Assembly (NCBI GenBank): GCA_964349995.1
Contig: CAYGIN010000001.1
Coordinates: 1-39,245, forward strand
Direction of reading: 5' to 3'
Origin: an uncultured Candidatus Saccharibacteria bacterium
Lineage (GTDB): Bacteria; Patescibacteriota; Minisyncoccia; Phycocordibacterales; SBAW01
DNA length: 39,245 bases
Part shown: positions 1-39,245 of the stretch, in pieces
Numbering within the stretch: position 1 is the first letter of the stretch
How the letters are laid out: each line of letters starts with the position of its first letter
Translations under genes and position numbers: made by a program
The notes under the pieces: model-generated
Seen by the model: only the letters and a program-made list of their open reading frames with translations
What the model was told of the DNA's origin: nothing
Database searches by the model: none

Positions 1-151
1 AGTACTCCAGAAGGAAACTAGCCGAGATTTGTTGCTGTATAAGAATATCTCGGCTGGACTTCCGCAAATACTTCTTTTTTGAATGTGTGTCAAATTGAGC
101 GTATTTATGGCCTGATTAAAACTATAGAATATGTTTTTTTGATCTATGTTT

Positions 152-232
152 TATAGCAACAGGGCAGGTCGCTATCCGGCGATCTGCCCTTTATTTACAT
201 GACTAGATCGCTGATTCCAAAACATTTTGTCT
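152..232 (+). repeat. Upstream copy of the leader hairpin, start codon and first 11 codons of the giant surface-protein gene
   Basis: Hand alignment with 409..489 gives 77 of 81 nt identical. Mismatches are at 173/430, 197/454, 203/460 and 212/469. Confidence 0.85.
162..196 (+). terminator. Intrinsic-terminator-like hairpin (12-bp stem, 4-nt loop atcc, T tract), upstream copy
   Basis: gggcaggtcgct (162-173) pairs with ggcgatctgccc (178-189), including two G:U wobbles, and is followed by tttattt. Confidence 0.5.
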
Positions 233-282
233 TATCTATTCTCGGCTGGATTTCTGCAAAGACTTTTTTGGATGCGCATTAA
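199..282 (+). pseudogene. Truncated 5' fragment of a giant-surface-protein-like gene (27 codons, then TAA)
   Basis: ATG 199 encodes MTRSLIPKHFV..., matching MIRSPIPKHFV... of the real gene at 456. The frame diverges after codon 11 and stops at TAA 280-282. Confidence 0.5.
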
Positions 283-300
283 ATAACGTATTAACGCATT

Positions 301-322
301 GAGGGCGTATAGAGGGCGTATA
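301..322. repeat. Perfect tandem 11-mer gagggcgtata x2
   Basis: 301-311 equals 312-322. It lies about 80 nt upstream of the TATACT box at 402-407 and could be a protein-binding direct repeat. Confidence 0.6.
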
Positions 323-401
323 TGTGTCATGGTTAAAAGCTATTTTGGATTCTTATCCACACATTATGAATAAAAAGCACTAAAGAATTTGTTTTTAAGC
401 G

Positions 402-407
402 TATACT
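402..407 (+). promoter_or_regulatory. Putative -10 box TATACT for the giant surface-protein gene
   Basis: This is the same hexamer that sits 7-8 nt upstream of many start codons in this window. Here it is 11 nt upstream of the leader hairpin. Confidence 0.35.
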
Positions 408-408
408 C

Positions 409-489
409 TATAGCAACAGGGCAGGTCGCCATCCGGCGATCTGCCCTTTATTTGCATGATTAGATCGCCGATTCCAAAACATTTTGTCT
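409..489 (+). repeat. Functional copy of the same leader and 5'-CDS module, running into CDS 456..4373
   Basis: Same 81-nt alignment as 152..232. This copy continues into the long ORF. Confidence 0.85.
419..453 (+). terminator. Terminator-like leader hairpin ending 9 nt before ATG 456 (possible attenuator or 5' stabiliser)
   Basis: gggcaggtcgcc (419-430) pairs with ggcgatctgccc (435-446), with one G:U wobble and loop atcc, followed by tttattt (447-453). Confidence 0.5.
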
Positions 490-3400
490 CCTCGGTCGAG
501 GCGGCTTCTCAATTTAAAAAAACAAACGATTACATCAGCCTACTGTGCCGACGGGGTTCGGTGCACGGAGTACTCGCGGATACTCAATGGTATGTAGATC
601 CTGCTTCGTTGGTCTTGTACTTTACAAAACAGGAAGAACTTCGCACCCAGCGCCACCAACAGCTTTCGGCAAAGCTTGCCCAAGAGTACAGGCAGCGCGT
701 AGGTGAAGTTTCTAAGCAACCGCTGGTTGTATTGCCGCAAATAAAATTTTATGTGCATGTAGTTGGGTTTGTTACCGGTGCCGCGATGCTGCTTGGCACA
801 CTTGTATTTGCAAGCAGTATGCATGTGCCGGAGCAGAATCAATACGCTGCAATCTCTCAAACCCAATCACCCTTCTTCGGCACGGGGGCGCCATCAGTTG
901 TGTTGCCAACGAGCACAGGTGATGCGTTTGCAGGTGCAACCAATTTTTTCTCAGATGTGTTTGATACGTTCTTCGGCAACGAAACACAAGTTGCGCAGAA
1001 CGTTGTTACCGAACCTGTGCAGAACTCGCCGATTGGTTCTGGGGAACCGCGGACGAATTCTGCTCCGGCATCCGCGACAGTCAGTGTGCCGGGTGTAGCT
1101 GTTTCGTCTCCAGCTGTGATTAACACCTACCCTGTCATCGAGCGCATCGTTGAACGCAGCGTTGCAGTTGGCGGCGTGTCAGAGGAAGATCTCACAGGAC
1201 GTTTGCAGGATCTCTACAACCGCCTTGCAGTACAGATATCTAATCTCCAAAACCCAGGTCGTGAAAGTCCACTGCAAAACTTCGCTGTCTCACAAGTCAT
1301 CAACAACCTTTCAGATGTTCGGCTCAATGGCACCACAAGAGCAGATGGTATTACTGCGTCGTCCGTCACCGCAAGTAGCCTTGATGTCTCCGGCAATACA
1401 AACTTCAGCGGCTTCTTGAATACAGGCACAACAACGGTTAACAGCCTCGTAGTGACTAATCTCTCGACGAGTACGTTTGCGGGTAATCTTGCGGTCACCG
1501 GCGCGACAGCGCTTAGTTCAACACTCGACGTCGCAGGCAACACCACTCTTTCCAACGCTACATCCACCAACTTCTTTTCGTCCGTTGCCTCAAGCACTAA
1601 TTCCTACACACAAAATCTTCAGGCCGCGATTGTCTCATTGGTAAATGCCACCTCGACTAACTTCTTCGCAGGTACAGCTTCATCAACAAGCTTGTTTTCG
1701 CAAGCGGCATCGTTAGGCACGCTTTCTGCGCAGGCATTTACATTATCAGGAATTGGTACGTTTACAGGCGGCTTCCTCTCGCTCGCATCCACTACCATCG
1801 GTGCAGGCACACAAACAACAGGTTTGACGATAAACGGTGGAGCAACAACAACGGGGAATGCATACTTTGCGGGTGGGCTTGGAGTTGGGATTGCAACTTC
1901 TGCTGTAGGAGTGTTGCAAACATCCGGCAACGCCTACATTGGAGGCAACCTGTTTGTGGGCGGGAATTCGGTGACGCTGGGCAACAGCTCTTCAAATACA
2001 TTAGTAATTAACTCTTCGATACAGTCTCATTTGACTCCAGACCAAAACATCACCTACGACCTTGGCTCCTCGTCTTTCTACTGGCGCAATGTGTATGTGG
2101 GTAACATTGTGGCAAATAATATTTCAGCTGCTTCAACGACCATCGCAGGTACCGCATCCGCAACATTCACGCTCAACTCGGACAACGCGACTTCCGATAC
2201 GGAAGACATGGACCTTATCTTCTTCCGCGGCAACGTGGTGCCGAATGGGTTGCTTTCTTGGAAATCCGCCACAGACCGTTTCGAGTTCAATCAATCACTC
2301 TTTATTCAAAACGCTTCAACGGATAATCTCACCGGCGTAACACTCGACCTCAAAGGACTTTCCGGACAAACAGGAAATCTATTCCGCGTCGCATCTTCAA
2401 CAGGAACTGACTTCTTTAACATAACTTCCGCTGGCCTAGTCGGCATCGGCACCACAACCCCAAGCTCACTCTTCTCAGTCCAAGGCAACCAATACACCAG
2501 CGGGTCTGCATTCTTCGGCGGCGCAATTACTGCAACTTCAACACTCGGGATTACAGGCCTTGCAACGTTTACTAACGGCCTGCTTTCTCTCGCTTCCTCA
2601 ACTATCGGCGGCGGTACTCAAACAACCGGCCTCACTATTTTGGGTGGCGCAACAACGACAGGAAATGCGTATTTTGCAGGGAGTATAGGGGTGGGGACGA
2701 CAAGTCCTTCGCAAGCGTTCTCAGTAAACGGTACTATTTATTCAAACACCGGTTACCTCTTTCCAGATGGCACCACACAAACCTCCGCAGCAATCCTAAA
2801 CGGCGCGGGTACAACTGGGCAGATTCCGTACTATGCGAGCGCGGGTACGGCAATCACAGCTACTTCAACTTTGTTTATTTCAACTGCAAGCAATGTTGGC
2901 ATCGGCACGACATCGCCCTGGGGTCTCTTGTCTGTAAATGCAAACGGTATAGGCTCTACACCGCAGTTTGTTATTGGTTCCTCAACCAAGACGGACTTTA
3001 TTGTGACAAATGCGGGGTATGTGGGTATTGGTCTTCCAACAGCAGCAAACCCCCTGTCGATTAGCAAGACTGGAGTTGGCACCCTCGCTTCTTTTTATCG
3101 CTCGGATGCAAACTCAACCGACAACGCAGATATTCTCCTTGGTCGTTCATCTGCTTCCGGACAAAATATTAATTTCAGATATGTATACGATGCATCAAGT
3201 CCGTACCTAAATATCTTTCACGGAGGAGATTCTGCCGGAACAGGACTTGCAGTACTCAAGGGTGGCAACGTCGGTATAGGTACAACGACGCCCTGGGCGC
3301 AACTGTCTGTAAATCCAAACGGCCTCACTGGCCCTGCGTTTGTCATCGGTTCTTCAACTGCGACGAAGTTTATTGTCGACAATAGCGGCAACGTCGGCAT

Positions 3401-4373
3401 AGGCACCACTTCTCCGTTTCGCAAATTCTCTATAACTGATACTGTTTCGACCGCACAGGTGACGGTTGCGTACGACAACAGCCGCTACACCGACTTCCTT
3501 ACCAACTCGGTCGGCGATCTTGTTGTGACCCCGCAAGGTCAAGACATTTTCTCAAACGACAGCAACCTCTGGATCTGTTCTGGCGGTTCGTGTCCGTCTG
3601 GCACGCCGACTGGCACCGGCAATATTGTTGTTGAAAACAATATTGGCATCGGTACCACTACGCCGCAATTCCGCCTTACTATTGAATCTCAGAATGCCAC
3701 TGACAACCTCTTCCAAATCGCGACAAGCACAAATCAGAGCATCTTTGTGGTCAATGCCACAGGCAAAATCGGTGTCGGTACCTCAACGCCAACACAGCAG
3801 TTCTCCATCTCAGATCGCCTCTTTGTTGGCGCAGGAGGAGCATCGGGTATGGGTACTGCAACCTCGACGTTCCAAGGTGACATAAAAATTACCGGCAAAC
3901 TTGATGTCGGCACCATCGACCCTGTGTACACTATCGACGGCGTAAAATACGCAACCTACGGCCATTCGACTATTGGCATCAAGGAAGAAGCGGTTGCGGT
4001 GCTTGAGGTGGCCGACAAGAATCCGGCGACAGGCAAGTATGAAACAAAGATTGACTTCAAAGATTTGGACAAGAGTTCCGACCTTTGGCTCTTCTATCAA
4101 ATCACCGACTTTGGGGAAGACTGGAAAAACTTGGTCATTAACCTGACGGCGTCATTTGACGGTTCGGTCTTCTATACAAAGGTTCCAAACGAGGCAGCGG
4201 TCATTATCTCGTCGAGCGAGCCTGGGGAAGTATCTGCACGCTTTATCGCAAACCGCTTTGACGCAGACAAGTGGCCGAATCTCCGCCCCGACCAAGATGA
4301 CTCCTACACAGGACATGAGCTCCAAACGACGCAAGGTGGGCAGGCGACCAGGCGCTTTGATTTGGCAGAGTAG
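456..4373 (+). CDS. Giant (1305 aa) membrane-anchored, repeat-rich surface protein of the tail-fibre-like or S-layer-like type
   Basis: ATG 456 to TAG 4371-4373.
- The N-terminal ~55 aa look like a small HTH/excisionase-like module (SVEAASQFKKTNDYISLLCRRGSVHGVLADTQWYVDPASL).
- One TM helix follows (VVGFVTGAAMLLGTLVFA), then S/T/G/N-rich repeats.
- Two long internal repeats are present (LSLAS-TIG-GTQTTGLTI-GGATTTGNAYFAG, twice).
- Eight copies of the motif (V/I)G(I/V)GT(T/S)(T/S)P....(F/L)S(V/I) occur, one of them degenerate. Confidence 0.9.
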   Translation: MIRSPIPKHFVSSVEAASQFKKTNDYISLLCRRGSVHGVLADTQWYVDPASLVLYFTKQEELRTQRHQQLSAKLAQEYRQRVGEVSKQPLVVLPQIKFYVHVVGFVTGAAMLLGTLVFASSMHVPEQNQYAAISQTQSPFFGTGAPSVVLPTSTGDAFAGATNFFSDVFDTFFGNETQVAQNVVTEPVQNSPIGSGEPRTNSAPASATVSVPGVAVSSPAVINTYPVIERIVERSVAVGGVSEEDLTGRLQDLYNRLAVQISNLQNPGRESPLQNFAVSQVINNLSDVRLNGTTRADGITASSVTASSLDVSGNTNFSGFLNTGTTTVNSLVVTNLSTSTFAGNLAVTGATALSSTLDVAGNTTLSNATSTNFFSSVASSTNSYTQNLQAAIVSLVNATSTNFFAGTASSTSLFSQAASLGTLSAQAFTLSGIGTFTGGFLSLASTTIGAGTQTTGLTINGGATTTGNAYFAGGLGVGIATSAVGVLQTSGNAYIGGNLFVGGNSVTLGNSSSNTLVINSSIQSHLTPDQNITYDLGSSSFYWRNVYVGNIVANNISAASTTIAGTASATFTLNSDNATSDTEDMDLIFFRGNVVPNGLLSWKSATDRFEFNQSLFIQNASTDNLTGVTLDLKGLSGQTGNLFRVASSTGTDFFNITSAGLVGIGTTTPSSLFSVQGNQYTSGSAFFGGAITATSTLGITGLATFTNGLLSLASSTIGGGTQTTGLTILGGATTTGNAYFAGSIGVGTTSPSQAFSVNGTIYSNTGYLFPDGTTQTSAAILNGAGTTGQIPYYASAGTAITATSTLFISTASNVGIGTTSPWGLLSVNANGIGSTPQFVIGSSTKTDFIVTNAGYVGIGLPTAANPLSISKTGVGTLASFYRSDANSTDNADILLGRSSASGQNINFRYVYDASSPYLNIFHGGDSAGTGLAVLKGGNVGIGTTTPWAQLSVNPNGLTGPAFVIGSSTATKFIVDNSGNVGIGTTSPFRKFSITDTVSTAQVTVAYDNSRYTDFLTNSVGDLVVTPQGQDIFSNDSNLWICSGGSCPSGTPTGTGNIVVENNIGIGTTTPQFRLTIESQNATDNLFQIATSTNQSIFVVNATGKIGVGTSTPTQQFSISDRLFVGAGGASGMGTATSTFQGDIKITGKLDVGTIDPVYTIDGVKYATYGHSTIGIKEEAVAVLEVADKNPATGKYETKIDFKDLDKSSDLWLFYQITDFGEDWKNLVINLTASFDGSVFYTKVPNEAAVIISSSEPGEVSARFIANRFDADKWPNLRPDQDDSYTGHELQTTQGGQATRRFDLAE

Positions 4374-4378
4374 CTCAG

Positions 4379-4386
4379 AGTATACT
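4379..4386 (+). promoter_or_regulatory. AGTATACT -10 box 8 nt upstream of ATG 4395 (leaderless-type promoter of cassette A)
   Basis: The same octamer and spacing occur at 7229, 16393 and 19928. Confidence 0.5.
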
Positions 4387-4394
4387 AAAGAAGC

Positions 4395-4589
4395 ATGAAA
4401 CACTTGCCTAAACTGTTGGCCCCACTGTCCTTGGTAAGCATATTTGGCTTGTCCGGTATCGCATGGCTCCATACACCGTCTTTACATCAAACGATGTGTG
4501 CAGTTGCAGACAATACTGCTGGAGCGTCTGAACAGCAAAAACATACCGAAGATAGAATATATTTTGTAGGGTGTGGCGGACTTTTCTAA
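4395..4589 (+). CDS. Small exported precursor peptide A (64 aa) ending ...RIYFVGCGGLF
   Basis: It has a Lys-rich n-region (MKHLPK), a hydrophobic core (LLAPLSLVSIFGLSGIAWL), and a polar body with two Cys. A paralog at 16409..16600 keeps the same C-terminal motif using different synonymous codons. Confidence 0.7.
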   Translation: MKHLPKLLAPLSLVSIFGLSGIAWLHTPSLHQTMCAVADNTAGASEQQKHTEDRIYFVGCGGLF

Positions 4590-4602
4590 CAGCACGGCCT
4601 TT

Positions 4603-5052
4603 ATGACACATGAAGACCCAAAACAATGGCGCATTGTGCCGACTGTGTATGAGGAGGGAGAGTATGCCGCTCCAATCTCGCACGTTCAAAAAAGTGATTT
4701 TGTGTGGGATGCGCTCGGCCGCTCGCTTGATGCACACAAGCCCCAAGGATTGGGAATTATGCTTTCCTTCGCGTGGCAGCTGCACTTTTATGCATACAAA
4801 GAAGCAAGTGCTCGCGGGATAGTGACCGCGGTTGCAATGCCGACCAATGTCAGCGCGCTGTCGGGGCTTATGAAGTCGGTCCCCATTGAGGCGGTTCTGA
4901 CCACAGAGGAAGGGGCACACGCATTCGTACAAGATCTGCAAGAGGCGGGGATGCTCGAGAGAATAAAGGTGTGGTTTATTGTGTCTCCAAAAGAACGCCC
5001 CAGCTCGTTTGTGGCGCCCGTTGGTACTACCGTGCACGACCTACTTCCATGA
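4603..5052 (+). CDS. Cassette A partner protein (149 aa from ATG 4603; the ORF opens at GTG 4573), function unknown
   Basis: It is a paralog of 16625..17062. There is no signal peptide. The stop TGA 5050-5052 overlaps ATG 5049 of the ligase. By eye, the central part (GIMLSFAWQLHFYAYKEASARGIVTAVAMPTN...PIEAVLTTEEG) weakly resembles the N-terminal subdomain of long ANL enzymes. Confidence 0.75.
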   Translation: MTHEDPKQWRIVPTVYEEGEYAAPISHVQKSDFVWDALGRSLDAHKPQGLGIMLSFAWQLHFYAYKEASARGIVTAVAMPTNVSALSGLMKSVPIEAVLTTEEGAHAFVQDLQEAGMLERIKVWFIVSPKERPSSFVAPVGTTVHDLLP

Positions 5053-6332
5053 ATACTCAGCACACCTTACTGCAGAAAGCGCTCGATTTTGCGCTCGGGA
5101 GTCCGCACTCGGATTTTTATCGCCGTAAATTTGGCCCCTCGTATAAAGAGTATTTCGATAAGCCTATACAAGAAATACCTTTTCTCGTGCGCACAGAGAT
5201 AGACGCCGTTCCTGTATTTGAACGGACGTTTGTTCCGCGGGATATGGTGCGTTTTATACGCTCCACATCGGGTTCCACCGGAAAGAGTGTTATCGGTTTT
5301 CCAATGCTTGAGGAAGGACTGTATCAAAATTTTCTAGGCTTAATTGGATATCAAAAAGAGTCAGGGCAATTGTCGCGCTATTTTGAACCTTATTTTTCGC
5401 AGATGAATATTCGCTCAATGCTTTTGTTTTCTGCGGGTTCGTTTGTGCATGAAGTACGTGTACGAGAAATGGAAGGAAGACAATGTATTGCAGGAGAGTT
5501 TGCACAGCCAAAACTGACAGCAGAGCTTGCAAAGGAAGCGAACATCGAAGCCATTGTTGGTAATCCAAGCGGGCTCGTAGATTTTGCGCCGCACTTAAAA
5601 GCTATAGAAGGAGCAGATACTGTGCGGCTTATTATATCGGTGGGAGAACGTCCTACCTCGTTGCAGTTTGCCGCGCTACAAACTATTTTTCCCAATGCGA
5701 AAATTGCATTGCAGTATGGGCTGACTGAATCGCAAGGATACGTCGGGTACACCTGTCCAGAGAAATTGAGTATAGATCCCAAAGCACTTCATGTAGCCGA
5801 CGGCACATTGTTTATAGAACTTATTGATCCTGACACTGAAGTCGTGCTTCCGCTTTTACCAGGGACTGAGGGTGAACTCGTTGTTACCACGCACGAACCG
5901 CAAGGGTTTCCTCTTATCCGCTATAGAACTGGAGATTTTGTGCGGATCCGCGGGGAATCCTGCGCCTGTGAGGGGAGCCCTCTGTTATTTGAATGTATGG
6001 GGAGGCTTACGCTCGACAGATTGCGGGTACCACATGGGATGCTCACTATCGCTGCAATTGAACAGGCGGTGTCGAGTCTTCCCGGTGTGCAGGAGTTTGA
6101 GGCGAAATGGAATGCCGAGGGTCCGTTGCCGAGGTTGGAAATTTCTCTGTATATGGACAGTGTGAAAAACGGAGAGGGTATATCTATAGATGAACTTGCT
6201 TCACGTATCCGTATTGCACCGAAGGCATCCTATCAAACAATTGTAGAGGAAGGGCGAGTGTTGCCGCTTGAAGTGGTTACTAAACCCTTAGAGCAGTGGG
6301 TCGGATGGAAAAAGAAAAAACGGCTGCACTAA
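5049..6332 (+). CDS. PaaK/F390-synthetase-like adenylate-forming (ANL superfamily) ligase, cassette A (427 aa)
   Basis: ANL motifs are present: STSGSTGKS (P-loop/A3), YGLTESQG (A5), YRTGD (A8), CACEGSP...GRLTLDR, and a C-terminal Lys cluster KKKKR. The N-terminus is laid out as in phenylacetate-CoA ligases (DFYRRKFG...IPFLVRTEI). I chose ATG 5049 (ATGA overlap, conserved in cassette B) over the longer ORF starting at 4971. Confidence 0.85.
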   Translation: MNTQHTLLQKALDFALGSPHSDFYRRKFGPSYKEYFDKPIQEIPFLVRTEIDAVPVFERTFVPRDMVRFIRSTSGSTGKSVIGFPMLEEGLYQNFLGLIGYQKESGQLSRYFEPYFSQMNIRSMLLFSAGSFVHEVRVREMEGRQCIAGEFAQPKLTAELAKEANIEAIVGNPSGLVDFAPHLKAIEGADTVRLIISVGERPTSLQFAALQTIFPNAKIALQYGLTESQGYVGYTCPEKLSIDPKALHVADGTLFIELIDPDTEVVLPLLPGTEGELVVTTHEPQGFPLIRYRTGDFVRIRGESCACEGSPLLFECMGRLTLDRLRVPHGMLTIAAIEQAVSSLPGVQEFEAKWNAEGPLPRLEISLYMDSVKNGEGISIDELASRIRIAPKASYQTIVEEGRVLPLEVVTKPLEQWVGWKKKKRLH

Positions 6333-6785
6333 TTAGTTTGAGAGTGGAAGGAGATCTCCTGCGATTACAGTGCTTGCTTCAAGACGGCTGTGTTCCGCGG
6401 AGTTTGTAAATAGAATAAATATTGTCTCGCCTACAACAAAATCCCATTGTTCAATGGGGAGTATGGAAACACCGCCGATAACTCCGTCTGCACCAGTAGT
6501 TGCACGGACTCGTGTCATGGTCGCATTTGGGGTTATCCAAACTTTTGCGGTTGCTACTCGCCCTGTGCCGGTATCATACGAGAAGGTCATCCATCCTTCG
6601 ACACTATTATTTTCGACCAACGTTCCGGTCTTTCGAATATCTTTGACGATGCTCAGTGTATTTGTTCTTGCTTTTTGATAGTTCGGGTCTTCCGCACCGC
6701 TCGCTTGCATAATGTTAAGTGTGACACTGCCCGCAAGCAACGCAGCAAGAACAAAGAGGAGCGTCAAAGTATTTTTTTGGTTCAT
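6333..6785 (-). CDS. Exported hypothetical protein (150 aa)
   Basis: It has an N-terminal signal or anchor (TLTLLFVLAALLAGSVTL) and a beta-rich body. Its stop abuts the ligase stop with 0 nt between them (convergent). Confidence 0.7.
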   Translation of the reverse strand: MNQKNTLTLLFVLAALLAGSVTLNIMQASGAEDPNYQKARTNTLSIVKDIRKTGTLVENNSVEGWMTFSYDTGTGRVATAKVWITPNATMTRVRATTGADGVIGGVSILPIEQWDFVVGETIFILFTNSAEHSRLEASTVIAGDLLPLSN

Positions 6786-6791
6786 AGCTGG

Positions 6792-7220
6792 TTATTGGGT
6801 TGGGGATGTAAATATCATTATAGCGTAGGGGACTGTTTGTTCCGCGCTGAGCCACAGGATTACGCGTATCCGAAGACCTTCCGTAAGCGTTTTTGCCGGT
6901 ACTGTGTGCACGAGACGCGAATCGACAATAGTGCCTTGCTGGTCCGGCATCAACATCCGCACCAACATTGCAGTGTCTTTGTCGTAGTGGACGAGAATAG
7001 TTTGAGCGGGTTTGAGTGGGTCCTCGTCCTGCGTGAGCAAAAATGAGTCTGCAGAAAGGCTGCTGACAGTGCCACCGACAGGCATAGTTATATTTTTTCT
7101 GGCTCCAATTTGGAGTGCCTCAATATTCCTGCCCGATAAGGCCAATACTCCCATGGTCGATGCGAGTGCGACTCCTACACACACACCGCACACTACCGCC
7201 AGTGCCGAAGAGGCATTCAT
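6792..7220 (-). CDS. Membrane-anchored hypothetical protein (142 aa)
   Basis: The N-terminus is hydrophobic (ALAVVCGVCVGVALASTMGVLAL). The start codon lies 8 nt from the palindromic AGTATACT box. It is the first gene of a two-gene minus-strand operon. Confidence 0.7.
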   Translation of the reverse strand: MNASSALAVVCGVCVGVALASTMGVLALSGRNIEALQIGARKNITMPVGGTVSSLSADSFLLTQDEDPLKPAQTILVHYDKDTAMLVRMLMPDQQGTIVDSRLVHTVPAKTLTEGLRIRVILWLSAEQTVPYAIMIFTSPTQ

Positions 7221-7228
7221 ACTGTTCC

Positions 7229-7236
7229 AGTATACT
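7229..7236. promoter_or_regulatory. Palindromic AGTATACT box centred in the 23-bp gap between divergent starts 7220 (-) and 7244 (+)
   Basis: AGTATACT is its own reverse complement, so it reads TATACT on both strands. It lies 8 nt and 7 nt from the two ATGs. Confidence 0.55.
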
Positions 7237-7243
7237 AGTATGT

Positions 7244-8698
7244 ATGCGTACCGTTCGTACTTTCATGTCGGCTCTAGCCCTTTTGTTCGCATGTGTGGTG
7301 TACATGTTTTTACCGCTTGAAACTCAAGACGCTGGAGGCGCGCTTCTTTCGTGTACTGTAATAGGAATAGTATTGCTCGACGCATTTCTGCGGGGGTATG
7401 GGCCGAGTCCGCGTCACTGGCATATGTCACAGTGGCTTGTCGTAGCTTTCGTACTCTCTCTTTTTGTCTCGACACTGTTTTCAAAGAACTATACCCATGC
7501 ACTTTGGGGGTTTTCATTCGATATGACATCAGCGCTATTTCTTTCGTTTGTATTCTGTCTACCGCTTATTGTGGGGACACTCCCTGCCGCGACGCGGAGG
7601 ATATTGTTTATAAGTGCATGTCTGTCGCTCGTACTCCTTGTAGCCTTTCCGCTCATACGATCGGAAGTATATGTTCGACCCTCGCATGAAGCCACTCTAG
7701 GGATTGAGTCTGCATCGTACGCAGAAAATGGAACCCGGGCTCTACTTGTTGGACTCGGACCCAATTCGTTTGTGTATGCATGGCAGATGTATAAACCCGC
7801 GGCGGTGCTTACGACACCATTTTGGGCCGATGATTTTCCCGTTGGAAGTAGTGTCGTTACAACGCTCACTATTGAGACAGGAGTTATAAGCGTCCTCCTG
7901 CTTTTTTTGATATACCTGTCTGCCTGCGCAGAGGAGTTATGGAAAAGTATTGCGGAACAGGTACCACGTGGGAGGAAGTTTTTTTCCAGTCTGTCTGTTG
8001 CGCTTGTGCTTGGGTCTTTTGTTGCTCTTGTATACGCAGAGCCGTCCGCTCCGCTCGTGTTGGTGTCGGGCATACTTCTATCCTCATTCCGGTTTCAAAC
8101 GGAACCGCGGTTGCTCCTGAGTATGTGGGTTCGCCGGGCGGCTATTTTTTTAAGCGTAATTTTTATATGCGTTGTCGTATATATAGCAGTTGCAATTGCA
8201 TTTTATTTTTATGCATTTTCACAGGTGCGCGCGGGGAATGTGCCGTTGGCTCGCAGTACGGGCGAGTACTCATATCAACTCTACAAAAATCCCCAGACCG
8301 CGCGGTTTCTCTCGCAAGTATTCCGGTCACTCGGGCATGAGCTGGGCAGGATACACGCATCGAAAAACACCACACAAGACGCATTCCACACTGCGTCCGC
8401 ATATGCGCGGGCAGCTACACAGTACGAGTCGCAGAACGGACAGAGCTGGAAATTACTCGGCATCAGCCTTGCAGAAGAATTGTCTCTCCAAAAAAACCAA
8501 ATCTTTTCTACTGAAGGTAAAAAAGCTTTTGATACGGCGGTGAAGCGAATTCCTAATGACCCGTCGATTCTCTTTTTTGAAGCGCAACTCTACATACTTG
8601 CGGGGGATCAGGTGGGAGCAAAGAACTTGCTCGAAAAAGCTCTTTTGATGAAGCCTGACTATGTGGAGGCGAGTGACTTGCATGAGGCGATTCAGTAA
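7244..8698 (+). CDS. Polytopic membrane protein with a C-terminal TPR-like region (possibly O-antigen-ligase/polymerase-like)
   Basis: There are many hydrophobic helices and then helical repeats at the C-terminus (...NDPSILFFEAQLYILAGDQVGAKNLLEKALLMKPDYVEA). I chose ATG 7244 over GTG 7115, because the longer ORF would overlap the minus-strand gene. The family assignment is an eyeball guess. Confidence 0.75.
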   Translation: MRTVRTFMSALALLFACVVYMFLPLETQDAGGALLSCTVIGIVLLDAFLRGYGPSPRHWHMSQWLVVAFVLSLFVSTLFSKNYTHALWGFSFDMTSALFLSFVFCLPLIVGTLPAATRRILFISACLSLVLLVAFPLIRSEVYVRPSHEATLGIESASYAENGTRALLVGLGPNSFVYAWQMYKPAAVLTTPFWADDFPVGSSVVTTLTIETGVISVLLLFLIYLSACAEELWKSIAEQVPRGRKFFSSLSVALVLGSFVALVYAEPSAPLVLVSGILLSSFRFQTEPRLLLSMWVRRAAIFLSVIFICVVVYIAVAIAFYFYAFSQVRAGNVPLARSTGEYSYQLYKNPQTARFLSQVFRSLGHELGRIHASKNTTQDAFHTASAYARAATQYESQNGQSWKLLGISLAEELSLQKNQIFSTEGKKAFDTAVKRIPNDPSILFFEAQLYILAGDQVGAKNLLEKALLMKPDYVEASDLHEAIQ

Positions 8699-10214
8699 AC
8701 ATATTTTTTGCGCGTGCTTGTTTTTACTCGTATTCATTTTTTTTGGAGTACAAGACTTTTCTCGTGCGCCGATAAAATATAATGTAGTTCTCATAAGTAT
8801 TGACAGTTTGCGCGCAGACCATATGAGTCTCTACGGATACGATCGCACTACAACGCCAGCTATTGATGCATTTGCTAAGCGTGCTGTGGTATTTAATTCT
8901 TTTTTTTCAACGAGCATGATTACTCCAATCAGCGAGGTCAGCGTTCATACAGGTATGTATCCATTTTCAAGTGGAGTTGTTAATTTTGAATCAACCCTAC
9001 CCCCCACAGTTCAGACATTAGCCGAAGTGCTTAAGGAGCAGGGGTGGCAGACCGCTTCGTTTGGCTCATCTGTGGAGTTTAATATGGGAGGCATACGTAC
9101 CTCTCTTTCTAGGGGATTCGACACATATATAGGAAACAACAATACACTAAATGCTCCGTTGCCGTGGTACGGTCGGGGCGGGTCACGTGTGCTGGAAGCT
9201 TTGACGTGGACAAAAAACGCAGTAAAAAATAAGCAGCCCTTCTTTCTATGGCTTCACGTTGGTTCAGTTCACTGGCCATACGGGCAGGATGAGCCCCCAC
9301 ACTTTACTGACCCTTCATATGACGGACGTATGAGACTCGGTTCAATTCCAGAAAAAGGCGTTCCACAACTGAGGCCCCTTTTTGTAGAGAGATATGGGAG
9401 CATATGGCAAGGCAAGGAATACAGGCCAAACAGAGGAGTGATTTCCGCAGACGCAAGCAATGACTTGGCCTATATTACAGACCGCTATGATGACGGCATT
9501 GTGAAGACTGATCGAGAATTAAAGCCAATCCTTGATTTTCTTTCTGAAAGCGAGATTGAAGAGAATACAATCGTTATTATTCAATCGGAACATGGCGAGG
9601 GGCTGGGAGAACGTGGGTATGTTGCTCATTATGATATTTCAGACACCGAAACACGAACTCCTTTGATTCTAAAGATTCCTTCGGTTGATCCGCAACATGT
9701 GGATGCCCTTGCGTCCGGGGTAGATGTTTTTCCGACAGTTCTCTCCGCGCTCGGACTTCATGCGCCACACGTCGACGGGGTTGATTTTATGCCATTTATT
9801 ACCGGAGCATCAGCGACTCCTCCGCGAGAAGAAGTATATTTGACGAGATCACCTCTGTGGGAGCGTATTCTGGTGCAAGCTGAGCCGTGGCTTCAGCCTT
9901 TTGTTGACCAAGATACCGTACACCATTTCCATGACACCGCGGTGCGCACGAATGAGTGGAAGCTTGTGCACCGCAGTGCCCGGGAAGTCGAGAGAATATA
10001 CTCTTGGTACGGGTACCTCACCAGCGGTACCATTGTACGGCCGGAGTACGAACTGTATCATGTGTCGGTAGACCCCTATGAGAGAGCTGATGTGCATGCT
10101 ATATATCCGGAGGTAGTAAAAGAATTGCAGTCAAAATTAGATGCCTTTGAGATGGCGACTGAAGGAACACAAGAGTTGCCGGCATCTGGGGGGCTGCTCC
10201 AGCCATATTTTTAA
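8682..10214 (+). CDS. Sulfatase-family (alkaline phosphatase superfamily) enzyme, N-terminally anchored, LtaS/phosphotransferase-like
   Basis: Motifs: ISIDSLRADH, HVGSVHWPY, SEHGEGLGERG. Thr occupies the position of the Cys/Ser nucleophile (MITPISEVSVHTGMYP) and there is no CxPxR. An alternative start is ATG 8661. Confidence 0.8.
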   Translation: MRRFSKHIFCACLFLLVFIFFGVQDFSRAPIKYNVVLISIDSLRADHMSLYGYDRTTTPAIDAFAKRAVVFNSFFSTSMITPISEVSVHTGMYPFSSGVVNFESTLPPTVQTLAEVLKEQGWQTASFGSSVEFNMGGIRTSLSRGFDTYIGNNNTLNAPLPWYGRGGSRVLEALTWTKNAVKNKQPFFLWLHVGSVHWPYGQDEPPHFTDPSYDGRMRLGSIPEKGVPQLRPLFVERYGSIWQGKEYRPNRGVISADASNDLAYITDRYDDGIVKTDRELKPILDFLSESEIEENTIVIIQSEHGEGLGERGYVAHYDISDTETRTPLILKIPSVDPQHVDALASGVDVFPTVLSALGLHAPHVDGVDFMPFITGASATPPREEVYLTRSPLWERILVQAEPWLQPFVDQDTVHHFHDTAVRTNEWKLVHRSAREVERIYSWYGYLTSGTIVRPEYELYHVSVDPYERADVHAIYPEVVKELQSKLDAFEMATEGTQELPASGGLLQPYF

Positions 10215-10219
10215 GTAGA

Positions 10220-11629
10220 ATGTCTCCAACCATAAAATTTTTTTTCATACTTGTGCTTGTCGGTCTGCTTCTAACATTTGCATGGAGGCAGTATGCCGCA
10301 GAGGCCACATTTGGTATTTGCCGTAACTGCAACGTCATTGTTATTGGTGTAGACACGCTTCGTGCAGACCGCGTGCATGCGCTTGGCTATTTCCGCGACA
10401 CAACACCAACGATAGATGCACTTGCAGGGCGGGGATATGTATTTTCTCAGGCCATAGCTCCGGCAAGTTGGACCGTGCCTTCTTTTATGTCTATTTTTAC
10501 TGGAGTCTACCCATCGGTTCATAAAGTAGTAAATAAGTACAGGGTTTTTACTGAAGAGACGCAAATCCTTTCTAATCTTGAGACGCTTTCTCCAAACATC
10601 CAGACGCTGGCGCAGGTTCTAAAAAACGAAGGATATGCAACCGGTGGTTTTACGGGAGATGCAGGCGTGTCATCCAAATTCGGATACGGCCAAGGTTTTG
10701 ATGTGTATACTGACGAAAAAGCATTTGGTGGACTTGAAAATAGTGAAAACCACGCTCTTGCATGGCTAGATACGCAGAAGGAAAATAATTTTTTTATGTT
10801 CTTTCATGGGTATGATTTACATGGCCAGTTTCCTCCACCTACCCAAGAGCGATATGTAGACGTCACATATACAGGGTCATACACAGGAACTCCTAAAGAA
10901 GAAGAAATCCTTCGAGAGGAGGTGCTCACCCCGCATGGAGTGGAGTTGACAAGTAGTGACGTTTCTTTTTGGAACGCGGTGTATGACAATAAAGTCCGCA
11001 GTGCGGATGAAAAGCTCGGTGCGTTCCTTTCTAAGCTTTCAGACAGAGGCATGCTCTCGCGCACGCTTATTGTGGTCGTGTCTGACCATGGGGAAGAGTT
11101 CTATGAACACGGCGGGTTTGATCACGGACACTCACTATACGATGAACTTATTCATGTGCCACTTTTGTTTATTGTGCCGGGCATGACGGGAGGGGTAACC
11201 ATTTCATCGCAAGTCAGTACCATGGATGTCATGCCTACAATATTGCACCTACTTGGGATCAGGCAGTCGCAAGGGATTGAAGCTCAGTTACGCGGGCGCA
11301 AGAATTTGGCAGAGTATTTTACGAATCCTGCAGGGCCTGGGTCCGATGTGTATTCGGAAACTGATTATCGTGGATATACACACAAACGAAGTATTCGGAC
11401 CGCAGATGGGTGGAAGTATATTATGACGCTTGAGAGTGGAGCAGAAGAATTGTACAACCTCAATACAGATACAAAAGAAAAGACAAATCTTATCGGCGTT
11501 GAGTTAGAAATAGCTGAAACGTTGCGCGTAGGATTGAGACAGCATCTTGAGCAAGACTTACATACTGATCTTTCAAATAGACCAAGCATTTCCTGTTTAC
11601 CTGTATACCAAGGAGAATGTCAGCAATAG
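10220..11629 (+). CDS. Second sulfatase-family enzyme, N-terminally anchored, LtaS/phosphotransferase-like
   Basis: Motifs: GVDTLRADR, SWTVPSFMSIFTGVYP (Thr at the nucleophile position), SDHGEEFYEHGGFDHGHSLYDE. Confidence 0.8.
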   Translation: MSPTIKFFFILVLVGLLLTFAWRQYAAEATFGICRNCNVIVIGVDTLRADRVHALGYFRDTTPTIDALAGRGYVFSQAIAPASWTVPSFMSIFTGVYPSVHKVVNKYRVFTEETQILSNLETLSPNIQTLAQVLKNEGYATGGFTGDAGVSSKFGYGQGFDVYTDEKAFGGLENSENHALAWLDTQKENNFFMFFHGYDLHGQFPPPTQERYVDVTYTGSYTGTPKEEEILREEVLTPHGVELTSSDVSFWNAVYDNKVRSADEKLGAFLSKLSDRGMLSRTLIVVVSDHGEEFYEHGGFDHGHSLYDELIHVPLLFIVPGMTGGVTISSQVSTMDVMPTILHLLGIRQSQGIEAQLRGRKNLAEYFTNPAGPGSDVYSETDYRGYTHKRSIRTADGWKYIMTLESGAEELYNLNTDTKEKTNLIGVELEIAETLRVGLRQHLEQDLHTDLSNRPSISCLPVYQGECQQ

Positions 11630-11684
11630 AGGTCGTCCCCGAACTGTTTTGTAGTCCTGCCTAGATGAGGTATCCTTTTAGGGT

Positions 11685-12278
11685 ATGAGTGGCGGTACTT
11701 TTTCCATAGTGTTTCGGGGGTTCTCCACCCTCATTATTTTTTTTGTTGTGTTGTACGCAGTGAGAGTGTCTGCAGCGACACTCACGACAAATGTCACTAT
11801 AACGGGCGCCGCTAGCGTACTTGGAACCCTTTCCAAAGGATCCGGTACGTTCGTTATTGACCACCCACTCGACCCTGCAAACAAACTGCTTTTCCACTCA
11901 TTCGTCGAGTCTCCTGACGTGAAAAACATCTACGACGGCATCGCAACGCTCGACAGCAGTGGGGAAGCAACAATTGTGTTGCCGAACTACTTTCTTGCAC
12001 TCAATAAAGATTTTAGATACTTGGCAACGCCGCTCGGTGCTCCGATGCCTAACTTGCATTTAGGAAAGGAAATACAGAAACGCTGGTTTAACTTCTTTGG
12101 CCCCATTCAATTTAAAATAGTTGGCGGTGCGGCGGGAGGCCGCGTTTCGTGGCAAATAACTGGCATCCGACACGACAAATTTATTGAAGATAACCCTATT
12201 GTGGTTGAAGTAGAAAAATCCGACACGACGTTGGTAAAAAAAGGCGAGTATGTTTCGCCAGAATTATATGCGCAATAA
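11685..12278 (+). CDS. Secreted paralog 1 of a three-gene tandem family (197 aa)
   Basis: It has a signal peptide and a conserved core: SKGSGTFVIDHPLDPANKLLFHSFVESPDVKNIYDGIATLDSSGEATIVLP...RVSWQITGIRHD...NPIVVEVEKSDTTLVKKG. Confidence 0.85.
   Translation: MSGGTFSIVFRGFSTLIIFFVVLYAVRVSAATLTTNVTITGAASVLGTLSKGSGTFVIDHPLDPANKLLFHSFVESPDVKNIYDGIATLDSSGEATIVLPNYFLALNKDFRYLATPLGAPMPNLHLGKEIQKRWFNFFGPIQFKIVGGAAGGRVSWQITGIRHDKFIEDNPIVVEVEKSDTTLVKKGEYVSPELYAQ
11835..11983 (+). repeat. Near-identical DNA block shared by paralogs 1 and 2 (partner 12403..12551)
   Basis: 148 of 149 nt are identical; the only difference is a11969 versus g12537. Flanking coding sequence is strongly diverged. Confidence 0.9.
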
Positions 12279-12825
12279 ATTACATATCATCAGAATAAGT
12301 GTAAGCCTCCTATTGCTCGGAACCCCTTTGCTTGTCTATGGAGTAACACTCACTGGAAACATACAGTTTCAAGGCAATCTGGCTATTACCGGAAGCGTTT
12401 CAAAAGGATCCGGTACGTTCGTTATTGACCACCCACTCGACCCTGCAAACAAACTGCTTTTCCACTCATTCGTCGAGTCTCCTGACGTGAAAAACATCTA
12501 CGACGGCATCGCAACGCTCGACAGCAGTGGGGAAGCGACAATTGTGTTGCCAAGCTATTTCGACGCACTTAATGTCTCTTTTCGGTATCAATTTTTTCCA
12601 CTTGATACCGCTGATCCTAATCTGTATGTCAAAACTGAAGCAGATGTGACAAAAAATCGCTTTACTATTGCGGGAGGAACTGCAGGCAATAGGATTTCAT
12701 GGCAGATAACCGGCATCCGACACGATAGGTATATTGTGAATAATCCCATTGTGGTTGAAGTAGAAAAATCCGACACGACGTTGGTAAAAAAAGGTCAGTA
12801 CTTATTTGATGGCTATGAAAAATAA
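12268..12825 (+). CDS. Secreted paralog 2 (185 aa from ATG 12268; the ORF also has ATG 12250)
   Basis: It has the same core as paralog 1, including a 149-nt block that is 148/149 identical at the DNA level. Confidence 0.85.
   Translation: MRNKLHIIRISVSLLLLGTPLLVYGVTLTGNIQFQGNLAITGSVSKGSGTFVIDHPLDPANKLLFHSFVESPDVKNIYDGIATLDSSGEATIVLPSYFDALNVSFRYQFFPLDTADPNLYVKTEADVTKNRFTIAGGTAGNRISWQITGIRHDRYIVNNPIVVEVEKSDTTLVKKGQYLFDGYEK
12403..12551 (+). repeat. Partner of block 11835..11983
   Basis: See 11835..11983. A further 47-nt perfect block links 12198..12244 with 12748..12794. Confidence 0.9.
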
Positions 12826-13570
12826 TATAAACTCATTAAAATATTTCATCGCGCCAGTCGTGTTTTTACTCCCTCTGGTCTTCTTTTTTCTTCCGGTGCA
12901 TACCATATATGCATATGGTCAGGGGTACTATGTCGGCTACTACCAAGCTGCCTACTATAGCCAGCCATACTACCAAGGGTACTACCAAGGCTACTATCAG
13001 CCATATTATCAACCTTACTACCAGCCGACGTATCAGACGGTGTTTACTAGAAATGCGGCAGCAACTAGAAATGTTAGTGTTACCGGCGTTCTTTCTAAAA
13101 GCTCCGGTACGTTCGTTATTGACCACCCACTCGACCCTGCAAACAAACTGCTTTTCCACTCATTCGTCGAGTCTCCAGATGTAAAAGACCTCTATGACGG
13201 AGTTGCAACTCTTGACGACACAGGTGAGGCGACTGTTACACTGTCCACCTACTTTGAAGCTCTTAATAAAGACTATCGATATCTGATACGGCCACTCGGG
13301 CAGTCAATGCCAAACCTCTACATCAAGCAGGAAGTCAAGAACAATCAATTTTTGATTGCCGGTGGCGTCAAAGGAGGCCGCGTTTCGTGGCAAATAACTG
13401 GCGTCCGCCATGACCCCTACATCGTCGCACATCCAATCGTGGTTGAAGTGCAAAAAAGCAAAGATGCCCTAGTCGACAGGGGGCAGTATGTGTATGCCGC
13501 TGGTTTTACATCACAAGGGAGAGGGCTGTTTGGTTCCATCACGTCCCTTCTCGGCTCTTTTTTCCGTTAG
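12815..13570 (+). CDS. Secreted paralog 3 with a Tyr/Gln/Pro-rich low-complexity insert
   Basis: It has the same core (SSGTFVIDHPLDPANKLLFHSFVESPDVKDLYDG...RVSWQITGVRHD) plus YAYGQGYYVGYYQAAYYSQPYYQGYYQGYYQPYYQPYYQPTYQ after the signal peptide. The ORF opens at TTG 12806, with ATGs at 12809 and 12815. Confidence 0.85.
   Translation: MKNNINSLKYFIAPVVFLLPLVFFFLPVHTIYAYGQGYYVGYYQAAYYSQPYYQGYYQGYYQPYYQPYYQPTYQTVFTRNAAATRNVSVTGVLSKSSGTFVIDHPLDPANKLLFHSFVESPDVKDLYDGVATLDDTGEATVTLSTYFEALNKDYRYLIRPLGQSMPNLYIKQEVKNNQFLIAGGVKGGRVSWQITGVRHDPYIVAHPIVVEVQKSKDALVDRGQYVYAAGFTSQGRGLFGSITSLLGSFFR
13103..13186 (+). repeat. 84-nt block in paralog 3 identical to 11841..11924 in paralog 1
   Basis: 84 of 84 nt are identical by hand alignment. 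A 30-nt perfect block, 13373..13402 = 12135..12164, is shared only by paralogs 1 and 3. Confidence 0.85.
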
Positions 13571-13573
13571 TGC

Positions 13574-14806
13574 ATGATTAATTTTAAAACACGCCAAATA
13601 TTTTTTATTGTGCTGGGCGTGTTTGTTTTTGGAGGCGTTGCGGTTGCACTGCGCGTACATTCTGTGCAAAAAACACCCGAGGAATATGCCCGCGCTATTG
13701 TCGCCCACTGCGCCGAGGCATCGAATCACACCTCTTGTTATGAACAGGAGGTGCCTAAACTGTTGGTTCAGGGAGTGCGGTTTGAGGATGCGTTTGAGGT
13801 TGCCTATATTATTCAGCAACTTGATCAAACTGGCGAATACTGTCACCGCATAGGACACGAGCTTGGATCCAAGGAAACAGCAAAAGACACAAGCAAATGG
13901 AAAGAAGTTGCGCGCCGAACTCCTTTAGGGAAGTGTCTTGCGGGCGGACTGCACGGTGCCTTCCAGGAGCGTTTTAAACAGGCATCTCTTTCTCCTGCGG
14001 AGCTTCCTTCTTTTGAAAAAGAAATGCAAGGTTTTTGTGATGTTCAGAAAAATATCCCATCGTCCTCCATTGACCTTTCCATGTGTGCACACGGTCTTGG
14101 GCATTTATTTTTGTTTGCAACGGGAGGAGATATCCAAGAGTCAGTGCGCCTGTGTTCGGCAATTGTTTTTAAAGAAGAGGTGGGTGTAACCAGAGAAGGC
14201 CAAGAGTTGTCGTGTTTTGACGGAATGTTTATGCAACTTTTCGAACCGCACGACGCGGAAGAATACGCTCTTATCCAGGGACATGAACAGACTACAGACA
14301 CTGTCGGTGCTTTCTGTACAACTTTTTTACCGTTGCCAAAAGCCGCCTGTGTTGCACGCAGTGCACCCTTGTTTTATAAAAATCTTACTACGGGGGCACC
14401 ACGCCCGCTCGACTGTGGAACACTGACAGGCCAGCGTCAGCAGGACGCTTGTTTTTCGACACAGCTTCGGCTCTTTGCGCGCGACACATTTTTTAATCTT
14501 GATGCCACAGATGACTACTGTGCAACATACCCAGAAAATAAACGCGGGTGGTGCTATGCTTCCGCCGGTTCATTCGCGTTTATGGCAGGGTACGATTATG
14601 AACAACCGTTTCGATTTTGTGCACGAGCAGAAACACTCGGCGTTGGGGATCAGTGCTACGAAACACTGGCGCAGTTCATCCCATTTGTTTTCAGTACTGA
14701 CGAAAAAACTCGTGCCAGTTTCTGCAAACGCCTACCCGCGCCGTATATGGCCAACTGTATATACGCACAGGCCACTAATCCTACTCCTGCGCCCTCCGCA
14801 CAGTAA
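13574..14806 (+). CDS. N-terminally anchored Cys/His-rich repeat protein, family member 1 (410 aa)
   Basis: It has a TM helix followed by repeated C-x(7-15)-C pairs. Motifs include YCHRIGHELG, CLAGGLHG, MCAHGLGH and SCFDGMFMQLF. Paralogs are at 19943, 21201 and 22284. Confidence 0.85.
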   Translation: MINFKTRQIFFIVLGVFVFGGVAVALRVHSVQKTPEEYARAIVAHCAEASNHTSCYEQEVPKLLVQGVRFEDAFEVAYIIQQLDQTGEYCHRIGHELGSKETAKDTSKWKEVARRTPLGKCLAGGLHGAFQERFKQASLSPAELPSFEKEMQGFCDVQKNIPSSSIDLSMCAHGLGHLFLFATGGDIQESVRLCSAIVFKEEVGVTREGQELSCFDGMFMQLFEPHDAEEYALIQGHEQTTDTVGAFCTTFLPLPKAACVARSAPLFYKNLTTGAPRPLDCGTLTGQRQQDACFSTQLRLFARDTFFNLDATDDYCATYPENKRGWCYASAGSFAFMAGYDYEQPFRFCARAETLGVGDQCYETLAQFIPFVFSTDEKTRASFCKRLPAPYMANCIYAQATNPTPAPSAQ

Positions 14807-16385
14807 GAGTGTCTATTAGAGGTTGCATTACTTTATTGTGCGCCTGGATATGCATCGACAAAAGCTCGTCGAGAGAGTACATGTTTTGCAAATCGCGTCG
14901 ATAGGAGAGTAGCGTAAACCCTGTTGGAGGAACTTCATGCTTGGCCACCCCATAAAATAGAGTCGTGTCTCTTCCGAAGGGCCCTGTTTCGTTTGCAAGC
15001 AGTAAAAGTGGTGAAATACCACTGCGAATCATGGCAAATACGTTGGTCCGATAGGAATCAAATACTGCGGTTGTGTACGTACTTGCCTGGAGATCGTCAA
15101 AATACCCAATCATCAGTTCAAATCCAGCGCTACGCGTTTTTGCCTGAAGAGAAAGATCGCGTAGCCTGTGCACCTCTTTTTTTGAACCAAGAAAAAAGAT
15201 GAGGTCTGCGTCAGTTGTGTTTGCAAGGAGCGTGTCGATTTGTGCAATAAGGGCGTCGTAGGTTCCTTGAGAAAGAACCTCATGGGTTAAGAAGATATTT
15301 TGGGCAACGAGTACATTGTGGACGAGGGGAGCGTATGCGCTACTTACCTGTGCAATGGGATTTTTTTGCAGGAGTGCATGCGCATTGTATATGGAAAGCA
15401 GGTCACCAAATTCGCGCCCGGAATCCTGGCAGATGTATACATTGAAAGGTTGATATGAATAGGGAATGCCCGTTGCATATAGCGCCTTACTGAAAGATAC
15501 GGATATTTTGGAGAGATCGTAAAAAAAAGTGTCGCTTAGCAAGGTGACATATACTGCTGTTGTCGATGAAAAGGCCGAAGTGTGAAGACTTACGTCGTAA
15601 TACGTTGGCGAGTACGATGCATAGCAGGAAGATGAGGAGAGCCCCACGGTTGCTGTGTCGCGAAGTCCTTTATTAGATTTCTCGGCGTAGCGGCGGAGTG
15701 CTGACTGAGCGTCCGCGATGGGTTGCGGTGCACGGGCTTGCAATGGAGACGCTATATTTTTTTGTGCAGGCGCACGCACGGAGGTCCATAGAACTTTTTC
15801 TGCACAGCTGGCATCTCTGCCTTCCGCGCACATAAATCGCCGCATCTCTTCTTCACGCATGACCGCAAGTTGCTCTTGCCCCTTTCTCAGGATTTCTGCA
15901 ACATAGGTCGAACTTGTAAATCCTTTGAATGATTGTAAGTTCAAAGGCATTCCAACAGACAAAAGAGCAATTGCATTTGCAAGGTCGTGGTCGTATGCAT
16001 CAAACAAAGACAAGAGAGCGTTGTGGTAGATTTTTGCATTTGAGGCCGATGCATCTGAGAGTACGTTGCGGCGAGCCTCTTCCGTGTTTGGGATGTGTGA
16101 AAGAAAATCCATCGGGTATGCACGTGTGTGGAGGACGCGACTTGGGTCATCTGAAAAAGGGAGCACGGAGATGGCGGTGGTTTTTTTGAATGCCTCAACC
16201 GCCTGTCTTGCCTCACTCACTGACATGCCAGGCATCGCGAGCATCGGGCTCAGTTCATGTATTCGGGCATAGGCGTCCCACCCGCCAATCTGCACTATAG
16301 ACGACGTGTTTTTTTGATATATACCAAGCCCCACAAAAACCAAAAATACCATAAGCAGTATGATGAATTTCTTTACGTGGCGCAT
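14781..16385 (-). CDS. N-terminally anchored hypothetical protein (534 aa), paralog of 18345..19919
   Basis: It has a single N-terminal TM helix. It is alignable by eye with the 524-aa paralog, for example FMCAEGRDASCAEK vs FACFEGDARSCESL, and IGYFDDLQASTY vs LGYFDDLQIGSY. Its 3' end overlaps the convergent gene by 26 nt. Confidence 0.85.
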   Translation of the reverse strand: MRHVKKFIILLMVFLVFVGLGIYQKNTSSIVQIGGWDAYARIHELSPMLAMPGMSVSEARQAVEAFKKTTAISVLPFSDDPSRVLHTRAYPMDFLSHIPNTEEARRNVLSDASASNAKIYHNALLSLFDAYDHDLANAIALLSVGMPLNLQSFKGFTSSTYVAEILRKGQEQLAVMREEEMRRFMCAEGRDASCAEKVLWTSVRAPAQKNIASPLQARAPQPIADAQSALRRYAEKSNKGLRDTATVGLSSSSCYASYSPTYYDVSLHTSAFSSTTAVYVTLLSDTFFYDLSKISVSFSKALYATGIPYSYQPFNVYICQDSGREFGDLLSIYNAHALLQKNPIAQVSSAYAPLVHNVLVAQNIFLTHEVLSQGTYDALIAQIDTLLANTTDADLIFFLGSKKEVHRLRDLSLQAKTRSAGFELMIGYFDDLQASTYTTAVFDSYRTNVFAMIRSGISPLLLLANETGPFGRDTTLFYGVAKHEVPPTGFTLLSYRRDLQNMYSLDELLSMHIQAHNKVMQPLIDTLTVRRAQE

Positions 16386-16392
16386 AGAAACA

Positions 16393-16400
16393 AGTATACT
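16393..16400. promoter_or_regulatory. Palindromic AGTATACT box centred in the 23-bp gap between divergent starts 16385 (-) and 16409 (+)
   Basis: It lies 7 nt and 8 nt from the two ATGs. TTTACG at 16372-16377 could serve as a -35 for the plus direction with a 17-nt spacer. Confidence 0.55.
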
Positions 16401-16408
16401 CTAGGTAC

Positions 16409-16600
16409 ATGACAAAGAAGTTTTTCCTCATGGTGGCGGTGATACTTTCTTTTTTTGGGGTAGGACTTTTTCCTTCGAAAGCCACTGACACTTTCTGCGC
16501 TCTTCCGACTAACGCTGAAGGTCTCTACTCTAAACAAACACAGGGTCAAACAAGCAATTCAGCCCGCGTCTATCAAGTCTGGTGTGGTGGTATTTTTTGA
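16409..16600 (+). CDS. Small exported precursor peptide B (63 aa) ending ...RVYQVWCGGIF
   Basis: MTKK followed by the hydrophobic core FFLMVAVILSFFGVGLF, then a polar body with two Cys. Its position and C-terminal motif match peptide A. Confidence 0.7.
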   Translation: MTKKFFLMVAVILSFFGVGLFPSKATDTFCALPTNAEGLYSKQTQGQTSNSARVYQVWCGGIF

Positions 16601-16624
16601 ATCTGATTAGTGTACACACGAGCA

Positions 16625-17062
16625 ATGCATGATGGCCACATAGTAACGCGGGTGGTTCCTGAGGATTGGACTGATGCGTCCTCGCGCATACTTTTTATGC
16701 CAAATGACGCTTCTTGGAACACGCTTGGACGTATGCTTGATGAGACACATCCTAAATGTATTGGGATTCTGCTTCCCCTCGTATCTCAATTGCATAGATA
16801 TGTGTATAGGGAAGCAAGAGCGCGTGGCATCACCGTTGCACTTGTTCCACCCTCAAACGCGATGGTACTCACAGGTCTTATGGAAGAGGTTCCTATTGAA
16901 GCAGTTGTCGCAGACGAACATGGCGCTCGTCTATTTGCTGAAGATCTTCAACACATGGGGCTTCTCTCGCGTGTCCGCGGTTGGCTCATTATTTCTCCTA
17001 AAGGAAAGGAGTCATCCTACGCACCTCAGTTTGGGGTTGTGTTTCGAGACTCATTTCTATGA
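16625..17062 (+). CDS. Cassette B partner protein (145 aa from ATG 16625; the ORF opens at GTG 16610)
   Basis: It is a paralog of 4603..5052, for example WNTLGRMLDETHPK vs WDALGRSLDAHKPQ, and VPIEAVVADEHGARLFAEDLQHMGLL vs VPIEAVLTTEEGAHAFVQDLQEAGML. TGA 17060-17062 overlaps ATG 17059. Confidence 0.75.
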   Translation: MHDGHIVTRVVPEDWTDASSRILFMPNDASWNTLGRMLDETHPKCIGILLPLVSQLHRYVYREARARGITVALVPPSNAMVLTGLMEEVPIEAVVADEHGARLFAEDLQHMGLLSRVRGWLIISPKGKESSYAPQFGVVFRDSFL

Positions 17063-18342
17063 CACCACTTTCTCGAGCTCTATCATTTGCGATTGAAAAT
17101 CCATATTCCGATTTTTATCGGAAGAAATATGGTGCTAAGTATCATGCATATATGCGGGGAAATTTTTCTAGCATCCCGCCACTTGTCCGCGACGATATTG
17201 ACGCGGTGCCACTGTATGAGCGCATTTTTGTTCCAAAGGAGATGGTGCACCTTGTTCGCTCAACATCAGGTTCCTCTGGGCGCCGCGTCACTGGATTCCC
17301 AATGGTCGAAGAACCTGACCTTGTGCAATTCCGCATATCAATTGGTTTTACAAAGGAGGAAGCAGAATCGGCGCGCTACTTCAGTTCTTATTTTAAAATG
17401 AATGAAGTATTCAGTCTCCTTTTATTTTCATTAGTAGGCGTTGTGCACGAGGTGGATCTCAGTGACGTCAACGGAGGTCGCGTCACTATGGTTGACATAA
17501 AATATCCAGAACTCACTGCGCGCCTTGCAAAAGAGGCACAGGCTGACGCGATTTTTATTTTTCCATCACCGCTGTTGCTGCTTGCGCCAGAGCTTACTCG
17601 GGCCGGTGTTGCGGGGCAGATTAAACTCATACTCCTTGTAGGGGAGCGCATGATTGAATCGCAGAGACTCGCTATCGTGGAAGCATTCCCAGATGCACGT
17701 ATTGAGAATATATATGCATCAACAGAATCCCAGGGCATTGCCGCACAGACCTGTCCGCTGTTTCATACAAAAAAACCGAACCTTATACATCCAAATAACA
17801 CCTATCTATTTGAGCTCCTGCCTTCGAGTGGAGACGAGAGCCTTCCGCTTTCTGTAGGGCAGGAAGGTGAGGTAGTCCTTACCACATTGCTTCCCGTGGT
17901 TTTTCCACTGATTCGTTTTAGAACCGGGGACTATGCTGTAGTTCGTCAAAACGGGCTGTGCGCGTGCGGTAGCCCTGCGCCCCTCGTTGAGATTCTTGGG
18001 CGTGTTGAACTTGATCGTATAAAAATCCCATTTGGAGGCATTAGCGTCGCTGCGCTTGAAGAAGCGGTGCGCTCCCTCCCTCTTCCCGTTAGGGATTTTA
18101 GCGCTGTATGGATTGAGAACGAAACTATTCCACGTCTTGCTATCTCTGTGTATACAGACGAAATAATTCCAAGCTCATTTGCAGATATTGTCGCGAAAGC
18201 GTTAAAGATAAATTCTGAGGAAAGCTACTTTGCTATTTGGGGAAAAGGTGCGGTTGGGGAGTTAACGCTTGCCCGGGAGGAAGTTTCGTCACTGGAGTTT
18301 CTTCGCTCGGGTAAACGGAAACGATTACATATTCAACGATAG
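17059..18342 (+). CDS. PaaK/F390-synthetase-like adenylate-forming ligase, cassette B (427 aa)
   Basis: Motifs: STSGSSGRR, ASTESQG, FRTGD, CACGSP...GRVELDR, and C-terminal GKRKR. It has the same length as the cassette A ligase. Confidence 0.85.
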   Translation: MTPLSRALSFAIENPYSDFYRKKYGAKYHAYMRGNFSSIPPLVRDDIDAVPLYERIFVPKEMVHLVRSTSGSSGRRVTGFPMVEEPDLVQFRISIGFTKEEAESARYFSSYFKMNEVFSLLLFSLVGVVHEVDLSDVNGGRVTMVDIKYPELTARLAKEAQADAIFIFPSPLLLLAPELTRAGVAGQIKLILLVGERMIESQRLAIVEAFPDARIENIYASTESQGIAAQTCPLFHTKKPNLIHPNNTYLFELLPSSGDESLPLSVGQEGEVVLTTLLPVVFPLIRFRTGDYAVVRQNGLCACGSPAPLVEILGRVELDRIKIPFGGISVAALEEAVRSLPLPVRDFSAVWIENETIPRLAISVYTDEIIPSSFADIVAKALKINSEESYFAIWGKGAVGELTLAREEVSSLEFLRSGKRKRLHIQR

Positions 18343-18344
18343 AA

Positions 18345-19919
18345 TTATTGAAGTATTGTGCGTCGCGCTTTCAATTCAGTAATAAGGTCAGAAAAAGCTT
18401 TATGACGTGCGACGATATCCGCAGCAAATAGCTGGCGCTCATTTAAAAATCCTGCTTGGTGTACGAGAGTCGTTGAGAGCGGTCGGATGGGAATTTCTGA
18501 ATCCTTAAACGGGTCAATACTGTATATGCGTTTACTCAGCAGGGAGTGTCCACTTGGAAACACCGTCTCATTATCAAGCGCATATAACTGCGACAGTCCA
18601 CCGCGCGTAATAAGAAAAACACTCGGAGGGGAGGGGTTTAACCTGTATGGAATGTAGCTTCCTATTTGCAAGTCATCAAAATACCCAAGTACTAAATCAA
18701 GGCTTGAACTTTTTGCCCGAGCTTCAGTTACCCGCTCTGCAAGTTTTATCACCTCCTCTCTCCCAAGGCTTTGTATGAGGGAGGTAGGGTCTGTTTTCCG
18801 TATTGTAAATATGGCAGCGTTAAGATATGCGTTGTACTCATGTTCTTGAAGCAACAACGGTCGCATAGAGAATTTCTCGGAAGCAGTTTGAAGATCACGG
18901 AGGGTTCTTGTGGAGAAACCTGTCGGCGTACTCGGCGCGCTGAGTAGCGTCTTGGACAGATTTGCCATGCCGAGAATCCTCCCCACATCCATACCGAAAT
19001 CTGGGCACATATATGCATTAAATGGCTGGAATGTAAGAGTTACGCCTGACGCATGCAAAAGCTTGTAGAATGGGTGAGTGCTTGATGCGGTGTTTTCAAC
19101 ATAGAGCCGGTTGAGATACACGACGTGTGCCCCAGGCACTTCAGAGAGCCGCGATGGTTGCACTGTAAGCGCAAAATATGCTGGCGTATCATTAAAACAC
19201 GAAGAATTTTCGATTACGAATATAGGAGAGGTTTCAATTGAAGGGTATATGACAGAAAGTGGATATGTATTCTTTTGAACAACTTCCGTTTCGTATGTTC
19301 TGTTGCTGGTTTGATATAGTTCGCCGAAATTAAATTGTAGCTGTAGTAGTGATTCGCATGAACGTGCGTCTCCCTCAAAACAGGCAAACCTCCGGTCCTC
19401 TTTCTTCAATGCAGTAGCGTTGGCGCGCAGTGCTTCTGTAAGTATTGTTTGAACAGAGTCTCCGGTATTTTGGCCACTGAAGTATTGATACACGTTTGGA
19501 TTTTTATCCAAAGAAAGTACTGCGTCAGCCCCATGAAGGTCGTGTTCATGTGCCAGAAGGAGCGCATATAGTTTTTCATGGTACGTTCTTGCATGAGCAG
19601 GAGAAGGGTCTGCAATAAGTACTCGACGCGCTTCTTCAGCTTCGGGAAGCGTCCTTAAAAAACGGAAAGGGTAGATAGCTTCTTTTGCCTCCTTGTTTTC
19701 AGGGAACATGGGTACGGCTGCTTTTGCAGATAGTTCGAAAGCATCCAGAGCTTTTCGAAACGCACGCATATCGGTCCCAGGGAACGCGTATAGTGGGTCA
19801 AGTAATTGACGGTTGGCGTATTCCACAGCAGCTCTCTGAGGGTCAGACATAGTATGTTGCAATAGAACCGCAACAATACCCATTGCACACAACAGAATTA
19901 CAACTTTTAGTGTCCGCAT
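18345..19919 (-). CDS. N-terminally anchored hypothetical protein (524 aa), paralog of 14781..16385
   Basis: It has a single N-terminal TM helix. Its stop lies 2 nt from the ligase B stop (convergent), and its start lies 8 nt from the palindromic box at 19928. Confidence 0.85.
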   Translation of the reverse strand: MRTLKVVILLCAMGIVAVLLQHTMSDPQRAAVEYANRQLLDPLYAFPGTDMRAFRKALDAFELSAKAAVPMFPENKEAKEAIYPFRFLRTLPEAEEARRVLIADPSPAHARTYHEKLYALLLAHEHDLHGADAVLSLDKNPNVYQYFSGQNTGDSVQTILTEALRANATALKKEDRRFACFEGDARSCESLLQLQFNFGELYQTSNRTYETEVVQKNTYPLSVIYPSIETSPIFVIENSSCFNDTPAYFALTVQPSRLSEVPGAHVVYLNRLYVENTASSTHPFYKLLHASGVTLTFQPFNAYMCPDFGMDVGRILGMANLSKTLLSAPSTPTGFSTRTLRDLQTASEKFSMRPLLLQEHEYNAYLNAAIFTIRKTDPTSLIQSLGREEVIKLAERVTEARAKSSSLDLVLGYFDDLQIGSYIPYRLNPSPPSVFLITRGGLSQLYALDNETVFPSGHSLLSKRIYSIDPFKDSEIPIRPLSTTLVHQAGFLNERQLFAADIVARHKAFSDLITELKARRTILQ

Positions 19920-19927
19920 TACTTTAA

Positions 19928-19935
19928 AGTATACT
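19928..19935. promoter_or_regulatory. Palindromic AGTATACT box centred in the 23-bp gap between divergent starts 19919 (-) and 19943 (+)
   Basis: It lies 8 nt and 7 nt from the two ATGs. Confidence 0.55.
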
Positions 19936-19942
19936 AAATTGC

Positions 19943-21190
19943 ATGCAAACGCCTCTATGGGTTTCTAAATTCATTCCACATTTGGTCGTGGGGTTTCTTT
20001 TTTTTGGCCTAGTTATGTACGGTATATACGGAGGAATTCCAGCAGAATACCCAGAACTTTCAAAAACATATTGGAATAGTGCAACCTTTGAACAACTTAG
20101 ACACAATTTTACTGACATAGCAGATGAGAAGGGCGCACTATACGCGTTTGAGATACTGCGCCGTGCACCACTGCCTCCACAAACAGATGTCCACCTGCTT
20201 GGGCATGTTATTGGGGACAAGTTATATAAAGAGTATGGAGAAGATGCGATCCAATTTTGTACGAGCGAATTTAGGAATGCTTGTTCACATACAGTCGTTG
20301 TTGGGCTCTTGCTCGACTACGGACCCAGCGCGCTCGACGATATTGGAGAGTCGTGTAAAAAAGCCCCCGGCGGCATCGGCGCGTACACGATGTGCTTTCA
20401 TGGGTTGGGGCACGGCGTACTTGCGTATGAACAGTATGATGTAGAAAAAACTATCGCATTGTGCAAAAAAACTGGGACTGCAGAGTATCATAATGAAGAG
20501 TACGCGCAGTGTGTAGGCGGAGCGATTATGGAAGCAATTTCGGGGGGCGGGCATGACAGGGTGGCGTGGGAGAAGGCTCGACCTCTCTATCTCAACACTC
20601 GGGACCCGCTTTCGCCCTGCAACCGGAGCTTTATGCCAGACGAGGTTCGCAGTTTTTGCTACATATATATTACTCCCCATTTAGTCGAGGCAGCTGGAGG
20701 TGACATGAACCATCCGGACCCCGCAGTATTTCCAAAAGCCTTTTCATTTTGCAGGGCGCTCCCTCAATCTGACAGAAACAGAGAGGTGTGTATGAACGGT
20801 TTTGGGAAAGAGTTTGTCGGATGGGCGAGACAAAGCGACGGACGCTCCATCACGACGCTGACTGATCAAGAAATGGAACTGAGCTCCTCATGGTGTGCAC
20901 TTTCTGGCACCGCAGAGGACACGCGGTATTGTCTCCAGGGAATACAATCGTATATTTATTGGGGAGGGGAAAATGACCCTCATTCGTCAGTCCGCTTTTG
21001 TTCACTGCTGAGCAAACAAAGCAAGGAAGCTGTGGCGATTTGTAATGCGGATTTAGCGCGACTTATTGCAAAATATGTTCCTGACACCAATACACGGAGC
21101 GCAACCTGCGCGTTATTGCCGGCGGATGTACAACACGAGTGTTTGACGTATGAATTACTATGGAACGGCCAACTCGACCTCTTACACTGA
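19943..21190 (+). CDS. Cys/His-rich repeat protein, family member 2 (415 aa)
   Basis: It has a TM anchor, HLLGHVIGDK, MCFHGLGHGVLAY, and about seven C-x(7-15)-C-x-x-G units. Confidence 0.85.
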   Translation: MQTPLWVSKFIPHLVVGFLFFGLVMYGIYGGIPAEYPELSKTYWNSATFEQLRHNFTDIADEKGALYAFEILRRAPLPPQTDVHLLGHVIGDKLYKEYGEDAIQFCTSEFRNACSHTVVVGLLLDYGPSALDDIGESCKKAPGGIGAYTMCFHGLGHGVLAYEQYDVEKTIALCKKTGTAEYHNEEYAQCVGGAIMEAISGGGHDRVAWEKARPLYLNTRDPLSPCNRSFMPDEVRSFCYIYITPHLVEAAGGDMNHPDPAVFPKAFSFCRALPQSDRNREVCMNGFGKEFVGWARQSDGRSITTLTDQEMELSSSWCALSGTAEDTRYCLQGIQSYIYWGGENDPHSSVRFCSLLSKQSKEAVAICNADLARLIAKYVPDTNTRSATCALLPADVQHECLTYELLWNGQLDLLH

Positions 21191-21200
21191 ATATATACGT

Positions 21201-22274
21201 ATGTTTCATATGAGCCTACATATACAAAAAAAATACAGCATTGGCCTGTTGTGCGGAGTGGTTGTCGTACTTGGTGGAATGTTTGTGTACTCCCACTTTG
21301 TATCCGCGTCAGTGCCGGTGTTTAACTTGAATTCACGTGAGGGCCTTGCACAGGCGGAATTATTTTGGAATGAAGAAATCTCTCGTGTGGGAGGAGAAAA
21401 AGCGTACATGGAATTTTCGCGGGCCTATGCAAGTTCGACACCTCAATATCAACACACAGCCGCTCATATTTTTGGAGGGAGTTTATACACGAAGGTTGGA
21501 GTGTCCGGGCTTTCCGTGTGCGACGATTCTTTTTCATACGGTTGTTTCCACGAATTTCTTGCCCGCGCTATACAGGAGGAAGGACTCGGTGCTGTAAATA
21601 TGCTCAATGAAGGGTGTTTTCAGGCGCTTGGTCCCGGAAAGTCACTTTCCTGCGCGCACGGGCTTGGCCATGGAATCCAATCATATCTTGGGTATACGGA
21701 CGATGCATTGAGAAAGGGTCTTGAAATTTGCAAAACATTGCCGTATGCAGACCCAATAGGTGGCTGCCCGGGGGGATTATTTATGGAATACAACATGCGC
21801 ACCATGCACTCGTTTTCCGGTATGCCAATAAGAAGCGCTGATGTTGGGGGCATGCAACACCCTTGTGATATTCTCAAAAAAGAAGATAGGGCGGTTTGTT
21901 ATTATTGGCAACCGCAGTGGTGGATTCAGCTTTTTAAGAGTCAAGGAAAGGATGTCACCGATGTATTTGTTGAAGTAGGTCGCTTGTGTGGCAGTATAGC
22001 TGAAAACTTACATAAACAATGTTTTGAAGGTGTGGGAACGGTCGTCGGAATGTCAGTGAAATATGATGTTCCACAAACGATAGCCCTCTGTGACGTAGTG
22101 TCAGTGCGAGAAAATGAAAGAAGTTCCTGTAGGGTAAGCGCCGCGGGTTCTTTTTTTGGAGAGCTTTCTGCACGGAAGAATGCACCTCTTTTGTGTGTTG
22201 GACTTGTAGAACCTTGGTACACAACATGTGGTGCGGTTGCGGTGGGGAAAGGAGAAATCCCGTCTACTCGTTGA
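21201..22274 (+). CDS. Cys/His-rich repeat protein, family member 3
   Basis: It has a TM anchor and the motifs SCAHGLGHGIQSY and GCPGGLFMEY. I preferred start ATG 21201 (or 21210) over ATG 21150, because the shorter N-terminus matches the paralogs and avoids a 41-nt overlap. Confidence 0.8.
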   Translation: MFHMSLHIQKKYSIGLLCGVVVVLGGMFVYSHFVSASVPVFNLNSREGLAQAELFWNEEISRVGGEKAYMEFSRAYASSTPQYQHTAAHIFGGSLYTKVGVSGLSVCDDSFSYGCFHEFLARAIQEEGLGAVNMLNEGCFQALGPGKSLSCAHGLGHGIQSYLGYTDDALRKGLEICKTLPYADPIGGCPGGLFMEYNMRTMHSFSGMPIRSADVGGMQHPCDILKKEDRAVCYYWQPQWWIQLFKSQGKDVTDVFVEVGRLCGSIAENLHKQCFEGVGTVVGMSVKYDVPQTIALCDVVSVRENERSSCRVSAAGSFFGELSARKNAPLLCVGLVEPWYTTCGAVAVGKGEIPSTR

Positions 22275-22283
22275 GTTACTATT

Positions 22284-23507
22284 ATGAAACAAGAATATAC
22301 AAAAAATAAATTATGGACGCACGCTACACTCCTTTTTCTTTGTATTGCCCTCGTATTTTTTCTCGTTGTTAGTGTAAGTCCCGCGCTGTCTCATACGGTA
22401 GCACGCCTCACCGCCAAGTTTTTTGTGATGTATTGTGCAGGACAGAGTGACAAAGCCGCATGTTATGAAGACAATGTGCCTCGCTTGCTCTATATAGCCT
22501 CTGTGGAGAATGTTTTTGGGGCGGTGCGTGAAATACAAAAACAAGATACATCATACCGTTTTTGTCACGTGCTTGGACATCAGATTGGTGTTGTTGAAGT
22601 TAGAAAGGATCCAATGTATTGGATGGATATTATGCATAAAAACCCCCCTGATGGTTTGTGTTCAAACGGCTACATCCACGGTGTTATTGTACAGAGATTT
22701 AGCCAATCAGTACTTTCGCCTGAACAAATTGACGCAATTGTTCCTGACCTTTCGCGCGCGTGTGAGGCATCGGCAGGGTGGAACCCAAGTGGACTTGATA
22801 AGGGGATGTGTTATCACGGCATGGGCCATGTCTTGACGCATATGACCGGCGCAGATATGCCGAGTGCGGTTTCGTATTGCAAGGAGATTTCAATTCATGG
22901 CATAGAAGACTACAGCCAGACCTGTATTTCAGGGGTGTTTATGCAGATATTTCAGCCGCTTGAGCCAGAAGACTATGCACTCATCGCGCATCTGCCGGTC
23001 AAACCGACAAAAGAAACACTCGCATCGTTTTGCGGTGTGTACGATACAGAGGAAGAACGGAGCGCTTGTTTTGGGGAGGGGTGGCCTCTCTTCCATGAAG
23101 AATTAAAAACAGCCGAAGGAATAAAAACATTTTGCACGACAAGCAATGTGGCCTCGACGCAGAAAAATTGTTTTATGACAGTGCTTTCCATAGGCGCGCG
23201 CGGGGCTTTGTCGGATCCTGAAAGACAAGAGACGATTTGTAGCACATTGCCTTCAGCGATCGGCAGGCAGTGTCTCGGCATTCTTGCCGTGGCATTCATC
23301 GAAGAAGACAGGACACAGGTTGAAAGTGCCACTGCTGTATGCGGCCGTGCGCCAGACACCTCTAAGGATTACTGTTACGAGTACCTGCTTGCACGGTCGG
23401 ACTTCACATTTGGCACGGACCTGCGAGCACGAGATGCTTTATGTAAAGCATTTCCTGATTCATGGCGTGTGCGTTGCGAGGCGGGGGAACGTCCGGAGAT
23501 ACGCTAA
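22284..23507 (+). CDS. Cys/His-rich repeat protein, family member 4 (407 aa)
   Basis: It is closest to member 1. Motifs: FCHVLGHQIG, LCSNGYIHG, MCYHGMGHVLTHM, TCISGVFMQIFQP. Confidence 0.85.
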   Translation: MKQEYTKNKLWTHATLLFLCIALVFFLVVSVSPALSHTVARLTAKFFVMYCAGQSDKAACYEDNVPRLLYIASVENVFGAVREIQKQDTSYRFCHVLGHQIGVVEVRKDPMYWMDIMHKNPPDGLCSNGYIHGVIVQRFSQSVLSPEQIDAIVPDLSRACEASAGWNPSGLDKGMCYHGMGHVLTHMTGADMPSAVSYCKEISIHGIEDYSQTCISGVFMQIFQPLEPEDYALIAHLPVKPTKETLASFCGVYDTEEERSACFGEGWPLFHEELKTAEGIKTFCTTSNVASTQKNCFMTVLSIGARGALSDPERQETICSTLPSAIGRQCLGILAVAFIEEDRTQVESATAVCGRAPDTSKDYCYEYLLARSDFTFGTDLRARDALCKAFPDSWRVRCEAGERPEIR

Positions 23508-23517
23508 TTATTGTAGT

Positions 23518-24039
23518 ATGTTTACTATGAAAACATTTCGAGCTTTGTGCATATACACAGCATTGTGCGTACCGCTTATATTGTCTGCCCACGGCACTGG
23601 CCGGTCCGTCGAGAAACAAGTAGGCGATTACCTTTTGGATATTGGGTATAACACCGAGACTATCGTTACAAGCAAGCCGGTGTATTTTGATTTCAAACTG
23701 TACCAACGCGGACCATCTCCAGGGAGTGCTCCTTTTGACGATGTGTGGGTACGTGTAGCAGAAGGCACAACAACATTGTTTGCGAGCGGTATTGCGTACA
23801 TGTCTTCAGGGGAGACAGGCATGATATACACGTTCGACCGCGCAGGGACCTATACAATGTCCGTTCGTTATGAGCGTGGAGAAACAGCGCTCGCGGAAAC
23901 AACCTTTGCGCTGGATGTCGTTCCGGAAACTACTACATCGTCTTCCTTTTTATACCTCAAACTTCTTATAGGAGCCGTCCTTGCGTGCGGAGCGATACTT
24001 CTTGCATATAAGCATATACGAGCGCGTGGTATCTTATAG
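23518..24039 (+). CDS. Small exported beta-rich protein with a C-terminal TM anchor (173 aa)
   Basis: The signal peptide is MFTMKTFRALCIYTALCVPLILSA, and the predicted mature end starts HGTG. An Ig-like-looking body (~130 aa) is followed by LLIGAVLACGAILLAY KHIRARG. I chose start ATG 23518, not the longer ORF from 23284 that overlaps the previous gene. Confidence 0.75.
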   Translation: MFTMKTFRALCIYTALCVPLILSAHGTGRSVEKQVGDYLLDIGYNTETIVTSKPVYFDFKLYQRGPSPGSAPFDDVWVRVAEGTTTLFASGIAYMSSGETGMIYTFDRAGTYTMSVRYERGETALAETTFALDVVPETTTSSSFLYLKLLIGAVLACGAILLAYKHIRARGIL

Positions 24040-24041
24040 GT

Positions 24042-24998
24042 ATGCGTTTGTGGAGGTTTTTCAAGTACAATAATGCGGTTCCCATCGTCCTCTCCCTCCT
24101 CCTCCTTTCGTTTGGGACGACACTTGCTGCAAGTCCTGAGATTCGTTCCGAGGTTGCGGCGAGTGTGTTTTCATCACAGACACGAGTCCTTTCGGTCGAC
24201 AATACTTACATAGCGAATAAAGATCTCTCCTCATATACACCGCGCGCAATTATCGCCGGAGTTTCTGAAGACCCTGAATTTTACTATGTCAGGTATTCGT
24301 TTAACACTATTGATATAAAAAATTCTGTTTGGCAGGATGTAACAAAAGACGAACTCATTAAAGTTCAAAAGACAGCATTGCGGGGCGGGGACCTAGGACT
24401 GTATGTCACGCGCGAACTGCGACAACGCATTGACCGTGAACTAGATATGCTGCGCCAAACCCAGCAAATAGAAAAAGTGCACGTCTCGCAGGAAGTTATT
24501 GCAACAGTCTACGGTGGGCTCATCGGTAAGTTTCTTGACGACACAACAGAGACACTTCCAGGATATGTGCCGGTGGTTACTCCGCCCGCAGCCCCTCCGT
24601 CAAATGATTCAGGAACAGGTAGTCCGCAACCATCATCCTCGGGTGATGTTGCACCACCCATTCAGGGAACCGGCACGCCTCCAACAATCCAAATCCTGGG
24701 CAACAATCCGAGTCGGATTGATATAGGTGTTACATATTCGGACCTTGGCATTGTAGTGACGGACTCCCTCGGGCATGACCTTGGCTACCAGATCTTTTTT
24801 GATGGCGTAAAAACCATGGAAGTCCAGCTTGATACGCGTGTTGCAGGTACACACACCATAAAATATGTTGCGGTGGACAGCGATGGCAATACAGCAGAAG
24901 CAACGAGGACTGTTATTGTAGGAACTCCTCCCGTGGTGTCAGAAAATGCTTCATCAACAGAAGCAACTGCGAGTTCGTCGGAGGATACTGCTCTCTAA
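24042..24998 (+). CDS. Exported protein with a C-terminal DUF5011/Ig-like domain
   Basis: It has a signal or anchor and a Pro-rich linker, then PPTIQILGNNPSRIDIGVTYSDLGIVVTDSLGHDL...GTHTIKYVAVDSDGNTAEATRTVIVG. That pattern is typical of DUF5011-type Ig domains. Confidence 0.75.
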   Translation: MRLWRFFKYNNAVPIVLSLLLLSFGTTLAASPEIRSEVAASVFSSQTRVLSVDNTYIANKDLSSYTPRAIIAGVSEDPEFYYVRYSFNTIDIKNSVWQDVTKDELIKVQKTALRGGDLGLYVTRELRQRIDRELDMLRQTQQIEKVHVSQEVIATVYGGLIGKFLDDTTETLPGYVPVVTPPAAPPSNDSGTGSPQPSSSGDVAPPIQGTGTPPTIQILGNNPSRIDIGVTYSDLGIVVTDSLGHDLGYQIFFDGVKTMEVQLDTRVAGTHTIKYVAVDSDGNTAEATRTVIVGTPPVVSENASSTEATASSSEDTAL

Positions 24999-25015
24999 AA
25001 GCACGGACCCTCTGT

Positions 25016-25021
25016 TATACT
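25016..25021 (+). promoter_or_regulatory. TATACT -10 box 8 nt upstream of the gap start codon
   Basis: Its spacing is identical to the other leaderless-type promoters in the window. Confidence 0.45.
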
Positions 25022-25029
25022 GAATCAGT

Positions 25030-26067
25030 ATGGCAATAAAAATTGCAATTAACGGATTTGGACGTATCGGTCGTGCATTTATGCGCGTCGCACACGAGCG
25101 TTCTGATTTTGAGATTGTCGCAATAAATGATCTTGGTGACGCAGAAAATCTAGGGTACTTACTTAAATACGATAGCGTGTACGGTACAGCGCCATTTTCT
25201 GTTGAGGCAGGGGAGCACTCTCTTATAGTTGAAGGAAGACAAATCCCCGTATATGCAGAAGCAGATCCAATAAAATTACCGTGGGGAAAGCTCGGTGTCG
25301 ACATCGTTGTTGAAAGCACAGGGTTTTTCACAAGCTACGAAAAATCAAAAGTTCATCTCAGCGCCGGTGCTAAGAGGGTTGTGATAACTGCGCCGGTTAA
25401 AGACGACGCGCCGGAGGGTATTGCGGGTGCCACCGTATTGATTGGCATCAACGACGACAAGTTTGAAGGCGCAATGATTACTTCAAACGCATCGTGCACG
25501 ACAAACGCAGCAAGCCCACTTATTCAGATTTTGGAAGAGGGTCTTGGTATTGAAAAAGCGGTGCTTTCGACGACGCACGGATATACTGCATCGCAAAACT
25601 TAGTCGATGGTCCAGTCAGGCGTGCAAAACTTAAAGAAGATTTTCGTGATGGTCGGGCAGCTGCACACAACATCATCCCATCTTCTACTGGGGCCGCTAT
25701 TGCAGTAACAAAAGCAGTGCCTGCATTGGCAGGGAAGTTCGACGGCATCTCGCTGCGAGTACCTGTCATCGCCGGCTCTATAGCTGACGTAACGTTTATC
25801 TCAAAGCGCGCAACAAGCGTGCAAGAGGTGAATGATCTTTTGAAGAAGGCGGCCACTGATGAAAGATGGAAACCGGTATTTGCCGTAACTGATGAACCGC
25901 TCGTTTCGAGCGACATTGTCGGAAGCGCAGTTGCGTCTATCGCTGACCTCTCACTCACGCGGGTTATTGACGGAAACTTAGTGAAGGTTATGGCATGGTA
26001 CGACAATGAGATGGGGTATACACATGCACTTGTTGAACATGTCACACGGTTAGCAAAACATATTTAA
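25030..26067 (+). CDS. gap: Type I glyceraldehyde-3-phosphate dehydrogenase
   Basis: It has INGFGRIGR (NAD binding) and SNASCTTN (catalytic Cys), and has GAPDH layout along its full length. Confidence 0.95.
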   Translation: MAIKIAINGFGRIGRAFMRVAHERSDFEIVAINDLGDAENLGYLLKYDSVYGTAPFSVEAGEHSLIVEGRQIPVYAEADPIKLPWGKLGVDIVVESTGFFTSYEKSKVHLSAGAKRVVITAPVKDDAPEGIAGATVLIGINDDKFEGAMITSNASCTTNAASPLIQILEEGLGIEKAVLSTTHGYTASQNLVDGPVRRAKLKEDFRDGRAAAHNIIPSSTGAAIAVTKAVPALAGKFDGISLRVPVIAGSIADVTFISKRATSVQEVNDLLKKAATDERWKPVFAVTDEPLVSSDIVGSAVASIADLSLTRVIDGNLVKVMAWYDNEMGYTHALVEHVTRLAKHI

Positions 26068-26073
26068 AATACT

Positions 26074-26520
26074 ATGCAGATATATATAGCTTCCGATCAT
26101 GCCGGGTTTGAATTAAAGAGCGCACTCATCTCTTTTTTGAAGGAGCTTGGACATGAAGTCGAAGACTGTGGCGCTTCTATATATAAGGAAGATGATGACT
26201 ACCCGGACTTCATTATGCCGTGCGCTCAAAAAGTGGCTCAGAATAAAGGTAGTTTTGGGATTGTCATAGGTGGGTCAGGGCAAGGAGAGGCCATTGCAGC
26301 TAATCGTATTAAAGGAGTCCGTGCAGCCGTCTACTATGGAGGAGATATATCGGTTGTGCCAACTGCACGTACACACAATGATGCCAATATTCTTTCGTTC
26401 GGCGCACGTTTTATAAATGGAGAAAGTGCAAAAATGGTGGTTGAGTTGTTTTTGACAACGCCATTTAGCGGAGAAGAACGTCATGTGCGTCGCAACGCAA
26501 AACTAGATTCCAATGATTGA
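26074..26520 (+). CDS. rpiB: Ribose-5-phosphate isomerase B
   Basis: It begins IYIASDHAGFELK. GGSGQGEAIAANRIKGVRAA matches the RpiB variant that has Gly-Gly-Ser-Gly-x-Gly-Glu in place of Cys-Gly-Thr-Gly, as in the mycobacterial type. Confidence 0.9.
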   Translation: MQIYIASDHAGFELKSALISFLKELGHEVEDCGASIYKEDDDYPDFIMPCAQKVAQNKGSFGIVIGGSGQGEAIAANRIKGVRAAVYYGGDISVVPTARTHNDANILSFGARFINGESAKMVVELFLTTPFSGEERHVRRNAKLDSND

Positions 26521-27148
26521 AATAATCCCCGCACTACTTCCAAAGACTTTAGATGAACTCGAGATAGGGCTCGCAAGTCTGCGCGGTGTGGCGCCTGTAG
26601 TGCAGGTCGATCTTGTTGGGGAAAATATTCTTGCTGGAGAAACAGCAATGCCTTTGTGGGAAAATTTTGATTTCGAATTTGATATTATGTTGCCCGACCC
26701 GGCGGCACATACAGAAAAGTGTGTCGCGCTTGGTGCGTCACGTATTGTCATACATGCGGACGCAAAAAATGCGAAAGAGGCGCTCGAGGGTATACAGCAT
26801 CTGCGTGGAGGTAGCTACGCCGTGGAGGCAGGTATTGCGCTACGCGCACATGATGAGCCTTCGGCGCTTGTGCCGTTTGAAAGCCTCTTCGACTACGTGC
26901 AGGTTATGGGGATAGATATCATAGGAACACAAGGTCAACCACCCGACCCTCATCATAAAGAACTGGAACTTCTAAAAGCTCTTCGCGCACTTTACCCAAA
27001 CCTTCCGCTACAGTGTGACGGTGCGGTGGCGGCACATCCACGTGAAATTGTAGATGCTGGCGCAACGCGTCTCGTCGTCGGATCGGGAATAATTAAAGCG
27101 GAGAATCCTTCCCAGGCGCTTGAGCAACTTCGAAAAGAAATAGAATAA
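26513..27148 (+). CDS. Divergent ribulose-phosphate 3-epimerase-like TIM-barrel protein
   Basis: The strand pattern aligns with Rpe: IIPALLP, VQVDLVGE, FDIMLPDP, VQVMGIDIIGTQGQP, LQCDGAV, VVGSGII. However, the canonical His/Asp metal ligands look substituted. It sits between rpiB and transketolase. Confidence 0.55.
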   Translation: MIEIIPALLPKTLDELEIGLASLRGVAPVVQVDLVGENILAGETAMPLWENFDFEFDIMLPDPAAHTEKCVALGASRIVIHADAKNAKEALEGIQHLRGGSYAVEAGIALRAHDEPSALVPFESLFDYVQVMGIDIIGTQGQPPDPHHKELELLKALRALYPNLPLQCDGAVAAHPREIVDAGATRLVVGSGIIKAENPSQALEQLRKEIE

Positions 27149-27171
27149 GTAACGTATACTTTGCTATAGGT

Positions 27172-28029
27172 ATGGTGCTTACTGAAGGAAAAGTAAAGGA
27201 GCTCGAACTCAAAGCGGAAACTGTCCGTGAGACCGTTATTGAAATGCTCATGGCTGCAGGTTCTGGACATACCGCGGGCCCCATGGGCATGGCGGATATT
27301 TTTACTGCATTTTATTTTAATATTCTCCGGCACGATCCTACACATCCAGACTGGGAAGATCGCGATAGACTTTTCCTTTCAAACGGACATATCGTACCTG
27401 TGCGTTATGCGGCTATGGCACATGCGGGATATTTTCCTATTGAAGAGTGTTTAACACTGCGAAAGTTTGGCTCGCGTTTGCAGGGCCATCCGGAACGTCT
27501 GCGTCTGCCAGGGCTTGAAACAACATCGGGGCCACTTGGCTCAGGTCTGTCGCAAGCGGCGGGGTATGCGTACGGTGCACGCATGGACGGTAAAACGTTC
27601 CGCGTGTATTGCGTCATGTCCGATGGTGAGCAAGATGCAGGTAATATATGGGAAGCCGCTATGTTTGCAGGCAACAATAAACTTTCAAATCTTACAGCGG
27701 TTATGGATCGCAACAATATTCAGATAGATGGTATGACGGAGAATGTAATGCCTCTGGAAAATTTACGCGCGAAATATGAAGCCTTTAATTGGCACGTCAT
27801 TGAAGTCGATGGACATAATATGCGTGAGTTTATTAATGCAGTTGAACAGGCGAAGGCAATCTATGAACGACCTACACTTATCCTGGCCCATACGATTCCA
27901 GGTAAAGGGATTAAGGAGATAGAATTCGACTATACGTGGCATGGTAAACCGCCAACTAAGGAAGAAGGGCAGAAGTTTTTGAAAGAATTAAGAACATTGA
28001 AGGGTGCAATAATAAGTGAACACGAATAA
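27172..28029 (+). CDS. tkt: Transketolase, N-terminal (TPP-binding) subunit
   Basis: Motifs: GSGHTAGPMGMADI, LSNGH, GPLGSGLSQAAG, DGEQDAGNIWEA. It is a 285-aa split form. Confidence 0.9.
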   Translation: MVLTEGKVKELELKAETVRETVIEMLMAAGSGHTAGPMGMADIFTAFYFNILRHDPTHPDWEDRDRLFLSNGHIVPVRYAAMAHAGYFPIEECLTLRKFGSRLQGHPERLRLPGLETTSGPLGSGLSQAAGYAYGARMDGKTFRVYCVMSDGEQDAGNIWEAAMFAGNNKLSNLTAVMDRNNIQIDGMTENVMPLENLRAKYEAFNWHVIEVDGHNMREFINAVEQAKAIYERPTLILAHTIPGKGIKEIEFDYTWHGKPPTKEEGQKFLKELRTLKGAIISEHE

Positions 28030-28038
28030 AATATACGT

Positions 28039-28599
28039 ATGGCAAATTCACAACTTACAGCATACATACAGGAGAATCTCTCAAAGTTTTCTAAAGAGGC
28101 TATTATCCAGTCGCTTTCAAGTGCGGGATGGTCGGCCATAGATATTTCTGCTGCATTTATGGAACTTGAGCATCCAGCGCCTATACAGAAACCAACGTTG
28201 TCTCAACCAGCTGCAGCACCTGCCCGTCCGGCAGGCGGGTCTGCACCGTCTGTGGCAATTCCACCAGCATCTGCGATAGCTATTGAGATACCAGTAGCAG
28301 CTCCACTAACGAGCACACCTCCCGTGCAGATAAAACCACAACCATCAGACACAAACGATGCCTTTTTAGCTGAAATGACAAAACGTCGCAAAGAAGCAGA
28401 GGCACTTAATCCTCAAGTACTTTCGCAAGGTGACGTAACATTTTCTGTCGGCTCTACTCAAAGTCCCGCCGTTACACAAGGCGGCCTTGTTGGCATGGTT
28501 CTTAAGACCGGGTTGGTTAAAACGGAGCAACAAGCAAATATTGTTTTGATTTGTGTTGCTGTAGTGTGTTTCGGTTTTTCACTTTGGTTCATTCTTTAG
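28039..28599 (+). CDS. Hypothetical Pro/Ala-rich protein with a C-terminal TM helix, inserted between the transketolase halves
   Basis: It has a small N-terminal helical domain, a PAPIQKPTLSQPAAAPARPAGG linker, and a C-terminal IVLICVAVVCFGFSLWFIL. Confidence 0.6.
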   Translation: MANSQLTAYIQENLSKFSKEAIIQSLSSAGWSAIDISAAFMELEHPAPIQKPTLSQPAAAPARPAGGSAPSVAIPPASAIAIEIPVAAPLTSTPPVQIKPQPSDTNDAFLAEMTKRRKEAEALNPQVLSQGDVTFSVGSTQSPAVTQGGLVGMVLKTGLVKTEQQANIVLICVAVVCFGFSLWFIL

Positions 28600-28610
28600 T
28601 TCCACCCAAG

Positions 28611-29597
28611 ATGAGTATCACAAAACATCTCGTACAAAACGTTCTTGAAAAACCAGAATATGCGCCCACGCGCGATGGGTTTGGTGAAGGGCTTTTAGAA
28701 CTTGGAGAAAAAGATCCACGTGTTGTTGCGCTATGTGCAGATTTGTCGGAGTCTACGCGCATGCTCGCATTTAAAGAAAAATATCCCCAGAGGTTTATTG
28801 AAGTGGGTGTTGCTGAGCAAAATTTAGCAACCCTAGCTTCGGGTTTGGCAAATTATGGAAAAATTCCATTTATTGCATCGTATGCGGCGTTTTCTCCTGG
28901 TCGTAATAATGAACAGATCCGTACAACCATTTCACTCAACAATGTTCCTGTAAAAATTGTTGGCTCGCACGCAGGGCTTTCTGTGGGTCCAGACGGTGCG
29001 ACACACCAGGCGCTCGAAGACATTGCACTTATGCGCGTGCAACCTAACATGACGGTACTTTCACCGTGTGACAAAGAGGAAGCACGTAAGGCAACCTTGG
29101 CCGCCGCCGCACATCCTGGACCTGTGTACATTCGTCTCGCGCGTGAAAAAACGCCAATCATTACCACGGCTGATTCGCCATTTGAGATAGGGAAAGCGAC
29201 ACAGCTATGGAGTGGCGATAATCCACAAGTTGTTATATTTGCGACCGGGCCACTGGTGCACAATGCGCTTGTTGCAGCGCGGGCACTCGCAAGCGAAATC
29301 TCCGTAACGGTGATAAATATACACACCATCAAGCCGCTCGACGAATCGACAATTGTGGCTGCCGCAAAACAGGCAGGTGCGGTAGTAACCGTAGAAGAAC
29401 ATCAAGTTGCGGGAGGTCTAGGAAGTGCAATTGCGGAAGTACTCGCACGGCAGTATTCAGTCCCAGTAGAGTTTGTCGGTGTGCATAACCGCTTTGGTCA
29501 ATCGGGGGAAAGTGTAGAATTATGGAGAGAATACAAACTCGACGCCCTCAGCATACAAGCTGCGATACGAGCTGTATTTGCTCGAAAATTAACATAA
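28611..29597 (+). CDS. tkt: Transketolase, C-terminal (pyrimidine-binding) subunit
   Basis: Motifs: TRDGFGEGLLELG, FIEVGVAEQNL, and GPDGATHQALEDIALMR. I chose start ATG 28611, not 28551, which overlaps the previous gene. Confidence 0.9.
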   Translation: MSITKHLVQNVLEKPEYAPTRDGFGEGLLELGEKDPRVVALCADLSESTRMLAFKEKYPQRFIEVGVAEQNLATLASGLANYGKIPFIASYAAFSPGRNNEQIRTTISLNNVPVKIVGSHAGLSVGPDGATHQALEDIALMRVQPNMTVLSPCDKEEARKATLAAAAHPGPVYIRLAREKTPIITTADSPFEIGKATQLWSGDNPQVVIFATGPLVHNALVAARALASEISVTVINIHTIKPLDESTIVAAAKQAGAVVTVEEHQVAGGLGSAIAEVLARQYSVPVEFVGVHNRFGQSGESVELWREYKLDALSIQAAIRAVFARKLT

Positions 29598-29604
29598 CAT
29601 CTTT

Positions 29605-29796
29605 ATGGTTGAACTGACTCAACGAAAAGCAGATTTTCTCCGCTCATGGATTAGCCCCTTCATAAGTTTGATGTTTGTAGGAAGTTTTGCACTAGGGGCA
29701 TTTTTGATCGTATACAATGCAGCCTTTGGGAAAAACCCTATTGCAGACGCTTTTGCCACTGCGTTTGAGCAACGCACGACATTGCCAGACAAATAA
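29605..29796 (+). CDS. Small membrane protein (63 aa), hypothetical
   Basis: It has one TM helix (FISLMFVGSFALGAFLIVY) and fits exactly between neighbouring genes. Confidence 0.5.
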   Translation: MVELTQRKADFLRSWISPFISLMFVGSFALGAFLIVYNAAFGKNPIADAFATAFEQRTTLPDK

Positions 29797-29797
29797 A

Positions 29798-30817
29798 TTA
29801 GAGACTCGTCAGTTTGTAATCGGCAGGTGCAGCTTTTAGATATTCTTCAAGTTTTTCTCGGCGTAGGAGTCCTTTTTGTGCGCCAACTTCCTGTACAACA
29901 GACATTGCATTTATGGGCGCCCAGAGAAGTGCTTCCTGAAATGGTTTTCCAAGAGCCAAGGCTGCAGCAACAGTTGATGCAAATGCATCACCGGCACCTG
30001 TGCGTTCAAAAGGGGCACGAGAATCTGGATACATAGGTACATACCAATATGCGCCTTGCTCATCGCGCGCATACGCGCCCTTGCGGTCGTCAGTAATGAT
30101 AATAAATCGAGGGCCGAGTGCATGTAATCCATTAAGGAGTACTTTCTTGTCGTCAGTCGGTTGAAGCCCTAGTATGCGCTCCGACTCTTGCTTGTTGCAC
30201 ACAAATAATTCTGTGCGCGCGTAAATATCTTTGAGAGCTTCGACACCAAGTTTCATTTGGAATGTCCCGGGTTGAAAGGCGAGTTTGGTATCTGGGTGCT
30301 GCACGATCCACTCTGCAATTTGCAGGTGGTAGGGAAGTGAGTTGTCGGCGAGTGAAGAAAGATATATCCATTTTGTATTATTTGGAATTTCAGGAAGGCG
30401 GTAGTCGTAATTTTCATGCTTCACCAAAATGGTGCGCTCAGTCTCATACCACAAAACATAGTGGTAGTTACTCGGCCTTGTTGGATCCTTGACCATATAT
30501 GAAATATCGACACCTTCTTTTTTAAGTACAGCGAGACAGTCTTCACCATACCTGTCTTCGCCAATATAGGCTCGCAGAGTTGCTTTTACTCCGAGTCTTG
30601 AAGCTGAGACTGCTGCATTTGAAGCATTTCCAACCGCCGCTGCAATCTCGAAATAGTCGTAGGGTATTTTGTCGCCCCAACGCATGCAGATTTCGCAGGT
30701 TTCGTCATTTATATTGCAATGCACTCGCGCTTCTTTAAGCCGAATAAACGGCTCAGTGACAATGTCACCAATAGCAAAGAAATCTATAGAACCATCCATA
30801 GAGTGATTATATCTCAT
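29798..30817 (-). CDS. PfkB-family carbohydrate/nucleoside kinase
   Basis: FFAIGDIVTEPF at the N-terminus and TGAGDAFASTVAAAL near the C-terminus. The true start may be ATG 30799 (MDGSIDFF), which lies 6 nt downstream of a minus-strand TATAAT. Confidence 0.85.
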   Translation of the reverse strand: MRYNHSMDGSIDFFAIGDIVTEPFIRLKEARVHCNINDETCEICMRWGDKIPYDYFEIAAAVGNASNAAVSASRLGVKATLRAYIGEDRYGEDCLAVLKKEGVDISYMVKDPTRPSNYHYVLWYETERTILVKHENYDYRLPEIPNNTKWIYLSSLADNSLPYHLQIAEWIVQHPDTKLAFQPGTFQMKLGVEALKDIYARTELFVCNKQESERILGLQPTDDKKVLLNGLHALGPRFIIITDDRKGAYARDEQGAYWYVPMYPDSRAPFERTGAGDAFASTVAAALALGKPFQEALLWAPINAMSVVQEVGAQKGLLRREKLEEYLKAAPADYKLTSL

Positions 30818-30824
30818 ATATAAT
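30806..30824. promoter_or_regulatory. Back-to-back TATAAT boxes for the divergent kinase (-) and aldolase (+) genes
   Basis: The plus-strand TATAAT at 30819-30824 is 7 nt before ATG 30832. The minus-strand TATAAT (attata at 30806-30811) is 6 nt before the minus-strand ATG at 30799. Confidence 0.45.
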
Positions 30825-30831
30825 AGAGGCT

Positions 30832-31689
30832 ATGCAAACCTTGAAAGAAGTTATTTCCGAATACAGAAAAGCGGGAAGGGCGCTCGGGCATTTTAATTTT
30901 TCAGATTCAAACCAACTAGGGGCTATAGCCGCAGCTGCAAAAGAAACGGGCCTACCGGTCGTCGTCGGCCTTTCAGAAGGTGAGCGTGAATTTTTTCCAA
31001 TCGCACAAGCTCGCGCCCTCGTTGATTTTTATAATGAGCAGGGGATAGAAATGTATTTGAACGCTGACCACACCTATAGCGTTGAAAAAGTTCAGCAGGC
31101 GATAGTAGATGGAGTTGATTCGGTTGTCGTTGACGGAGCAAAGCTTCCGTTTGAAGAAAACGCGCACTTGCTTTCAACTTCTGTAAAATACGCACGCGCA
31201 AGTGGCCGCGAGGTGTTGGTAGAAGGCGAGCTCGGATATATAGGTATGTCCTCCAATGTCATGCAGTCTCTTCCCGAAGGTGCTGCAATTACCGAAGAAA
31301 TGATGACCAAGCCTGATGAACTGCAAAAGTTGGTCGAAGAAACAGGTATAGACCTAGTTGCACCGGCAGTTGGGAACATTCACGGCATTGTACTCTCCGG
31401 CCAACCAAAACTTTCCATCGCACGTATTGCGGCACTGAACATGGCAGCGGGCGTGCCCTTGGTGTTGCATGGCGGTTCAGGCTCTCCAGACGAAGAATTT
31501 AAACAAGCCATACAAGCGGGAATTGCGATGATCCACATAAACACCGATTTGCGCGTGCTCTACCACGACTCTTTAAAGAAGACATTGGGCGAGGGAAATG
31601 AGACCACCCCATATAAATTTTTAACTCCTTCAGTTGAGATAATGAAAGCCTATGTGGCGGGGAAGATGCGTTTGTTTGCAAATATGTAG
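30832..31689 (+). CDS. fba: Class II fructose/ketose-bisphosphate aldolase
   Basis: Motifs: NADHTYS, EGELGYIG, VGNIHG, LVLHGGSG, IHINTDLR. Confidence 0.9.
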   Translation: MQTLKEVISEYRKAGRALGHFNFSDSNQLGAIAAAAKETGLPVVVGLSEGEREFFPIAQARALVDFYNEQGIEMYLNADHTYSVEKVQQAIVDGVDSVVVDGAKLPFEENAHLLSTSVKYARASGREVLVEGELGYIGMSSNVMQSLPEGAAITEEMMTKPDELQKLVEETGIDLVAPAVGNIHGIVLSGQPKLSIARIAALNMAAGVPLVLHGGSGSPDEEFKQAIQAGIAMIHINTDLRVLYHDSLKKTLGEGNETTPYKFLTPSVEIMKAYVAGKMRLFANM

Positions 31690-31698
31690 GTTTTTAGG

Positions 31699-31704
31699 TA
31701 TATT
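31699..31704 (+). promoter_or_regulatory. TATATT -10 box 8 nt upstream of the L25 start
   Basis: Its spacing is consistent with the leaderless pattern. Confidence 0.4.
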
Positions 31705-31712
31705 GTCCCGAC

Positions 31713-32357
31713 ATGCAACTGGCAGTAGAAAAACGAGATACAGCTATAAAAGCAGCGGCTATCCGCAAGGGCGGCCTTATGCCTGCAGTTGTATACGGTC
31801 GCAGTGAGGAATCAACACCCATTTCCGTATCTCGCAAAGATTTTGAAAAACTATTTAAGACAGCGGGCTCAGCAACTGTGATTACTCTCAAAGGTTTGGG
31901 TGAAGAAAAAGACGCCCTTATCCACGAAGTTTCATTCCATGCAGTGTCTGGCGAACCTCTCCACGCCGATTTTTACGCTATTGAAAAGGGACAGACTGTT
32001 ACGGTATCTGTGCCACTCGAATTTGATGGTGTTTCTCCTGCAGTGAAAGACCTTGGCGGTATCCTTGTCAAAGTTATTCACGAAATTGAAATGGAGGTGC
32101 TTCCAAAAGACCTTCCAAACCTTATCCACGTAGATATTTCAAAGCTTCAGACTCTCGACGGCAAGATTTTCGTATCAGACTTGAAGCTCCCATCAAGCGC
32201 TATCATTAGCATTCCGACCGACGAAGTGGTTGCGATGATTGATACCGCCAAAGAAGAAGTTGAAGAAAGCGCCCCTATGGACCTTTCAGCTATTGAAACC
32301 AGCGTTGAACGCGGCAAGAAAGAGGAGGATGAAGCTCCCACAGACACTGCTGAATAA
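31713..32357 (+). CDS. rplY: Ribosomal protein L25/Ctc
   Basis: The N-terminus contains RKGGLMPAVVYG, the body is L25-like, and the C-terminal tail is acidic. Confidence 0.9.
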   Translation: MQLAVEKRDTAIKAAAIRKGGLMPAVVYGRSEESTPISVSRKDFEKLFKTAGSATVITLKGLGEEKDALIHEVSFHAVSGEPLHADFYAIEKGQTVTVSVPLEFDGVSPAVKDLGGILVKVIHEIEMEVLPKDLPNLIHVDISKLQTLDGKIFVSDLKLPSSAIISIPTDEVVAMIDTAKEEVEESAPMDLSAIETSVERGKKEEDEAPTDTAE

Positions 32358-32384
32358 AAAGTCGCCCACAGGGCGACTTTTTTG
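32356..32384 (+). terminator. Rho-independent terminator after rplY
   Basis: Stem gtcgccc (32361-32367) pairs with gggcgac (32371-32377) around loop aca. It is followed by tttttt and preceded by aaaaa. Confidence 0.8.
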
Positions 32385-32397
32385 ATACACTGATGAG

Positions 32398-33774
32398 ATG
32401 GATACGAGAAAGGGGCGGCTGCTTGTGGCGGCTCTAGCGATAGCCTTCTTAAGTGTGATCGCATTGCAGCAGCCCATGGCTGCTGAGGCTCAGGGCACAG
32501 GAGGTGTCGACAACTATCGTGCACAACTCCAAGCGCAGTTGAGTGATTTGGAAAAACAAATCTCGGAGCAGCAGACTATTCTCGACAGTGCACAGAAACA
32601 GCAGCAGTCGCTCTCTCGCGATATCAGCATCCTAAACGCAGGCATCAAACAAGCACAACTTGCAATTCAGGCGCGTACATTGGTTATCCAGCAACTGACG
32701 TCGGGCATAGGAGACAAACAAAATAAAATATTTAGTCTCAATTCGCAATATAATGCAGAACTCGAATCGTTGGCGGCTATCATGCGCGAAAAGAATCAGC
32801 TCGACACAGCCTCTTTGGTCATAGTGGCACTGTCATCACAGGATGTGTCCGAGTTTTTTTCCGACCTCGACACATTTGACCAGATAAACGCACATCTTCA
32901 AGAGTCGTTTATGGAGATTACTGACACGCGCACGCAGACCGAAGCAGAAAAGGCGGATTTAGAGGAACAACTTGAAGAGGAAACGCAGCTACGCCAGGTC
33001 CAACAACTCCAACAGCAGCAGATACAAAAACAGCAGGCGCAAAAGCAGAAAATTTTAGCTGATACAAAGGGTCAAGAAAAAGCATACCAGGCCATAATCG
33101 CGCAAAAACAAAAGTCTGCTGCGCAAATACGCACTGCACTTTTCCAACTCACGGGTTCTGCGGCAATCCCATTCAGCACCGCACTTGAGTATGCAAATCA
33201 GGCAAGCAAGGAAACAGGTATCCGCCCCGCATTTCTTTTGGCAATAATCCGCGTGGAATCAAACCTAGGACAGAATGTGGGTACTGGTGTATGGACTGTC
33301 GATATGAAATCGCCTCGCGATACTGTGCCCTTCCAAGCGATTGCTGCGAGCTTGGGACTTAATCCAAACACTCTGCCAGTGTCTAAGAAGCCGTGGTATG
33401 GGTACGGAGGAGCTATGGGTCCTGCGCAGTTTATTCCTTCAACGTGGGCGCTCTATGCAGGATATGCTGCGCCGGACTACACATACAATCAAGCGAAAGA
33501 CCGTGTCGGCAAACGTACTGGCAACACCCCACCCAATCCTTGGGAACCTGAAGATGCCTTTATGGCAGCAGCAATTTATTTGACCGACAACGATGCAGAT
33601 AAGCAGACAACGGCGGCGGAATTTAAGGCGGCCATGTGTTACTTGGCTGGTTGTGGCAATGTAAACAATAAAAGCCTCCAGTTTTATGGCCAGCAGGTCG
33701 CTGACTTTGCAGTGGAATATCAGTGTCAGATAGACATCATCAGCGGAAATTCAGGCAGTAAGGCTTGCAGTTAG
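32398..33774 (+). CDS. Secreted coiled-coil protein with a C-terminal lytic transglycosylase-like (SLT/MltB-type) domain
   Basis: A signal peptide is followed by a long Gln-rich coiled coil. The C-terminal part contains IRPAFLLAIIRVESNLGQ (putative catalytic Glu) and GAMGPAQFIPSTW. Confidence 0.8.
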   Translation: MDTRKGRLLVAALAIAFLSVIALQQPMAAEAQGTGGVDNYRAQLQAQLSDLEKQISEQQTILDSAQKQQQSLSRDISILNAGIKQAQLAIQARTLVIQQLTSGIGDKQNKIFSLNSQYNAELESLAAIMREKNQLDTASLVIVALSSQDVSEFFSDLDTFDQINAHLQESFMEITDTRTQTEAEKADLEEQLEEETQLRQVQQLQQQQIQKQQAQKQKILADTKGQEKAYQAIIAQKQKSAAQIRTALFQLTGSAAIPFSTALEYANQASKETGIRPAFLLAIIRVESNLGQNVGTGVWTVDMKSPRDTVPFQAIAASLGLNPNTLPVSKKPWYGYGGAMGPAQFIPSTWALYAGYAAPDYTYNQAKDRVGKRTGNTPPNPWEPEDAFMAAAIYLTDNDADKQTTAAEFKAAMCYLAGCGNVNNKSLQFYGQQVADFAVEYQCQIDIISGNSGSKACS

Positions 33775-33791
33775 GGCACTTTCCAAGGTCC

Positions 33792-33819
33792 TTGATTTTC
33801 AGTTTCGGTGTGCTAAAAT
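33792..33819 (+). promoter_or_regulatory. Sigma70-like promoter TTGATT - 16 nt - (TGc)TAAAAT, ending 6 nt before the rpmE ATG
   Basis: The -35 is at 33792-33797. An extended -10 TG is at 33811-33812 and the -10 is at 33814-33819. The ATG is at 33826. Confidence 0.55.
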
Positions 33820-33825
33820 ACACAT

Positions 33826-34035
33826 ATGAAAGCAGAAACCCACCCAACATATTTCGCGGAAGCAAAGGTCACGTGTGTATGTGGCAATAGCTTTACTGTT
33901 GGCTCAACCAAGGAATCTCTGAAGGTTGAAATCTGCAGCGCATGCCATCCGTTCTACACTGGCAACGAAAAAATCCTCGACACTGCCGGTCGCGTGGAGA
34001 AATTCAAGCAACGCCGCGCTGCTGCAAAGAAGTAA
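33826..34035 (+). CDS. rpmE: Ribosomal protein L31
   Basis: It begins MKAETHPTY and contains CVCGNSF...[10 protein letters not shown]. Confidence 0.95.
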
Positions 34036-34048
34036 GAACGCATGCTTT

Positions 34049-34081
34049 AAACACCTATGCCCAAAAGACATAGGTGTTTTT
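34049..34081 (+). terminator. Rho-independent terminator after rpmE
   Basis: Stem cacctatg (34052-34059) pairs with cataggtg (34069-34076) around a 9-nt loop, followed by ttttt. Confidence 0.75.
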
Positions 34082-34097
34082 AGCTACCACAACGAAT

Positions 34098-35075
34098 ATG
34101 GACATAGATATAGCTAAATATAAAGAAAACCCAAAGACTGCATATTTTGCAGTTGAGCTTGAACGCTTGCTTGCAGAAGAAGTAGAAGTAAAAGAACTCG
34201 CGGCGGGGGACTTAGGTGAGCTTGCAAAAGATGATCTTGCTCGCATTGAAGATCAAAAAGCTGCGCTCATCGCAGAAATAGAAAAAATCCTCGAGAAAGA
34301 AAAACAGGAAGAGGAATTTCCAAACGAATCCATTATGGAAATCCGCGCTGGCACGGGCGGCGAAGAAGCAGCTTTGTTTGCCGAGGAGCTTTCACACATG
34401 TACCGTGCCTATGCTGAGAGCTTGGGCTGGCAGGTGCGCATACTCTCAGAATCGAAAACAGATTTGGGTGGATACAAGGAAGTGATACTCGAGCTCAAAG
34501 GGCTTGGTGTATACAAACGCATGCGTTTTGAAACAGGCGTGCACCGCATCCAGCGCATCCCAGCTACGGAAAAATCTGGCCGCGTCCATACCTCAACTGC
34601 CTCAGTTGCGATGCTTCCTATTCGCAAAAAGCACACTATCGAGATAAACCCCGGTGATATTGAAATGGAATTTTCGCGCGCAGGCGGTGCAGGTGGACAG
34701 AACGTCAACAAGGTGGAAACGGCAGTGCGTATTGTGCACAAACCTACTGGCATTGAGGCGCGCTCACAGTCAGAGCGTAACCAGCTTGGGAACCGCGAAA
34801 AAGCGATGGGGGTGTTGCTTGCAAAACTTGAACAGTACGAAGAAGAGAAAGCGCGATCAAAACTCTCCGCTGACCGTAAGGAACAAATAGGCACAGGTAG
34901 TCGCTCTGAAAAGATCCGTACCTACAACATCCTCCAGGACCGCATTACGGACCACCGCCTCAAGGAAAGTTGGCACAATCTACCCATTATCTTCCAGGGG
35001 AACCTGGACCCAATCCTTGATGCCCTGGCAGCCGCAGAGGGGAATTTCAGCGAAGCCGAAGAAGTTGCAGACTAG
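34098..35075 (+). CDS. prfA: Peptide chain release factor 1
   Basis: It has a PAT tripeptide ([12 protein letters not shown]), the RF1-type stop-codon recognition motif, and the GGQ motif ([14 protein letters not shown]). I chose start ATG 34098, because the GTG 34074 ORF start lies inside the terminator. Confidence 0.93.
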
Positions 35076-35105
35076 AGGCCAACATGGTAACTTAGCTGGG
35101 TCTCT

Positions 35106-35831
35106 ATGGAAGGAAATAAAACGATAATCGACACGTTGTTCAAGCTTGGCGCCCACTTCGGGTATGCGCCATCACGCCGCCACCCTTCGGTGGCTCCTTA
35201 TATTTTTGGTACAAAAGGCGGTACGGAGCTCTTTGACTTGGAGCAGACCGCACAGTCTCTCAGCGAAGCTCTCGAGATCGTAAAAACTCTTGCAAATGGC
35301 CGTAAGGTTATCCTTTTTGTCGGCGGTAAAGCAGAGTCACGCGAACCACTAAAACGCGCAGCAGAACGCCTTAACTTGCCGTATGTTGCATCTCGCTGGA
35401 TCGGCGGCACGCTCACTAACTTTTCTGAAATCAAGAAGCGCCTTAATCTTTTGTCAGAGCAGACCGACCAGCGCGAAAAAGGCGAGCTTGCAAAATTCAC
35501 TAAACATGAACGTTTGCTCATCGACCGCAATATCGTAGACCTTGAACGCATGTTCGGAGGCCTTAAGGGTATGAACAAAATTCCTGACGCACTCTTTATC
35601 ATCGACCCAGGACACGAGAAGGGTGCAATCGCTGAAGCAGTTCAGCTCGGCATCCCTGTTATTGCACTTCTCAACACTGACTGCGATATGGCTGGTGTAA
35701 CACACCCAATCCCTGCTAACGACTCTTCTTCACACGTTATCTCGTATGTACTCGATGAGGTAGCAAAGGCATACGAGCAGAATATTGGAACAGCAACGAA
35801 TCCTGAGTCGCTCGCAGCGCAGACAAACTAG
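35106..35831 (+). CDS. rpsB: Ribosomal protein S2
   Basis: Motifs: LFKLGAHFGY, IFGTKGGTELFDLEQT, FVGGK, WIGGTLTNF. Confidence 0.95.
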   Translation: MEGNKTIIDTLFKLGAHFGYAPSRRHPSVAPYIFGTKGGTELFDLEQTAQSLSEALEIVKTLANGRKVILFVGGKAESREPLKRAAERLNLPYVASRWIGGTLTNFSEIKKRLNLLSEQTDQREKGELAKFTKHERLLIDRNIVDLERMFGGLKGMNKIPDALFIIDPGHEKGAIAEAVQLGIPVIALLNTDCDMAGVTHPIPANDSSSHVISYVLDEVAKAYEQNIGTATNPESLAAQTN

Positions 35832-35862
35832 TTTACGTTTTTACTAAATAAGCTTGTTCTCT

Positions 35863-36318
35863 ATGGAAATAACTACTGAAGCAGTAAAAGAATTGCGCGA
35901 CAAGACTGGTATTTCAGTTATGGAATGCAAAAAGGCGCTTACAGAAGCGGGTGGCGATATGGAAAAGGCTATGGAAGTCCTTAAGACACGCTCAGCCGCT
36001 ATGGTTGCAAAGAAGTCAGACCGCGAGCTTGCTGCGGGCACAGTCGTTTCCTACATCCACAACGCAGGCCAGGTGGGCTCGATGGTAGTACTCTGCTCGG
36101 AGACAGACTTCGTATCAAAGAATCCTGAATTTGAAGCTCTCGCACGTGACATTGCTATGCACGTAGCTGCAATGCGCACCGAGTCTGTTGAAGCACTTCT
36201 CTCTGAAGCCTTTATCAAAGACCCATCAAAAACTATTACAGACCTGCTCGCCTCGGCGACGCAGAAGTTCGGTGAGCGTGTTGAAGTCAGCAAGATAAGT
36301 TGTCTTGCAGTTCACTAA
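35863..36318 (+). CDS. tsf: Elongation factor Ts, short form (151 aa)
   Basis: The UBA-like N-terminus is ITTEAVKELRDKTGISVMECKKALTEAGGDMEKAMEVLK, followed by SYIHNAGQVGSMVVLCSETDFVSKN. The ORF opens at TTG 35854 and the first ATG is at 35863. Confidence 0.9.
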   Translation: MEITTEAVKELRDKTGISVMECKKALTEAGGDMEKAMEVLKTRSAAMVAKKSDRELAAGTVVSYIHNAGQVGSMVVLCSETDFVSKNPEFEALARDIAMHVAAMRTESVEALLSEAFIKDPSKTITDLLASATQKFGERVEVSKISCLAVH

Positions 36319-36333
36319 TGCTAGACTAAACCC

Positions 36334-36762
36334 ATGGTGCTTTTCTTCACCGTATTGTTAGCAATTTCCATCGTCGGACTGGTGTCTTTGCTTGCGATAA
36401 AACGCTGGGAACTGCGCACTGGCAACATGTTGCTTGCAGGTGCACGTCCCCATGTGTCAGAGGTATCACACCGTGTTCTTGTGTGGATCGAGCGTGTGCT
36501 ACCGCACCTTCTAACAGGGCTTGTACGCCGCACAGTGAGCCAAGGAAGTGTTCTTATACACCGTGGGGCAGCACATTCGCTTTTGTGGGCTGAACAGACG
36601 CTGGAGCGCGTATTGGCAAATCTGCGCGGTGTTACGGAGCGACCTCGTAGCAATAAAGAAGCGTCGGCCTTCTTGCGCGAGATAGCTGAGCACAAGCGTC
36701 AGCTTGTGCAAGATAAACAGGAGCGCCCAGTTCAAGAGGAAGAAGAAAGCACAGGGATGTAA
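36334..36762 (+). CDS. Hypothetical N-terminally anchored protein (142 aa)
   Basis: It has a TM helix (VLFFTVLLAISIVGLVSLLAI), then a basic helical region and an acidic tail. Confidence 0.6.
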   Translation: MVLFFTVLLAISIVGLVSLLAIKRWELRTGNMLLAGARPHVSEVSHRVLVWIERVLPHLLTGLVRRTVSQGSVLIHRGAAHSLLWAEQTLERVLANLRGVTERPRSNKEASAFLREIAEHKRQLVQDKQERPVQEEEESTGM

Positions 36763-36773
36763 AATAATAATAC

Positions 36774-36849
36774 GCCGCCTTAGCTCAGTTGGTAGAGCAA
36801 CTCTTTTGTAAAGAGAAGGTCCCCAGTTCAAATCTGGGAGGCGGCTCCA
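36774..36849 (+). tRNA. tRNA-Thr (anticodon UGU) with encoded CCA
   Basis: It folds by hand into a cloverleaf:
- acceptor stem gccgcct/aggcggc
- D arm gctc-agttggta-gagc
- anticodon arm (a)ctct-tttgtaa-agag(a)
- variable loop aggtc
- T arm cccag-ttcaaat-ctggg
- discriminator t, then cca. Confidence 0.85.
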
Positions 36850-36864
36850 AGAAAAACAAATGGT

Positions 36865-37536
36865 TTAGTTCGAAGATTGTGTGGTCGAAGTAGCAAGAGT
36901 CTTTAACTCTGGCATAAGGGTCTGGAGCTGGTCGAGCGGCTTAAAGCCAAACACAGGGCGGCGGCCATTTATAATGTATGCAGGCAAAGGCCCCGATACT
37001 TTATAGAGCGACTCAAGAGTCTTGAGGGCTGAAAGGTCAAGGTTGTAGTCGAAGGAATATACGCGCAGGCCTGGATAGGTTTCGCGGAGGTAGGTAAGCA
37101 CCTGTCCCGCTTCGGCGCACTGTGTGCAGTCACCAGCGTTTGAATAGAAGTACAGGATATAGGCTGGCTTCAAATTACATTTTTTAGAAATCTGCTCGAG
37201 CAGCAAGTAGTCTTTAATCTCAAGCAGCGAGTACTGCTTTTTGAGCAATATAACCTGCTTGTTATCTGAACCGAGATTTTGTTCTGCAACGGAAAGGCGT
37301 GACGCGAGAGAGTTAAGTTCGTCGGACAAGATGTCGTTTTCTTCGATGGTTTTGCAGTCGAGGTTGCCGAGCAAATCAAATTGGGTTTCTGAAGAAAGGA
37401 TGTCTATGGCGATGCTCTGTTCCGTCGCGGCAATATCAGCTATGCGCGCCTGGTTAAAGCGCCACGCAGCATAAAAAGCGGTGGCAAAGATAGCCGTCGT
37501 TATAGCCAATGCGAGTAAGTATTTTTTCCAAGCCAT
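36865..37536 (-). CDS. Membrane-anchored thioredoxin-fold protein with a CTQC motif (DsbA/TlpA-like)
   Basis: It has a TM helix (LLALAITTAIFATAFYAAW) and a coiled segment. The thioredoxin-like part reads ILYFYSNAGDCTQCAEAG...GPLPAYIING, a CxxC plus a cis-Pro-like layout. I chose start ATG 37536 to avoid overlap with the upstream gene. Confidence 0.6.
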   Translation of the reverse strand: MAWKKYLLALAITTAIFATAFYAAWRFNQARIADIAATEQSIAIDILSSETQFDLLGNLDCKTIEENDILSDELNSLASRLSVAEQNLGSDNKQVILLKKQYSLLEIKDYLLLEQISKKCNLKPAYILYFYSNAGDCTQCAEAGQVLTYLRETYPGLRVYSFDYNLDLSALKTLESLYKVSGPLPAYIINGRRPVFGFKPLDQLQTLMPELKTLATSTTQSSN

Positions 37537-37550
37537 TGTGATGTATCGCG

Positions 37551-38795
37551 TTAGGTGAGCCACCCGCGTTCCTTGGACAATACAGTATCCCAGCCTGCAC
37601 GCGCAAGCCAGAACGGTGCGACGAATCCGTATAACAAGAAATAGGACACAAATGAGACAAGGGTCAGTTTGGTGCCCGAAATGCGTTGCCCAATGAATAT
37701 TGCGGTGAATGTCATGCCCAGTACGAACACAATAAGGAAGGTAAGCATGCTGGTATCAATCACATAGAGCCACTGAGGTTGTTGGGTGGGCAGTGAAAGG
37801 GAAATTGGCACGTGCGTCTGCCAGAGATCATATGTCTTTGAGATCACATACGAACTAAGGCTCCACGCTGCGTAGCCTGCAGTGTATAGGCCGGCCGCAA
37901 ACCCAGCGAGGCCAAGTGGCAATGCCAGCATTCCGAAGTTTCCATATTTCTTATTGAAATATACATACGAATAGTCGCGAGAGTTTTCGAGGAAGCCGCG
38001 TGACCAACGAGTGCGCTGGCGGATAAGTGCGCCGACGGTTTTGGGAACATTGGTATGAACGAAGGCGGTGTGGACATTCACCAGTTTGAGTCCGTGAACA
38101 TGTATGCGGAAGGCCATTTCCATATCTTCGGTGTGGTGGGCTTTGCGGAATGGACCGACTATTGAAAACAATGTGCGGCGGTAAATGGAGAAAGGTCCTG
38201 GAAGAACGGAGATTGCATTTATATTGTCGAACATCTTCTTATAAAAAATACCGAAGGTGTATTCCACCGACTGCATAAGTTCAAGAAAGTTTCGCGGACG
38301 ATTAACTTTCATTGCAGGTGCGGCTGCCATTATCAATGGGTCAGCATTGAATGCTTTTACCATTTCAATAAGTGCGTCTTTCTCTACGAACGAGTCGGCG
38401 TCGAGGCAGCCAACAAGTTCGCTGTCCGAATGTTCGAGGCCAAAGTTGAGTGCAGAATATTTACTGCCTTCATTTTTCTTTTGAAAAATAGAAACTTGTG
38501 GGTTGTTGGCAAACTTCTGTGCAGCTTGAAATGTGTTGTCAGTAGAGCCATCGTCGATAATGACAATTTTAAGTTTTTCCTTTGGGTATTCCATCTCGAG
38601 GAGGGAATCTATCGTGGGGGCAAGCGTATCGCCTTTGTTCCAGCAGGGAACCAAGATAGCAACGCTTGGGTAGTACTCGGGTAAGGCTTTTGTCTTCTTA
38701 GAGGGGCGTTTTTCGAAGAAGGAGATAAGGAGAAAAACCTCGAAGTAGACCGCGAGGAATAGGCACAGGTAAATGCCCCACGTACCGATATCCAT
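37551..38795 (-). CDS. Processive family-2 glycosyltransferase (chitin/cellulose/PNAG-synthase-like)
   Basis: Motifs: VAILVPCWNKG, IIDDGSTDNT, LDADS, EDMEMA, and QRTRWSRG (QxxRW), with N- and C-terminal TM helices. I chose start ATG 38795. The GTG 38891 ORF start would overlap pheS. Confidence 0.85.
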   Translation of the reverse strand: MDIGTWGIYLCLFLAVYFEVFLLISFFEKRPSKKTKALPEYYPSVAILVPCWNKGDTLAPTIDSLLEMEYPKEKLKIVIIDDGSTDNTFQAAQKFANNPQVSIFQKKNEGSKYSALNFGLEHSDSELVGCLDADSFVEKDALIEMVKAFNADPLIMAAAPAMKVNRPRNFLELMQSVEYTFGIFYKKMFDNINAISVLPGPFSIYRRTLFSIVGPFRKAHHTEDMEMAFRIHVHGLKLVNVHTAFVHTNVPKTVGALIRQRTRWSRGFLENSRDYSYVYFNKKYGNFGMLALPLGLAGFAAGLYTAGYAAWSLSSYVISKTYDLWQTHVPISLSLPTQQPQWLYVIDTSMLTFLIVFVLGMTFTAIFIGQRISGTKLTLVSFVSYFLLYGFVAPFWLARAGWDTVLSKERGWLT

Positions 38796-38802
38796 AGAGA
38801 GG

Positions 38803-38817
38803 AGTATACGGTATACT
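38803..38817. promoter_or_regulatory. Back-to-back TATACT boxes (agtatac-g-gtatact) for the divergent GT2 (-) and pheS (+) genes
   Basis: The minus-strand TATACT (38803-38808) is 7 nt from the minus-strand ATG at 38795. The plus-strand TATACT (38812-38817) is 7 nt from ATG 38825. Confidence 0.5.
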
Positions 38818-38824
38818 GGGCCGT

Positions 38825-39245
38825 ATGAAAAGTGAATTAACCCCCGAAAATAAGGGTGAAATCCGTGGTCACATGCACCCAATTTCTTCACTTATTCGTG
38901 AAGCAAACAAGATTTTTTCTGATATGGGCTTTGCTTTTGCCTCAGGGCCTTTGGTTGAGAGCGAATGGTACAACTTCGACTCTCTAAACGTGCCCAAAGA
39001 CCATCCGGCTCGCGACATGCAGGATACATTTTTTATGAAAGATGAACCGGGCATGGTTTTGCGAACACATTGTTCGCCGGTACAAGTTCGGTATATGGAA
39101 GAGCAATTAAAAAAGGGAATCAACCCACCATATAGGGTCATAGTTCCGGGCGCTGCATTTAGAAATGAAGCAACCGACATGACCCACGAATCTGAATTCT
39201 TCCAAATGGAATGTTTAGTTGTTGGGGAAGATGTCACCTTGGGTC
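38825..39245 (+). CDS. pheS: Phenylalanyl-tRNA synthetase alpha subunit, 5' part (runs off the window)
   Basis: My own translation gives MKSELTPENKGEIRGHMHPISSLIREANKIFSDMGFAFASGPLVESEWYNFDSLNVPKDHPARDMQDTFF...LRTHCSPVQVRYM...FRNEATDMTHESEFFQMECLVVG. This ORF is not in the supplied track because it has no stop within the window. Confidence 0.9.
   Translation, partial: MKSELTPENKGEIRGHMHPISSLIREANKIFSDMGFAFASGPLVESEWYNFDSLNVPKDHPARDMQDTFFMKDEPGMVLRTHCSPVQVRYMEEQLKKGINPPYRVIVPGAAFRNEATDMTHESEFFQMECLVVGEDVTLG

Follow-up and report, generated by a model that had tools for sequence, protein, structure and literature searches.

Organisation of the locus

The window analysed here is a stretch of 39,245 nucleotides (contig CAYGIN010000001.1, assembly GCA_964349995.1, positions 1 to 39,245) from an uncultured Candidatus Saccharibacteria bacterium. 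It carries two copies of a gene cassette, A (4395-6332) and B (16409-18342), each consisting of a short peptide gene (ORF1), a gene of about 150 codons (ORF2) and a gene for an adenylate-forming ligase (ORF3). The features of the two cassettes and their surroundings are as follows.

4357..4386 (+), promoter-like site of cassette A (TTGATT, 18 nt, TATACT), with the -10 element inside the palindrome AGTATACT, ending 8 nt before the ORF1 ATG
4395..4589 (+), ORF1-A, a 64-aa peptide with an N-terminal signal or anchor, Cys35, a polar linker and the tail RIYFVGCGGLF directly before the stop (class I tail C-G-G-Φ-Φ, where Φ is hydrophobic)
4603..5052 (+), ORF2-A, 149 aa, a catalytically dead fragment homologous to residues ~139-225 of the ligase N-terminal domain, without a P-loop or motifs A5, A7, A8 and A10
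5049..6332 (+), ORF3-A, a 427-aa ANL adenylate-forming ligase of predicted PaaK fold, with motifs A3, A5, A7, A8 and A10 intact, belonging to a separate, peptide-linked clade
13574..14806 (+), a Cys-rich, membrane-anchored protein of ~400 aa flanking cassette B and paralogous to the three at 19943-23507, of uncertain membership in the module
14781..16385 (-), a 534-aa member of the “520-aa family”, with an N-terminal membrane helix and four invariant Cys, divergent from cassette B; the fourth component of class I modules
16372..16400 (+), promoter-like site of cassette B, with the palindrome AGTATACT (16393-16400) lying 7-8 nt from both the divergent 534-aa gene and the ORF1-B ATG
16409..16600 (+), ORF1-B, a 63-aa paralogous peptide ending RVYQVWCGGIF
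16610..17062 (+), ORF2-B, a dead ligase-fragment paralogue 47% identical to ORF2-A, with an ATGA overlap with ORF3-B
17059..18342 (+), ORF3-B, a 427-aa ligase 42% identical to ORF3-A
18345..19919 (-), a 524-aa second member of the 520-aa family, convergent with ligase B
19943..23507 (+), three further Cys-rich paralogues (415, 374 and 407 aa), of uncertain association with the module

ORF1-A begins with MKHLPK, followed by a 19-aa hydrophobic stretch, and carries two cysteines, Cys35 and Cys60. ORF2-A starts 13 nt after ORF1-A, and its TGA overlaps the ATG of ORF3-A (ATGA at 5049-5052), through which the two genes are translationally coupled. ORF3-A carries STSGSTGKS, YGLTESQG, YRTGD and WKKKKRLH. 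The peptides of the two cassettes are 30% identical. The observation made in the first-pass annotation, that a peptide gene, a partner gene and a PaaK-like ligase gene form a unit that occurs twice, is confirmed, with all of its sequence statements holding. Three points need correction, however. The AGTATACT box is the general leaderless -10 element of this genome and also precedes GAPDH and three divergent gene pairs, and it is therefore not specific to the cassette. ORF2-B more likely starts at ATG 16625 than at GTG 16610. ORF2, described as a partner protein, is a degenerate fragment of the ligase fold.

The promoter-like elements are more frequent than expected by chance: AGTATACT occurs four times against 0.17 expected, and TATACT-N8-ATG occurs five times against 0.2 expected. 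The mRNA of cassette A is probably leaderless given the position of the box, but this reading, proposed in the first-pass annotation, is plausible from sequence alone and reflects a genome-wide promoter habit. The ORF1 tail codons vary synonymously between relatives, and dN/dS is 0.28 for the one pair with unsaturated dS, suggesting selection on the peptide.

Conservation of the peptide-ligase pair

Related loci (numbered with the prefix L below) were retrieved and inspected for short ORFs beside the ligase. A two-cysteine, signal-bearing peptide ending C-x-x-Φ-Φ lies beside the ligase in 18 of the 18 retrieved loci that include the ligase flanks, down to 25-30% ligase identity. In the 14 family loci screened formally (189 kb) there is exactly one such peptide per ligase, while 76 ordinary PaaK loci (831 kb) gave one spurious hit. 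The remaining four loci, L003 and L092-L094, lie outside that screen but also carry the peptide. The peptide gene may be upstream of, downstream of or divergent from the ligase gene, and the ligase and the peptide are the only two genes common to all 18 loci. The control loci come from a scan of a genome collection with the ligase profile, which mostly returned ordinary PaaKs because the pattern chosen was the generic PLIRYRTGD. A profile search to widen the peptide family found only 12 proteins, all close to peptides already known from the loci; such genes are rarely called. The modules are found mainly in Patescibacteria, although one lies on a 3.74-Mb contig carrying ShlB/POTRA and TPS-domain genes, which we read as outer-membrane two-partner-secretion genes that would place the organism outside this group.

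The conserved part of the peptide is its C-terminal tail, small-C-(G/N/S)-(G/S)-Φ-Φ. The stop codon follows the second hydrophobic residue in 15 of the 17 distinct locus peptides, and the other two carry one extra residue, Q or D; tails with one extra residue read CGGFIQ or CGGFIE, and CSSILD. The distance from the cysteine to the C-terminus is fixed to within this one residue across less than 20% peptide identity. The first cysteine is also invariant, but a lipoprotein reading of it was rejected by eye, as there is no lipobox and the cysteine lies 10-25 residues beyond the hydrophobic core.

The loci can be grouped into two classes. Class I modules, the type found in the window, add ORF2 and a ~520-aa membrane-anchored protein that is predicted to be extracytoplasmic, so that the unit is larger than the three genes originally proposed. 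The layout in which the 520-aa gene is convergent with the ligase gene is shared with L088, L091 and L094, and in L005 the peptide gene runs directly into the 520-aa family gene. The smallest class I module, in L088, has four genes, of which the ligase is the only recognisable enzyme. The 520-aa family is large (455 clusters) and gave no hit in Pfam, NCBIfam, PDB sequences or PDB folds. It has no relatives on plasmids or phages, arguing against a mobile element, and a metagenome scan with the family returned one locus, which is syntenic with the window. The Cys-rich paralogues flanking cassette B are found near the module only in some loci (L002, L010, L090 and L091), and no homology was detected among the small 100-175-aa genes flanking different modules.

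Class II, the sister type, is represented by five loci, all of which have a gene for an Lnt-like acyltransferase next to the ligase and a gene of aromatic metabolism nearby. These are an aromatic ammonia-lyase (E 6e-161) in L009 and L089, a caffeoyl-CoA-OMT-like methyltransferase in L008 and L093, UbiA in L093 and prephenate dehydrogenase in L092. Methyltransferases of the ICMT/PEMT family occur in L008 and L089. One class I locus has a KAS III gene between the peptide and ORF2/ligase.

The ligase and its degenerate fragment

ORF3 belongs to the ANL superfamily. Motifs A3 (STSGSTGKS), A5 (YGLTESQG), A7 (YRTGD), A8 (GRLTLDR) and A10 (the K422 cluster) are conserved across 19 family ligases. The AF2 model (pLDDT 89.6, pTM 0.86) predicts the two-domain fold without the N-terminal subdomain of large ANLs, and with the PaaK-type N-terminal helix bundle. 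A Foldseek search gave 542 PDB matches at E<=1e-3, with all of the top 50 being ANL enzymes. The best match is PaaK1 (E 5e-26, TM 0.74), and other good matches are ClxA, AjiA1 and NatL2. NatL2 and AjiA1 pass the adenylate to a nucleophile other than CoA.

Identity to PaaK and the PaaK-fold ligases (BT_0428, ClxA, NatL2, AjiA1, FlxY) is nevertheless only 18-20%, and motif A8 contains a one-residue insertion. Against the PaaK models TIGR02155 and NF041878 the ligase scores 43.8 bits against a cut-off of 646.3 and 52.8 against 700, and cassette B scores lower still. Across the curated PaaK-family models scores are 44-91 bits against cut-offs of 300-800, and other family members behave in the same way; assignment as a bona fide PaaK, F390 synthetase, DltA or FlxY was rejected on these scores. 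In neighbour-joining trees, which are distance trees only and without bootstrap, the peptide-linked ligases form a clade apart from named PaaKs. There is no paa operon in the window, where the neighbours are the peptide, ORF2, membrane-anchored proteins without any family hit, sulfatases and a giant surface protein.

ORF2 was initially considered to be a novel protein, but hhalign places it on ligase columns 140-308 (98%, E 2e-13). It is also not the missing half of a split ANL enzyme, since ORF3 already has the complete PaaK-type N-terminus and ORF2 duplicates an internal segment.

Comparison with described systems

No described system was found to match the module. Unlike PaaK and the PaaK-fold ligases, the ligase is paired with a Cys-tail peptide in all 18 loci and, in class I, with a dead fragment of itself. 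No ANL- or PaaK-type enzyme turned up as a RiPP maturase in the papers searched, in keeping with the suggestion in the first-pass annotation that this is not a standard maturase class. Literature searches for PaaK with thiolactones and with RiPP precursors found nothing, and a search for Patescibacteria with autoinducing peptides returned one unrelated review.

The conserved short gene next to a candidate modifying enzyme is a property of RiPP clusters. No RRE or other extra domain was found with Pfam or NCBIfam, and ORF2 might play the recognition role. Some RiPP enzymes recognise a conserved C-terminal motif on substrates that carry signal peptides (PMC12636315). ThiF/E1-like RiPP enzymes (GrcB, forming a thiolactone, EnfB, forming an imide, IndF and MccB) activate a carboxylate on a ribosomal peptide with ATP, followed by intramolecular attack (PMC12250964, PMC12150305), but they have the E1 Rossmann fold rather than the ANL/PaaK fold predicted here, and the peptide in the present module carries a signal-type N-terminus rather than a leader.

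In the Agr system (AgrD/AgrB), the active part of a short precursor is a five-residue Cys-x-x-Φ-Φ unit at the C-terminus of the mature peptide, as it would be here, and an N-terminal membrane-targeting segment, which the present peptides share, is removed by signal peptidase. However, the present peptides stop 0-1 residue after the putative ring, with no C-terminal recognition tail to be cleaved, and no AgrB, AgrC or AgrA homologue was found with Pfam or NCBIfam among the neighbours scanned in the window or the related loci. The energy would come from ATP through an ANL enzyme rather than from peptide-bond cleavage, and a thiolactone is hypothetical here.

In photoactive yellow protein (PYP), TAL and pCL give a chromophore attached as a thioester to Cys69 (PMC12826048), and in flexirubin synthesis the TAL FlxA and the ligase FlxY carry out initiation (PMC3992019); a FlxY model of NCBIfam is among the PaaK-type hits of the present ligases. 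Class II loci show the same grouping of lyase, ligase and Cys-polypeptide as PYP, but the acceptor would be a ~65-aa exported peptide rather than a PAS domain, the class I cassettes of the window have no lyase, and transfer in PYP goes through the CoA thioester. In CaaX processing (prenyl-Cys, aaX proteolysis, ICMT methylation), a cysteine also sits at a fixed short distance from the free C-terminus, followed by small and then hydrophobic residues, and ICMT-family methyltransferases are encoded in two class II loci and a UbiA prenyltransferase in another. Here, though, four residues follow the cysteine rather than three, no protein prenyltransferase or Rce1/Ste24 homologue was seen, class I lacks the ICMT-like gene, and the lipid would be attached by acylation.

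Possible function of the module

Cassettes A and B are best explained as two diverged copies of a conserved peptide-modification module. The composition of the module, the features of the peptide, the origin of ORF2 and its coupling to the ligase gene, and the class-specific partners rest directly on the sequence comparisons, whereas the modification itself, the activity of the ligase on the peptide, its association with ORF2, export and the steps outside the cell are inferred. The interpretation in the first-pass annotation, that the exported peptide is the substrate or acceptor of the ligase in a RiPP-like or signal-peptide maturation module, is partly supported. Two outcomes that would have counted against it were looked for and did not appear: the small ORF is conserved next to homologous ligases, and the ligase does not group with bona fide PaaKs. 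Functional linkage is thus strongly supported, but that the peptide is a direct substrate or acceptor remains an inference. The aromatic-acid enzymes of the sister class somewhat favour the peptide as acceptor of a small acid over activation of its own C-terminus.

In the mechanism that we tentatively favour, the 64-aa chain would be finished before its signal sequence can engage the export machinery, so that export would be post-translational and the C-terminal tail would be the last part to leave the cytoplasm. In that interval the ligase, probably as a heterodimer with ORF2, would adenylate a carboxylate and pass the acyl group to the thiol of the tail cysteine, and the peptide would then be exported, or left membrane-anchored, carrying a thioester. 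We consider the carboxylate more likely to be a small aromatic or fatty acid, giving S-acylation as in the p-coumaroyl-Cys thioester of PYP. Recognition would follow a CaaX-like logic, the cysteine being read at a fixed distance from the free C-terminus. The 520-aa protein (class I) or the Lnt-like acyltransferase (class II) would then process or use the modified peptide outside the cell. Besides the genomic linkage and the intact ligase motifs, this view draws on the class II neighbours, the KAS III gene of one class I locus, and the PYP, flexirubin and C-terminal-motif precedents. However, the aromatic-enzyme association rests on five loci of the sister class and not on the window's class, and class I modules, including that of L088, encode nothing that would supply an acid. 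In addition, the two invariant cysteines could simply form a disulfide, which would leave no free thiol outside the cell, and a cysteine four residues from the end would have to approach the adenylate as a loop. No ANL enzyme is known to acylate a peptide cysteine directly; LuxE acylates its own cysteine, and PYP is loaded from the CoA thioester.

A somewhat less likely alternative is that the ligase adenylates the C-terminal carboxylate of the peptide itself, with the cysteine four residues upstream attacking to give a five-residue thiolactone, cyclo(C-G-G-L-F). This is the ring layout of staphylococcal autoinducing peptides (AIPs), with ATP replacing the AgrB protease, and the thioester would serve either as a signal pharmacophore or as a reactive warhead or energy store for ligation outside the cell. 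Ring size and the two hydrophobic last residues match AIPs, for example CSSLF of AIP-II, and class II tails read CSSIL and CNSIL. The position of the stop codon fits such a ring in most peptides, the Gly-Gly after the cysteine would favour tight ring closure, and the L088 module would need no external acid. ANL enzymes naturally make thioesters, and ATP-driven activation of a peptide carboxylate with thiolactone formation is proven chemistry for ThiF-like enzymes such as GrcB, with EnfB and MccB also activating peptide C-termini (PMC12250964). On the other hand, all characterised PaaK-fold enzymes activate small acids, the aromatic-acid enzymes of class II would be left unexplained, tails with one extra residue exist, no AgrC-like sensor kinase or other receptor is encoded beside any module, and the second invariant cysteine has no role in this model. 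In its furthest form, which is unlikely but compatible with the data, a PaaK-fold enzyme helped by a dead fragment of itself would provide an AgrB-independent, ATP-driven route to AIP-like cyclic thioesters in Patescibacteria. The thioester would be carried across the membrane as a cell-cell signal or as stored energy, the latter allowing the 520-aa protein, or the Lnt-like enzyme in class II, to ligate the peptide covalently to an envelope or host-cell acceptor without ATP.

It is also possible, though doubtful, that ligase and peptide share a pathway without being enzyme and substrate. The ligase would make an acyl-CoA or another small-molecule product for envelope or lipid chemistry, and the peptide would be an exported or membrane-anchored partner of the extracytoplasmic component, for example a cofactor, a regulator or a relay acylated outside the cell like DltX, a small single-pass membrane protein with a conserved C-terminal acyl-accepting motif. 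The membrane or extracytoplasmic nature of the class-specific partners, the arrangement in L005 and the resemblance of class II neighbours to a small-molecule aromatic pathway are in line with this, but no MBOAT or carrier protein was found among the scanned neighbours to move an activated acyl group across the membrane, peptide and ligase are the only genes shared by all 18 loci, and the ligase is the only recognisable enzyme in L088. Least likely, the peptide is a Sec-exported, disulfide-bonded bacteriocin-like or adhesin-like peptide whose tail is only a structural motif, with the ligase acting on something else, such as immunity or a separate modification. The two cysteines and signal-like N-terminus would fit, a membrane-anchored CTQC thioredoxin-like ORF at 36865-37563, identified by eye, could form disulfides outside the cell, and two diverged peptide/ligase pairs in one genome resemble specificity pairs. 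However, this explains neither why a carboxylate-activating enzyme is the one universally linked gene nor the fixed position of the tail cysteine, and a search of PADLOC models gave no hit for ORF1, ORF2, ORF3, the 534-aa protein or other neighbours, arguing against a known anti-phage defence system.

Either of the two favoured mechanisms would add the ANL/PaaK superfamily to the enzymes that modify ribosomal peptides, by direct S-acylation of a peptide cysteine or by C-terminal thiolactone formation, and would supply a short, portable C-terminal recognition tag. Patescibacteria are ultra-small, mostly uncultured episymbionts with very few recognisable signalling or surface-modification systems. 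A conserved, duplicated and apparently highly expressed module that couples an ATP-dependent ligase to an exported cysteine-tail peptide and to a large family of extracytoplasmic proteins of unknown fold would be a concrete handle on how these cells talk to, or attach to, hosts and neighbours.

Organisation of the two cassettes

The region reads as the first-pass annotation described it, and that observation is confirmed. The first cassette is made up of the following genes.

4395-4589, ORF1, encoding the peptide MKHLPKLLAPLSLVSIFGLSGIAWLHTPSLHQTMCAVADNTAGASEQQKHTEDRIYFVGCGGLF
4603-5052, ORF2, 149 aa, starting 13 nt after ORF1, with a stop that overlaps the ORF3 start (ATGA, 5049-5052)
5049-6332, ORF3, 427 aa, the ligase, carrying the ANL motifs

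The unit recurs at 16409-18342, where the peptide reads MTKKFF...ARVYQVWCGGIF. Identity between the two cassettes is 30% for the peptide, 47% for ORF2 and 42% for the ligase.

The palindrome AGTATACT precedes both peptide genes, but it is not specific to them. It occurs four times in the window against 0.17 expected by chance (4379-4386, 7229-7236, 16393-16400 and 19928-19935), and three copies lie between divergent genes, 7-8 nt from both start codons, where they look like bidirectional -10 boxes. TATACT-N8-ATG also precedes the GAPDH gene (25016-25032). We therefore interpret the element as the ordinary, genome-wide -10 box of this organism for leaderless transcripts, which makes the earlier description of the operon as leaderless plausible from sequence alone.

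A 1305-aa repeat-rich surface protein with “GIGTTTP”-type repeats (456-4373, + strand) ends 21 nt before the promoter of the first peptide gene. A giant homologue also precedes the peptide gene in L001, L002/L003 and L004 (here and below, L numbers denote the loci compared with the window), and its last ~360 residues are the best-conserved part (76% identical to L002). A functional link to the peptide is possible. Further along the window, three tandem paralogues of 197, 191 and 254 aa (11685-12278, 12250-12825 and 12806-13570, + strand) share an almost identical ~50-aa core (GSGTFVIDHPLDPANKLLFHSFVESPDVK...), suggesting recent gene conversion. The same trio is present in L002, and L001 has at least one copy at the end of the fetched locus.

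Ligase, ligase fragment and peptide

ORF3 is predicted to be a PaaK-fold ANL enzyme. Its score to the Pfam AMP-binding model is 29.3 bits, just under the cut-off, and its best NCBIfam hits (the DVU_1553 family, PaaK and FlxY) all lie far below their cut-offs, while sequence searches of the PDB find PaaKs at E values of 1e-12 to 1e-9. The AlphaFold model, built on 42 homologues, has a pLDDT of 89.6 and superposes on PaaK1 (E 5e-26, TM 0.74), followed by BT_0428, ClxA, AjiA1 and NatL2. Motifs A3, A5, A7, A8 and the A10 lysine are intact in all 19 family ligases aligned, so adenylation should work. In distance trees, which are simple neighbour-joining trees, the family branches apart from named PaaKs.

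ORF2 has no Pfam or NCBIfam hit. Relatives in more distant loci are longer (229-306 aa) and end in a degenerate version of the “PLIRYRTGD...C.CG” region of the ligase, and a profile-profile comparison places ORF2 on ligase columns 140-308 (98% probability, E 2.3e-13). The short form in the window corresponds to ligase residues ~139-225. As it has no P-loop, and the catalytic Thr-Glu of motif A5 is replaced by Leu-Leu-Pro, ORF2 is a catalytically dead fragment of the N-terminal domain of the ligase itself. In the gene tables, ORF2 overlaps the ligase start by 4 nt in eight class I loci (the class to which the window belongs, see below), and in L094 it is called with a 50-nt overlap. This fragment has been duplicated repeatedly in L010 (2825-7158), a Nomurabacteria locus that has a single peptide (...LLFVSCGGFIQ) but two ligase-like genes (463 aa and a shorter 368 aa), and three ORF2-like genes, two within this range and a third at 11163-11870. 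That ORF2 forms a heterodimer with the ligase is our inference.

The ORF1 peptide is under purifying selection, with a dN/dS of 0.28 for the one pair with unsaturated dS, and the tail codons differ synonymously among four relatives.

Conservation of the peptide beside the ligase

ORF3 has about 14 close homologues, followed by a gap to E 1e-33. Genomic contexts were retrieved for members spread over the family tree, and included four Patescibacteria loci from a scan of genomes and one locus from a scan of metagenomes. Every locus that includes the ligase flanks encodes one small ORF of the same design: a basic N-terminus, a 16-20-residue hydrophobic segment that may be either a cleaved signal or a permanent anchor, a polar linker containing one cysteine, and a tail of aromatic, hydrophobic, x, small, C, G/N/S, G/S, Φ, Φ, directly followed by the stop codon. 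One extra Q or D follows in two of the 17 distinct locus peptides, and a close relative found by the peptide search (P0127) ends in E. The tails seen are ...YFVGCGGLF, YYIGCGGLY, YFVGCGGFF, LYVSCGGFF, YFTSCGGFI, KFSGCGGVI, FFAGCGGLL, LFIGCNGFF, HFAGCNSIL, HFTGCNSIL, RFSGCNSII and HFVGCSSILD. The peptide gene may lie upstream of, downstream of, or divergent from the ligase.

Under explicit criteria, there were 15 hits in 14 of 14 family loci (189 kb), exactly one per ligase, whereas 76 ordinary PaaK loci from other phyla (831 kb) gave one hit, which looked spurious. Absence of the small ORF beside homologous ligases in related genomes had been named in advance as an outcome that would refute the first-pass idea, and it was not observed. 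One complete four-gene class I module lies on a 3.74-Mb contig (L088, 5296-8838), and consists of an 80-aa peptide (...YKFSGCGGVI), a 171-aa ORF2, the ligase and a convergent gene for a 531-aa protein. The contig also carries, next to the module, ShlB/POTRA and TPS-domain genes, which we interpret as outer-membrane two-partner-secretion genes. This copy is therefore probably outside Patescibacteria, suggesting horizontal transfer of the module as a unit.

Two classes of module and their accessory genes

Modules can be grouped into two classes. Class I, with the tail C-G-G-Φ-Φ, includes both cassettes of the window and always has ORF2. Wherever enough flank is available it also has a ~520-aa protein, found in L005, L007, L088, L090, L091 and L094 and twice in the window. 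The window genes of this family, and of a second family near the module, are as follows.

14781-16385, - strand, member of the 520-aa family
18345-19919, - strand, member of the 520-aa family
13574-14806, + strand, Cys-rich ~400-aa paralogue
19943-21190, + strand, Cys-rich ~400-aa paralogue
21150-22274, + strand, Cys-rich ~400-aa paralogue
22284-23507, + strand, Cys-rich ~400-aa paralogue

The 520-aa family has 455 representative clusters at E<=1e-3, and the few members that carry a name are Patescibacteria or unclassified MAGs. It has an N-terminal membrane helix and four invariant cysteines, and no match was found in Pfam or among PDB sequences. Its AlphaFold model is confident (pLDDT 91.6, pTM 0.90), yet it has no significant structural neighbour in the PDB (best E 0.43, TM about 0.1), making it a candidate new fold. 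In L005 the seven-gene island sits between the FBP-aldolase and L25 genes, which are adjacent to each other in the window, and this marks the limits of the island. The four membrane-anchored Cys-rich paralogues carry repeated C-x-H-G-x-G-H-like motifs and have no family hit; their relatives flank the module in L002, L010, L090 and L091, but not elsewhere. One class I locus has a KAS III gene inside the module.

Class II, with the tail C-(N/S)-S-I-(L/I), is represented by L008, L009, L089, L092 and L093, including a Saccharibacteria MAG, and lacks ORF2. An Lnt-like acyltransferase gene (LNT_N + CN_hydrolase) lies next to the ligase in 5 of 5 loci, and each locus also has an aromatic-metabolism gene nearby: an aromatic ammonia-lyase in L009 and L089, a caffeoyl-CoA-OMT-like methyltransferase in L008 and L093, UbiA, a prenyltransferase, in L093, and prephenate dehydrogenase in L092. 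ICMT/PEMT-family methyltransferases occur in L008 and L089. Although this rests on only five loci, together these genes hint at a CaaX-like or PYP-like aryl or lipid modification of a peptide cysteine.

Possible mechanism

What the analysis establishes is that the ligase, an adenylating enzyme with intact motifs, and a cysteine-tail peptide with a signal-like N-terminus are the only two genes common to all modules; all statements on function, including catalysis, modification and export, are inferred from gene context and homology. The first-pass interpretation, that the peptide is the substrate or acceptor of the carboxylate-activating enzyme, is partly supported. In our view, a 64-aa chain would be released from the ribosome before its signal sequence can engage the export machinery, so that export would be post-translational and the tail would be the last part to leave the cytoplasm, where a cytoplasmic enzyme could act on it. 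ANL enzymes adenylate a carboxylate and normally pass it to a thiol, and the invariant thiol of the peptide sits at a fixed distance from a free C-terminus. Both facts point to a thioester at the tail cysteine. The extracytoplasmic partner (the 520-aa protein or the Lnt-like enzyme) presumably processes or uses the exported product.

As to which carboxylate would be activated, every characterised PaaK-fold enzyme uses a small, mostly aromatic acid, and class II modules, in the five loci known, bring aromatic-acid enzymes with them, mirroring TAL + pCL + Cys-thioester in photoactive yellow protein and TAL + FlxY in flexirubin synthesis. By parsimony we tentatively favour S-acylation of the peptide by a small acid. 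More doubtful, but still possible, is adenylation of the peptide's own C-terminus with attack by Cys(-4), which would give a five-residue thiolactone like an AIP; this needs no outside acid, and fits the minimal class I module and the exact C-terminal stop, but the equivalent ATP-driven chemistry is established only for ThiF-like enzymes such as GrcB. A model in which ligase and peptide act in the same pathway but only indirectly on one another is unlikely, and a plain disulfide-bonded peptide more unlikely still, although neither is excluded. An ORF at 36865-37563 (- strand), read by eye as having an N-terminal membrane helix and a CTQC motif in a thioredoxin-like context, may be an extracytoplasmic disulfide oxidoreductase, and bears on whether the two cysteines of the peptide form a disulfide.

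Comparison with described systems

The ligase is an ANL enzyme with a predicted PaaK fold, but it does not qualify as a PaaK equivalog on score, on position in the neighbour-joining trees or on gene neighbourhood. The system resembles RiPP clusters in having a precursor beside an enzyme, and resembles most closely the cases where the enzyme reads a C-terminal motif on substrates that carry a signal peptide (PMC12636315). It lacks the defining parts of Agr, with no AgrB, AgrC or AgrA and no cleaved C-terminal tail; the fold of the enzyme is not that of ThiF-type RiPP enzymes; and the MBOAT and carrier protein of Dlt are missing. Ribosomal lipopeptide systems are reported to use GNAT-type acyltransferases rather than ANL enzymes. 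Full-text literature searches for PaaK with thiolactone and for PaaK with RiPP precursor found nothing, and a search for Patescibacteria with autoinducing peptide returned one unrelated review.

ATP-dependent modification of peptides is already known. What would be new here is its performance by an enzyme class that has not been described in this role, and the association of these modules, in class I, with a partner family of candidate new fold adds to their interest.

Follow-up and report, generated by a model that had tools for sequence, protein, structure and literature searches.

A modular cell-surface gene cluster beside gap in a Candidatus Adlerbacteria genome is probably old and vertically inherited

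What kind of locus is the run of 22 genes at positions 4379–24998 of the window (the whole 39,245-nt stretch of DNA analysed), and has it been recently acquired, recently expanded or inherited from an older ancestor? The original prediction described it as an accessory envelope locus that had expanded in situ. The genes are packed tightly, with stops and starts overlapping, and are bounded by a 1305-aa giant protein (G00; 456..4373, + strand) and gap (GAPDH; 25030..26067, + strand), which opens the conserved right flank and has its own TATACT-N8-ATG start. The window begins at a contig end, and the left side was covered as far as the giant protein. This fibre-like surface protein (one TM, residues 100–118) adjoins the island on the left, outside the variable block; every relative examined carries G00-like genes at this site, in varying number and length, and the C-terminal ~360 aa of G00 share 54–75% identity with proteins of genome G034 and a Kaiserbacteria genome. 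The block is a genuine cluster of cell-surface genes from an ultra-small bacterium of the CPR, Candidatus Adlerbacteria (Paceibacteria), and the majority of the protein families that it encodes are previously unstudied.

Export or anchoring was scored as a Kyte-Doolittle 19-mer average of at least 1.68 inside the first 35 residues of curated starts, a hydropathy heuristic in which signal peptides and anchors were told apart by eye. The envelope-locus reading was borne out: 18 of the 22 genes encode an N-terminal hydrophobic segment and, as predicted, the exceptions are two partner proteins and two ligases, while such a segment is found in only about 5 of 16 downstream genes. With a crude automatic ORF set, 13 of 18 ORFs scored in the island vs 166 of 591 (28%) elsewhere (binomial P = 1.3e-4). 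The paralog sets that had been claimed were all recovered by blastp, with identities of 30% for the peptides G01/G14 (both ending in CGG[LI]F), 47% for the partners G02/G15, 42% for the ligases G03/G16, 26% for the sulfatase-fold proteins G07/G08, 63–67% within the tandem triad G09–G11 and 28% for the 530-aa pair G13/G17. The four Cys/His proteins are connected at E values of 1e-11 to 5e-54 (G12 vs G20, 31% identity), and no paralogy was detectable by blastp between the small exported proteins G04 and G05.

Among the relatives, genome G033 (Candidatus Adlerbacteria) carries all 22 genes in the same order adjoining gap. At this site G034 and G035 have a smaller set, retaining the triad, the Cys/His trio and cassette B and lacking cassette A, both sulfatase-fold genes, G12 and G13. 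The block was detected neither at the site nor elsewhere in the draft assemblies of the two closest relatives searched, G031 and G032, where giant fibre genes and an IS200-like transposase occupy its place. It is also missing from the site in G015 and from the 12 kb examined of G007, and searches of both whole assemblies detected none of the tested families except a ~780-aa polytopic TPR protein. The right flank, from gap to a GT2 gene, is collinear in G015, G007, G031, G033, G034 and G035, so that the gap-side flank is conserved while the island varies, and the locus is accessory rather than invariant across the lineage. The flank tree, built from ten genes all linked to the locus, was ((((G000,G031)100,G033)97,G015)100,(G034,G035)100), in which G000 is the present genome. 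Together with the distribution of the block, this tree suggests a single ancestral cluster that was lost at least twice.

Could the block be a horizontally transferred island, recently acquired and now fixed beside gap? Its patchiness would fit, as no copy was detected in the closest relatives and it is rare across the phylum (the Cys/His family occurs in 15 of 401 genomes of an even sample), as would the transposase at the empty site of G031 and G032 and a mildly deviant tetranucleotide profile; the island value (0.0117) is the highest among 20.6-kb windows (others 0.0075 +/- 0.0019, n = 26 overlapping windows). This deviation, however, fits the amino-acid bias of membrane proteins, and GC content is 0.473 in the island vs 0.471 in the genome. 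No integrase or transposase was found in the window by domain search, boundary repeats are absent, and the only tRNA (tRNA-Thr, 36774–36849) lies 11.8 kb downstream, as the original prediction had noted in arguing against a recent mobile element. The shared gene order and site in G033, the reduced set in G034 and G035 and promoters of the genome's own type also argue against this account. Furthermore, conservation is lower for the island proteins than for those of the flanks (mean identity between G000 and G033, 62% vs 78%) and, in agreement with the flank tree, G033 is a closer match than G034/G035 for most island genes of G000. Recent acquisition is thus highly improbable, although the island may have been of foreign origin long ago, and some horizontal spread of the Cys/His family among Patescibacteria may have occurred.

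Six paralog sets within 20 kb could instead mean that local tandem duplication recently enlarged the cluster in this lineage, and the triad, Cys/His, 530-aa, partner and ligase families have no copies elsewhere in the genome. Stretches of 134, 74, 47 and 30 bp are identical in DNA sequence between triad genes, which would be expected of young copies but also fits gene conversion between old ones, and triads in fixed order occur in 21 of 79 loci anchored on G18 homologs, from many lineages. Triad excepted, paralog identities are low (25–47%), each paralog has its own same-order ortholog in G033 and most have one in G034 and G035; the triad and the G18/G20 members also have one-to-one counterparts in a Kaiserbacteria genome. 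In the ligase tree, which groups sequences by position and not by genome, clades A and B are sisters (support 98–100; the G000 copy of ligase B forms a long branch) and appear to be old, having split earlier than these species. Recent growth is accordingly very unlikely, and the predicted in situ expansion did not hold as a lineage-specific event: the collinear orthologs and the early ligase split indicate that the duplications are old and that the cluster has mainly been losing parts.

We therefore favour, with reasonable though incomplete confidence, an old, vertically inherited but dispensable, modular cell-surface cluster of this Candidatus Adlerbacteria genome. Its site, with a hypervariable giant fibre gene on one side and a core block of gap, pentose-phosphate and translation-factor genes on the other, would be prone to turnover, and some lineages would lose modules or the entire block there and gain fibre genes in its place. 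Such losses suggest conditionally useful surface equipment and not core envelope biogenesis.

Transcription bears on whether the genes act together. The box AGTATACT at 4379..4386, 8 nt ahead of the G01 ATG and kept at the same place in G033, is a putative -10 element of a leaderless transcript. The same box occupies the 23-bp divergent gaps G05/G06 (7221..7243; box at 7229–7236, kept in G034 and G035), G13/G14 (16386..16408; box at 16393–16400, kept in G033) and G17/G18 (19920..19942; box at 19928–19935, kept in G033, G034 and G035), and in orthologous gaps the boxes are conserved while the remaining bases have diverged. The predicted 23-bp bidirectional design is therefore exact in all three gaps and centred on AGTATACT, but it is not specific to the island, as the same kind of start precedes at least 54 ORFs, including gap; it reads as the general leaderless start of the genome, TATACT-N6-8-ATG, present in two back-to-back copies. 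Throughout the genome, all 8 occurrences of AGTATACT lie beside an ORF start, and 60 of 226 TATACT hexamers have an ATG 6–8 nt downstream. Seven transcription units with leaderless mRNAs would thus arise from four TATACT -10 sites, three of them back-to-back palindromes.

It was also considered that all 22 genes build one machine, such as a single surface appendage with its assembly and regulatory parts. The tight packing and the inheritance of the whole block in G033 favour this, as does a Kaiserbacteria contig carrying in one cluster the giant protein, G22, the triad, five Cys/His genes, G21, a 530-aa gene, a peptide and a ligase. The 79 G18-anchored loci, many of which end early at contig ends, nearly all contain multiple Cys/His copies, with G21 in 32, giant-like genes in 24, gap in 14 and the 530-aa family in 12; the triad is missing from 58 and the ligase from 70 (present in 9), counts limited in many cases by those contig ends. 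In addition, G034 and G035 keep the triad, trio and cassette B without cassette A and the sulfatase-fold genes, the cassette is present in other contexts in G014 and G003, and the genes probably form seven separate transcription units. A single machine is consequently unlikely, and the old cluster would instead combine four modules, for peptides, envelope modification, extracytoplasmic binding and adhesion.

The peptide module would consist of two cassettes, each with an exported precursor of ~63 aa, a cytosolic partner of ~150 aa and a PaaK-like adenylating ligase. In cassette A, the precursor G01 (4395..4589, +; 64 aa, ending ...RIYFVGCGGLF) shares 56% identity with its G033 ortholog. The cytosolic partner G02 (4603..5052, +; 149 aa) belongs to a family that is rare, with 19 clusters in a set of 1.84 billion representative proteins, and has no relative in Pfam, NCBIfam or PDB. 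The adenylate-forming ligase G03 (5049..6332, +; 427 aa), whose start overlaps the G02 stop (ATGA), is 78% identical to its G033 ortholog; its AMP-binding match (29.1 bits, cut-off 29.9) and its matches to the PaaK, FlxY and DVU_1553 models are sub-threshold. Cassette B contains the precursor G14 (16409..16600, +; 63 aa, ending ...RVYQVWCGGIF), with orthologs in G033, G034 and G035 that end in WCGGV[FY], the partner G15 (16610..17062, +; 150 aa, 51% identity to the G033 ortholog) and the ligase G16 (17059..18342, +; 427 aa), again with an ATGA overlap. The precursors appear to share an invariant C-G-G-hydrophobic-aromatic terminus, and fold, conserved residues and gene neighbourhood suggest a role in peptide activation, in which the C-terminal carboxylate would be activated in an ATP-dependent manner prior to Sec export.

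Two anchored proteins, G13 (14781..16385, - strand; 534 aa, anchored at the N-terminus, 44% identity to the G033 ortholog) and G17 (18345..19919, - strand; 524 aa, 40% identity to the G033, G034 and G035 orthologs), belong to a family that evolves fast and is linked with the peptide cassette; a search of 5.8 billion proteins gave only 4 matches to G17. In G003, a G13 homolog has the peptide gene on one side and the partner-ligase genes on the other, all on one strand. Peptides ending in CGGxx are encoded at two island sites only in the present genome and 9 times in the 1.27 Mb of the 79 loci, each time with a ligase or 530-aa gene in the locus, and the ~530-aa proteins are the likely outside-facing partner of the cassettes.

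The envelope-modifying group would include a sulfatase-fold pair, a short polytopic TPR paralog and two small exported proteins. G07 (8661..10214, +) and G08 (10220..11629, +) are N-terminally anchored ectoenzymes of the alkaline phosphatase superfamily, and the predicted sulfatase family was confirmed for both by Pfam Sulfatase matches at E values of about 1e-43 (1.8e-43 and 1e-42). No C/S-x-P-x-R motif was seen on inspection of the G07 region ...MITPISEVSVHTG. In G08, the residues T-V-P-S-F align with this motif of solved sulfatases, placing Thr at the nucleophile position, where sulfatases have the formylglycine Cys; both enzymes are read as lacking the formylglycine motif and carrying Thr at this position, and may be of the phosphoryl-transfer type. 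G06 (7244..8698, +) is polytopic as predicted, with about 9 TM segments and a TPR-like C-terminal tail in its sequence, but its TPR match is sub-threshold. Most relatives searched encode a ~780-aa protein (homologs of ~750–820 aa) of which G06 is a short and divergent paralog; a second copy in the same genome (C12:3362-5671) passes the TPR cut-offs. G04 (6333..6785, -; 150 aa) and G05 (6792..7220, -; 142 aa) are small exported or anchored proteins with orthologs in G033 (59% and 54% identity) and G034/G035 (40% and 24%); among the relatives G04 has orthologs in these genomes only, with one more match in the 79 loci.

Four anchored Cys/His α-solenoids and an anchored Ig-like protein would form the extracytoplasmic binding module. 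G12 (13574..14806, +; 410 aa, 18 Cys) is helical and 66% identical to its G033 ortholog, and G18, G19 and G20 (415, 357 and 407 aa) lie in tandem at 19943..23507 (+), as recognized by blastp. More than 1175 homologs of G18 exist, every one of them hypothetical, and it has no Pfam domain; 6 His and 13 Cys are invariant across 29 sequences, and the AF2 model (pLDDT 90.8, 20 helices) gave no PDB match with a TM-score above 0.29. Orthologous G18–G20 trios occur in G033, G034, G035 and G014, and the five Cys/His members of the Kaiserbacteria locus include orthologs of G18 and G20. G21 (23518..24039, +), which adjoins the G18-like genes in the 32 loci, has a signal peptide, an Ig-like β-sandwich with weak filamin and PKD matches, and a C-terminal TM anchor. 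The proposed His-1 assignment agrees with 21 orthologs, in which the A-H at the predicted cleavage site, E32, D41 and W77 are invariant, so that the predicted mature N-terminus is the invariant His. The Cys pattern suggests that the solenoids are stapled by disulfides, and the module may bind metal, judging by its folds, its conserved residues and the genes around it.

The adhesion module would comprise the upstream giant fibre, a secreted triad (G09, G10 and G11; 197, 191 and 254 aa; 11685..13570, +) and the surface protein G22. G22 (24042..24998, +) is anchored and has a Pro-rich linker and a Bact_surface_Ig-like domain (PF16403, 44.9 bits, cut-off 27; E 1.2e-11), formerly DUF5011, the name under which it had been predicted. 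Its full-length orthologs adjoin gap in G033, G034 and G035, and genes near gap in G032 and G015 match its Ig-like domain alone. The triad, which occurs in fixed order in G033, G034, G035 and the Kaiserbacteria genome, would be an ancient and fixed set, kept partly identical through gene conversion; it has more than 2070 homologs, none with a name. Fold, conserved residues and gene neighbourhood point to adhesion, and the cluster may have a role in host attachment, a function on which only the triad fold bears, for attachment and signalling alike. The AF2 model for the triad has a β-sandwich core (pLDDT > 90) that resembles phage tail-fibre tips, with fold matches to a minor tail protein of Arthrobacter phage Mufasa8 (E 8.3e-7) and the tail fibre of phage P-SSM2 (7e-5), as well as to tailspike and pyocin fibre tips.

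The first 39 kb of contig C1 of the source genome G000 (610 kb, 65 contigs, 47% GC) carry 22 genes (G01 to G22, 4379–24998) between the gene for a giant fibre-like protein of 1305 aa (G00, 456–4373) and gap (GAPDH, 25030–26067), with prfA (release factor 1) located at 34074–35075. Start codons were curated using alignments of paralogs, giving starts at 5049 for G03 (in an ATGA overlap with G02, as in G15/G16), 7244 for G06 and 23518 for G21. The paralog sets originally claimed for this island were all recovered by blastp, except that the small exported proteins G04 and G05 had no detectable relationship. The two peptide cassettes, A (G01 peptide, G02 partner, G03 ligase) and B (G14, G15 and G16, respectively), share 30% identity between peptides, both of which end in CGG[LI]F, 47% between partners and 42% between ligases. 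Identities were 26% for the sulfatase-fold enzymes G07 and G08, 28% for the 530-aa proteins G13 and G17, and 63–67% among the tandem triad G09 to G11, and the four Cys/His proteins (G12, G18, G19 and G20) were linked at E values of 1e-11 to 5e-54. As predicted, the partners and ligases were the exceptions to export or anchoring: 18 of the 22 proteins have a hydrophobic N-terminal segment, which was missing only from these four, compared with about 5 of 16 downstream genes. A crude automatic ORF set gave hydrophobic starts in 13 of 18 island ORFs versus 28% elsewhere (P = 1.3e-4). The DUF5011 assignment of G22 also held, its residues 216–293 matching Bact_surface_Ig-like (PF16403, former DUF5011) in Pfam with 44.9 bits against a gathering cut-off of 27. 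Our literature searches found no specific description of such a cluster.

A DNA search with the island gave no match in 30 drawn relatives; their divergence being too great for such a search, the comparison relied on proteins and synteny. In 20 drawn relatives, the 20 kb 5' of gap contained no counterpart of G01 to G21, only giant-protein and Ig-domain matches. With concatenated protein queries, which recovered all of G000's own copies but may miss weak matches, the triad, G04 and G05 had matches in none of the 30 relatives, the 530-aa family in one and the Cys/His family in three; the ligase had matches in 7 of 18 same-genus genomes, and a relative of G06 of about 780 aa was present in most of the 30. 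Five closer genomes were then reached through their prfA loci. In G033 (GAPDH 82% identical to that of G000), all 22 genes lie immediately 5' of gap with order and orientation kept and with protein identities of 34–78%. G034 and G035 (GAPDH 78–79%) have a reduced island lacking cassette A, both sulfatase-fold genes, G12 and G13. In the closest genomes, G031 and G032 (GAPDH 92%), the island was found neither at the site nor elsewhere in the assemblies, the exception among its families being a polytopic TPR protein of about 780 aa, and the gap site is occupied by two giant genes (2865 and 2162 aa) or one (4383 aa). Nor was the island found at the site in G015 (GAPDH 81–83%), or elsewhere in that assembly for the families searched, or in G007. 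The flank from gap to a GT2 gene is collinear in G031, G033, G034, G035, G015 and G007, so that a conserved gap-side flank borders an island that is whole, reduced or not found; the reading as an accessory, non-mobile envelope locus, shared by G000 with G033, G034 and G035 and not detected in G031, G032, G015 and G007, is upheld.

No integrase, recombinase or transposase domain was detected in the 22 island proteins or their neighbours, the window beginning at a contig end, and the only tRNA in the window (tRNA-Thr, at 36774), which is also the sole Rfam match in its whole length, is 11.8 kb downstream of the island; the absence of an integrase, a transposase or a flanking tRNA had been noted correctly. 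At the gap site of G031 and G032, an IS200-like Y1 (RAYT-type) transposase (PF01797, E 5.6e-10) is encoded 58–110 bp upstream of gap (G031:C1, G032:C17), with no homolog in G000. The GC content of the island (0.473) is that of the genome (0.471 ± 0.006), and its tetranucleotide profile is mildly deviant (distance 0.0117 versus 0.0075 ± 0.0019), the highest among 26 overlapping windows.

A maximum-likelihood tree of ten flank proteins (3056 columns, rooted with G013) had the topology ((((G000,G031)100,G033)97,G015)100,(G034,G035)100). Since the island is present in G000, G033 and G034/G035, it was, on this tree, present in their common ancestor, and at least two losses are required, in the G031/G032 line and in G015. 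Recent horizontal transfer was considered and rejected: mean protein identity between G000 and G033 is lower in the island (62%) than in the flanks (78%), and most island genes of G000 are nearer to those of G033 than to those of G034/G035, as in the flank tree. Together with the GC content, these values are as expected from inheritance at a faster evolutionary rate and speak against an import in recent times. Recent duplication fared no better. In G033, G034 and G035, a separate best ortholog exists for each triad member and for each of G18, G19 and G20, with their order kept; an ordered G18–G20 trio is also present in G014, and a Kaiserbacteria genome has an ordered triad and orthologs of G18 and G20. 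In the ligase tree, clades A and B are sister groups whose split is older than these species. The paralogs are thus old, and the proposed local expansion in situ is not sustained, as they are one-to-one orthologous among these genomes and the ligase clades are ancient. The triad genes, whose proteins are only 63–67% identical overall, share runs of 100% identical DNA of 134 bp (11835–11968 and 12403–12536), 74 bp (11841–11914, 12409–12482 and 13103–13176), 47 bp (12198–12244 and 12748–12794) and 30 bp (12135–12164 and 13373–13402), for which gene conversion between old copies is the best reading.

The same modules occur together farther afield. One cluster on the Kaiserbacteria contig contains the C-terminus of a giant protein (54% identity), a G22-like gene, the triad (50–57%), five Cys/His genes (50% for the ortholog of G18), one G21-like gene, one of the 530-aa type, a peptide ending in ...LTCGGIY and a ligase. 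The G18-like genes of many Patescibacteria lineages served as anchors for 79 loci, nearly all of which have multiple Cys/His genes; G21 was found in 32 of the 79, giant-like genes in 24, the triad in 21, gap in 14, the 530-aa family in 12, G22 in 10, the ligase in 9 and sulfatase-fold genes in 7. In an even sample of the phylum, the Cys/His family (E <= 1e-10) was present in only 15 of 401 genomes, G000 included. These locus counts and this rarity indicate that the block is a lineage-typical assembly of old modules, each patchily kept. We conclude that this surface cluster is old and modular and occupies a site prone to turnover, being whole in G000 and G033, trimmed in G034/G035 and not found in the sister lineage. 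Host attachment, metal handling or peptide signalling would be its putative function.

Three transcription units were predicted to start from one 23-bp bidirectional promoter design. Three divergent gaps are indeed each exactly 23 bp, with the palindrome AGTATACT at the centre, but the promoter itself is genome-general and not specific to the island. The AGTATACT octamer has 8 copies genome-wide, every one adjoining an ORF start, of which 4 are within the island, and a further back-to-back pair with a gap of 22 bp is present on contig C25. An ATG follows 6–8 nt 3' of 60 of the 226 TATACT hexamers in the genome, and 54 of these 60 ATGs open ORFs of at least 60 aa. TATACT-like boxes (TATACT, TATATT, TATAAT) are found at -13 or -14 of gap, fba and the gene for ribosomal protein L25, and Shine-Dalgarno-like motifs are nearly missing 5' of the 39 genes of the window. 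The boxes are kept in the orthologous gaps of G033, G034 and G035 amid diverged bases, which supports a function. TATACT-N6-8-ATG would then be a genome-wide leaderless start signal, serving at least 54 ORFs, rather than a signature of the island, and its grammar can improve the calling of gene starts in such genomes. In the island, seven transcription units (G01–G03, G05–G04, G06–G12, G13, G14–G16, G17 and G18–G22) would be expressed from four sites.

The 5' end of the giant gene has features of its own. An 88-nt direct repeat, 92% identical, occupies positions 145–232 and 402–489 (also 48–77 and 240–269) and spans the TATACT box, a GC-rich hairpin with TTTATTT after it, and codons 1–11 of G00; its upstream copy opens only a short dead-end frame. 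A repeat search on bases 1–700 gave only this duplicated 5' end, which resembles a remnant of recombination between paralogs of the giant fibre. Positions 420–455, located 3' of the TATACT box and 5' of the G00 ATG, can form a terminator-like hairpin (GGGCAGGTCGCC...GGCGATCTGCCC, then a T-run) that had no match in Rfam. Given the location of the hairpin, G00, unlike its neighbours, would have a structured leader of about 45 nt, possibly an attenuator.

Two of the flank genes deserve mention. A 186-aa tail-anchored Pro/Ala-rich protein (28039–28599), encoded between two transketolase halves, is 31% identical to its counterpart in G015, where its neighbours are 80–86% identical, and had no match in G007 and G002. 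The exported protein of 32398–33774, which combines a coiled coil with an SLT lytic-transglycosylase domain, is 73–87% identical in G031, G033 and G015 but only 37–39% in G034 and G035, so that it has been replaced or is fast-evolving in the latter lineage.

G07 and G08 have the sulfatase fold, scoring 149 and 147 bits with Pfam Sulfatase (PF00884; cut-off 25), but both lack the C/S-x-P-x-R motif: G08 has T-V-P-S-F aligned at this site of the solved sulfatases 4uph and 6pt6, and G07, by inspection, has I-T-P-I-S-E at the motif position. All NCBIfam scores of these proteins were far below the cut-offs. Because the formylglycine motif is replaced, sulfatase activity is unlikely, and G07 and G08 are more likely to be phosphoryl-transfer or hydrolase ectoenzymes. 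G06, described as a polytopic TPR protein, is homologous to a TPR-containing polytopic family (E 1e-8 to 1e-23 with proteins of 750–820 aa from most relatives), but its own TPR match is sub-threshold (17 bits); a paralog on contig C12 of the same genome passes (41.8 bits). G06 is a short paralog of the polytopic TPR protein of about 780 aa present in most relatives.

The triad family, whose genes lie about 7 kb downstream of the G00 gene, has more than 2070 homologs, none of them named, and no sequence-level match in PDB or Pfam. AF2 models residues 80–161 confidently as a beta-sandwich, whereas residues 47–76, the most conserved motif, were unmodelled in the monomer with low pLDDT, which is compatible with an oligomer interface. 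A fold search of BFVD gave 10 matches at E <= 0.001, the best being a minor tail protein of Arthrobacter phage Mufasa8 (E 8.3e-7); a tail-fibre-like protein of phage P-SSM2 was matched at E 7e-5, and tailspike and pyocin fibre tips in PDB were marginal (E 6e-3 to 4e-2). The idea of a domain shared with the C-terminus of G00 was dropped after hhalign of the triad profile gave a non-significant probability of 0.5%.

The Cys/His family, seen in Patescibacteria-type genomes only, has more than 1175 homologs, again none named, with six His and thirteen Cys invariant in the alignment. Its AF2 model (pLDDT 90.8) is a 20-helix solenoid after an N-terminal transmembrane (TM) helix; the family has no Pfam model and no match in a PDB sequence search, and the G18 fold had only generic helical-repeat matches in PDB (TM-score <= 0.29). 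In G21, a signal peptide is followed by an Ig-like beta-sandwich and a C-terminal TM anchor. Its description as a His-1 protein agrees with the conservation of His at the predicted mature N-terminus: at the predicted cleavage site, A24-H25, all of 21 orthologs have H25, with A24 at least 90% conserved among them, and the His was seen across all 31 orthologs collected. The matches of G21 were restricted to weak ones with filamin, PKD and Big-type Ig domains, and its profile retrieved nothing usable in a PDB sequence search. G21 may bind metal.

Precursors of the cassette type were found in at least 9 genomes, with a Sec-like N-terminus, a mid-chain Cys and the C-terminus [YFL]-x-[VIM]-x-C-G-G-[FILV]-[FYL]; that of G003 has a deviant end, ...CGDFVE. 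In a motif scan of 1.27 Mb of loci, precursors occurred only beside ligase or 530-aa genes, and in the source genome the motif is present only at the two island sites. The order in G003 (peptide, 530-aa gene, partner and ligase on one strand) ties the 530-aa family to the cassette. The 530-aa protein had only 4 matches in a large database, its family changing too quickly for the word index used. The ligases scored 29.1 (G03, just below the cut-off of 29.9) and 16.6 bits (G16) with AMP-binding, and E 1e-11 to 1e-26 with the PaaK, FlxY and DVU_1553 models, far below the equivalog cut-offs. The partner belongs to a rare family, with 19 clusters in 1.84 billion representative proteins and no detectable relative; its profile gave nothing meaningful against PDB and a probability of 2.6% (E 0.018) against the ligase with hhalign. 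Long-form partners (208–242 aa) have a C-x-C-G motif resembling the ligases' own, which may hint at an ANL subdomain supplied in trans. The single cassette of G034 has a partner gene (G034:C1:89808-90136) that matches as two fragments, one with a stop codon, and may be a pseudogene; its G035 counterpart is one continuous match. At locus L101 (G014:C31), a 321-aa ORF on the minus strand (4582–5547) between the peptide and partner genes resembles, by eye, a Bug/TctC-type periplasmic binding protein, odd in CPR, and could be a spurious opposite-strand ORF, an insertion or mis-binned sequence.

Evolution within the block is fastest in cassette B and the 530-aa genes (34–51% identity versus 78% in the flanks). 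The branch of the G000 ligase B (17059–18342) is about 2.6 times that of its G033 ortholog (0.71 versus 0.27 substitutions per site), which points to an accelerated change of cassette B in G000. An improbable reading is that cassette B and the flanking 530-aa proteins constitute a system for peptide signalling or recognition that is specific to the strain and would be the first of its kind in CPR. In this reading, the cytosolic PaaK-like ligase and its partner would activate the ...C-G-G-x-x end (e.g. by closing a thiolactone ring of five residues), after which the product would leave the cell to be sensed or docked by the 530-aa protein. The system would belong to a single dispensable "partner-interaction" kit, inherited along with adhesins of the fibre-tip type and a new multi-His module for metal binding outside the cytoplasm.

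CPR/Patescibacteria account for a large part of bacterial diversity and presumably spend their lives attached to other cells, and to our knowledge almost nothing is known of their surface equipment. The block gathers large nameless families, i.e. the fibre-tip triad (over 2000 homologs) and the multi-His solenoid (over 1100), with a rare peptide-ligase cassette; travelling together as an ancient cluster that species can lose, they lend themselves to structural and biochemical study. A comparison of sister genomes that have or lack the block is a natural experiment on the purpose of the kit, be it host range, a metal-poor niche or signalling.

Each module resembles a known system in part. The beta-sandwich core of G09 to G11 is like the tips of phage tail fibres and minor tail proteins, and fibre-type proteins that a bacterium rather than a phage would use recall the mosaic adhesive trimer (MAT) fibres that Bdellovibrio bacteriovorus reportedly has. 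The triad differs in that its tip domain is a free-standing, secreted and stalkless protein of about 190 aa, which always occurs as three ordered paralogs with no phage genes nearby. The cysteine-rich proteins of Helicobacter and the Sel1-like-repeat (SLR) proteins are disulfide-stapled alpha/alpha repeats; the Cys/His proteins are likewise exported or anchored, with a predicted all-helical solenoid of about 20 helices, and have many invariant Cys that could form disulfides. They differ in having six invariant His, in being multi-copy in nearly all loci and in lacking a sequence or fold match to SLR proteins, an SLR-fold protein ranking 13th (E 0.13) in the PDB fold search. G21 is like the copper-binding proteins of Bacillus of the YcnI (DUF1775) and CopC types in combining a beta-sandwich and an invariant, predicted His-1 with a signal peptide and a C-terminal TM anchor, but none of 21 members of its family matched the DUF1775 or CopC models. 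G07 and G08 are like type I sulfatases and LtaS/EptA in their full-length, outward-facing Pfam Sulfatase domain with an N-terminal anchor, and are set apart from type I (formylglycine) sulfatases by the lack of C/S-x-P-x-R and from the LtaS/EptA phosphotransferases, which have five TM helices, by a single one.

The cassettes are reminiscent of agr (AgrD/AgrB) and RiPPs in that the gene for a small ribosomal precursor, whose conserved Cys stands exactly four residues ahead of the C-terminus, adjoins genes for a putative dedicated modifying enzyme and for a membrane protein that evolves fast. Unlike agr, they encode neither an AgrB- nor an AgrC-like protein, the precursor begins with a Sec-type signal and lacks a C-terminal tail for cleavage, and the enzyme is a putative ANL/PaaK-like adenylating ligase with an extra partner of about 150 aa. 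As a whole, the block is comparable to the Mollicutes Vlp/Vsa loci, which are variable surface-protein loci or plasticity zones of reduced genomes, in that surface-protein genes are gained, lost and replaced between close relatives at a fixed chromosomal site. In contrast to those loci, phase-variation repeats and a site-specific invertase were not seen at the island, which is a conserved set of ancient families rather than a single expanding one.

Follow-up and report, generated by a model that had tools for sequence, protein, structure and literature searches.

What becomes of a short, apparently secreted peptide that ends four residues after a cysteine and is encoded next to an ATP-dependent ligase? 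The question arises twice in the 39,245-nucleotide contig CAYGIN010000001.1 of an uncultured Candidatus Saccharibacteria bacterium, which was analysed over its whole length and is called the window here. CPR/Patescibacteria have tiny genomes and are largely uncultured, and few secreted effectors or natural-product pathways have been assigned to them. An earlier, sequence-only reading of this DNA had proposed that the ligase activates the free C-terminal carboxylate of the peptide and closes a thiolactone onto the cysteine, giving a signal like the autoinducing peptides (AIPs) of Agr systems without the protease AgrB. The explanation that we favour, and to which we give an even chance, is broader: the window would contain two paralogous copies of a Paceibacteria (CPR/Patescibacteria) module in which two proteins, F2 and the ligase F0, modify the C-terminal tail of the peptide. 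That the peptide is the substrate, which of its atoms is activated and what becomes of the product are points that we infer from the sequences.

The window encodes two peptide-ligase modules

The two modules and their presumptive control sites are arranged as follows.

4357..4386, + strand: promoter-like site TTGATT-18-TATACT, ending 8 nt 5′ of the pep1 ATG
4395..4589, + strand: pep1, a 64-aa precursor with a signal-peptide-like N-terminus, Cys35 and Cys60; sequence MKHLPKLLAPLSLVSIFGLSGIAWLHTPSLHQTMCAVADNTAGASEQQKHTEDRIYFVGCGGLF, then stop
4554..4589, + strand: conserved C-terminal motif of pep1, R-I-Y-F-V-G-C-G-G-L-F-stop
4603..5052, + strand: F2-1, 149 aa, ANL-subdomain-like, without catalytic motifs
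5049..6332, + strand: F0-1, a 427-aa PaaK-like ligase whose start overlaps the F2 stop (ATGA)
16372..16400, + strand: promoter-like site TTTACG-17-TATACT, ending 8 nt 5′ of the pep2 ATG
16409..16600, + strand: pep2, a 63-aa precursor ending in RVYQVWCGGIF-stop (ARVYQVWCGGIF, then stop), cluster P0001 of the collection
16625..17062, + strand: F2-2, a 145-aa paralogue of F2-1 (47% identity)
17059..18342, + strand: F0-2, a 427-aa PaaK-like ligase, paralogue of F0-1 (42% identity)

Both peptides are real and end as the sequence-only reading had described, with a Cys codon (4572-4574 in pep1, 16583-16585 in pep2), four further residues and a stop (4587-4589 and 16598-16600). The absence of an AgrD-type C-terminal tail was also confirmed, the stop following directly on the short CGG tail. 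The peptides are paralogues of each other (30% identity, E=1e-6), and other contigs show the same arrangement of genes around P0002, a homologue 92% identical to pep1. Each N-terminus has a basic n-region, a hydrophobic stretch of 18-22 residues and then small-residue sites (e.g. PSKA/TD), which we read from the sequence as a Sec-type signal peptide; the mature peptide is predicted to comprise about 35-45 aa. The segment of the peptide that is the candidate substrate of F2 and F0 is ERVYFVGCGGLF.

Upstream of the peptide genes, a TATACT-like box lies 8-15 nt 5′ of the ATG and is kept in seven Adlerbacteria-type loci, and the form (A/T)GTATACT precedes the peptide start codons in the window and in L003, L004, L006, L007 and L008. 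Each box in the window has its -35-like hexamer, and the interval between box and ATG is free of any Shine-Dalgarno sequence. A conserved box so near the start, together with the missing Shine-Dalgarno sequence, suggests leaderless or near-leaderless transcripts of the peptide operons, and the pep1 mRNA is likely to have no leader or a very short one.

Gene callers begin F2 at the GTG of position 4573, so that it shares 17 nt with the end of pep1 (4573-4589); the aligned F2 homologues speak instead for the ATG at 4603. The pep1 peptide is missing from the protein collection that we searched, in which small ORFs are poorly represented; given this and the early F2 start, pep1 has probably been missed by public annotations. 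A profile built from the two peptides retrieved two clusters only in a word-indexed protein search, scans of JGI metagenome contigs with profiles of the peptide (A5) and of F2 (A4) yielded nothing that was confirmed, and no family in Pfam or NCBIfam covers the peptide.

A conserved tail and two cysteines define the peptide family

We identified 11 distinct homologues of the peptide on other contigs, in Adlerbacteria-, Nomurabacteria- and Kaiserbacteria-like genomes, all of which retain the tail h-[YFL]-x-[VIL]-[GWST]-C-G-G-h-[FYI]. Family members are 60-76 aa long and have exactly two cysteines, the second lying 13-29 residues upstream of the motif Cys. The Cys-x4-stop geometry on which the sequence-only reading was built extends to ten of the 11 distinct peptides and breaks down in a Nomurabacteria-type clade (L016/L094, L095), whose members end in CGGFIQ-stop and are therefore Cys-x5. 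The codons of conserved residues vary synonymously (TGT and TGC for Cys, all four codons for Gly), and TAA, TAG and TGA all serve as the peptide stop at the same position, indicating selection on the protein and on its C-terminal end. The type of peptide (G-C or W-C) tracks the clades of the ligase. Among approximately 19,500 stop-to-stop ORFs of at least 25 aa in the collected loci, 13 unrelated ones end in CGG plus 1-4 residues, none of which has the other features of the family.

Several simpler accounts of the tail were rejected. A spurious ORF is ruled out by the codon pattern, a lipoprotein by the residues before the first Cys, which form no lipobox, and cleavage of a double-glycine leader by the position of the GG, 2-3 residues from the end. 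A general sorting signal was discarded as well, the tail being found on no other ORF of the window.

The tail bears directly on the proposal that the ligase adenylates the C-terminal carboxylate and that the Cys four residues upstream attacks it, producing a five-residue, AIP-like thiolactone signal without AgrB. We regard this combination of thiolactone and AIP signal as plausible, at a probability that still makes it unlikely. The Cys-x4-COOH end of ten of the 11 peptides and their hydrophobic or aromatic, AIP-like last residues agree with it, the Gly-Gly pair would favour ring closure, the neighbouring enzyme is an intact adenylate-forming ligase of the aryl-acid clade, and GrcB, discussed below, offers a precedent for an ATP-driven thiolactone in a ribosomally synthesised peptide (RiPP). 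The Cys-x5 clade, however, departs from this geometry, a simple five-residue ring does not account for the second invariant Cys, and the three to four ligase paralogues per peptide in some relatives exceed what one ring closure needs; these same features count against the simplest model of tail modification. Moreover, the predicted mature length of about 35-45 aa is not that of a 7-12-aa signal, and no AgrC/AgrA-like or other kinase, regulator or receptor was found in the window. The earlier remark that no cognate sensor kinase is visible thus holds, Pfam scans of the window ORFs having returned no kinase, response regulator or AgrB, and with the long mature peptide, the second Cys and the CGGFIQ clade this leaves an AIP-type signalling role without support.

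F0 is an intact PaaK-like ligase

The enzyme beside the peptide had been taken for an ATP-dependent ligase, and our analysis agrees: F0 is a PaaK-like member of the ANL superfamily with its catalytic motifs intact. The seven aligned sequences contain the P-loop A3 STSGS[ST]G[KR], A5 Y[GA][LS]TE[ST]Q, A8 YRTGD and A10 K[KR]KR, so adenylate formation should be possible. Matches to PF00501 are weak, both for F0-1 (E=5.6e-7, 29.1 bits, just below the gathering cut-off of 29.9 bits) and for F0-2 (E=3.6e-3, 16.6 bits), and scores against the NCBIfam models of the DVU_1553 type, FlxY and PaaK are far under their cut-offs. For PaaK proper (TIGR02155 / NF041878) they reach 43.7 bits where the cut-off is 646.3, and 52.8 where it is 700, which places F0 outside this equivalog. 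Profile matches in the PDB are to phenylacetate-CoA and PaaK-like ligases, down to E=2.6e-19, and neither ligase gave a LuxE match in Pfam at E≤0.01. F0 belongs to an aryl-acid-activating clade. A close relative, with 78% identity in the ligase, is found in a Candidatus Adlerbacteria MAG.

The nearest CPR ligases at greater distance (25-29% identity; Saccharibacteria- and Paceibacterota-type MAGs: L013 4977-7939, L014 2798-5888, L015 2618-5462) have neither F2 nor peptide. They adjoin or overlap polytopic proteins of 520-558 aa with N-termini that look, by eye, like apolipoprotein N-acyltransferase (Lnt), and ligase and Lnt-like protein may form a conserved ligase-acyltransferase pair. This hints that the wider clade of ligases has a function connected with lipids or acyl groups.

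The usual reaction of PaaK-like enzymes is to activate a small acid and hand it on to a thiol, and LuxE is a precedent for acyl transfer to a protein. The peptide could accordingly be an acyl acceptor, the ligase activating a separate aryl-acetic or fatty acid and transferring it to the thiol of the G-C-G-G Cys or to another nucleophile, to give an acylated secreted or anchored peptide. We consider this rather unlikely. It would keep to the usual small-acid-to-thiol chemistry of the family, with the peptide taking the place of CoA or a carrier protein and its Gly-flanked Cys possibly threading a pantetheine-type tunnel; the multiple ligase paralogues of remote clusters could load different acids, and the Lnt-like neighbours of related CPR ligases are in keeping with it. 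Yet acylation leaves the exact C-terminal end and the conservation of the terminal aromatic residue unexplained, an acyl group held by a thioester would be unstable once outside the cell, and it is doubtful that Sec would export a peptide carrying a lipid.

F2 resembles an ANL subdomain

Between peptide and ligase, F2 has no match in Pfam or NCBIfam, a PDB profile search with its sequence returned nothing meaningful, and a search of the sequence for catalytic ANL motifs found none. Its AF2 model (pLDDT 78.5), by contrast with these sequence searches, has its best PDB fold matches in PaaK1, BT_0428, 4-coumarate ligase (4CL) and luciferase, with a top E of 3e-4 and a TM score of 0.6 on the query. 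Since the hhalign match between F2 and the ligase is weak and partial (probability 35%), an origin of F2 as a duplicated ligase subdomain is suggested by the fold and not proven. We describe F2, which resembles a subdomain of the ANL N-domain, as a putative adaptor or pseudo-enzyme subunit.

Searched exhaustively with HMMER, 1.84 billion representatives yielded only about ten close F2 proteins, about 25 more remote ones (255-290 aa) and a single protein of 549 aa (P0047), in which an F2-like domain is fused to a ligase. This fusion argues that F2 and F0 act together, and most likely they constitute one enzyme.

Peptide, F2 and ligase are inherited together

The order peptide-F2-F0 is constant in all Adlerbacteria-type loci, with tight gaps and overlapping stop and start codons. 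Every contig retrieved through F2 (from Logan, ENA and NCBI assemblies) has, immediately upstream, a small ORF ending in ERVYx[VIL][GW]CGG[LIT][FY]-stop. In addition, all five loci that were collected through remote F2-like proteins alone (approximately 20-25% identity) hold a homologous peptide, in an arrangement that changes from locus to locus, either divergent or downstream of the ligase. These peptides end in QEVYFVGCGGFF (L092), NQMYFVGCGGFF (L093), NQLLFVSCGGFIQ (L094, which is the L016 region of a Nomurabacteria MAG, and L095) and SDIFFLTCGGIY (L096, Kaiserbacteria-like), each followed by a stop. The peptide HMM matched in every locus with F2; about 75 loci with a PaaK-like ligase but no F2 gave no match.

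Such strict co-occurrence over a large evolutionary distance upholds the link between peptide and ligase that had been drawn from the window. The peptides in all loci fetched through F2, their absence from the roughly 75 loci lacking it and the fused F2-ligase together support this link well, and we think it probable, from these comparisons, that the ligase acts on the peptide.

In the remote clusters, each peptide is accompanied by 3-4 ligase paralogues. Another ANL pair, split in a different way into an N-terminal piece of 191-254 aa and a piece of 368-371 aa, adjoins the same peptide in L092 (1775-3470) and L095 (2757-4630, equal to L016 1825-3692), with a P-loop visible in the 368-aa copy of L016; this points to several ligase systems per precursor in these clusters. 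In L093 only, a flavin-dependent oxidoreductase (2563-3666, Pyr_redox_2 / Lys_Orn_oxgnase-type) is encoded between peptide and ligase genes. The Kaiserbacteria-like locus L096 has a Dlt-like set (52-3185; ACP, AMP-binding ligase and MBOAT, with a phosphopantetheinyl transferase upstream) directly 5′ of F1-F2.

The modules lie among genes for secreted envelope proteins

Families of neighbouring proteins were obtained by clustering the neighbourhood proteins of eight loci. Those next to the modules in the window are listed here.

6333..6785, - strand: F5, 150 aa, N-terminally anchored, conserved downstream neighbour
6792..7220, - strand: F6, 142 aa, N-terminally anchored, conserved downstream neighbour
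7244..8698, + strand: F7, a 484-aa polytopic membrane protein with a C-terminal TPR, conserved in Adlerbacteria-type loci
13574..14806, + strand: F3, a Cys-rich secreted protein, with paralogues at 19943-21190, 21150-22274 and 22284-23507
14781..16385, - strand: F1, 534 aa, anchored by its N-terminus and containing four nearly invariant Cys; divergent from pep2
18345..19919, - strand: paralogue of F1, 524 aa

A lenient Pfam scan (E≤1) of F1, F3, F5, F6 and F7 gave weak, sub-threshold TPR matches in F7 as its sole result, and none of the five could be placed in a known family. F1 proteins (approximately 440-577 aa) co-occur with the module in most loci; profile searches against Pfam and the PDB found no meaningful match for them, and an AF2 model from the alignment of the two window paralogues reached a pLDDT of 35. 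The F1 member in the ligase operon of L092 (3473-4789) has neither the N-terminal anchor nor the four conserved Cys, and judged by these missing features it is apparently a cytoplasmic form of an otherwise extracytoplasmic protein. F3 accompanies the module in four of the eight clustered loci, and the family flanks the peptide-ligase module in L004, L006 and L092; a 366-aa protein in L016 (8957-10057) is F3-like by eye. F3 proteins have repeated C-x-HG-x-GH-like motifs, and might be metal- or peptide-binding partners.

Many proteins encoded in the first ~24 kb of the window bear a signal or anchor and match no family. Three tandem paralogues of a secreted protein (11685-12278, 12250-12825 and 12806-13570; also L008 7260-9235) share the near-identical core GSGTFVIDHPLDPANKLLFHSFVESPDVKNIYDG and have no Pfam match, and the third (12806-13570) contains the Tyr/Gln/Pro-rich repeat YYQGYYQPYYQP. 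Directly 5′ of pep1, a very large anchored surface protein (456-4373; also L003 132-5756) carries many degenerate G-N-V-G-I-G-T-T-(T/S)-P repeats; compared by eye with its counterpart in the Adlerbacteria MAG, the C-terminal ~400 aa look well conserved and the repeat region differs greatly in length (1305 versus 1874 aa). Other genes of the window encode a transketolase split in two genes, GAPDH and RpiB, a content that, with the many unassigned secreted proteins, agrees with a CPR bacterium of small genome.

The association of peptide and ligase is the basis of our case; most neighbours are secreted envelope proteins, and the peptide could belong with them and not with the ligase. It would then be a disulfide-looped envelope peptide that binds a partner such as F1 or F3, while F2/F0 would serve envelope or lipid metabolism by activating a small molecule, and only co-regulation would connect it with the peptide. 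Exactly two cysteines in an exported peptide would suit a disulfide, and the many signal- or anchor-bearing proteins of the first ~24 kb, as well as the co-occurrence of F1 and F3 with the module, are what such an arrangement would lead one to expect. We nevertheless judge it improbable, as peptide and F2 pair one-to-one in distant lineages and through rearrangements, peptide, F2 and F0 are translationally coupled, and the tail, confined to the two peptides among the proteins of the window, is no general sorting signal.

A model for modification of the peptide tail

In the tail-modification model that we prefer, F2 would dock the conserved, β-strand-like V-Y-x-V segment of the peptide, and the Gly-Gly pair would allow the thin tail into the active site of the ligase. 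The motif is best fitted by a chemistry in which the terminal aromatic residue would have its free carboxylate adenylated, since this residue, the Gly-Gly spacer and the fixed stop all suit carboxylate activation, and the enzyme is of an aryl-acid-activating clade. The acyl-adenylate would be captured by a nucleophile, either the thiol of Cys(-5), giving a thiolactone, or an external amine or alcohol. ATP would be spent on the tail in the cytoplasm, and the modified peptide would subsequently be exported by Sec and lose its signal peptide.

A fully specified version, which is unlikely to be right in every part, has a PaaK-like ligase guided by the pseudo-ANL partner adenylate the peptide C-terminus and the Cys four residues upstream trap it as a thiolactone. 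This would be a warhead or signal, or an intermediate that is resolved by the second Cys or an external amine into a macrocycle or conjugate.

The module has the general features of a RiPP system: a short precursor beside a modifying enzyme, a conserved core with a variable remainder, and inheritance of both together. The literature that we searched on ANL- and PaaK-dependent RiPPs, on CPR quorum sensing and on PDB entry 9S3L does not describe this system, and no ANL enzyme is reported there to activate a peptide C-terminus. The module appears to be undescribed and restricted to Paceibacteria-type CPR bacteria, and it probably represents a RiPP-like class that is new and found in Paceibacteria only.

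A conserved secreted peptide is thereby tied to a family of ATP-dependent ligases that has not been reported, in the literature searched, to act on ribosomal peptides, making it a candidate both for new chemistry, namely C-terminal activation by an ANL enzyme, and for a molecule displayed by these episymbionts to hosts or neighbours. If the model is true, F0 would be the first ANL enzyme to activate a peptide C-terminus, the pseudo-ANL partner F2 would be a new type of substrate-recognition subunit, and the RiPP class would be confined to episymbiotic CPR bacteria. If the thiolactone is also true, Cys-to-C-terminus rings would have evolved at least twice, with different energy sources.

Comparison with known systems

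The AgrD/AgrB system of Bacillota resembles the module in its ribosomal peptide with a Cys five residues from the would-be C-terminus, its hydrophobic end residues, the removal of an N-terminal segment by signal peptidase and, possibly, a thioester ring. However, the module peptides lack the charged C-terminal recognition tail that AgrB removes. Pfam scans of the window ORFs found no AgrB, the sole polytopic protein (7244-8698) showing only the weak, sub-threshold TPR, and no HisKA, HATPase_c, response-regulator or LytTR match. The leader is a classical Sec signal peptide in the module and amphipathic in Agr; the mature peptide is much longer and has another invariant Cys, and an ANL ligase would supply the energy from ATP.

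A parallel in energetics is GrcB, a ThiF-like adenylyltransferase that forms an ATP-driven, AgrB-independent thiolactone on the RiPP GrcA, linking Glu35 to Cys39 in reverse orientation to AIPs (PMC12250964). Both systems have ATP-dependent activation of a peptide carboxylate beside a Cys near the C-terminus, independently of AgrB, in the module by proposal. GrcB is E1/ThiF-like with an RRE domain, whereas the module has an ANL enzyme and the window has no ThiF match; a Sec signal peptide on GrcA is not mentioned (PMC12250964). With this precedent, the novelty of the concept would be limited to the enzyme family and the orientation of the ring.

Signal-peptide-bearing RiPPs (bufferins, DAG-RiPPs), whose precursors use a Sec or lipoprotein signal peptide, are modified in the cytoplasm close to the C-terminus before export by the general secretion machinery (PMC13056109). 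The module shares with them the secretion signal on the precursor and, in our model, a tail modified before export, but they rely on MNIO oxidases instead of an ATP-dependent ligase, and the module peptides have no lipobox.

Ubiquitin-like proteins, ThiS/MoaD and Pup likewise combine a Gly-Gly near the C-terminus with an enzyme that adenylates a polypeptide carboxylate. In the module, by contrast, the GG is not terminal and two or three bulky residues follow it, there is no β-grasp domain, the enzyme is ANL and not E1-like or PafA-like, and the peptide is exported. The tail of mycofactocin MftA, which ends in CGVY, also resembles that of the peptides. A mycofactocin-like pathway was rejected, the window having no radical-SAM or Mft family match among the proteins sought (MftC, the RRE protein MftB and the peptidase MftE).

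Finally, PaaK and PaaK-like ligases (PDB 2Y27/2Y4N, 4R1L, 9S3L, 6SIW; COG1541) share the fold-defining ANL motifs with F0 and are its best matches in the PDB and NCBIfam, whereas F0 is paired with a separate F2 and always encoded with a precursor peptide. Missing features or scores thus exclude identity with Agr, the PaaK equivalog, LuxE, ThiF-type systems and mycofactocin. Its enzyme family does not figure in RiPP maturation in the literature searched, but the module is most like a RiPP pathway whose leader is a signal peptide.

Follow-up and report, generated by a model that had tools for sequence, protein, structure and literature searches.

A conserved Cys-Gly-Gly microprotein encoded with a PaaK-type ligase and a putative pseudo-ligase in Parcubacteria-type CPR bacteria

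The window analysed here, a contig stretch of 39,245 nucleotides, carries a three-gene unit (cassette B) composed of a microprotein gene, a gene for a putative pseudo-enzyme and a gene for a predicted adenylate-forming ligase. Very probably this unit is a genuine operon, inherited as a whole and maintained as a real, selected module. By sequence comparison it occurs only in CPR bacteria of the Parcubacteria type (Adlerbacteria and relatives), and it was previously undescribed. The sole invariant feature of the peptide is its C-terminus, Y-x-V-(G/W)-C-G-G-Φ-(F/Y)-COOH, and we hypothesize, with somewhat less than even confidence, that the ligase acts on this tail by thioester chemistry. CPR/Patescibacteria account for a large share of bacterial diversity, and their secreted peptides, signalling and surface chemistry are barely known; the module is sharply defined and experimentally testable, with a microprotein bearing a ten-residue C-terminal motif, a predicted ATP-dependent ligase and a dedicated pseudo-enzyme. 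The features of cassette B, of its paralogue cassette A and of the genes flanking cassette B are the following:

16409-18342, + strand: cassette B, with a 63-aa peptide, a partner of 145 or 150 aa and a 427-aa ligase
16372-16400, + strand: promoter-like site of cassette B, with a -35 hexamer TTTACG at 16372-16377, a 17-nt spacer and a -10 hexamer TATACT at 16395-16400
16393-16400, + strand: palindrome AGTATACT, with the -10 TATACT of cassette B inside it
16409-16600, + strand: peptide B ORF, 63 aa, with the C-terminus RVYQVWCGGIF and then the stop
16565-16597, + strand: codons of the peptide B C-terminal tail, R-V-Y-Q-V-W-C-G-G-I-F
16625-17062, + strand: partner B from its ATG start, 145 aa, the database form (P0001)
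16610, + strand: alternative GTG start of partner B, giving 150 aa
17059-17062, + strand: ATGA stop/start overlap of partner and ligase in cassette B
17059-18342, + strand: ligase B, 427 aa
4379-6332, + strand: cassette A, the paralogous unit, with genes at 4395-6332
4379-4386, + strand: -10 box AGTATACT of cassette A
4395-4589, + strand: peptide A, 64 aa, with the C-terminus RIYFVGCGGLF
4603-5052, + strand: partner A, which shares an ATGA overlap with ligase A
5049-6332, + strand: ligase A, 427 aa
14781-16385, - strand: m534, 534 aa with an N-terminal membrane anchor, divergent from peptide B across a common 23-nt gap
18345-19919, - strand: m524, a paralogue of m534, converging on the stop codon of ligase B

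The first-pass annotation had described cassette B as AGTATACT, peptide, partner, ATGA junction and ligase, and all of these elements were found where it had placed them; comparison of the ORF coordinates of both units likewise bore out its statement that cassette A has the same architecture. The gap from the peptide stop to the partner start is 9-24 nt. The ATGA overlap, by which ligase B is predicted to be translationally coupled to partner B, is also present in two other loci (L002 and L004).

Cassette B had further been called a second, diverged copy of the unit, left by an old duplication that was maintained and that shares no near-identical DNA with cassette A. The three gene pairs are indeed paralogous at the protein level (BLASTP identities of 30%, 47% and 42% for the peptide, partner and ligase pairs, with E values of 1e-6, 6e-39 and 1e-102, respectively), and at the DNA level the best blastn match has an E of 0.008 (48 nt, 77%), with a longest common exact word of 11 nt. 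Age and maintenance are supported by saturated dS between A and B, by at least two other genomes (CALREW010000001 and JARIGK010000001) that carry A-type and B-type cassettes approximately 12 kb apart, and by a tail variant that tracks the ligase clade (VGCGGLF in A-type, [VI]WCGG[IV][FY] in B-type). By these comparisons, the triad as a whole was duplicated and has been kept as a unit in at least three genomes.

On the codon evidence, the peptide is a genuine gene under purifying selection. Its ORF adjoins each close ligase homologue in eight further distinct loci, and for the three pairs of orthologues without dS saturation the dN/dS of the small ORF was 0.125, 0.20 and 0.28, which indicates purifying selection and not the value of about 1 that would have spoken for a non-coding stretch. 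The tail codons quoted earlier (tgt ggc gga ctt ttc in A, tgt ggt ggt att ttt in B) are correct, and the view that the tail is conserved at the amino-acid level, and that the ORF is therefore real, agrees with this low dN/dS and with the varied synonymous codons: the Cys-Gly-Gly residues are encoded by TGC or TGT and by all four GGN codons across 22 distinct DNA versions. An overlapping conserved nucleotide element, once considered as another explanation of the tail, is disfavored by the same codon usage and by an Rfam search that returned no element overlapping the peptide region. That the small ORF arose by chance, or that it marks a regulatory RNA or a leader for the partner and ligase genes, is already effectively refuted: nothing positive speaks for it, there being just the usual warning that ORFs of 60 aa tend to be spurious and the lack of a Pfam or NCBIfam model for the peptide. 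Against it stand, besides the dN/dS, the codons and the Rfam result, a tail that is conserved while A and B share 41% nucleotide identity and more than 45 homologues with the same signal-anchor, cysteine and tail architecture.

These homologues make the peptide family wider than the A/B pair from which it was first recognized. All of them are annotated as "hypothetical", all come from Parcubacteria-type CPR bacteria, and they combine an N-terminal signal or membrane anchor with the ending ...Y-x-V-(G/W)-C-G-G-Φ-(F/Y); the database set comprises 37 proteins and the tabulated set 39 members. The motif always terminates the protein, and a C-terminal extension was never seen among the 39 tabulated members, in all of which exactly four residues follow the tail cysteine (Cys at -5). 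The last residue is aromatic in 38 of them, the exception (P0066) ending in Leu, as does P0070 from outside the tabulated 39. In the family alignment (A3), Cys59-Gly60-Gly61 is invariant and Tyr55 nearly so. The family-wide tail consensus is YFVGCGGFF, to which the tail of cassette A is nearer; individual tails read CGGLF, CGGIF and CGGFF, with CSSLI in L027. Of the (M/F)-C-A-(V/L) motif that had been noted after the hydrophobic core of peptides A and B, the cysteine is kept, but the rest is not conserved family-wide. A second cysteine is found 14-31 residues upstream of the tail cysteine in 37/39 peptides and could simply indicate an extracellular disulfide with it; the other two have no second cysteine and keep the tail cysteine.

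Peptide B consists of MTKK, a 17-residue hydrophobic segment (residues 5-21), a polar linker with Cys30 and the tail. Its charge bias (+2.8 in the N-flank, +0.15 in the C-flank) leads to a predicted N-in/C-out topology or to a predicted cleaved signal peptide. Across the 39 members, the hydrophobic-segment and charge-bias analysis gave a DltX-like shape, i.e., a single pass with a conserved motif at the predicted extracellular C-terminus.

The ligase is, from its motifs and profile matches, a divergent PaaK-type adenylate-forming (ANL) enzyme, and it looks catalytically competent. Ligase B contains the P-loop TSGSSGR (residues 69-75), YASTESQG, FRTGD, CxCGS, GRVELDR and a C-terminal GKRKR lysine (K419), so that the ANL core motifs A3, A5 (Y..TE), A7 ((Y/F)RTGD), the A8 hinge (GR..D) and the A10 lysine are all present; T69, S70, G71, G74, Y219, T289, G290, D291, G314, R315, D319 and K419 are invariant in an alignment of 10 sequences (A1). 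Matches were obtained to the NCBIfam DVU_1553 family (5e-17 for ligase B, 8e-26 for ligase A), to NCBIfam PaaK models (1e-6 to 2.5e-8 for ligase B, up to 2e-14 across both ligases) and, weakly, to Pfam AMP-binding (16.6 bits for B and 29.3 bits for A, with a gathering score of 29.9 bits). None of the NCBIfam scores of ligase B reaches its curated cut-off. PDB sequence matches of ligase B include PaaK (9s3l, 2.8e-11), 2y4o, 4r1l, 2y27, AjiA1 and NatL2.

An assignment to PaaK proper, in the equivalog sense, was rejected. The ligases score 27-44 bits against a cut-off of 646 for TIGR02155 and 33-53 bits against 700 for NF041878, and no paa catabolic genes were found among the window ORFs scanned. 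Since the scores lie so far below the PaaK-family cut-offs, the ligases are placed in a separate, CPR-restricted subfamily. They share with the PaaK family, including the CoA-independent NatL2 and AjiA1, a length of about 427 aa, an N-terminal FYR motif, the P-loop, Y..TE, RTGD, CxCG, GR..D and the C-terminal catalytic lysine, and differ from it in that a pseudo-ligase fragment and a microprotein gene invariably accompany the cassette ligase and no paa genes lie nearby.

The partner belongs to a very small family, with only 28 relatives among 1.84 billion representative proteins, and partner B has no Pfam or NCBIfam match. Its link to PaaK is transitive, from the short partner through long partner-like forms to the ligase: hhalign aligned the short partner to the long proteins with a probability of 99.4% (E 7.5e-22) and the long form to ligase residues 2-299 with a probability of 97.4% (E 1.6e-11), whereas the direct comparison of short partner and ligase is weak (E 0.0098, probability 4%). 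The long-form HMM also matches bona fide PaaK-like ligases at 1e-9 to 1e-10, and the AF2 model of partner B (pLDDT 72) has PaaK1 (2y27/2y4n) as its top Foldseek match (E 2e-3, TM 0.53). The partner aligns solely to ligase residues about 95-225 and has lost the catalytic motifs (P-loop, A5, A7, A8 and A10); the long forms have (Y/F)L.SEF in place of the P-loop TSGSSGR and end before A8/A10. We infer that partner B, a stand-alone protein lacking the P-loop, is what remains of the central alpha/beta sub-domain in a PaaK-like N-terminal domain, i.e., a pseudo-enzyme. A novel fold was considered and rejected, as hhalign, HMM and Foldseek results point to a degenerate fragment of a PaaK-like ligase.

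A partner or partner-like gene is adjacent to the ligase in 16/16 loci of the subfamily, and a peptide gene lies within 4 kb in 15 of these, the exception being a 7.3-kb contig. The linkage of partner, ligase and peptide persists despite varying gene order and strand (L089, L091, L092, L098 and L100). The pairing sought in RiPP-type systems, a precursor-peptide gene that is co-operonic with its enzyme gene and conserved together with it across genomes, was thus found here. In the wider family, the peptide is 9 kb from the ligase in L090, and the available flank of L093/L095 or L099 contains no ligase. Because the peptide is not always beside a ligase in this wider family, a conserved cell-surface island may account for some of the linkage. 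Genes of the m53x family flank the peptide in many loci, with synteny in L001, L002, L004, L092, L096, L098 and L099, and may be functionally associated with it; m534 itself had no family match in domain searches, and its AF2 model is poor (pLDDT 35).

Regarding function, we hypothesize a route based on a tail thioester. The microprotein would be in the cytoplasm before export, since it is too short for co-translational targeting, and, since the predicted topology puts the tail outside the cell, modification of the tail must precede export. The ligase would use ATP to form an acyl-adenylate, assisted by the pseudo-ligase, which would bind the peptide or serve as a scaffold, and the thiol of the tail cysteine, carried on a flexible Gly-Gly arm, would replace the CoA thiol of an ordinary PaaK to yield a thioester. 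The C-terminal Phe/Tyr carboxylate of the peptide itself could supply the acyl group, which would give a five-residue, AIP-sized, ATP-driven thiolactone; a small acid from elsewhere could also do so, in the manner of S-acylation by LuxE. Once it carries the thioester, the peptide would be exported to serve as a signal or to donate the activated group at the cell surface, where there is no ATP. The fixed place of the tail cysteine and the nearly constant aromatic end of the peptide suit this chemistry. Against a tail thioester, a single thiolactone step does not explain the two to three ligases per peptide seen in L089, L091, L098 and L017, and the upstream second cysteine in most of the peptides could reflect a plain disulfide.

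Precedents exist for parts of this chemistry. NatL2, of the PaaK type, does its work independently of CoA (PMC7204872), and LuxE, which is PaaK-like, passes its acyl-adenylate to a cysteine thiol in a flexible C-terminal motif and not to CoA (PMC9157457), as proposed here. The LuxE cysteine, however, is in the enzyme's own tail, and LuxE has no C-terminal sub-domain, whereas the cassette ligase keeps this sub-domain (K419), has no Pfam LuxE match and would act on a cysteine carried by a separate, predicted-exported microprotein. With AgrD/AgrB, the cassette shares a small ribosomal precursor that must cross the membrane and a cysteine five residues from the C-terminus followed by small and hydrophobic residues; AIP-II of S. 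aureus ends in CSSLF. Unlike AgrD, the cassette peptide has a Sec-type signal or anchor at its N-terminus and no charged C-terminal extension, ending at the putative ring. The thiolactone is hypothetical here, and the energy of its thioester would come from ATP through the ligase instead of from peptide-bond cleavage. No AgrB, AgrC/AgrA, histidine-kinase or response-regulator domain was detected by Pfam in a scan of most long window ORFs.

The order of a small precursor gene, a dead homologue and an active ATP-using enzyme is also that of YcaO-type RiPP systems, in which the E1-like partner proteins of the YcaO cyclodehydratases are inactive paralogue partners. By this analogy, the dead paralogue could bind the peptide. 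The cassette differs from such systems in its ANL/PaaK enzyme family and in a Sec-type N-terminus in place of a classical leader. No gene for a RiPP recognition element, a protease, a transporter or a receptor was recognized in the window, and Pfam and NCBIfam scans of the cassette and its neighbors gave no domain of the first three kinds, which also counts against the tail-thioester proposal. The most specific form of our proposal is that the PaaK-type ligase and the pseudo-ligase together adenylate the C-terminal Phe/Tyr of the peptide, which the Cys four residues upstream would capture as a 16-membered thiolactone; this product, ATP-driven, AgrB-free and Sec-exported, would be a signal or a surface-attachment thioester of an episymbiotic CPR cell. 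In this full form the proposal is unlikely to be correct. A PaaK/ANL enzyme with the C-terminus of a peptide as its acid substrate is not known to us, and our literature search returned no report of a PaaK-type enzyme in a RiPP pathway.

Alternatively, it is possible, though on the unlikely side, that there is no enzyme-substrate relation at all. The peptide would then be an exported, disulfide-bonded surface or signal peptide working with m53x and Cys-rich proteins, while the ligase pair would activate a small aromatic or acyl acid for metabolism or the envelope, and the genes would be neighbors by virtue of one cell-surface island. Consistent with this, p19x paralogues, Cys-rich 40x, m53x, Ig-like and GAPDH/RpiB/Rpe/transketolase genes are syntenic across distant lineages, and m53x genes are the immediate neighbors of the peptide in cassette B and in L092, L096, L098 and L099. 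In L094/L097 the peptide lies beside Ig-like/GAPDH genes, on contigs of 1.2-1.9 kb that carry no ligase, and in L093/L095 it lies beside Cys-rich genes. Two conserved cysteines and a predicted exported topology suit a disulfide peptide, and small acids are the normal substrates of the PaaK family. However, the Adlerbacteria clade packs the three genes as one transcription unit with a single putative promoter, the triad was retained after duplication, and the partner and peptide families are both very rare, belong to the same clade and occur together in nearly all subfamily loci. The two peptides that dispense with the second cysteine and retain that of the tail also count against this reading.

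A role as a DltX-like acyl shuttle is quite unlikely. The microprotein would remain in the membrane with its tail outside, the ligase would make an activated donor, and a multi-pass protein would load the tail Cys or the invariant Tyr for transfer to an envelope polymer or protein. The dltX gene is the first of its operon and is followed by that of the ANL enzyme DltA, an order that the cassette matches. DltX is a single-pass microprotein that covalently carries an acyl group, shuttling D-Ala through an invariant nucleophile in its highly conserved extracellular C-terminal motif (PMC12148441), and the predicted N-in/C-out topology of the cassette peptide resembles it. The neighborhood also has conserved multi-pass membrane proteins: TPR527 adjoins cassette A, and HTTM/VKGC-like proteins are encoded beside the peptide in L089, L093 and L099 and in the ligase operon of L091; genes for surface proteins and sulfatase-family members surround the cassette. 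On the other hand, no HTTM-like gene was found in the window, the tail is unlike the acyl-shuttle motif FXYXXF with its tyrosine nucleophile, and the ligase is PaaK-like and not DltA-like. Counterparts of DltB (MBOAT), DltC (carrier) and DltD (SGNH) are missing as well, as no MBOAT, SGNH or PP-binding carrier domain was detected in the window ORFs scanned.

It is very unlikely that the ligase adenylates the peptide carboxylate for transfer to an amine (of a lipid, peptidoglycan, a protein lysine or an amino acid) in a GH3- or ubiquitin-like conjugation, with another role for the cysteine. A motif that always closes the protein, with an aromatic residue at its end, would suit such a reaction, and PaaK-type ligases such as NatL2 can form bonds other than CoA thioesters. 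Yet conjugation leaves the invariance of Cys at -5 and of Gly-Gly unexplained, the match of ligase A to the GH3 central domain is weak and not significant (E 0.17), and no acceptor-related gene was identified.

Returning to the tail-thioester proposal, if the ligase acts on the peptide, a PaaK-type ANL enzyme would join the enzymes that modify ribosomal peptides, possibly with a new way to make thioesters or carry them across a membrane; if the thiolactone reading were true, a new class of RiPP would be established, and the ligase would be the first ANL enzyme that activates a peptide C-terminus. Whatever the chemistry, two unannotated families are now defined, the ...YFVGCGGFF microproteins and the ANL-fragment partners, and an annotation rule is gained for a 60-aa gene that several gene callers missed.

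Finally, the promoter scan placed a -35-like hexamer 17 nt upstream of the TATACT box of cassette B. The ATG of peptide B follows the -10 box by 8 nt, a spacing that recurs at gapdh, the L25 gene and other, apparently leaderless genes of the contig, and the site probably functions as a promoter from which cassette B is transcribed leaderless. The palindrome AGTATACT has four copies in comparison to 0.17 expected, and TATAYT-N6-9-ATG occurs 12 times in comparison to 1.77 expected, mostly where long ORFs or identified genes begin. This distribution points to AGTATACT being a general -10 promoter element of many genes of the contig and not one specific to the cassettes. Read on the minus strand, the cassette B palindrome also lies 7 nt upstream of the divergent m534 (ATG at 16385).

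Cassette B, the second peptide-partner-ligase unit of the window, contains every element that the first-pass annotation had assigned to it, each where it was placed, and cassette A is built on the same plan:

16393-16400: AGTATACT box of cassette B
16409-16600, forward strand: peptide B, encoding MTKKFFLMVAVILSFFGVGLFPSKATDTFCALPTNAEGLYSKQTQGQTSNSARVYQVWCGGIF
16610 (GTG start, 150 aa) or 16625 (ATG start, 145 aa) to 17062, forward strand: partner B
17059-17062: ATGA overlap between partner B and ligase B
17059-18342, forward strand: ligase B, 427 aa
4379-4386, 4395-4589, 4603-5052 and 5049-6332, forward strand: box, peptide, partner and ligase of cassette A, the ligase likewise 427 aa

Public gene calls have partner B in its 145-aa form, with the ATG at 16625 as start (P0001). 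Ligase B and m524, a neighboring anchored protein, have stop codons separated by 2 nt. In pairwise comparisons between the cassettes, the peptides are 30% identical (E 1e-6), the partners 47% (E 6e-39) and the ligases 42% (E 1e-102), whereas the DNA is unrelated: the top blastn match (E 0.008) covers 48 nt at 77%, and no exact word longer than 11 nt is shared. These values agree with the earlier description of a diverged second copy without near-identical DNA. Within the window, A-versus-B dS is saturated, as expected for the old duplication that had been proposed, and both copies of the triad are retained here and in two other genomes.

Loci from other metagenomes and metagenome-assembled genomes (MAGs) were reached through the partner and ligase homologues. 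In every close relative, an ORF of 60-66 aa with the same architecture lies upstream of the partner, although several gene callers overlook it, e.g., in locus L006. Nei-Gojobori dN/dS of the peptide, restricted to orthologue pairs with unsaturated dS, was 0.125 (L002/L004), 0.20 (L007/L013) and 0.28 (cassette A of the window/L014), which indicates purifying selection rather than the value near 1 of a chance ORF; by the same estimate over orthologue pairs, the partner gave 0.08-0.23 and the ligase 0.08-0.17. Among 22 distinct DNA versions of the tail, i.e., the peptide C-terminus, the invariant cysteine is encoded by TGC in 13 and TGT in nine, and the two glycines use all four GGN codons, so that conservation is at the amino-acid level, as had been claimed from the two cassettes. 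A scan of 15500-19000 against Rfam returned zero matches at E ≤ 1, and the competing explanation by a conserved RNA element was therefore dropped. Purifying selection, conservation of the amino acids and the lack of a competing nucleotide element together show that the small ORF is a genuine coding sequence.

Profile searching retrieved 37 small proteins, 54-89 aa long, to which a degenerate DNA pattern added nine peptide loci; all members are unannotated or "hypothetical", and the peptide has no match in Pfam, NCBIfam and PADLOC scans. The starting Met, an internal Cys and a Cys-Gly-Gly with exactly two residues after it are invariant, the last residue is nearly always Phe or Tyr, and a second Cys precedes the tail Cys by 14-31 residues in 37 of 39 peptides. 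Most members carry the ending (V/I)YFVGCGGFF. The cassette A tail (RIYFVGCGGLF) is near this consensus, and that of cassette B (RVYQVWCGGIF), common to all B-type cassettes, is by comparison a derived variant. Every member has an N-terminal hydrophobic segment, with a net charge of +2.8 on the N-terminal flank, +0.15 on the C-terminal flank and -2.5 for the remainder; such a distribution is consistent with either a Sec signal peptide or anchoring in N-in/C-out orientation. Other readings of the peptide were set aside: a lipoprotein, since inspection revealed no lipobox ahead of either cysteine; a CaaX-type substrate, since the Cys occupies -5 instead of -4 and a CPBP protease is absent; and a GlyGly-CTERM/rhombosortase substrate, since no transmembrane segment follows the GG. 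A Ruminococcus ORF ending in IWCGGHY (L020) lacks a signal anchor and was discarded as a chance match. The Sungbacteria peptide (L017), with the ending VLFAGCGGFF, carries two additional cysteines. In a Paceibacterota MAG, a 70-aa signal-anchored ORF (L027, 1417-1629, reverse strand), 4.4 kb from a distant PaaK-like ligase, ends in HFSGCSSLI; this may be a Ser-Ser variant of the tail, and it resembles S. aureus AIP-II (CSSLF).

Both ligases (427 aa) score far under the curated family cut-offs in their matches to PaaK-type adenylate-forming enzymes. Their PDB matches are PaaK 9s3l (2.8e-11), 2y4o, 4r1l and 2y27, and include the CoA-independent PaaK-type AjiA1 and NatL2. Since the adenylation motifs are all kept in a ten-homologue alignment (P-loop TSG..G, Y..TE-like, (Y/F)RTGD, CxCG, GR..D and the C-terminal lysine), the ligase should be able to form an acyl-adenylate. 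Four residues of ligase B (17059-18342), C232, H244, C301 and C303, do not vary across the ligase alignment and line up with PaaK 9s3l as well; this Cys3-His1 set may be a structural metal site of the sort typical for one PaaK subgroup. Relatives above 40% identity occur only in MAGs labelled Candidatus Adlerbacteria or Nomurabacteria, which are Patescibacteria of the Parcubacteria group. In more distant lineages, a single detected peptide is accompanied by two or three tandem PaaK-like ligases, with or without a long partner-like gene:

L017, 2803-3063 and 5959-8593: multi-ligase locus
L089, 4722-9278: multi-ligase locus
L098, 1-4014: multi-ligase locus

The partner has zero Pfam, NCBIfam or PADLOC matches and very few relatives: four in a 5.8-billion-protein collection and, by exhaustive profile search, 28 among 1.84 billion representatives. 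Short forms (107-158 aa) account for ten of the 28 and long ones (184-314 aa, all but one 254-314 aa) for about 18, the latter with a PLIR(Y/F)-like motif at the end and some with CxCG too. Direct comparison of partner and ligase is weak (E 0.0098, probability 4%), and homology was thus drawn only through the long intermediates: in profile-profile comparisons, the short partner matches the long forms (probability 99.4%, E 7.5e-22) and these match ligase residues 2-299 (probability 97.4%, E 1.6e-11). Even ordinary PaaK-like ligases from other lineages of the CPR are matched by the long-form HMM (1e-9 to 1e-10). The long forms themselves have another sequence in place of the P-loop and lack the C-terminal sub-domain. 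AlphaFold2 models partner B as an alpha/beta sandwich (pLDDT 72, pTM 0.70); PaaK1 is the top PDB match of this model and other ANL enzymes come next, all with weak E-values. Taken together, the profile links, these losses and the PaaK1-like model mark the partner as a catalytically dead remnant of a PaaK-like N-domain. An intact ligase adjoins it in all 16 loci of this subfamily. In one Adlerbacteria MAG (L007 7700-8004, the same as L010), the partner gene is broken into ORFs of 50 and 51 aa by a frameshift, pseudogenisation or an assembly error; peptide and ligase are intact there, and the L013 orthologue is whole.

Peptide, partner and ligase are contiguous throughout the Adlerbacteria clade. 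In distant lineages gene order and strand vary, and the peptide lies less than 4 kb from a partner-like/ligase pair (L089, 3.8 kb; L091 and L098, 1.2 kb; L092 and L100, adjacent); the only exception among 16 loci is L088, a 7.3-kb contig. The tail variant of the peptide tracks the ligase clade.

PaaK-type enzymes make an acyl-adenylate and hand the acyl group to a thiol. In the peptide, the thiol is invariant, sits on a Gly-Gly arm and keeps a constant spacing from the C-terminus, which is free and aromatic; for these two reasons we tentatively favor thioester chemistry by the ligase at the tail cysteine, while giving it somewhat less than an even chance. The thioester would be formed in the cytoplasm, ahead of an export that would be post-translational, as a 63-aa protein requires, and the pseudo-ligase partner would serve as scaffold or peptide-binding subunit. 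The acid could be one of the following: (a) the C-terminal carboxylate of the peptide itself, which would yield a thiolactone of five residues; or (b) a separate small molecule, giving S-acylation of the tail cysteine. The fixed spacing, the aryl-acid-like aromatic last residue and the lack of an extension favor the former, which would share ring size and residue pattern with staphylococcal AIPs; unlike these, it would be ATP-powered, since the peptide lacks a cleavable C-terminal extension. The latter is favored by the substrates usual for the family and by the two or three ligases per peptide of some loci; LuxE offers a precedent for it, with a PaaK-like enzyme acylating a cysteine in a flexible C-terminal motif (PMC9157457). 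NatL2 indicates that PaaK-type enzymes can do without CoA (PMC7204872).

Alternatively, and with perhaps one chance in a few, peptide and ligase have no direct relation and the two cysteines merely form an extracellular disulfide. The conserved cell-surface island around the triad counts against a strict peptide-ligase link: the nearest peptide neighbors in some loci are m53x, Cys-rich or HTTM-like genes, the available flank of the peptide has no ligase in L093/L095 and L099, and in L090 the ligase is 9 kb off. On the other side stand the proximity of peptide and ligase and the matching of tail variant to ligase clade. A DltX-like extracellular acyl shuttle (PMC12148441), which we consider unlikely, would also suit a peptide with the predicted N-in/C-out topology. 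Conjugation of the peptide C-terminus to an amine is less probable still; it would use the free carboxylate and leave the invariant thiol aside.

We carried out literature searches on the tail motif, on PaaK with precursor peptides and on CPR peptide signalling, and found no description of the system; the tail motif in this context appears in no paper of the searchable literature. An ANL ligase, a pseudo-enzyme partner and a ribosomal microprotein are each parts of a known kind. Pfam, NCBIfam, PADLOC, PDB and the searchable literature have no description of their combination, of either accessory family or of the invariant tail. We rate the module as a peptide plus putative modifying enzyme, and both the observation and the interpretation of the first-pass annotation stand.

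The AGTATACT box is indeed present at the start of cassette B, but it is not a mark of the cassette: it belongs to a TATAYT-N6-9-ATG layout found 12 times in the window, against 1.77 expected, and the box itself has four copies against 0.17 expected by chance:

4379-4386, 7229-7236, 16393-16400 and 19928-19935: copies of AGTATACT
25016-25032, 31699-31715 and 38793-38827: further sites of the TATAYT-to-ATG layout

Most occurrences are at starts of long ORFs or identified genes (both peptide genes, s142, TPR protein, m534, m524, cys415, gapdh, L25), and most genes have no Shine-Dalgarno-like sequence upstream. Peptide B also has a -35-like TTTACG 17 nt upstream of the -10 box. The simplest reading is that the -10 box is positioned for transcription to start at or beside the ATG, yielding leaderless mRNAs, a layout that appears to be general in the window. 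From this placement, the peptide would be the first gene of a peptide-partner-ligase operon. Three 23-nt gaps lie between divergent genes (s142/TPR, m534/peptide B and m524/cys415); there, the palindromic AGTATACT could provide the -10 box of both strands.

The triad sits within a larger conserved island of p19x paralogues, Cys-rich 40x, m53x and an Ig-like protein, adjoining GAPDH/RpiB/Rpe/transketolase genes. The genes around and between the cassettes include:

8661-11629: two tandem sulfatase-family genes between the cassettes (Pfam Sulfatase, 1e-43)
11685-13570: three tandem paralogues of 197, 191 and 254 aa, 62-67% amino-acid identity
13574-14806, 19943-21190, 21150-22274 and 22284-23507, forward strand: four Cys-rich proteins of ~400 aa, 25-31% identity
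14781-16385 and 18345-19919, reverse strand: m534 and m524, proteins of ~530 aa with N-terminal anchors, 27-32% identity

The 11685-13570 paralogues, probably the "11.7-13.6 kb family" of the first-pass annotation, keep orthologues in the distant loci L092, L093 and L099; the third has a Tyr/Gln/Pro-rich N-terminal region. The Cys-rich and ~530-aa families flanking cassette B have zero Pfam, NCBIfam or PDB matches and belong to the same island conserved across lineages. For m534, the family libraries (Pfam, NCBIfam, PADLOC) and a PDB sequence search gave no match, and its AlphaFold2 model, from a two-sequence alignment, was unusable (pLDDT 35). Zero PADLOC matches and a chromosomal window with housekeeping genes led us to reject a defence system or mobile element.

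An HTTM-like multi-pass membrane protein that weakly matches the vitamin K-dependent gamma-carboxylase lumenal domain (E 0.008) lies near the peptide in four distant loci and, being absent from the window, was rejected as a cassette part:

L089 908-2215, L093 8574-9998, L099 3774-5045 and L091 4112-5380 (here in one operon with ligases): HTTM/VKGC-like genes
L092 12472-14548: YcaO cyclodehydratase and nitroreductase-family gene, 2.3 kb downstream of a peptide ending in IYFVGCGGFF

YcaO and nitroreductase are the typical pair of azole-forming RiPP pathways; with the pair in L092 and in no other locus, azole formation was rejected as a general component. The 3′ ends of the genes cys410 and m534 share 26 nt. 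Orthologous sulfatase pairs adjoin partner-like/ligase genes in L006 and L088.
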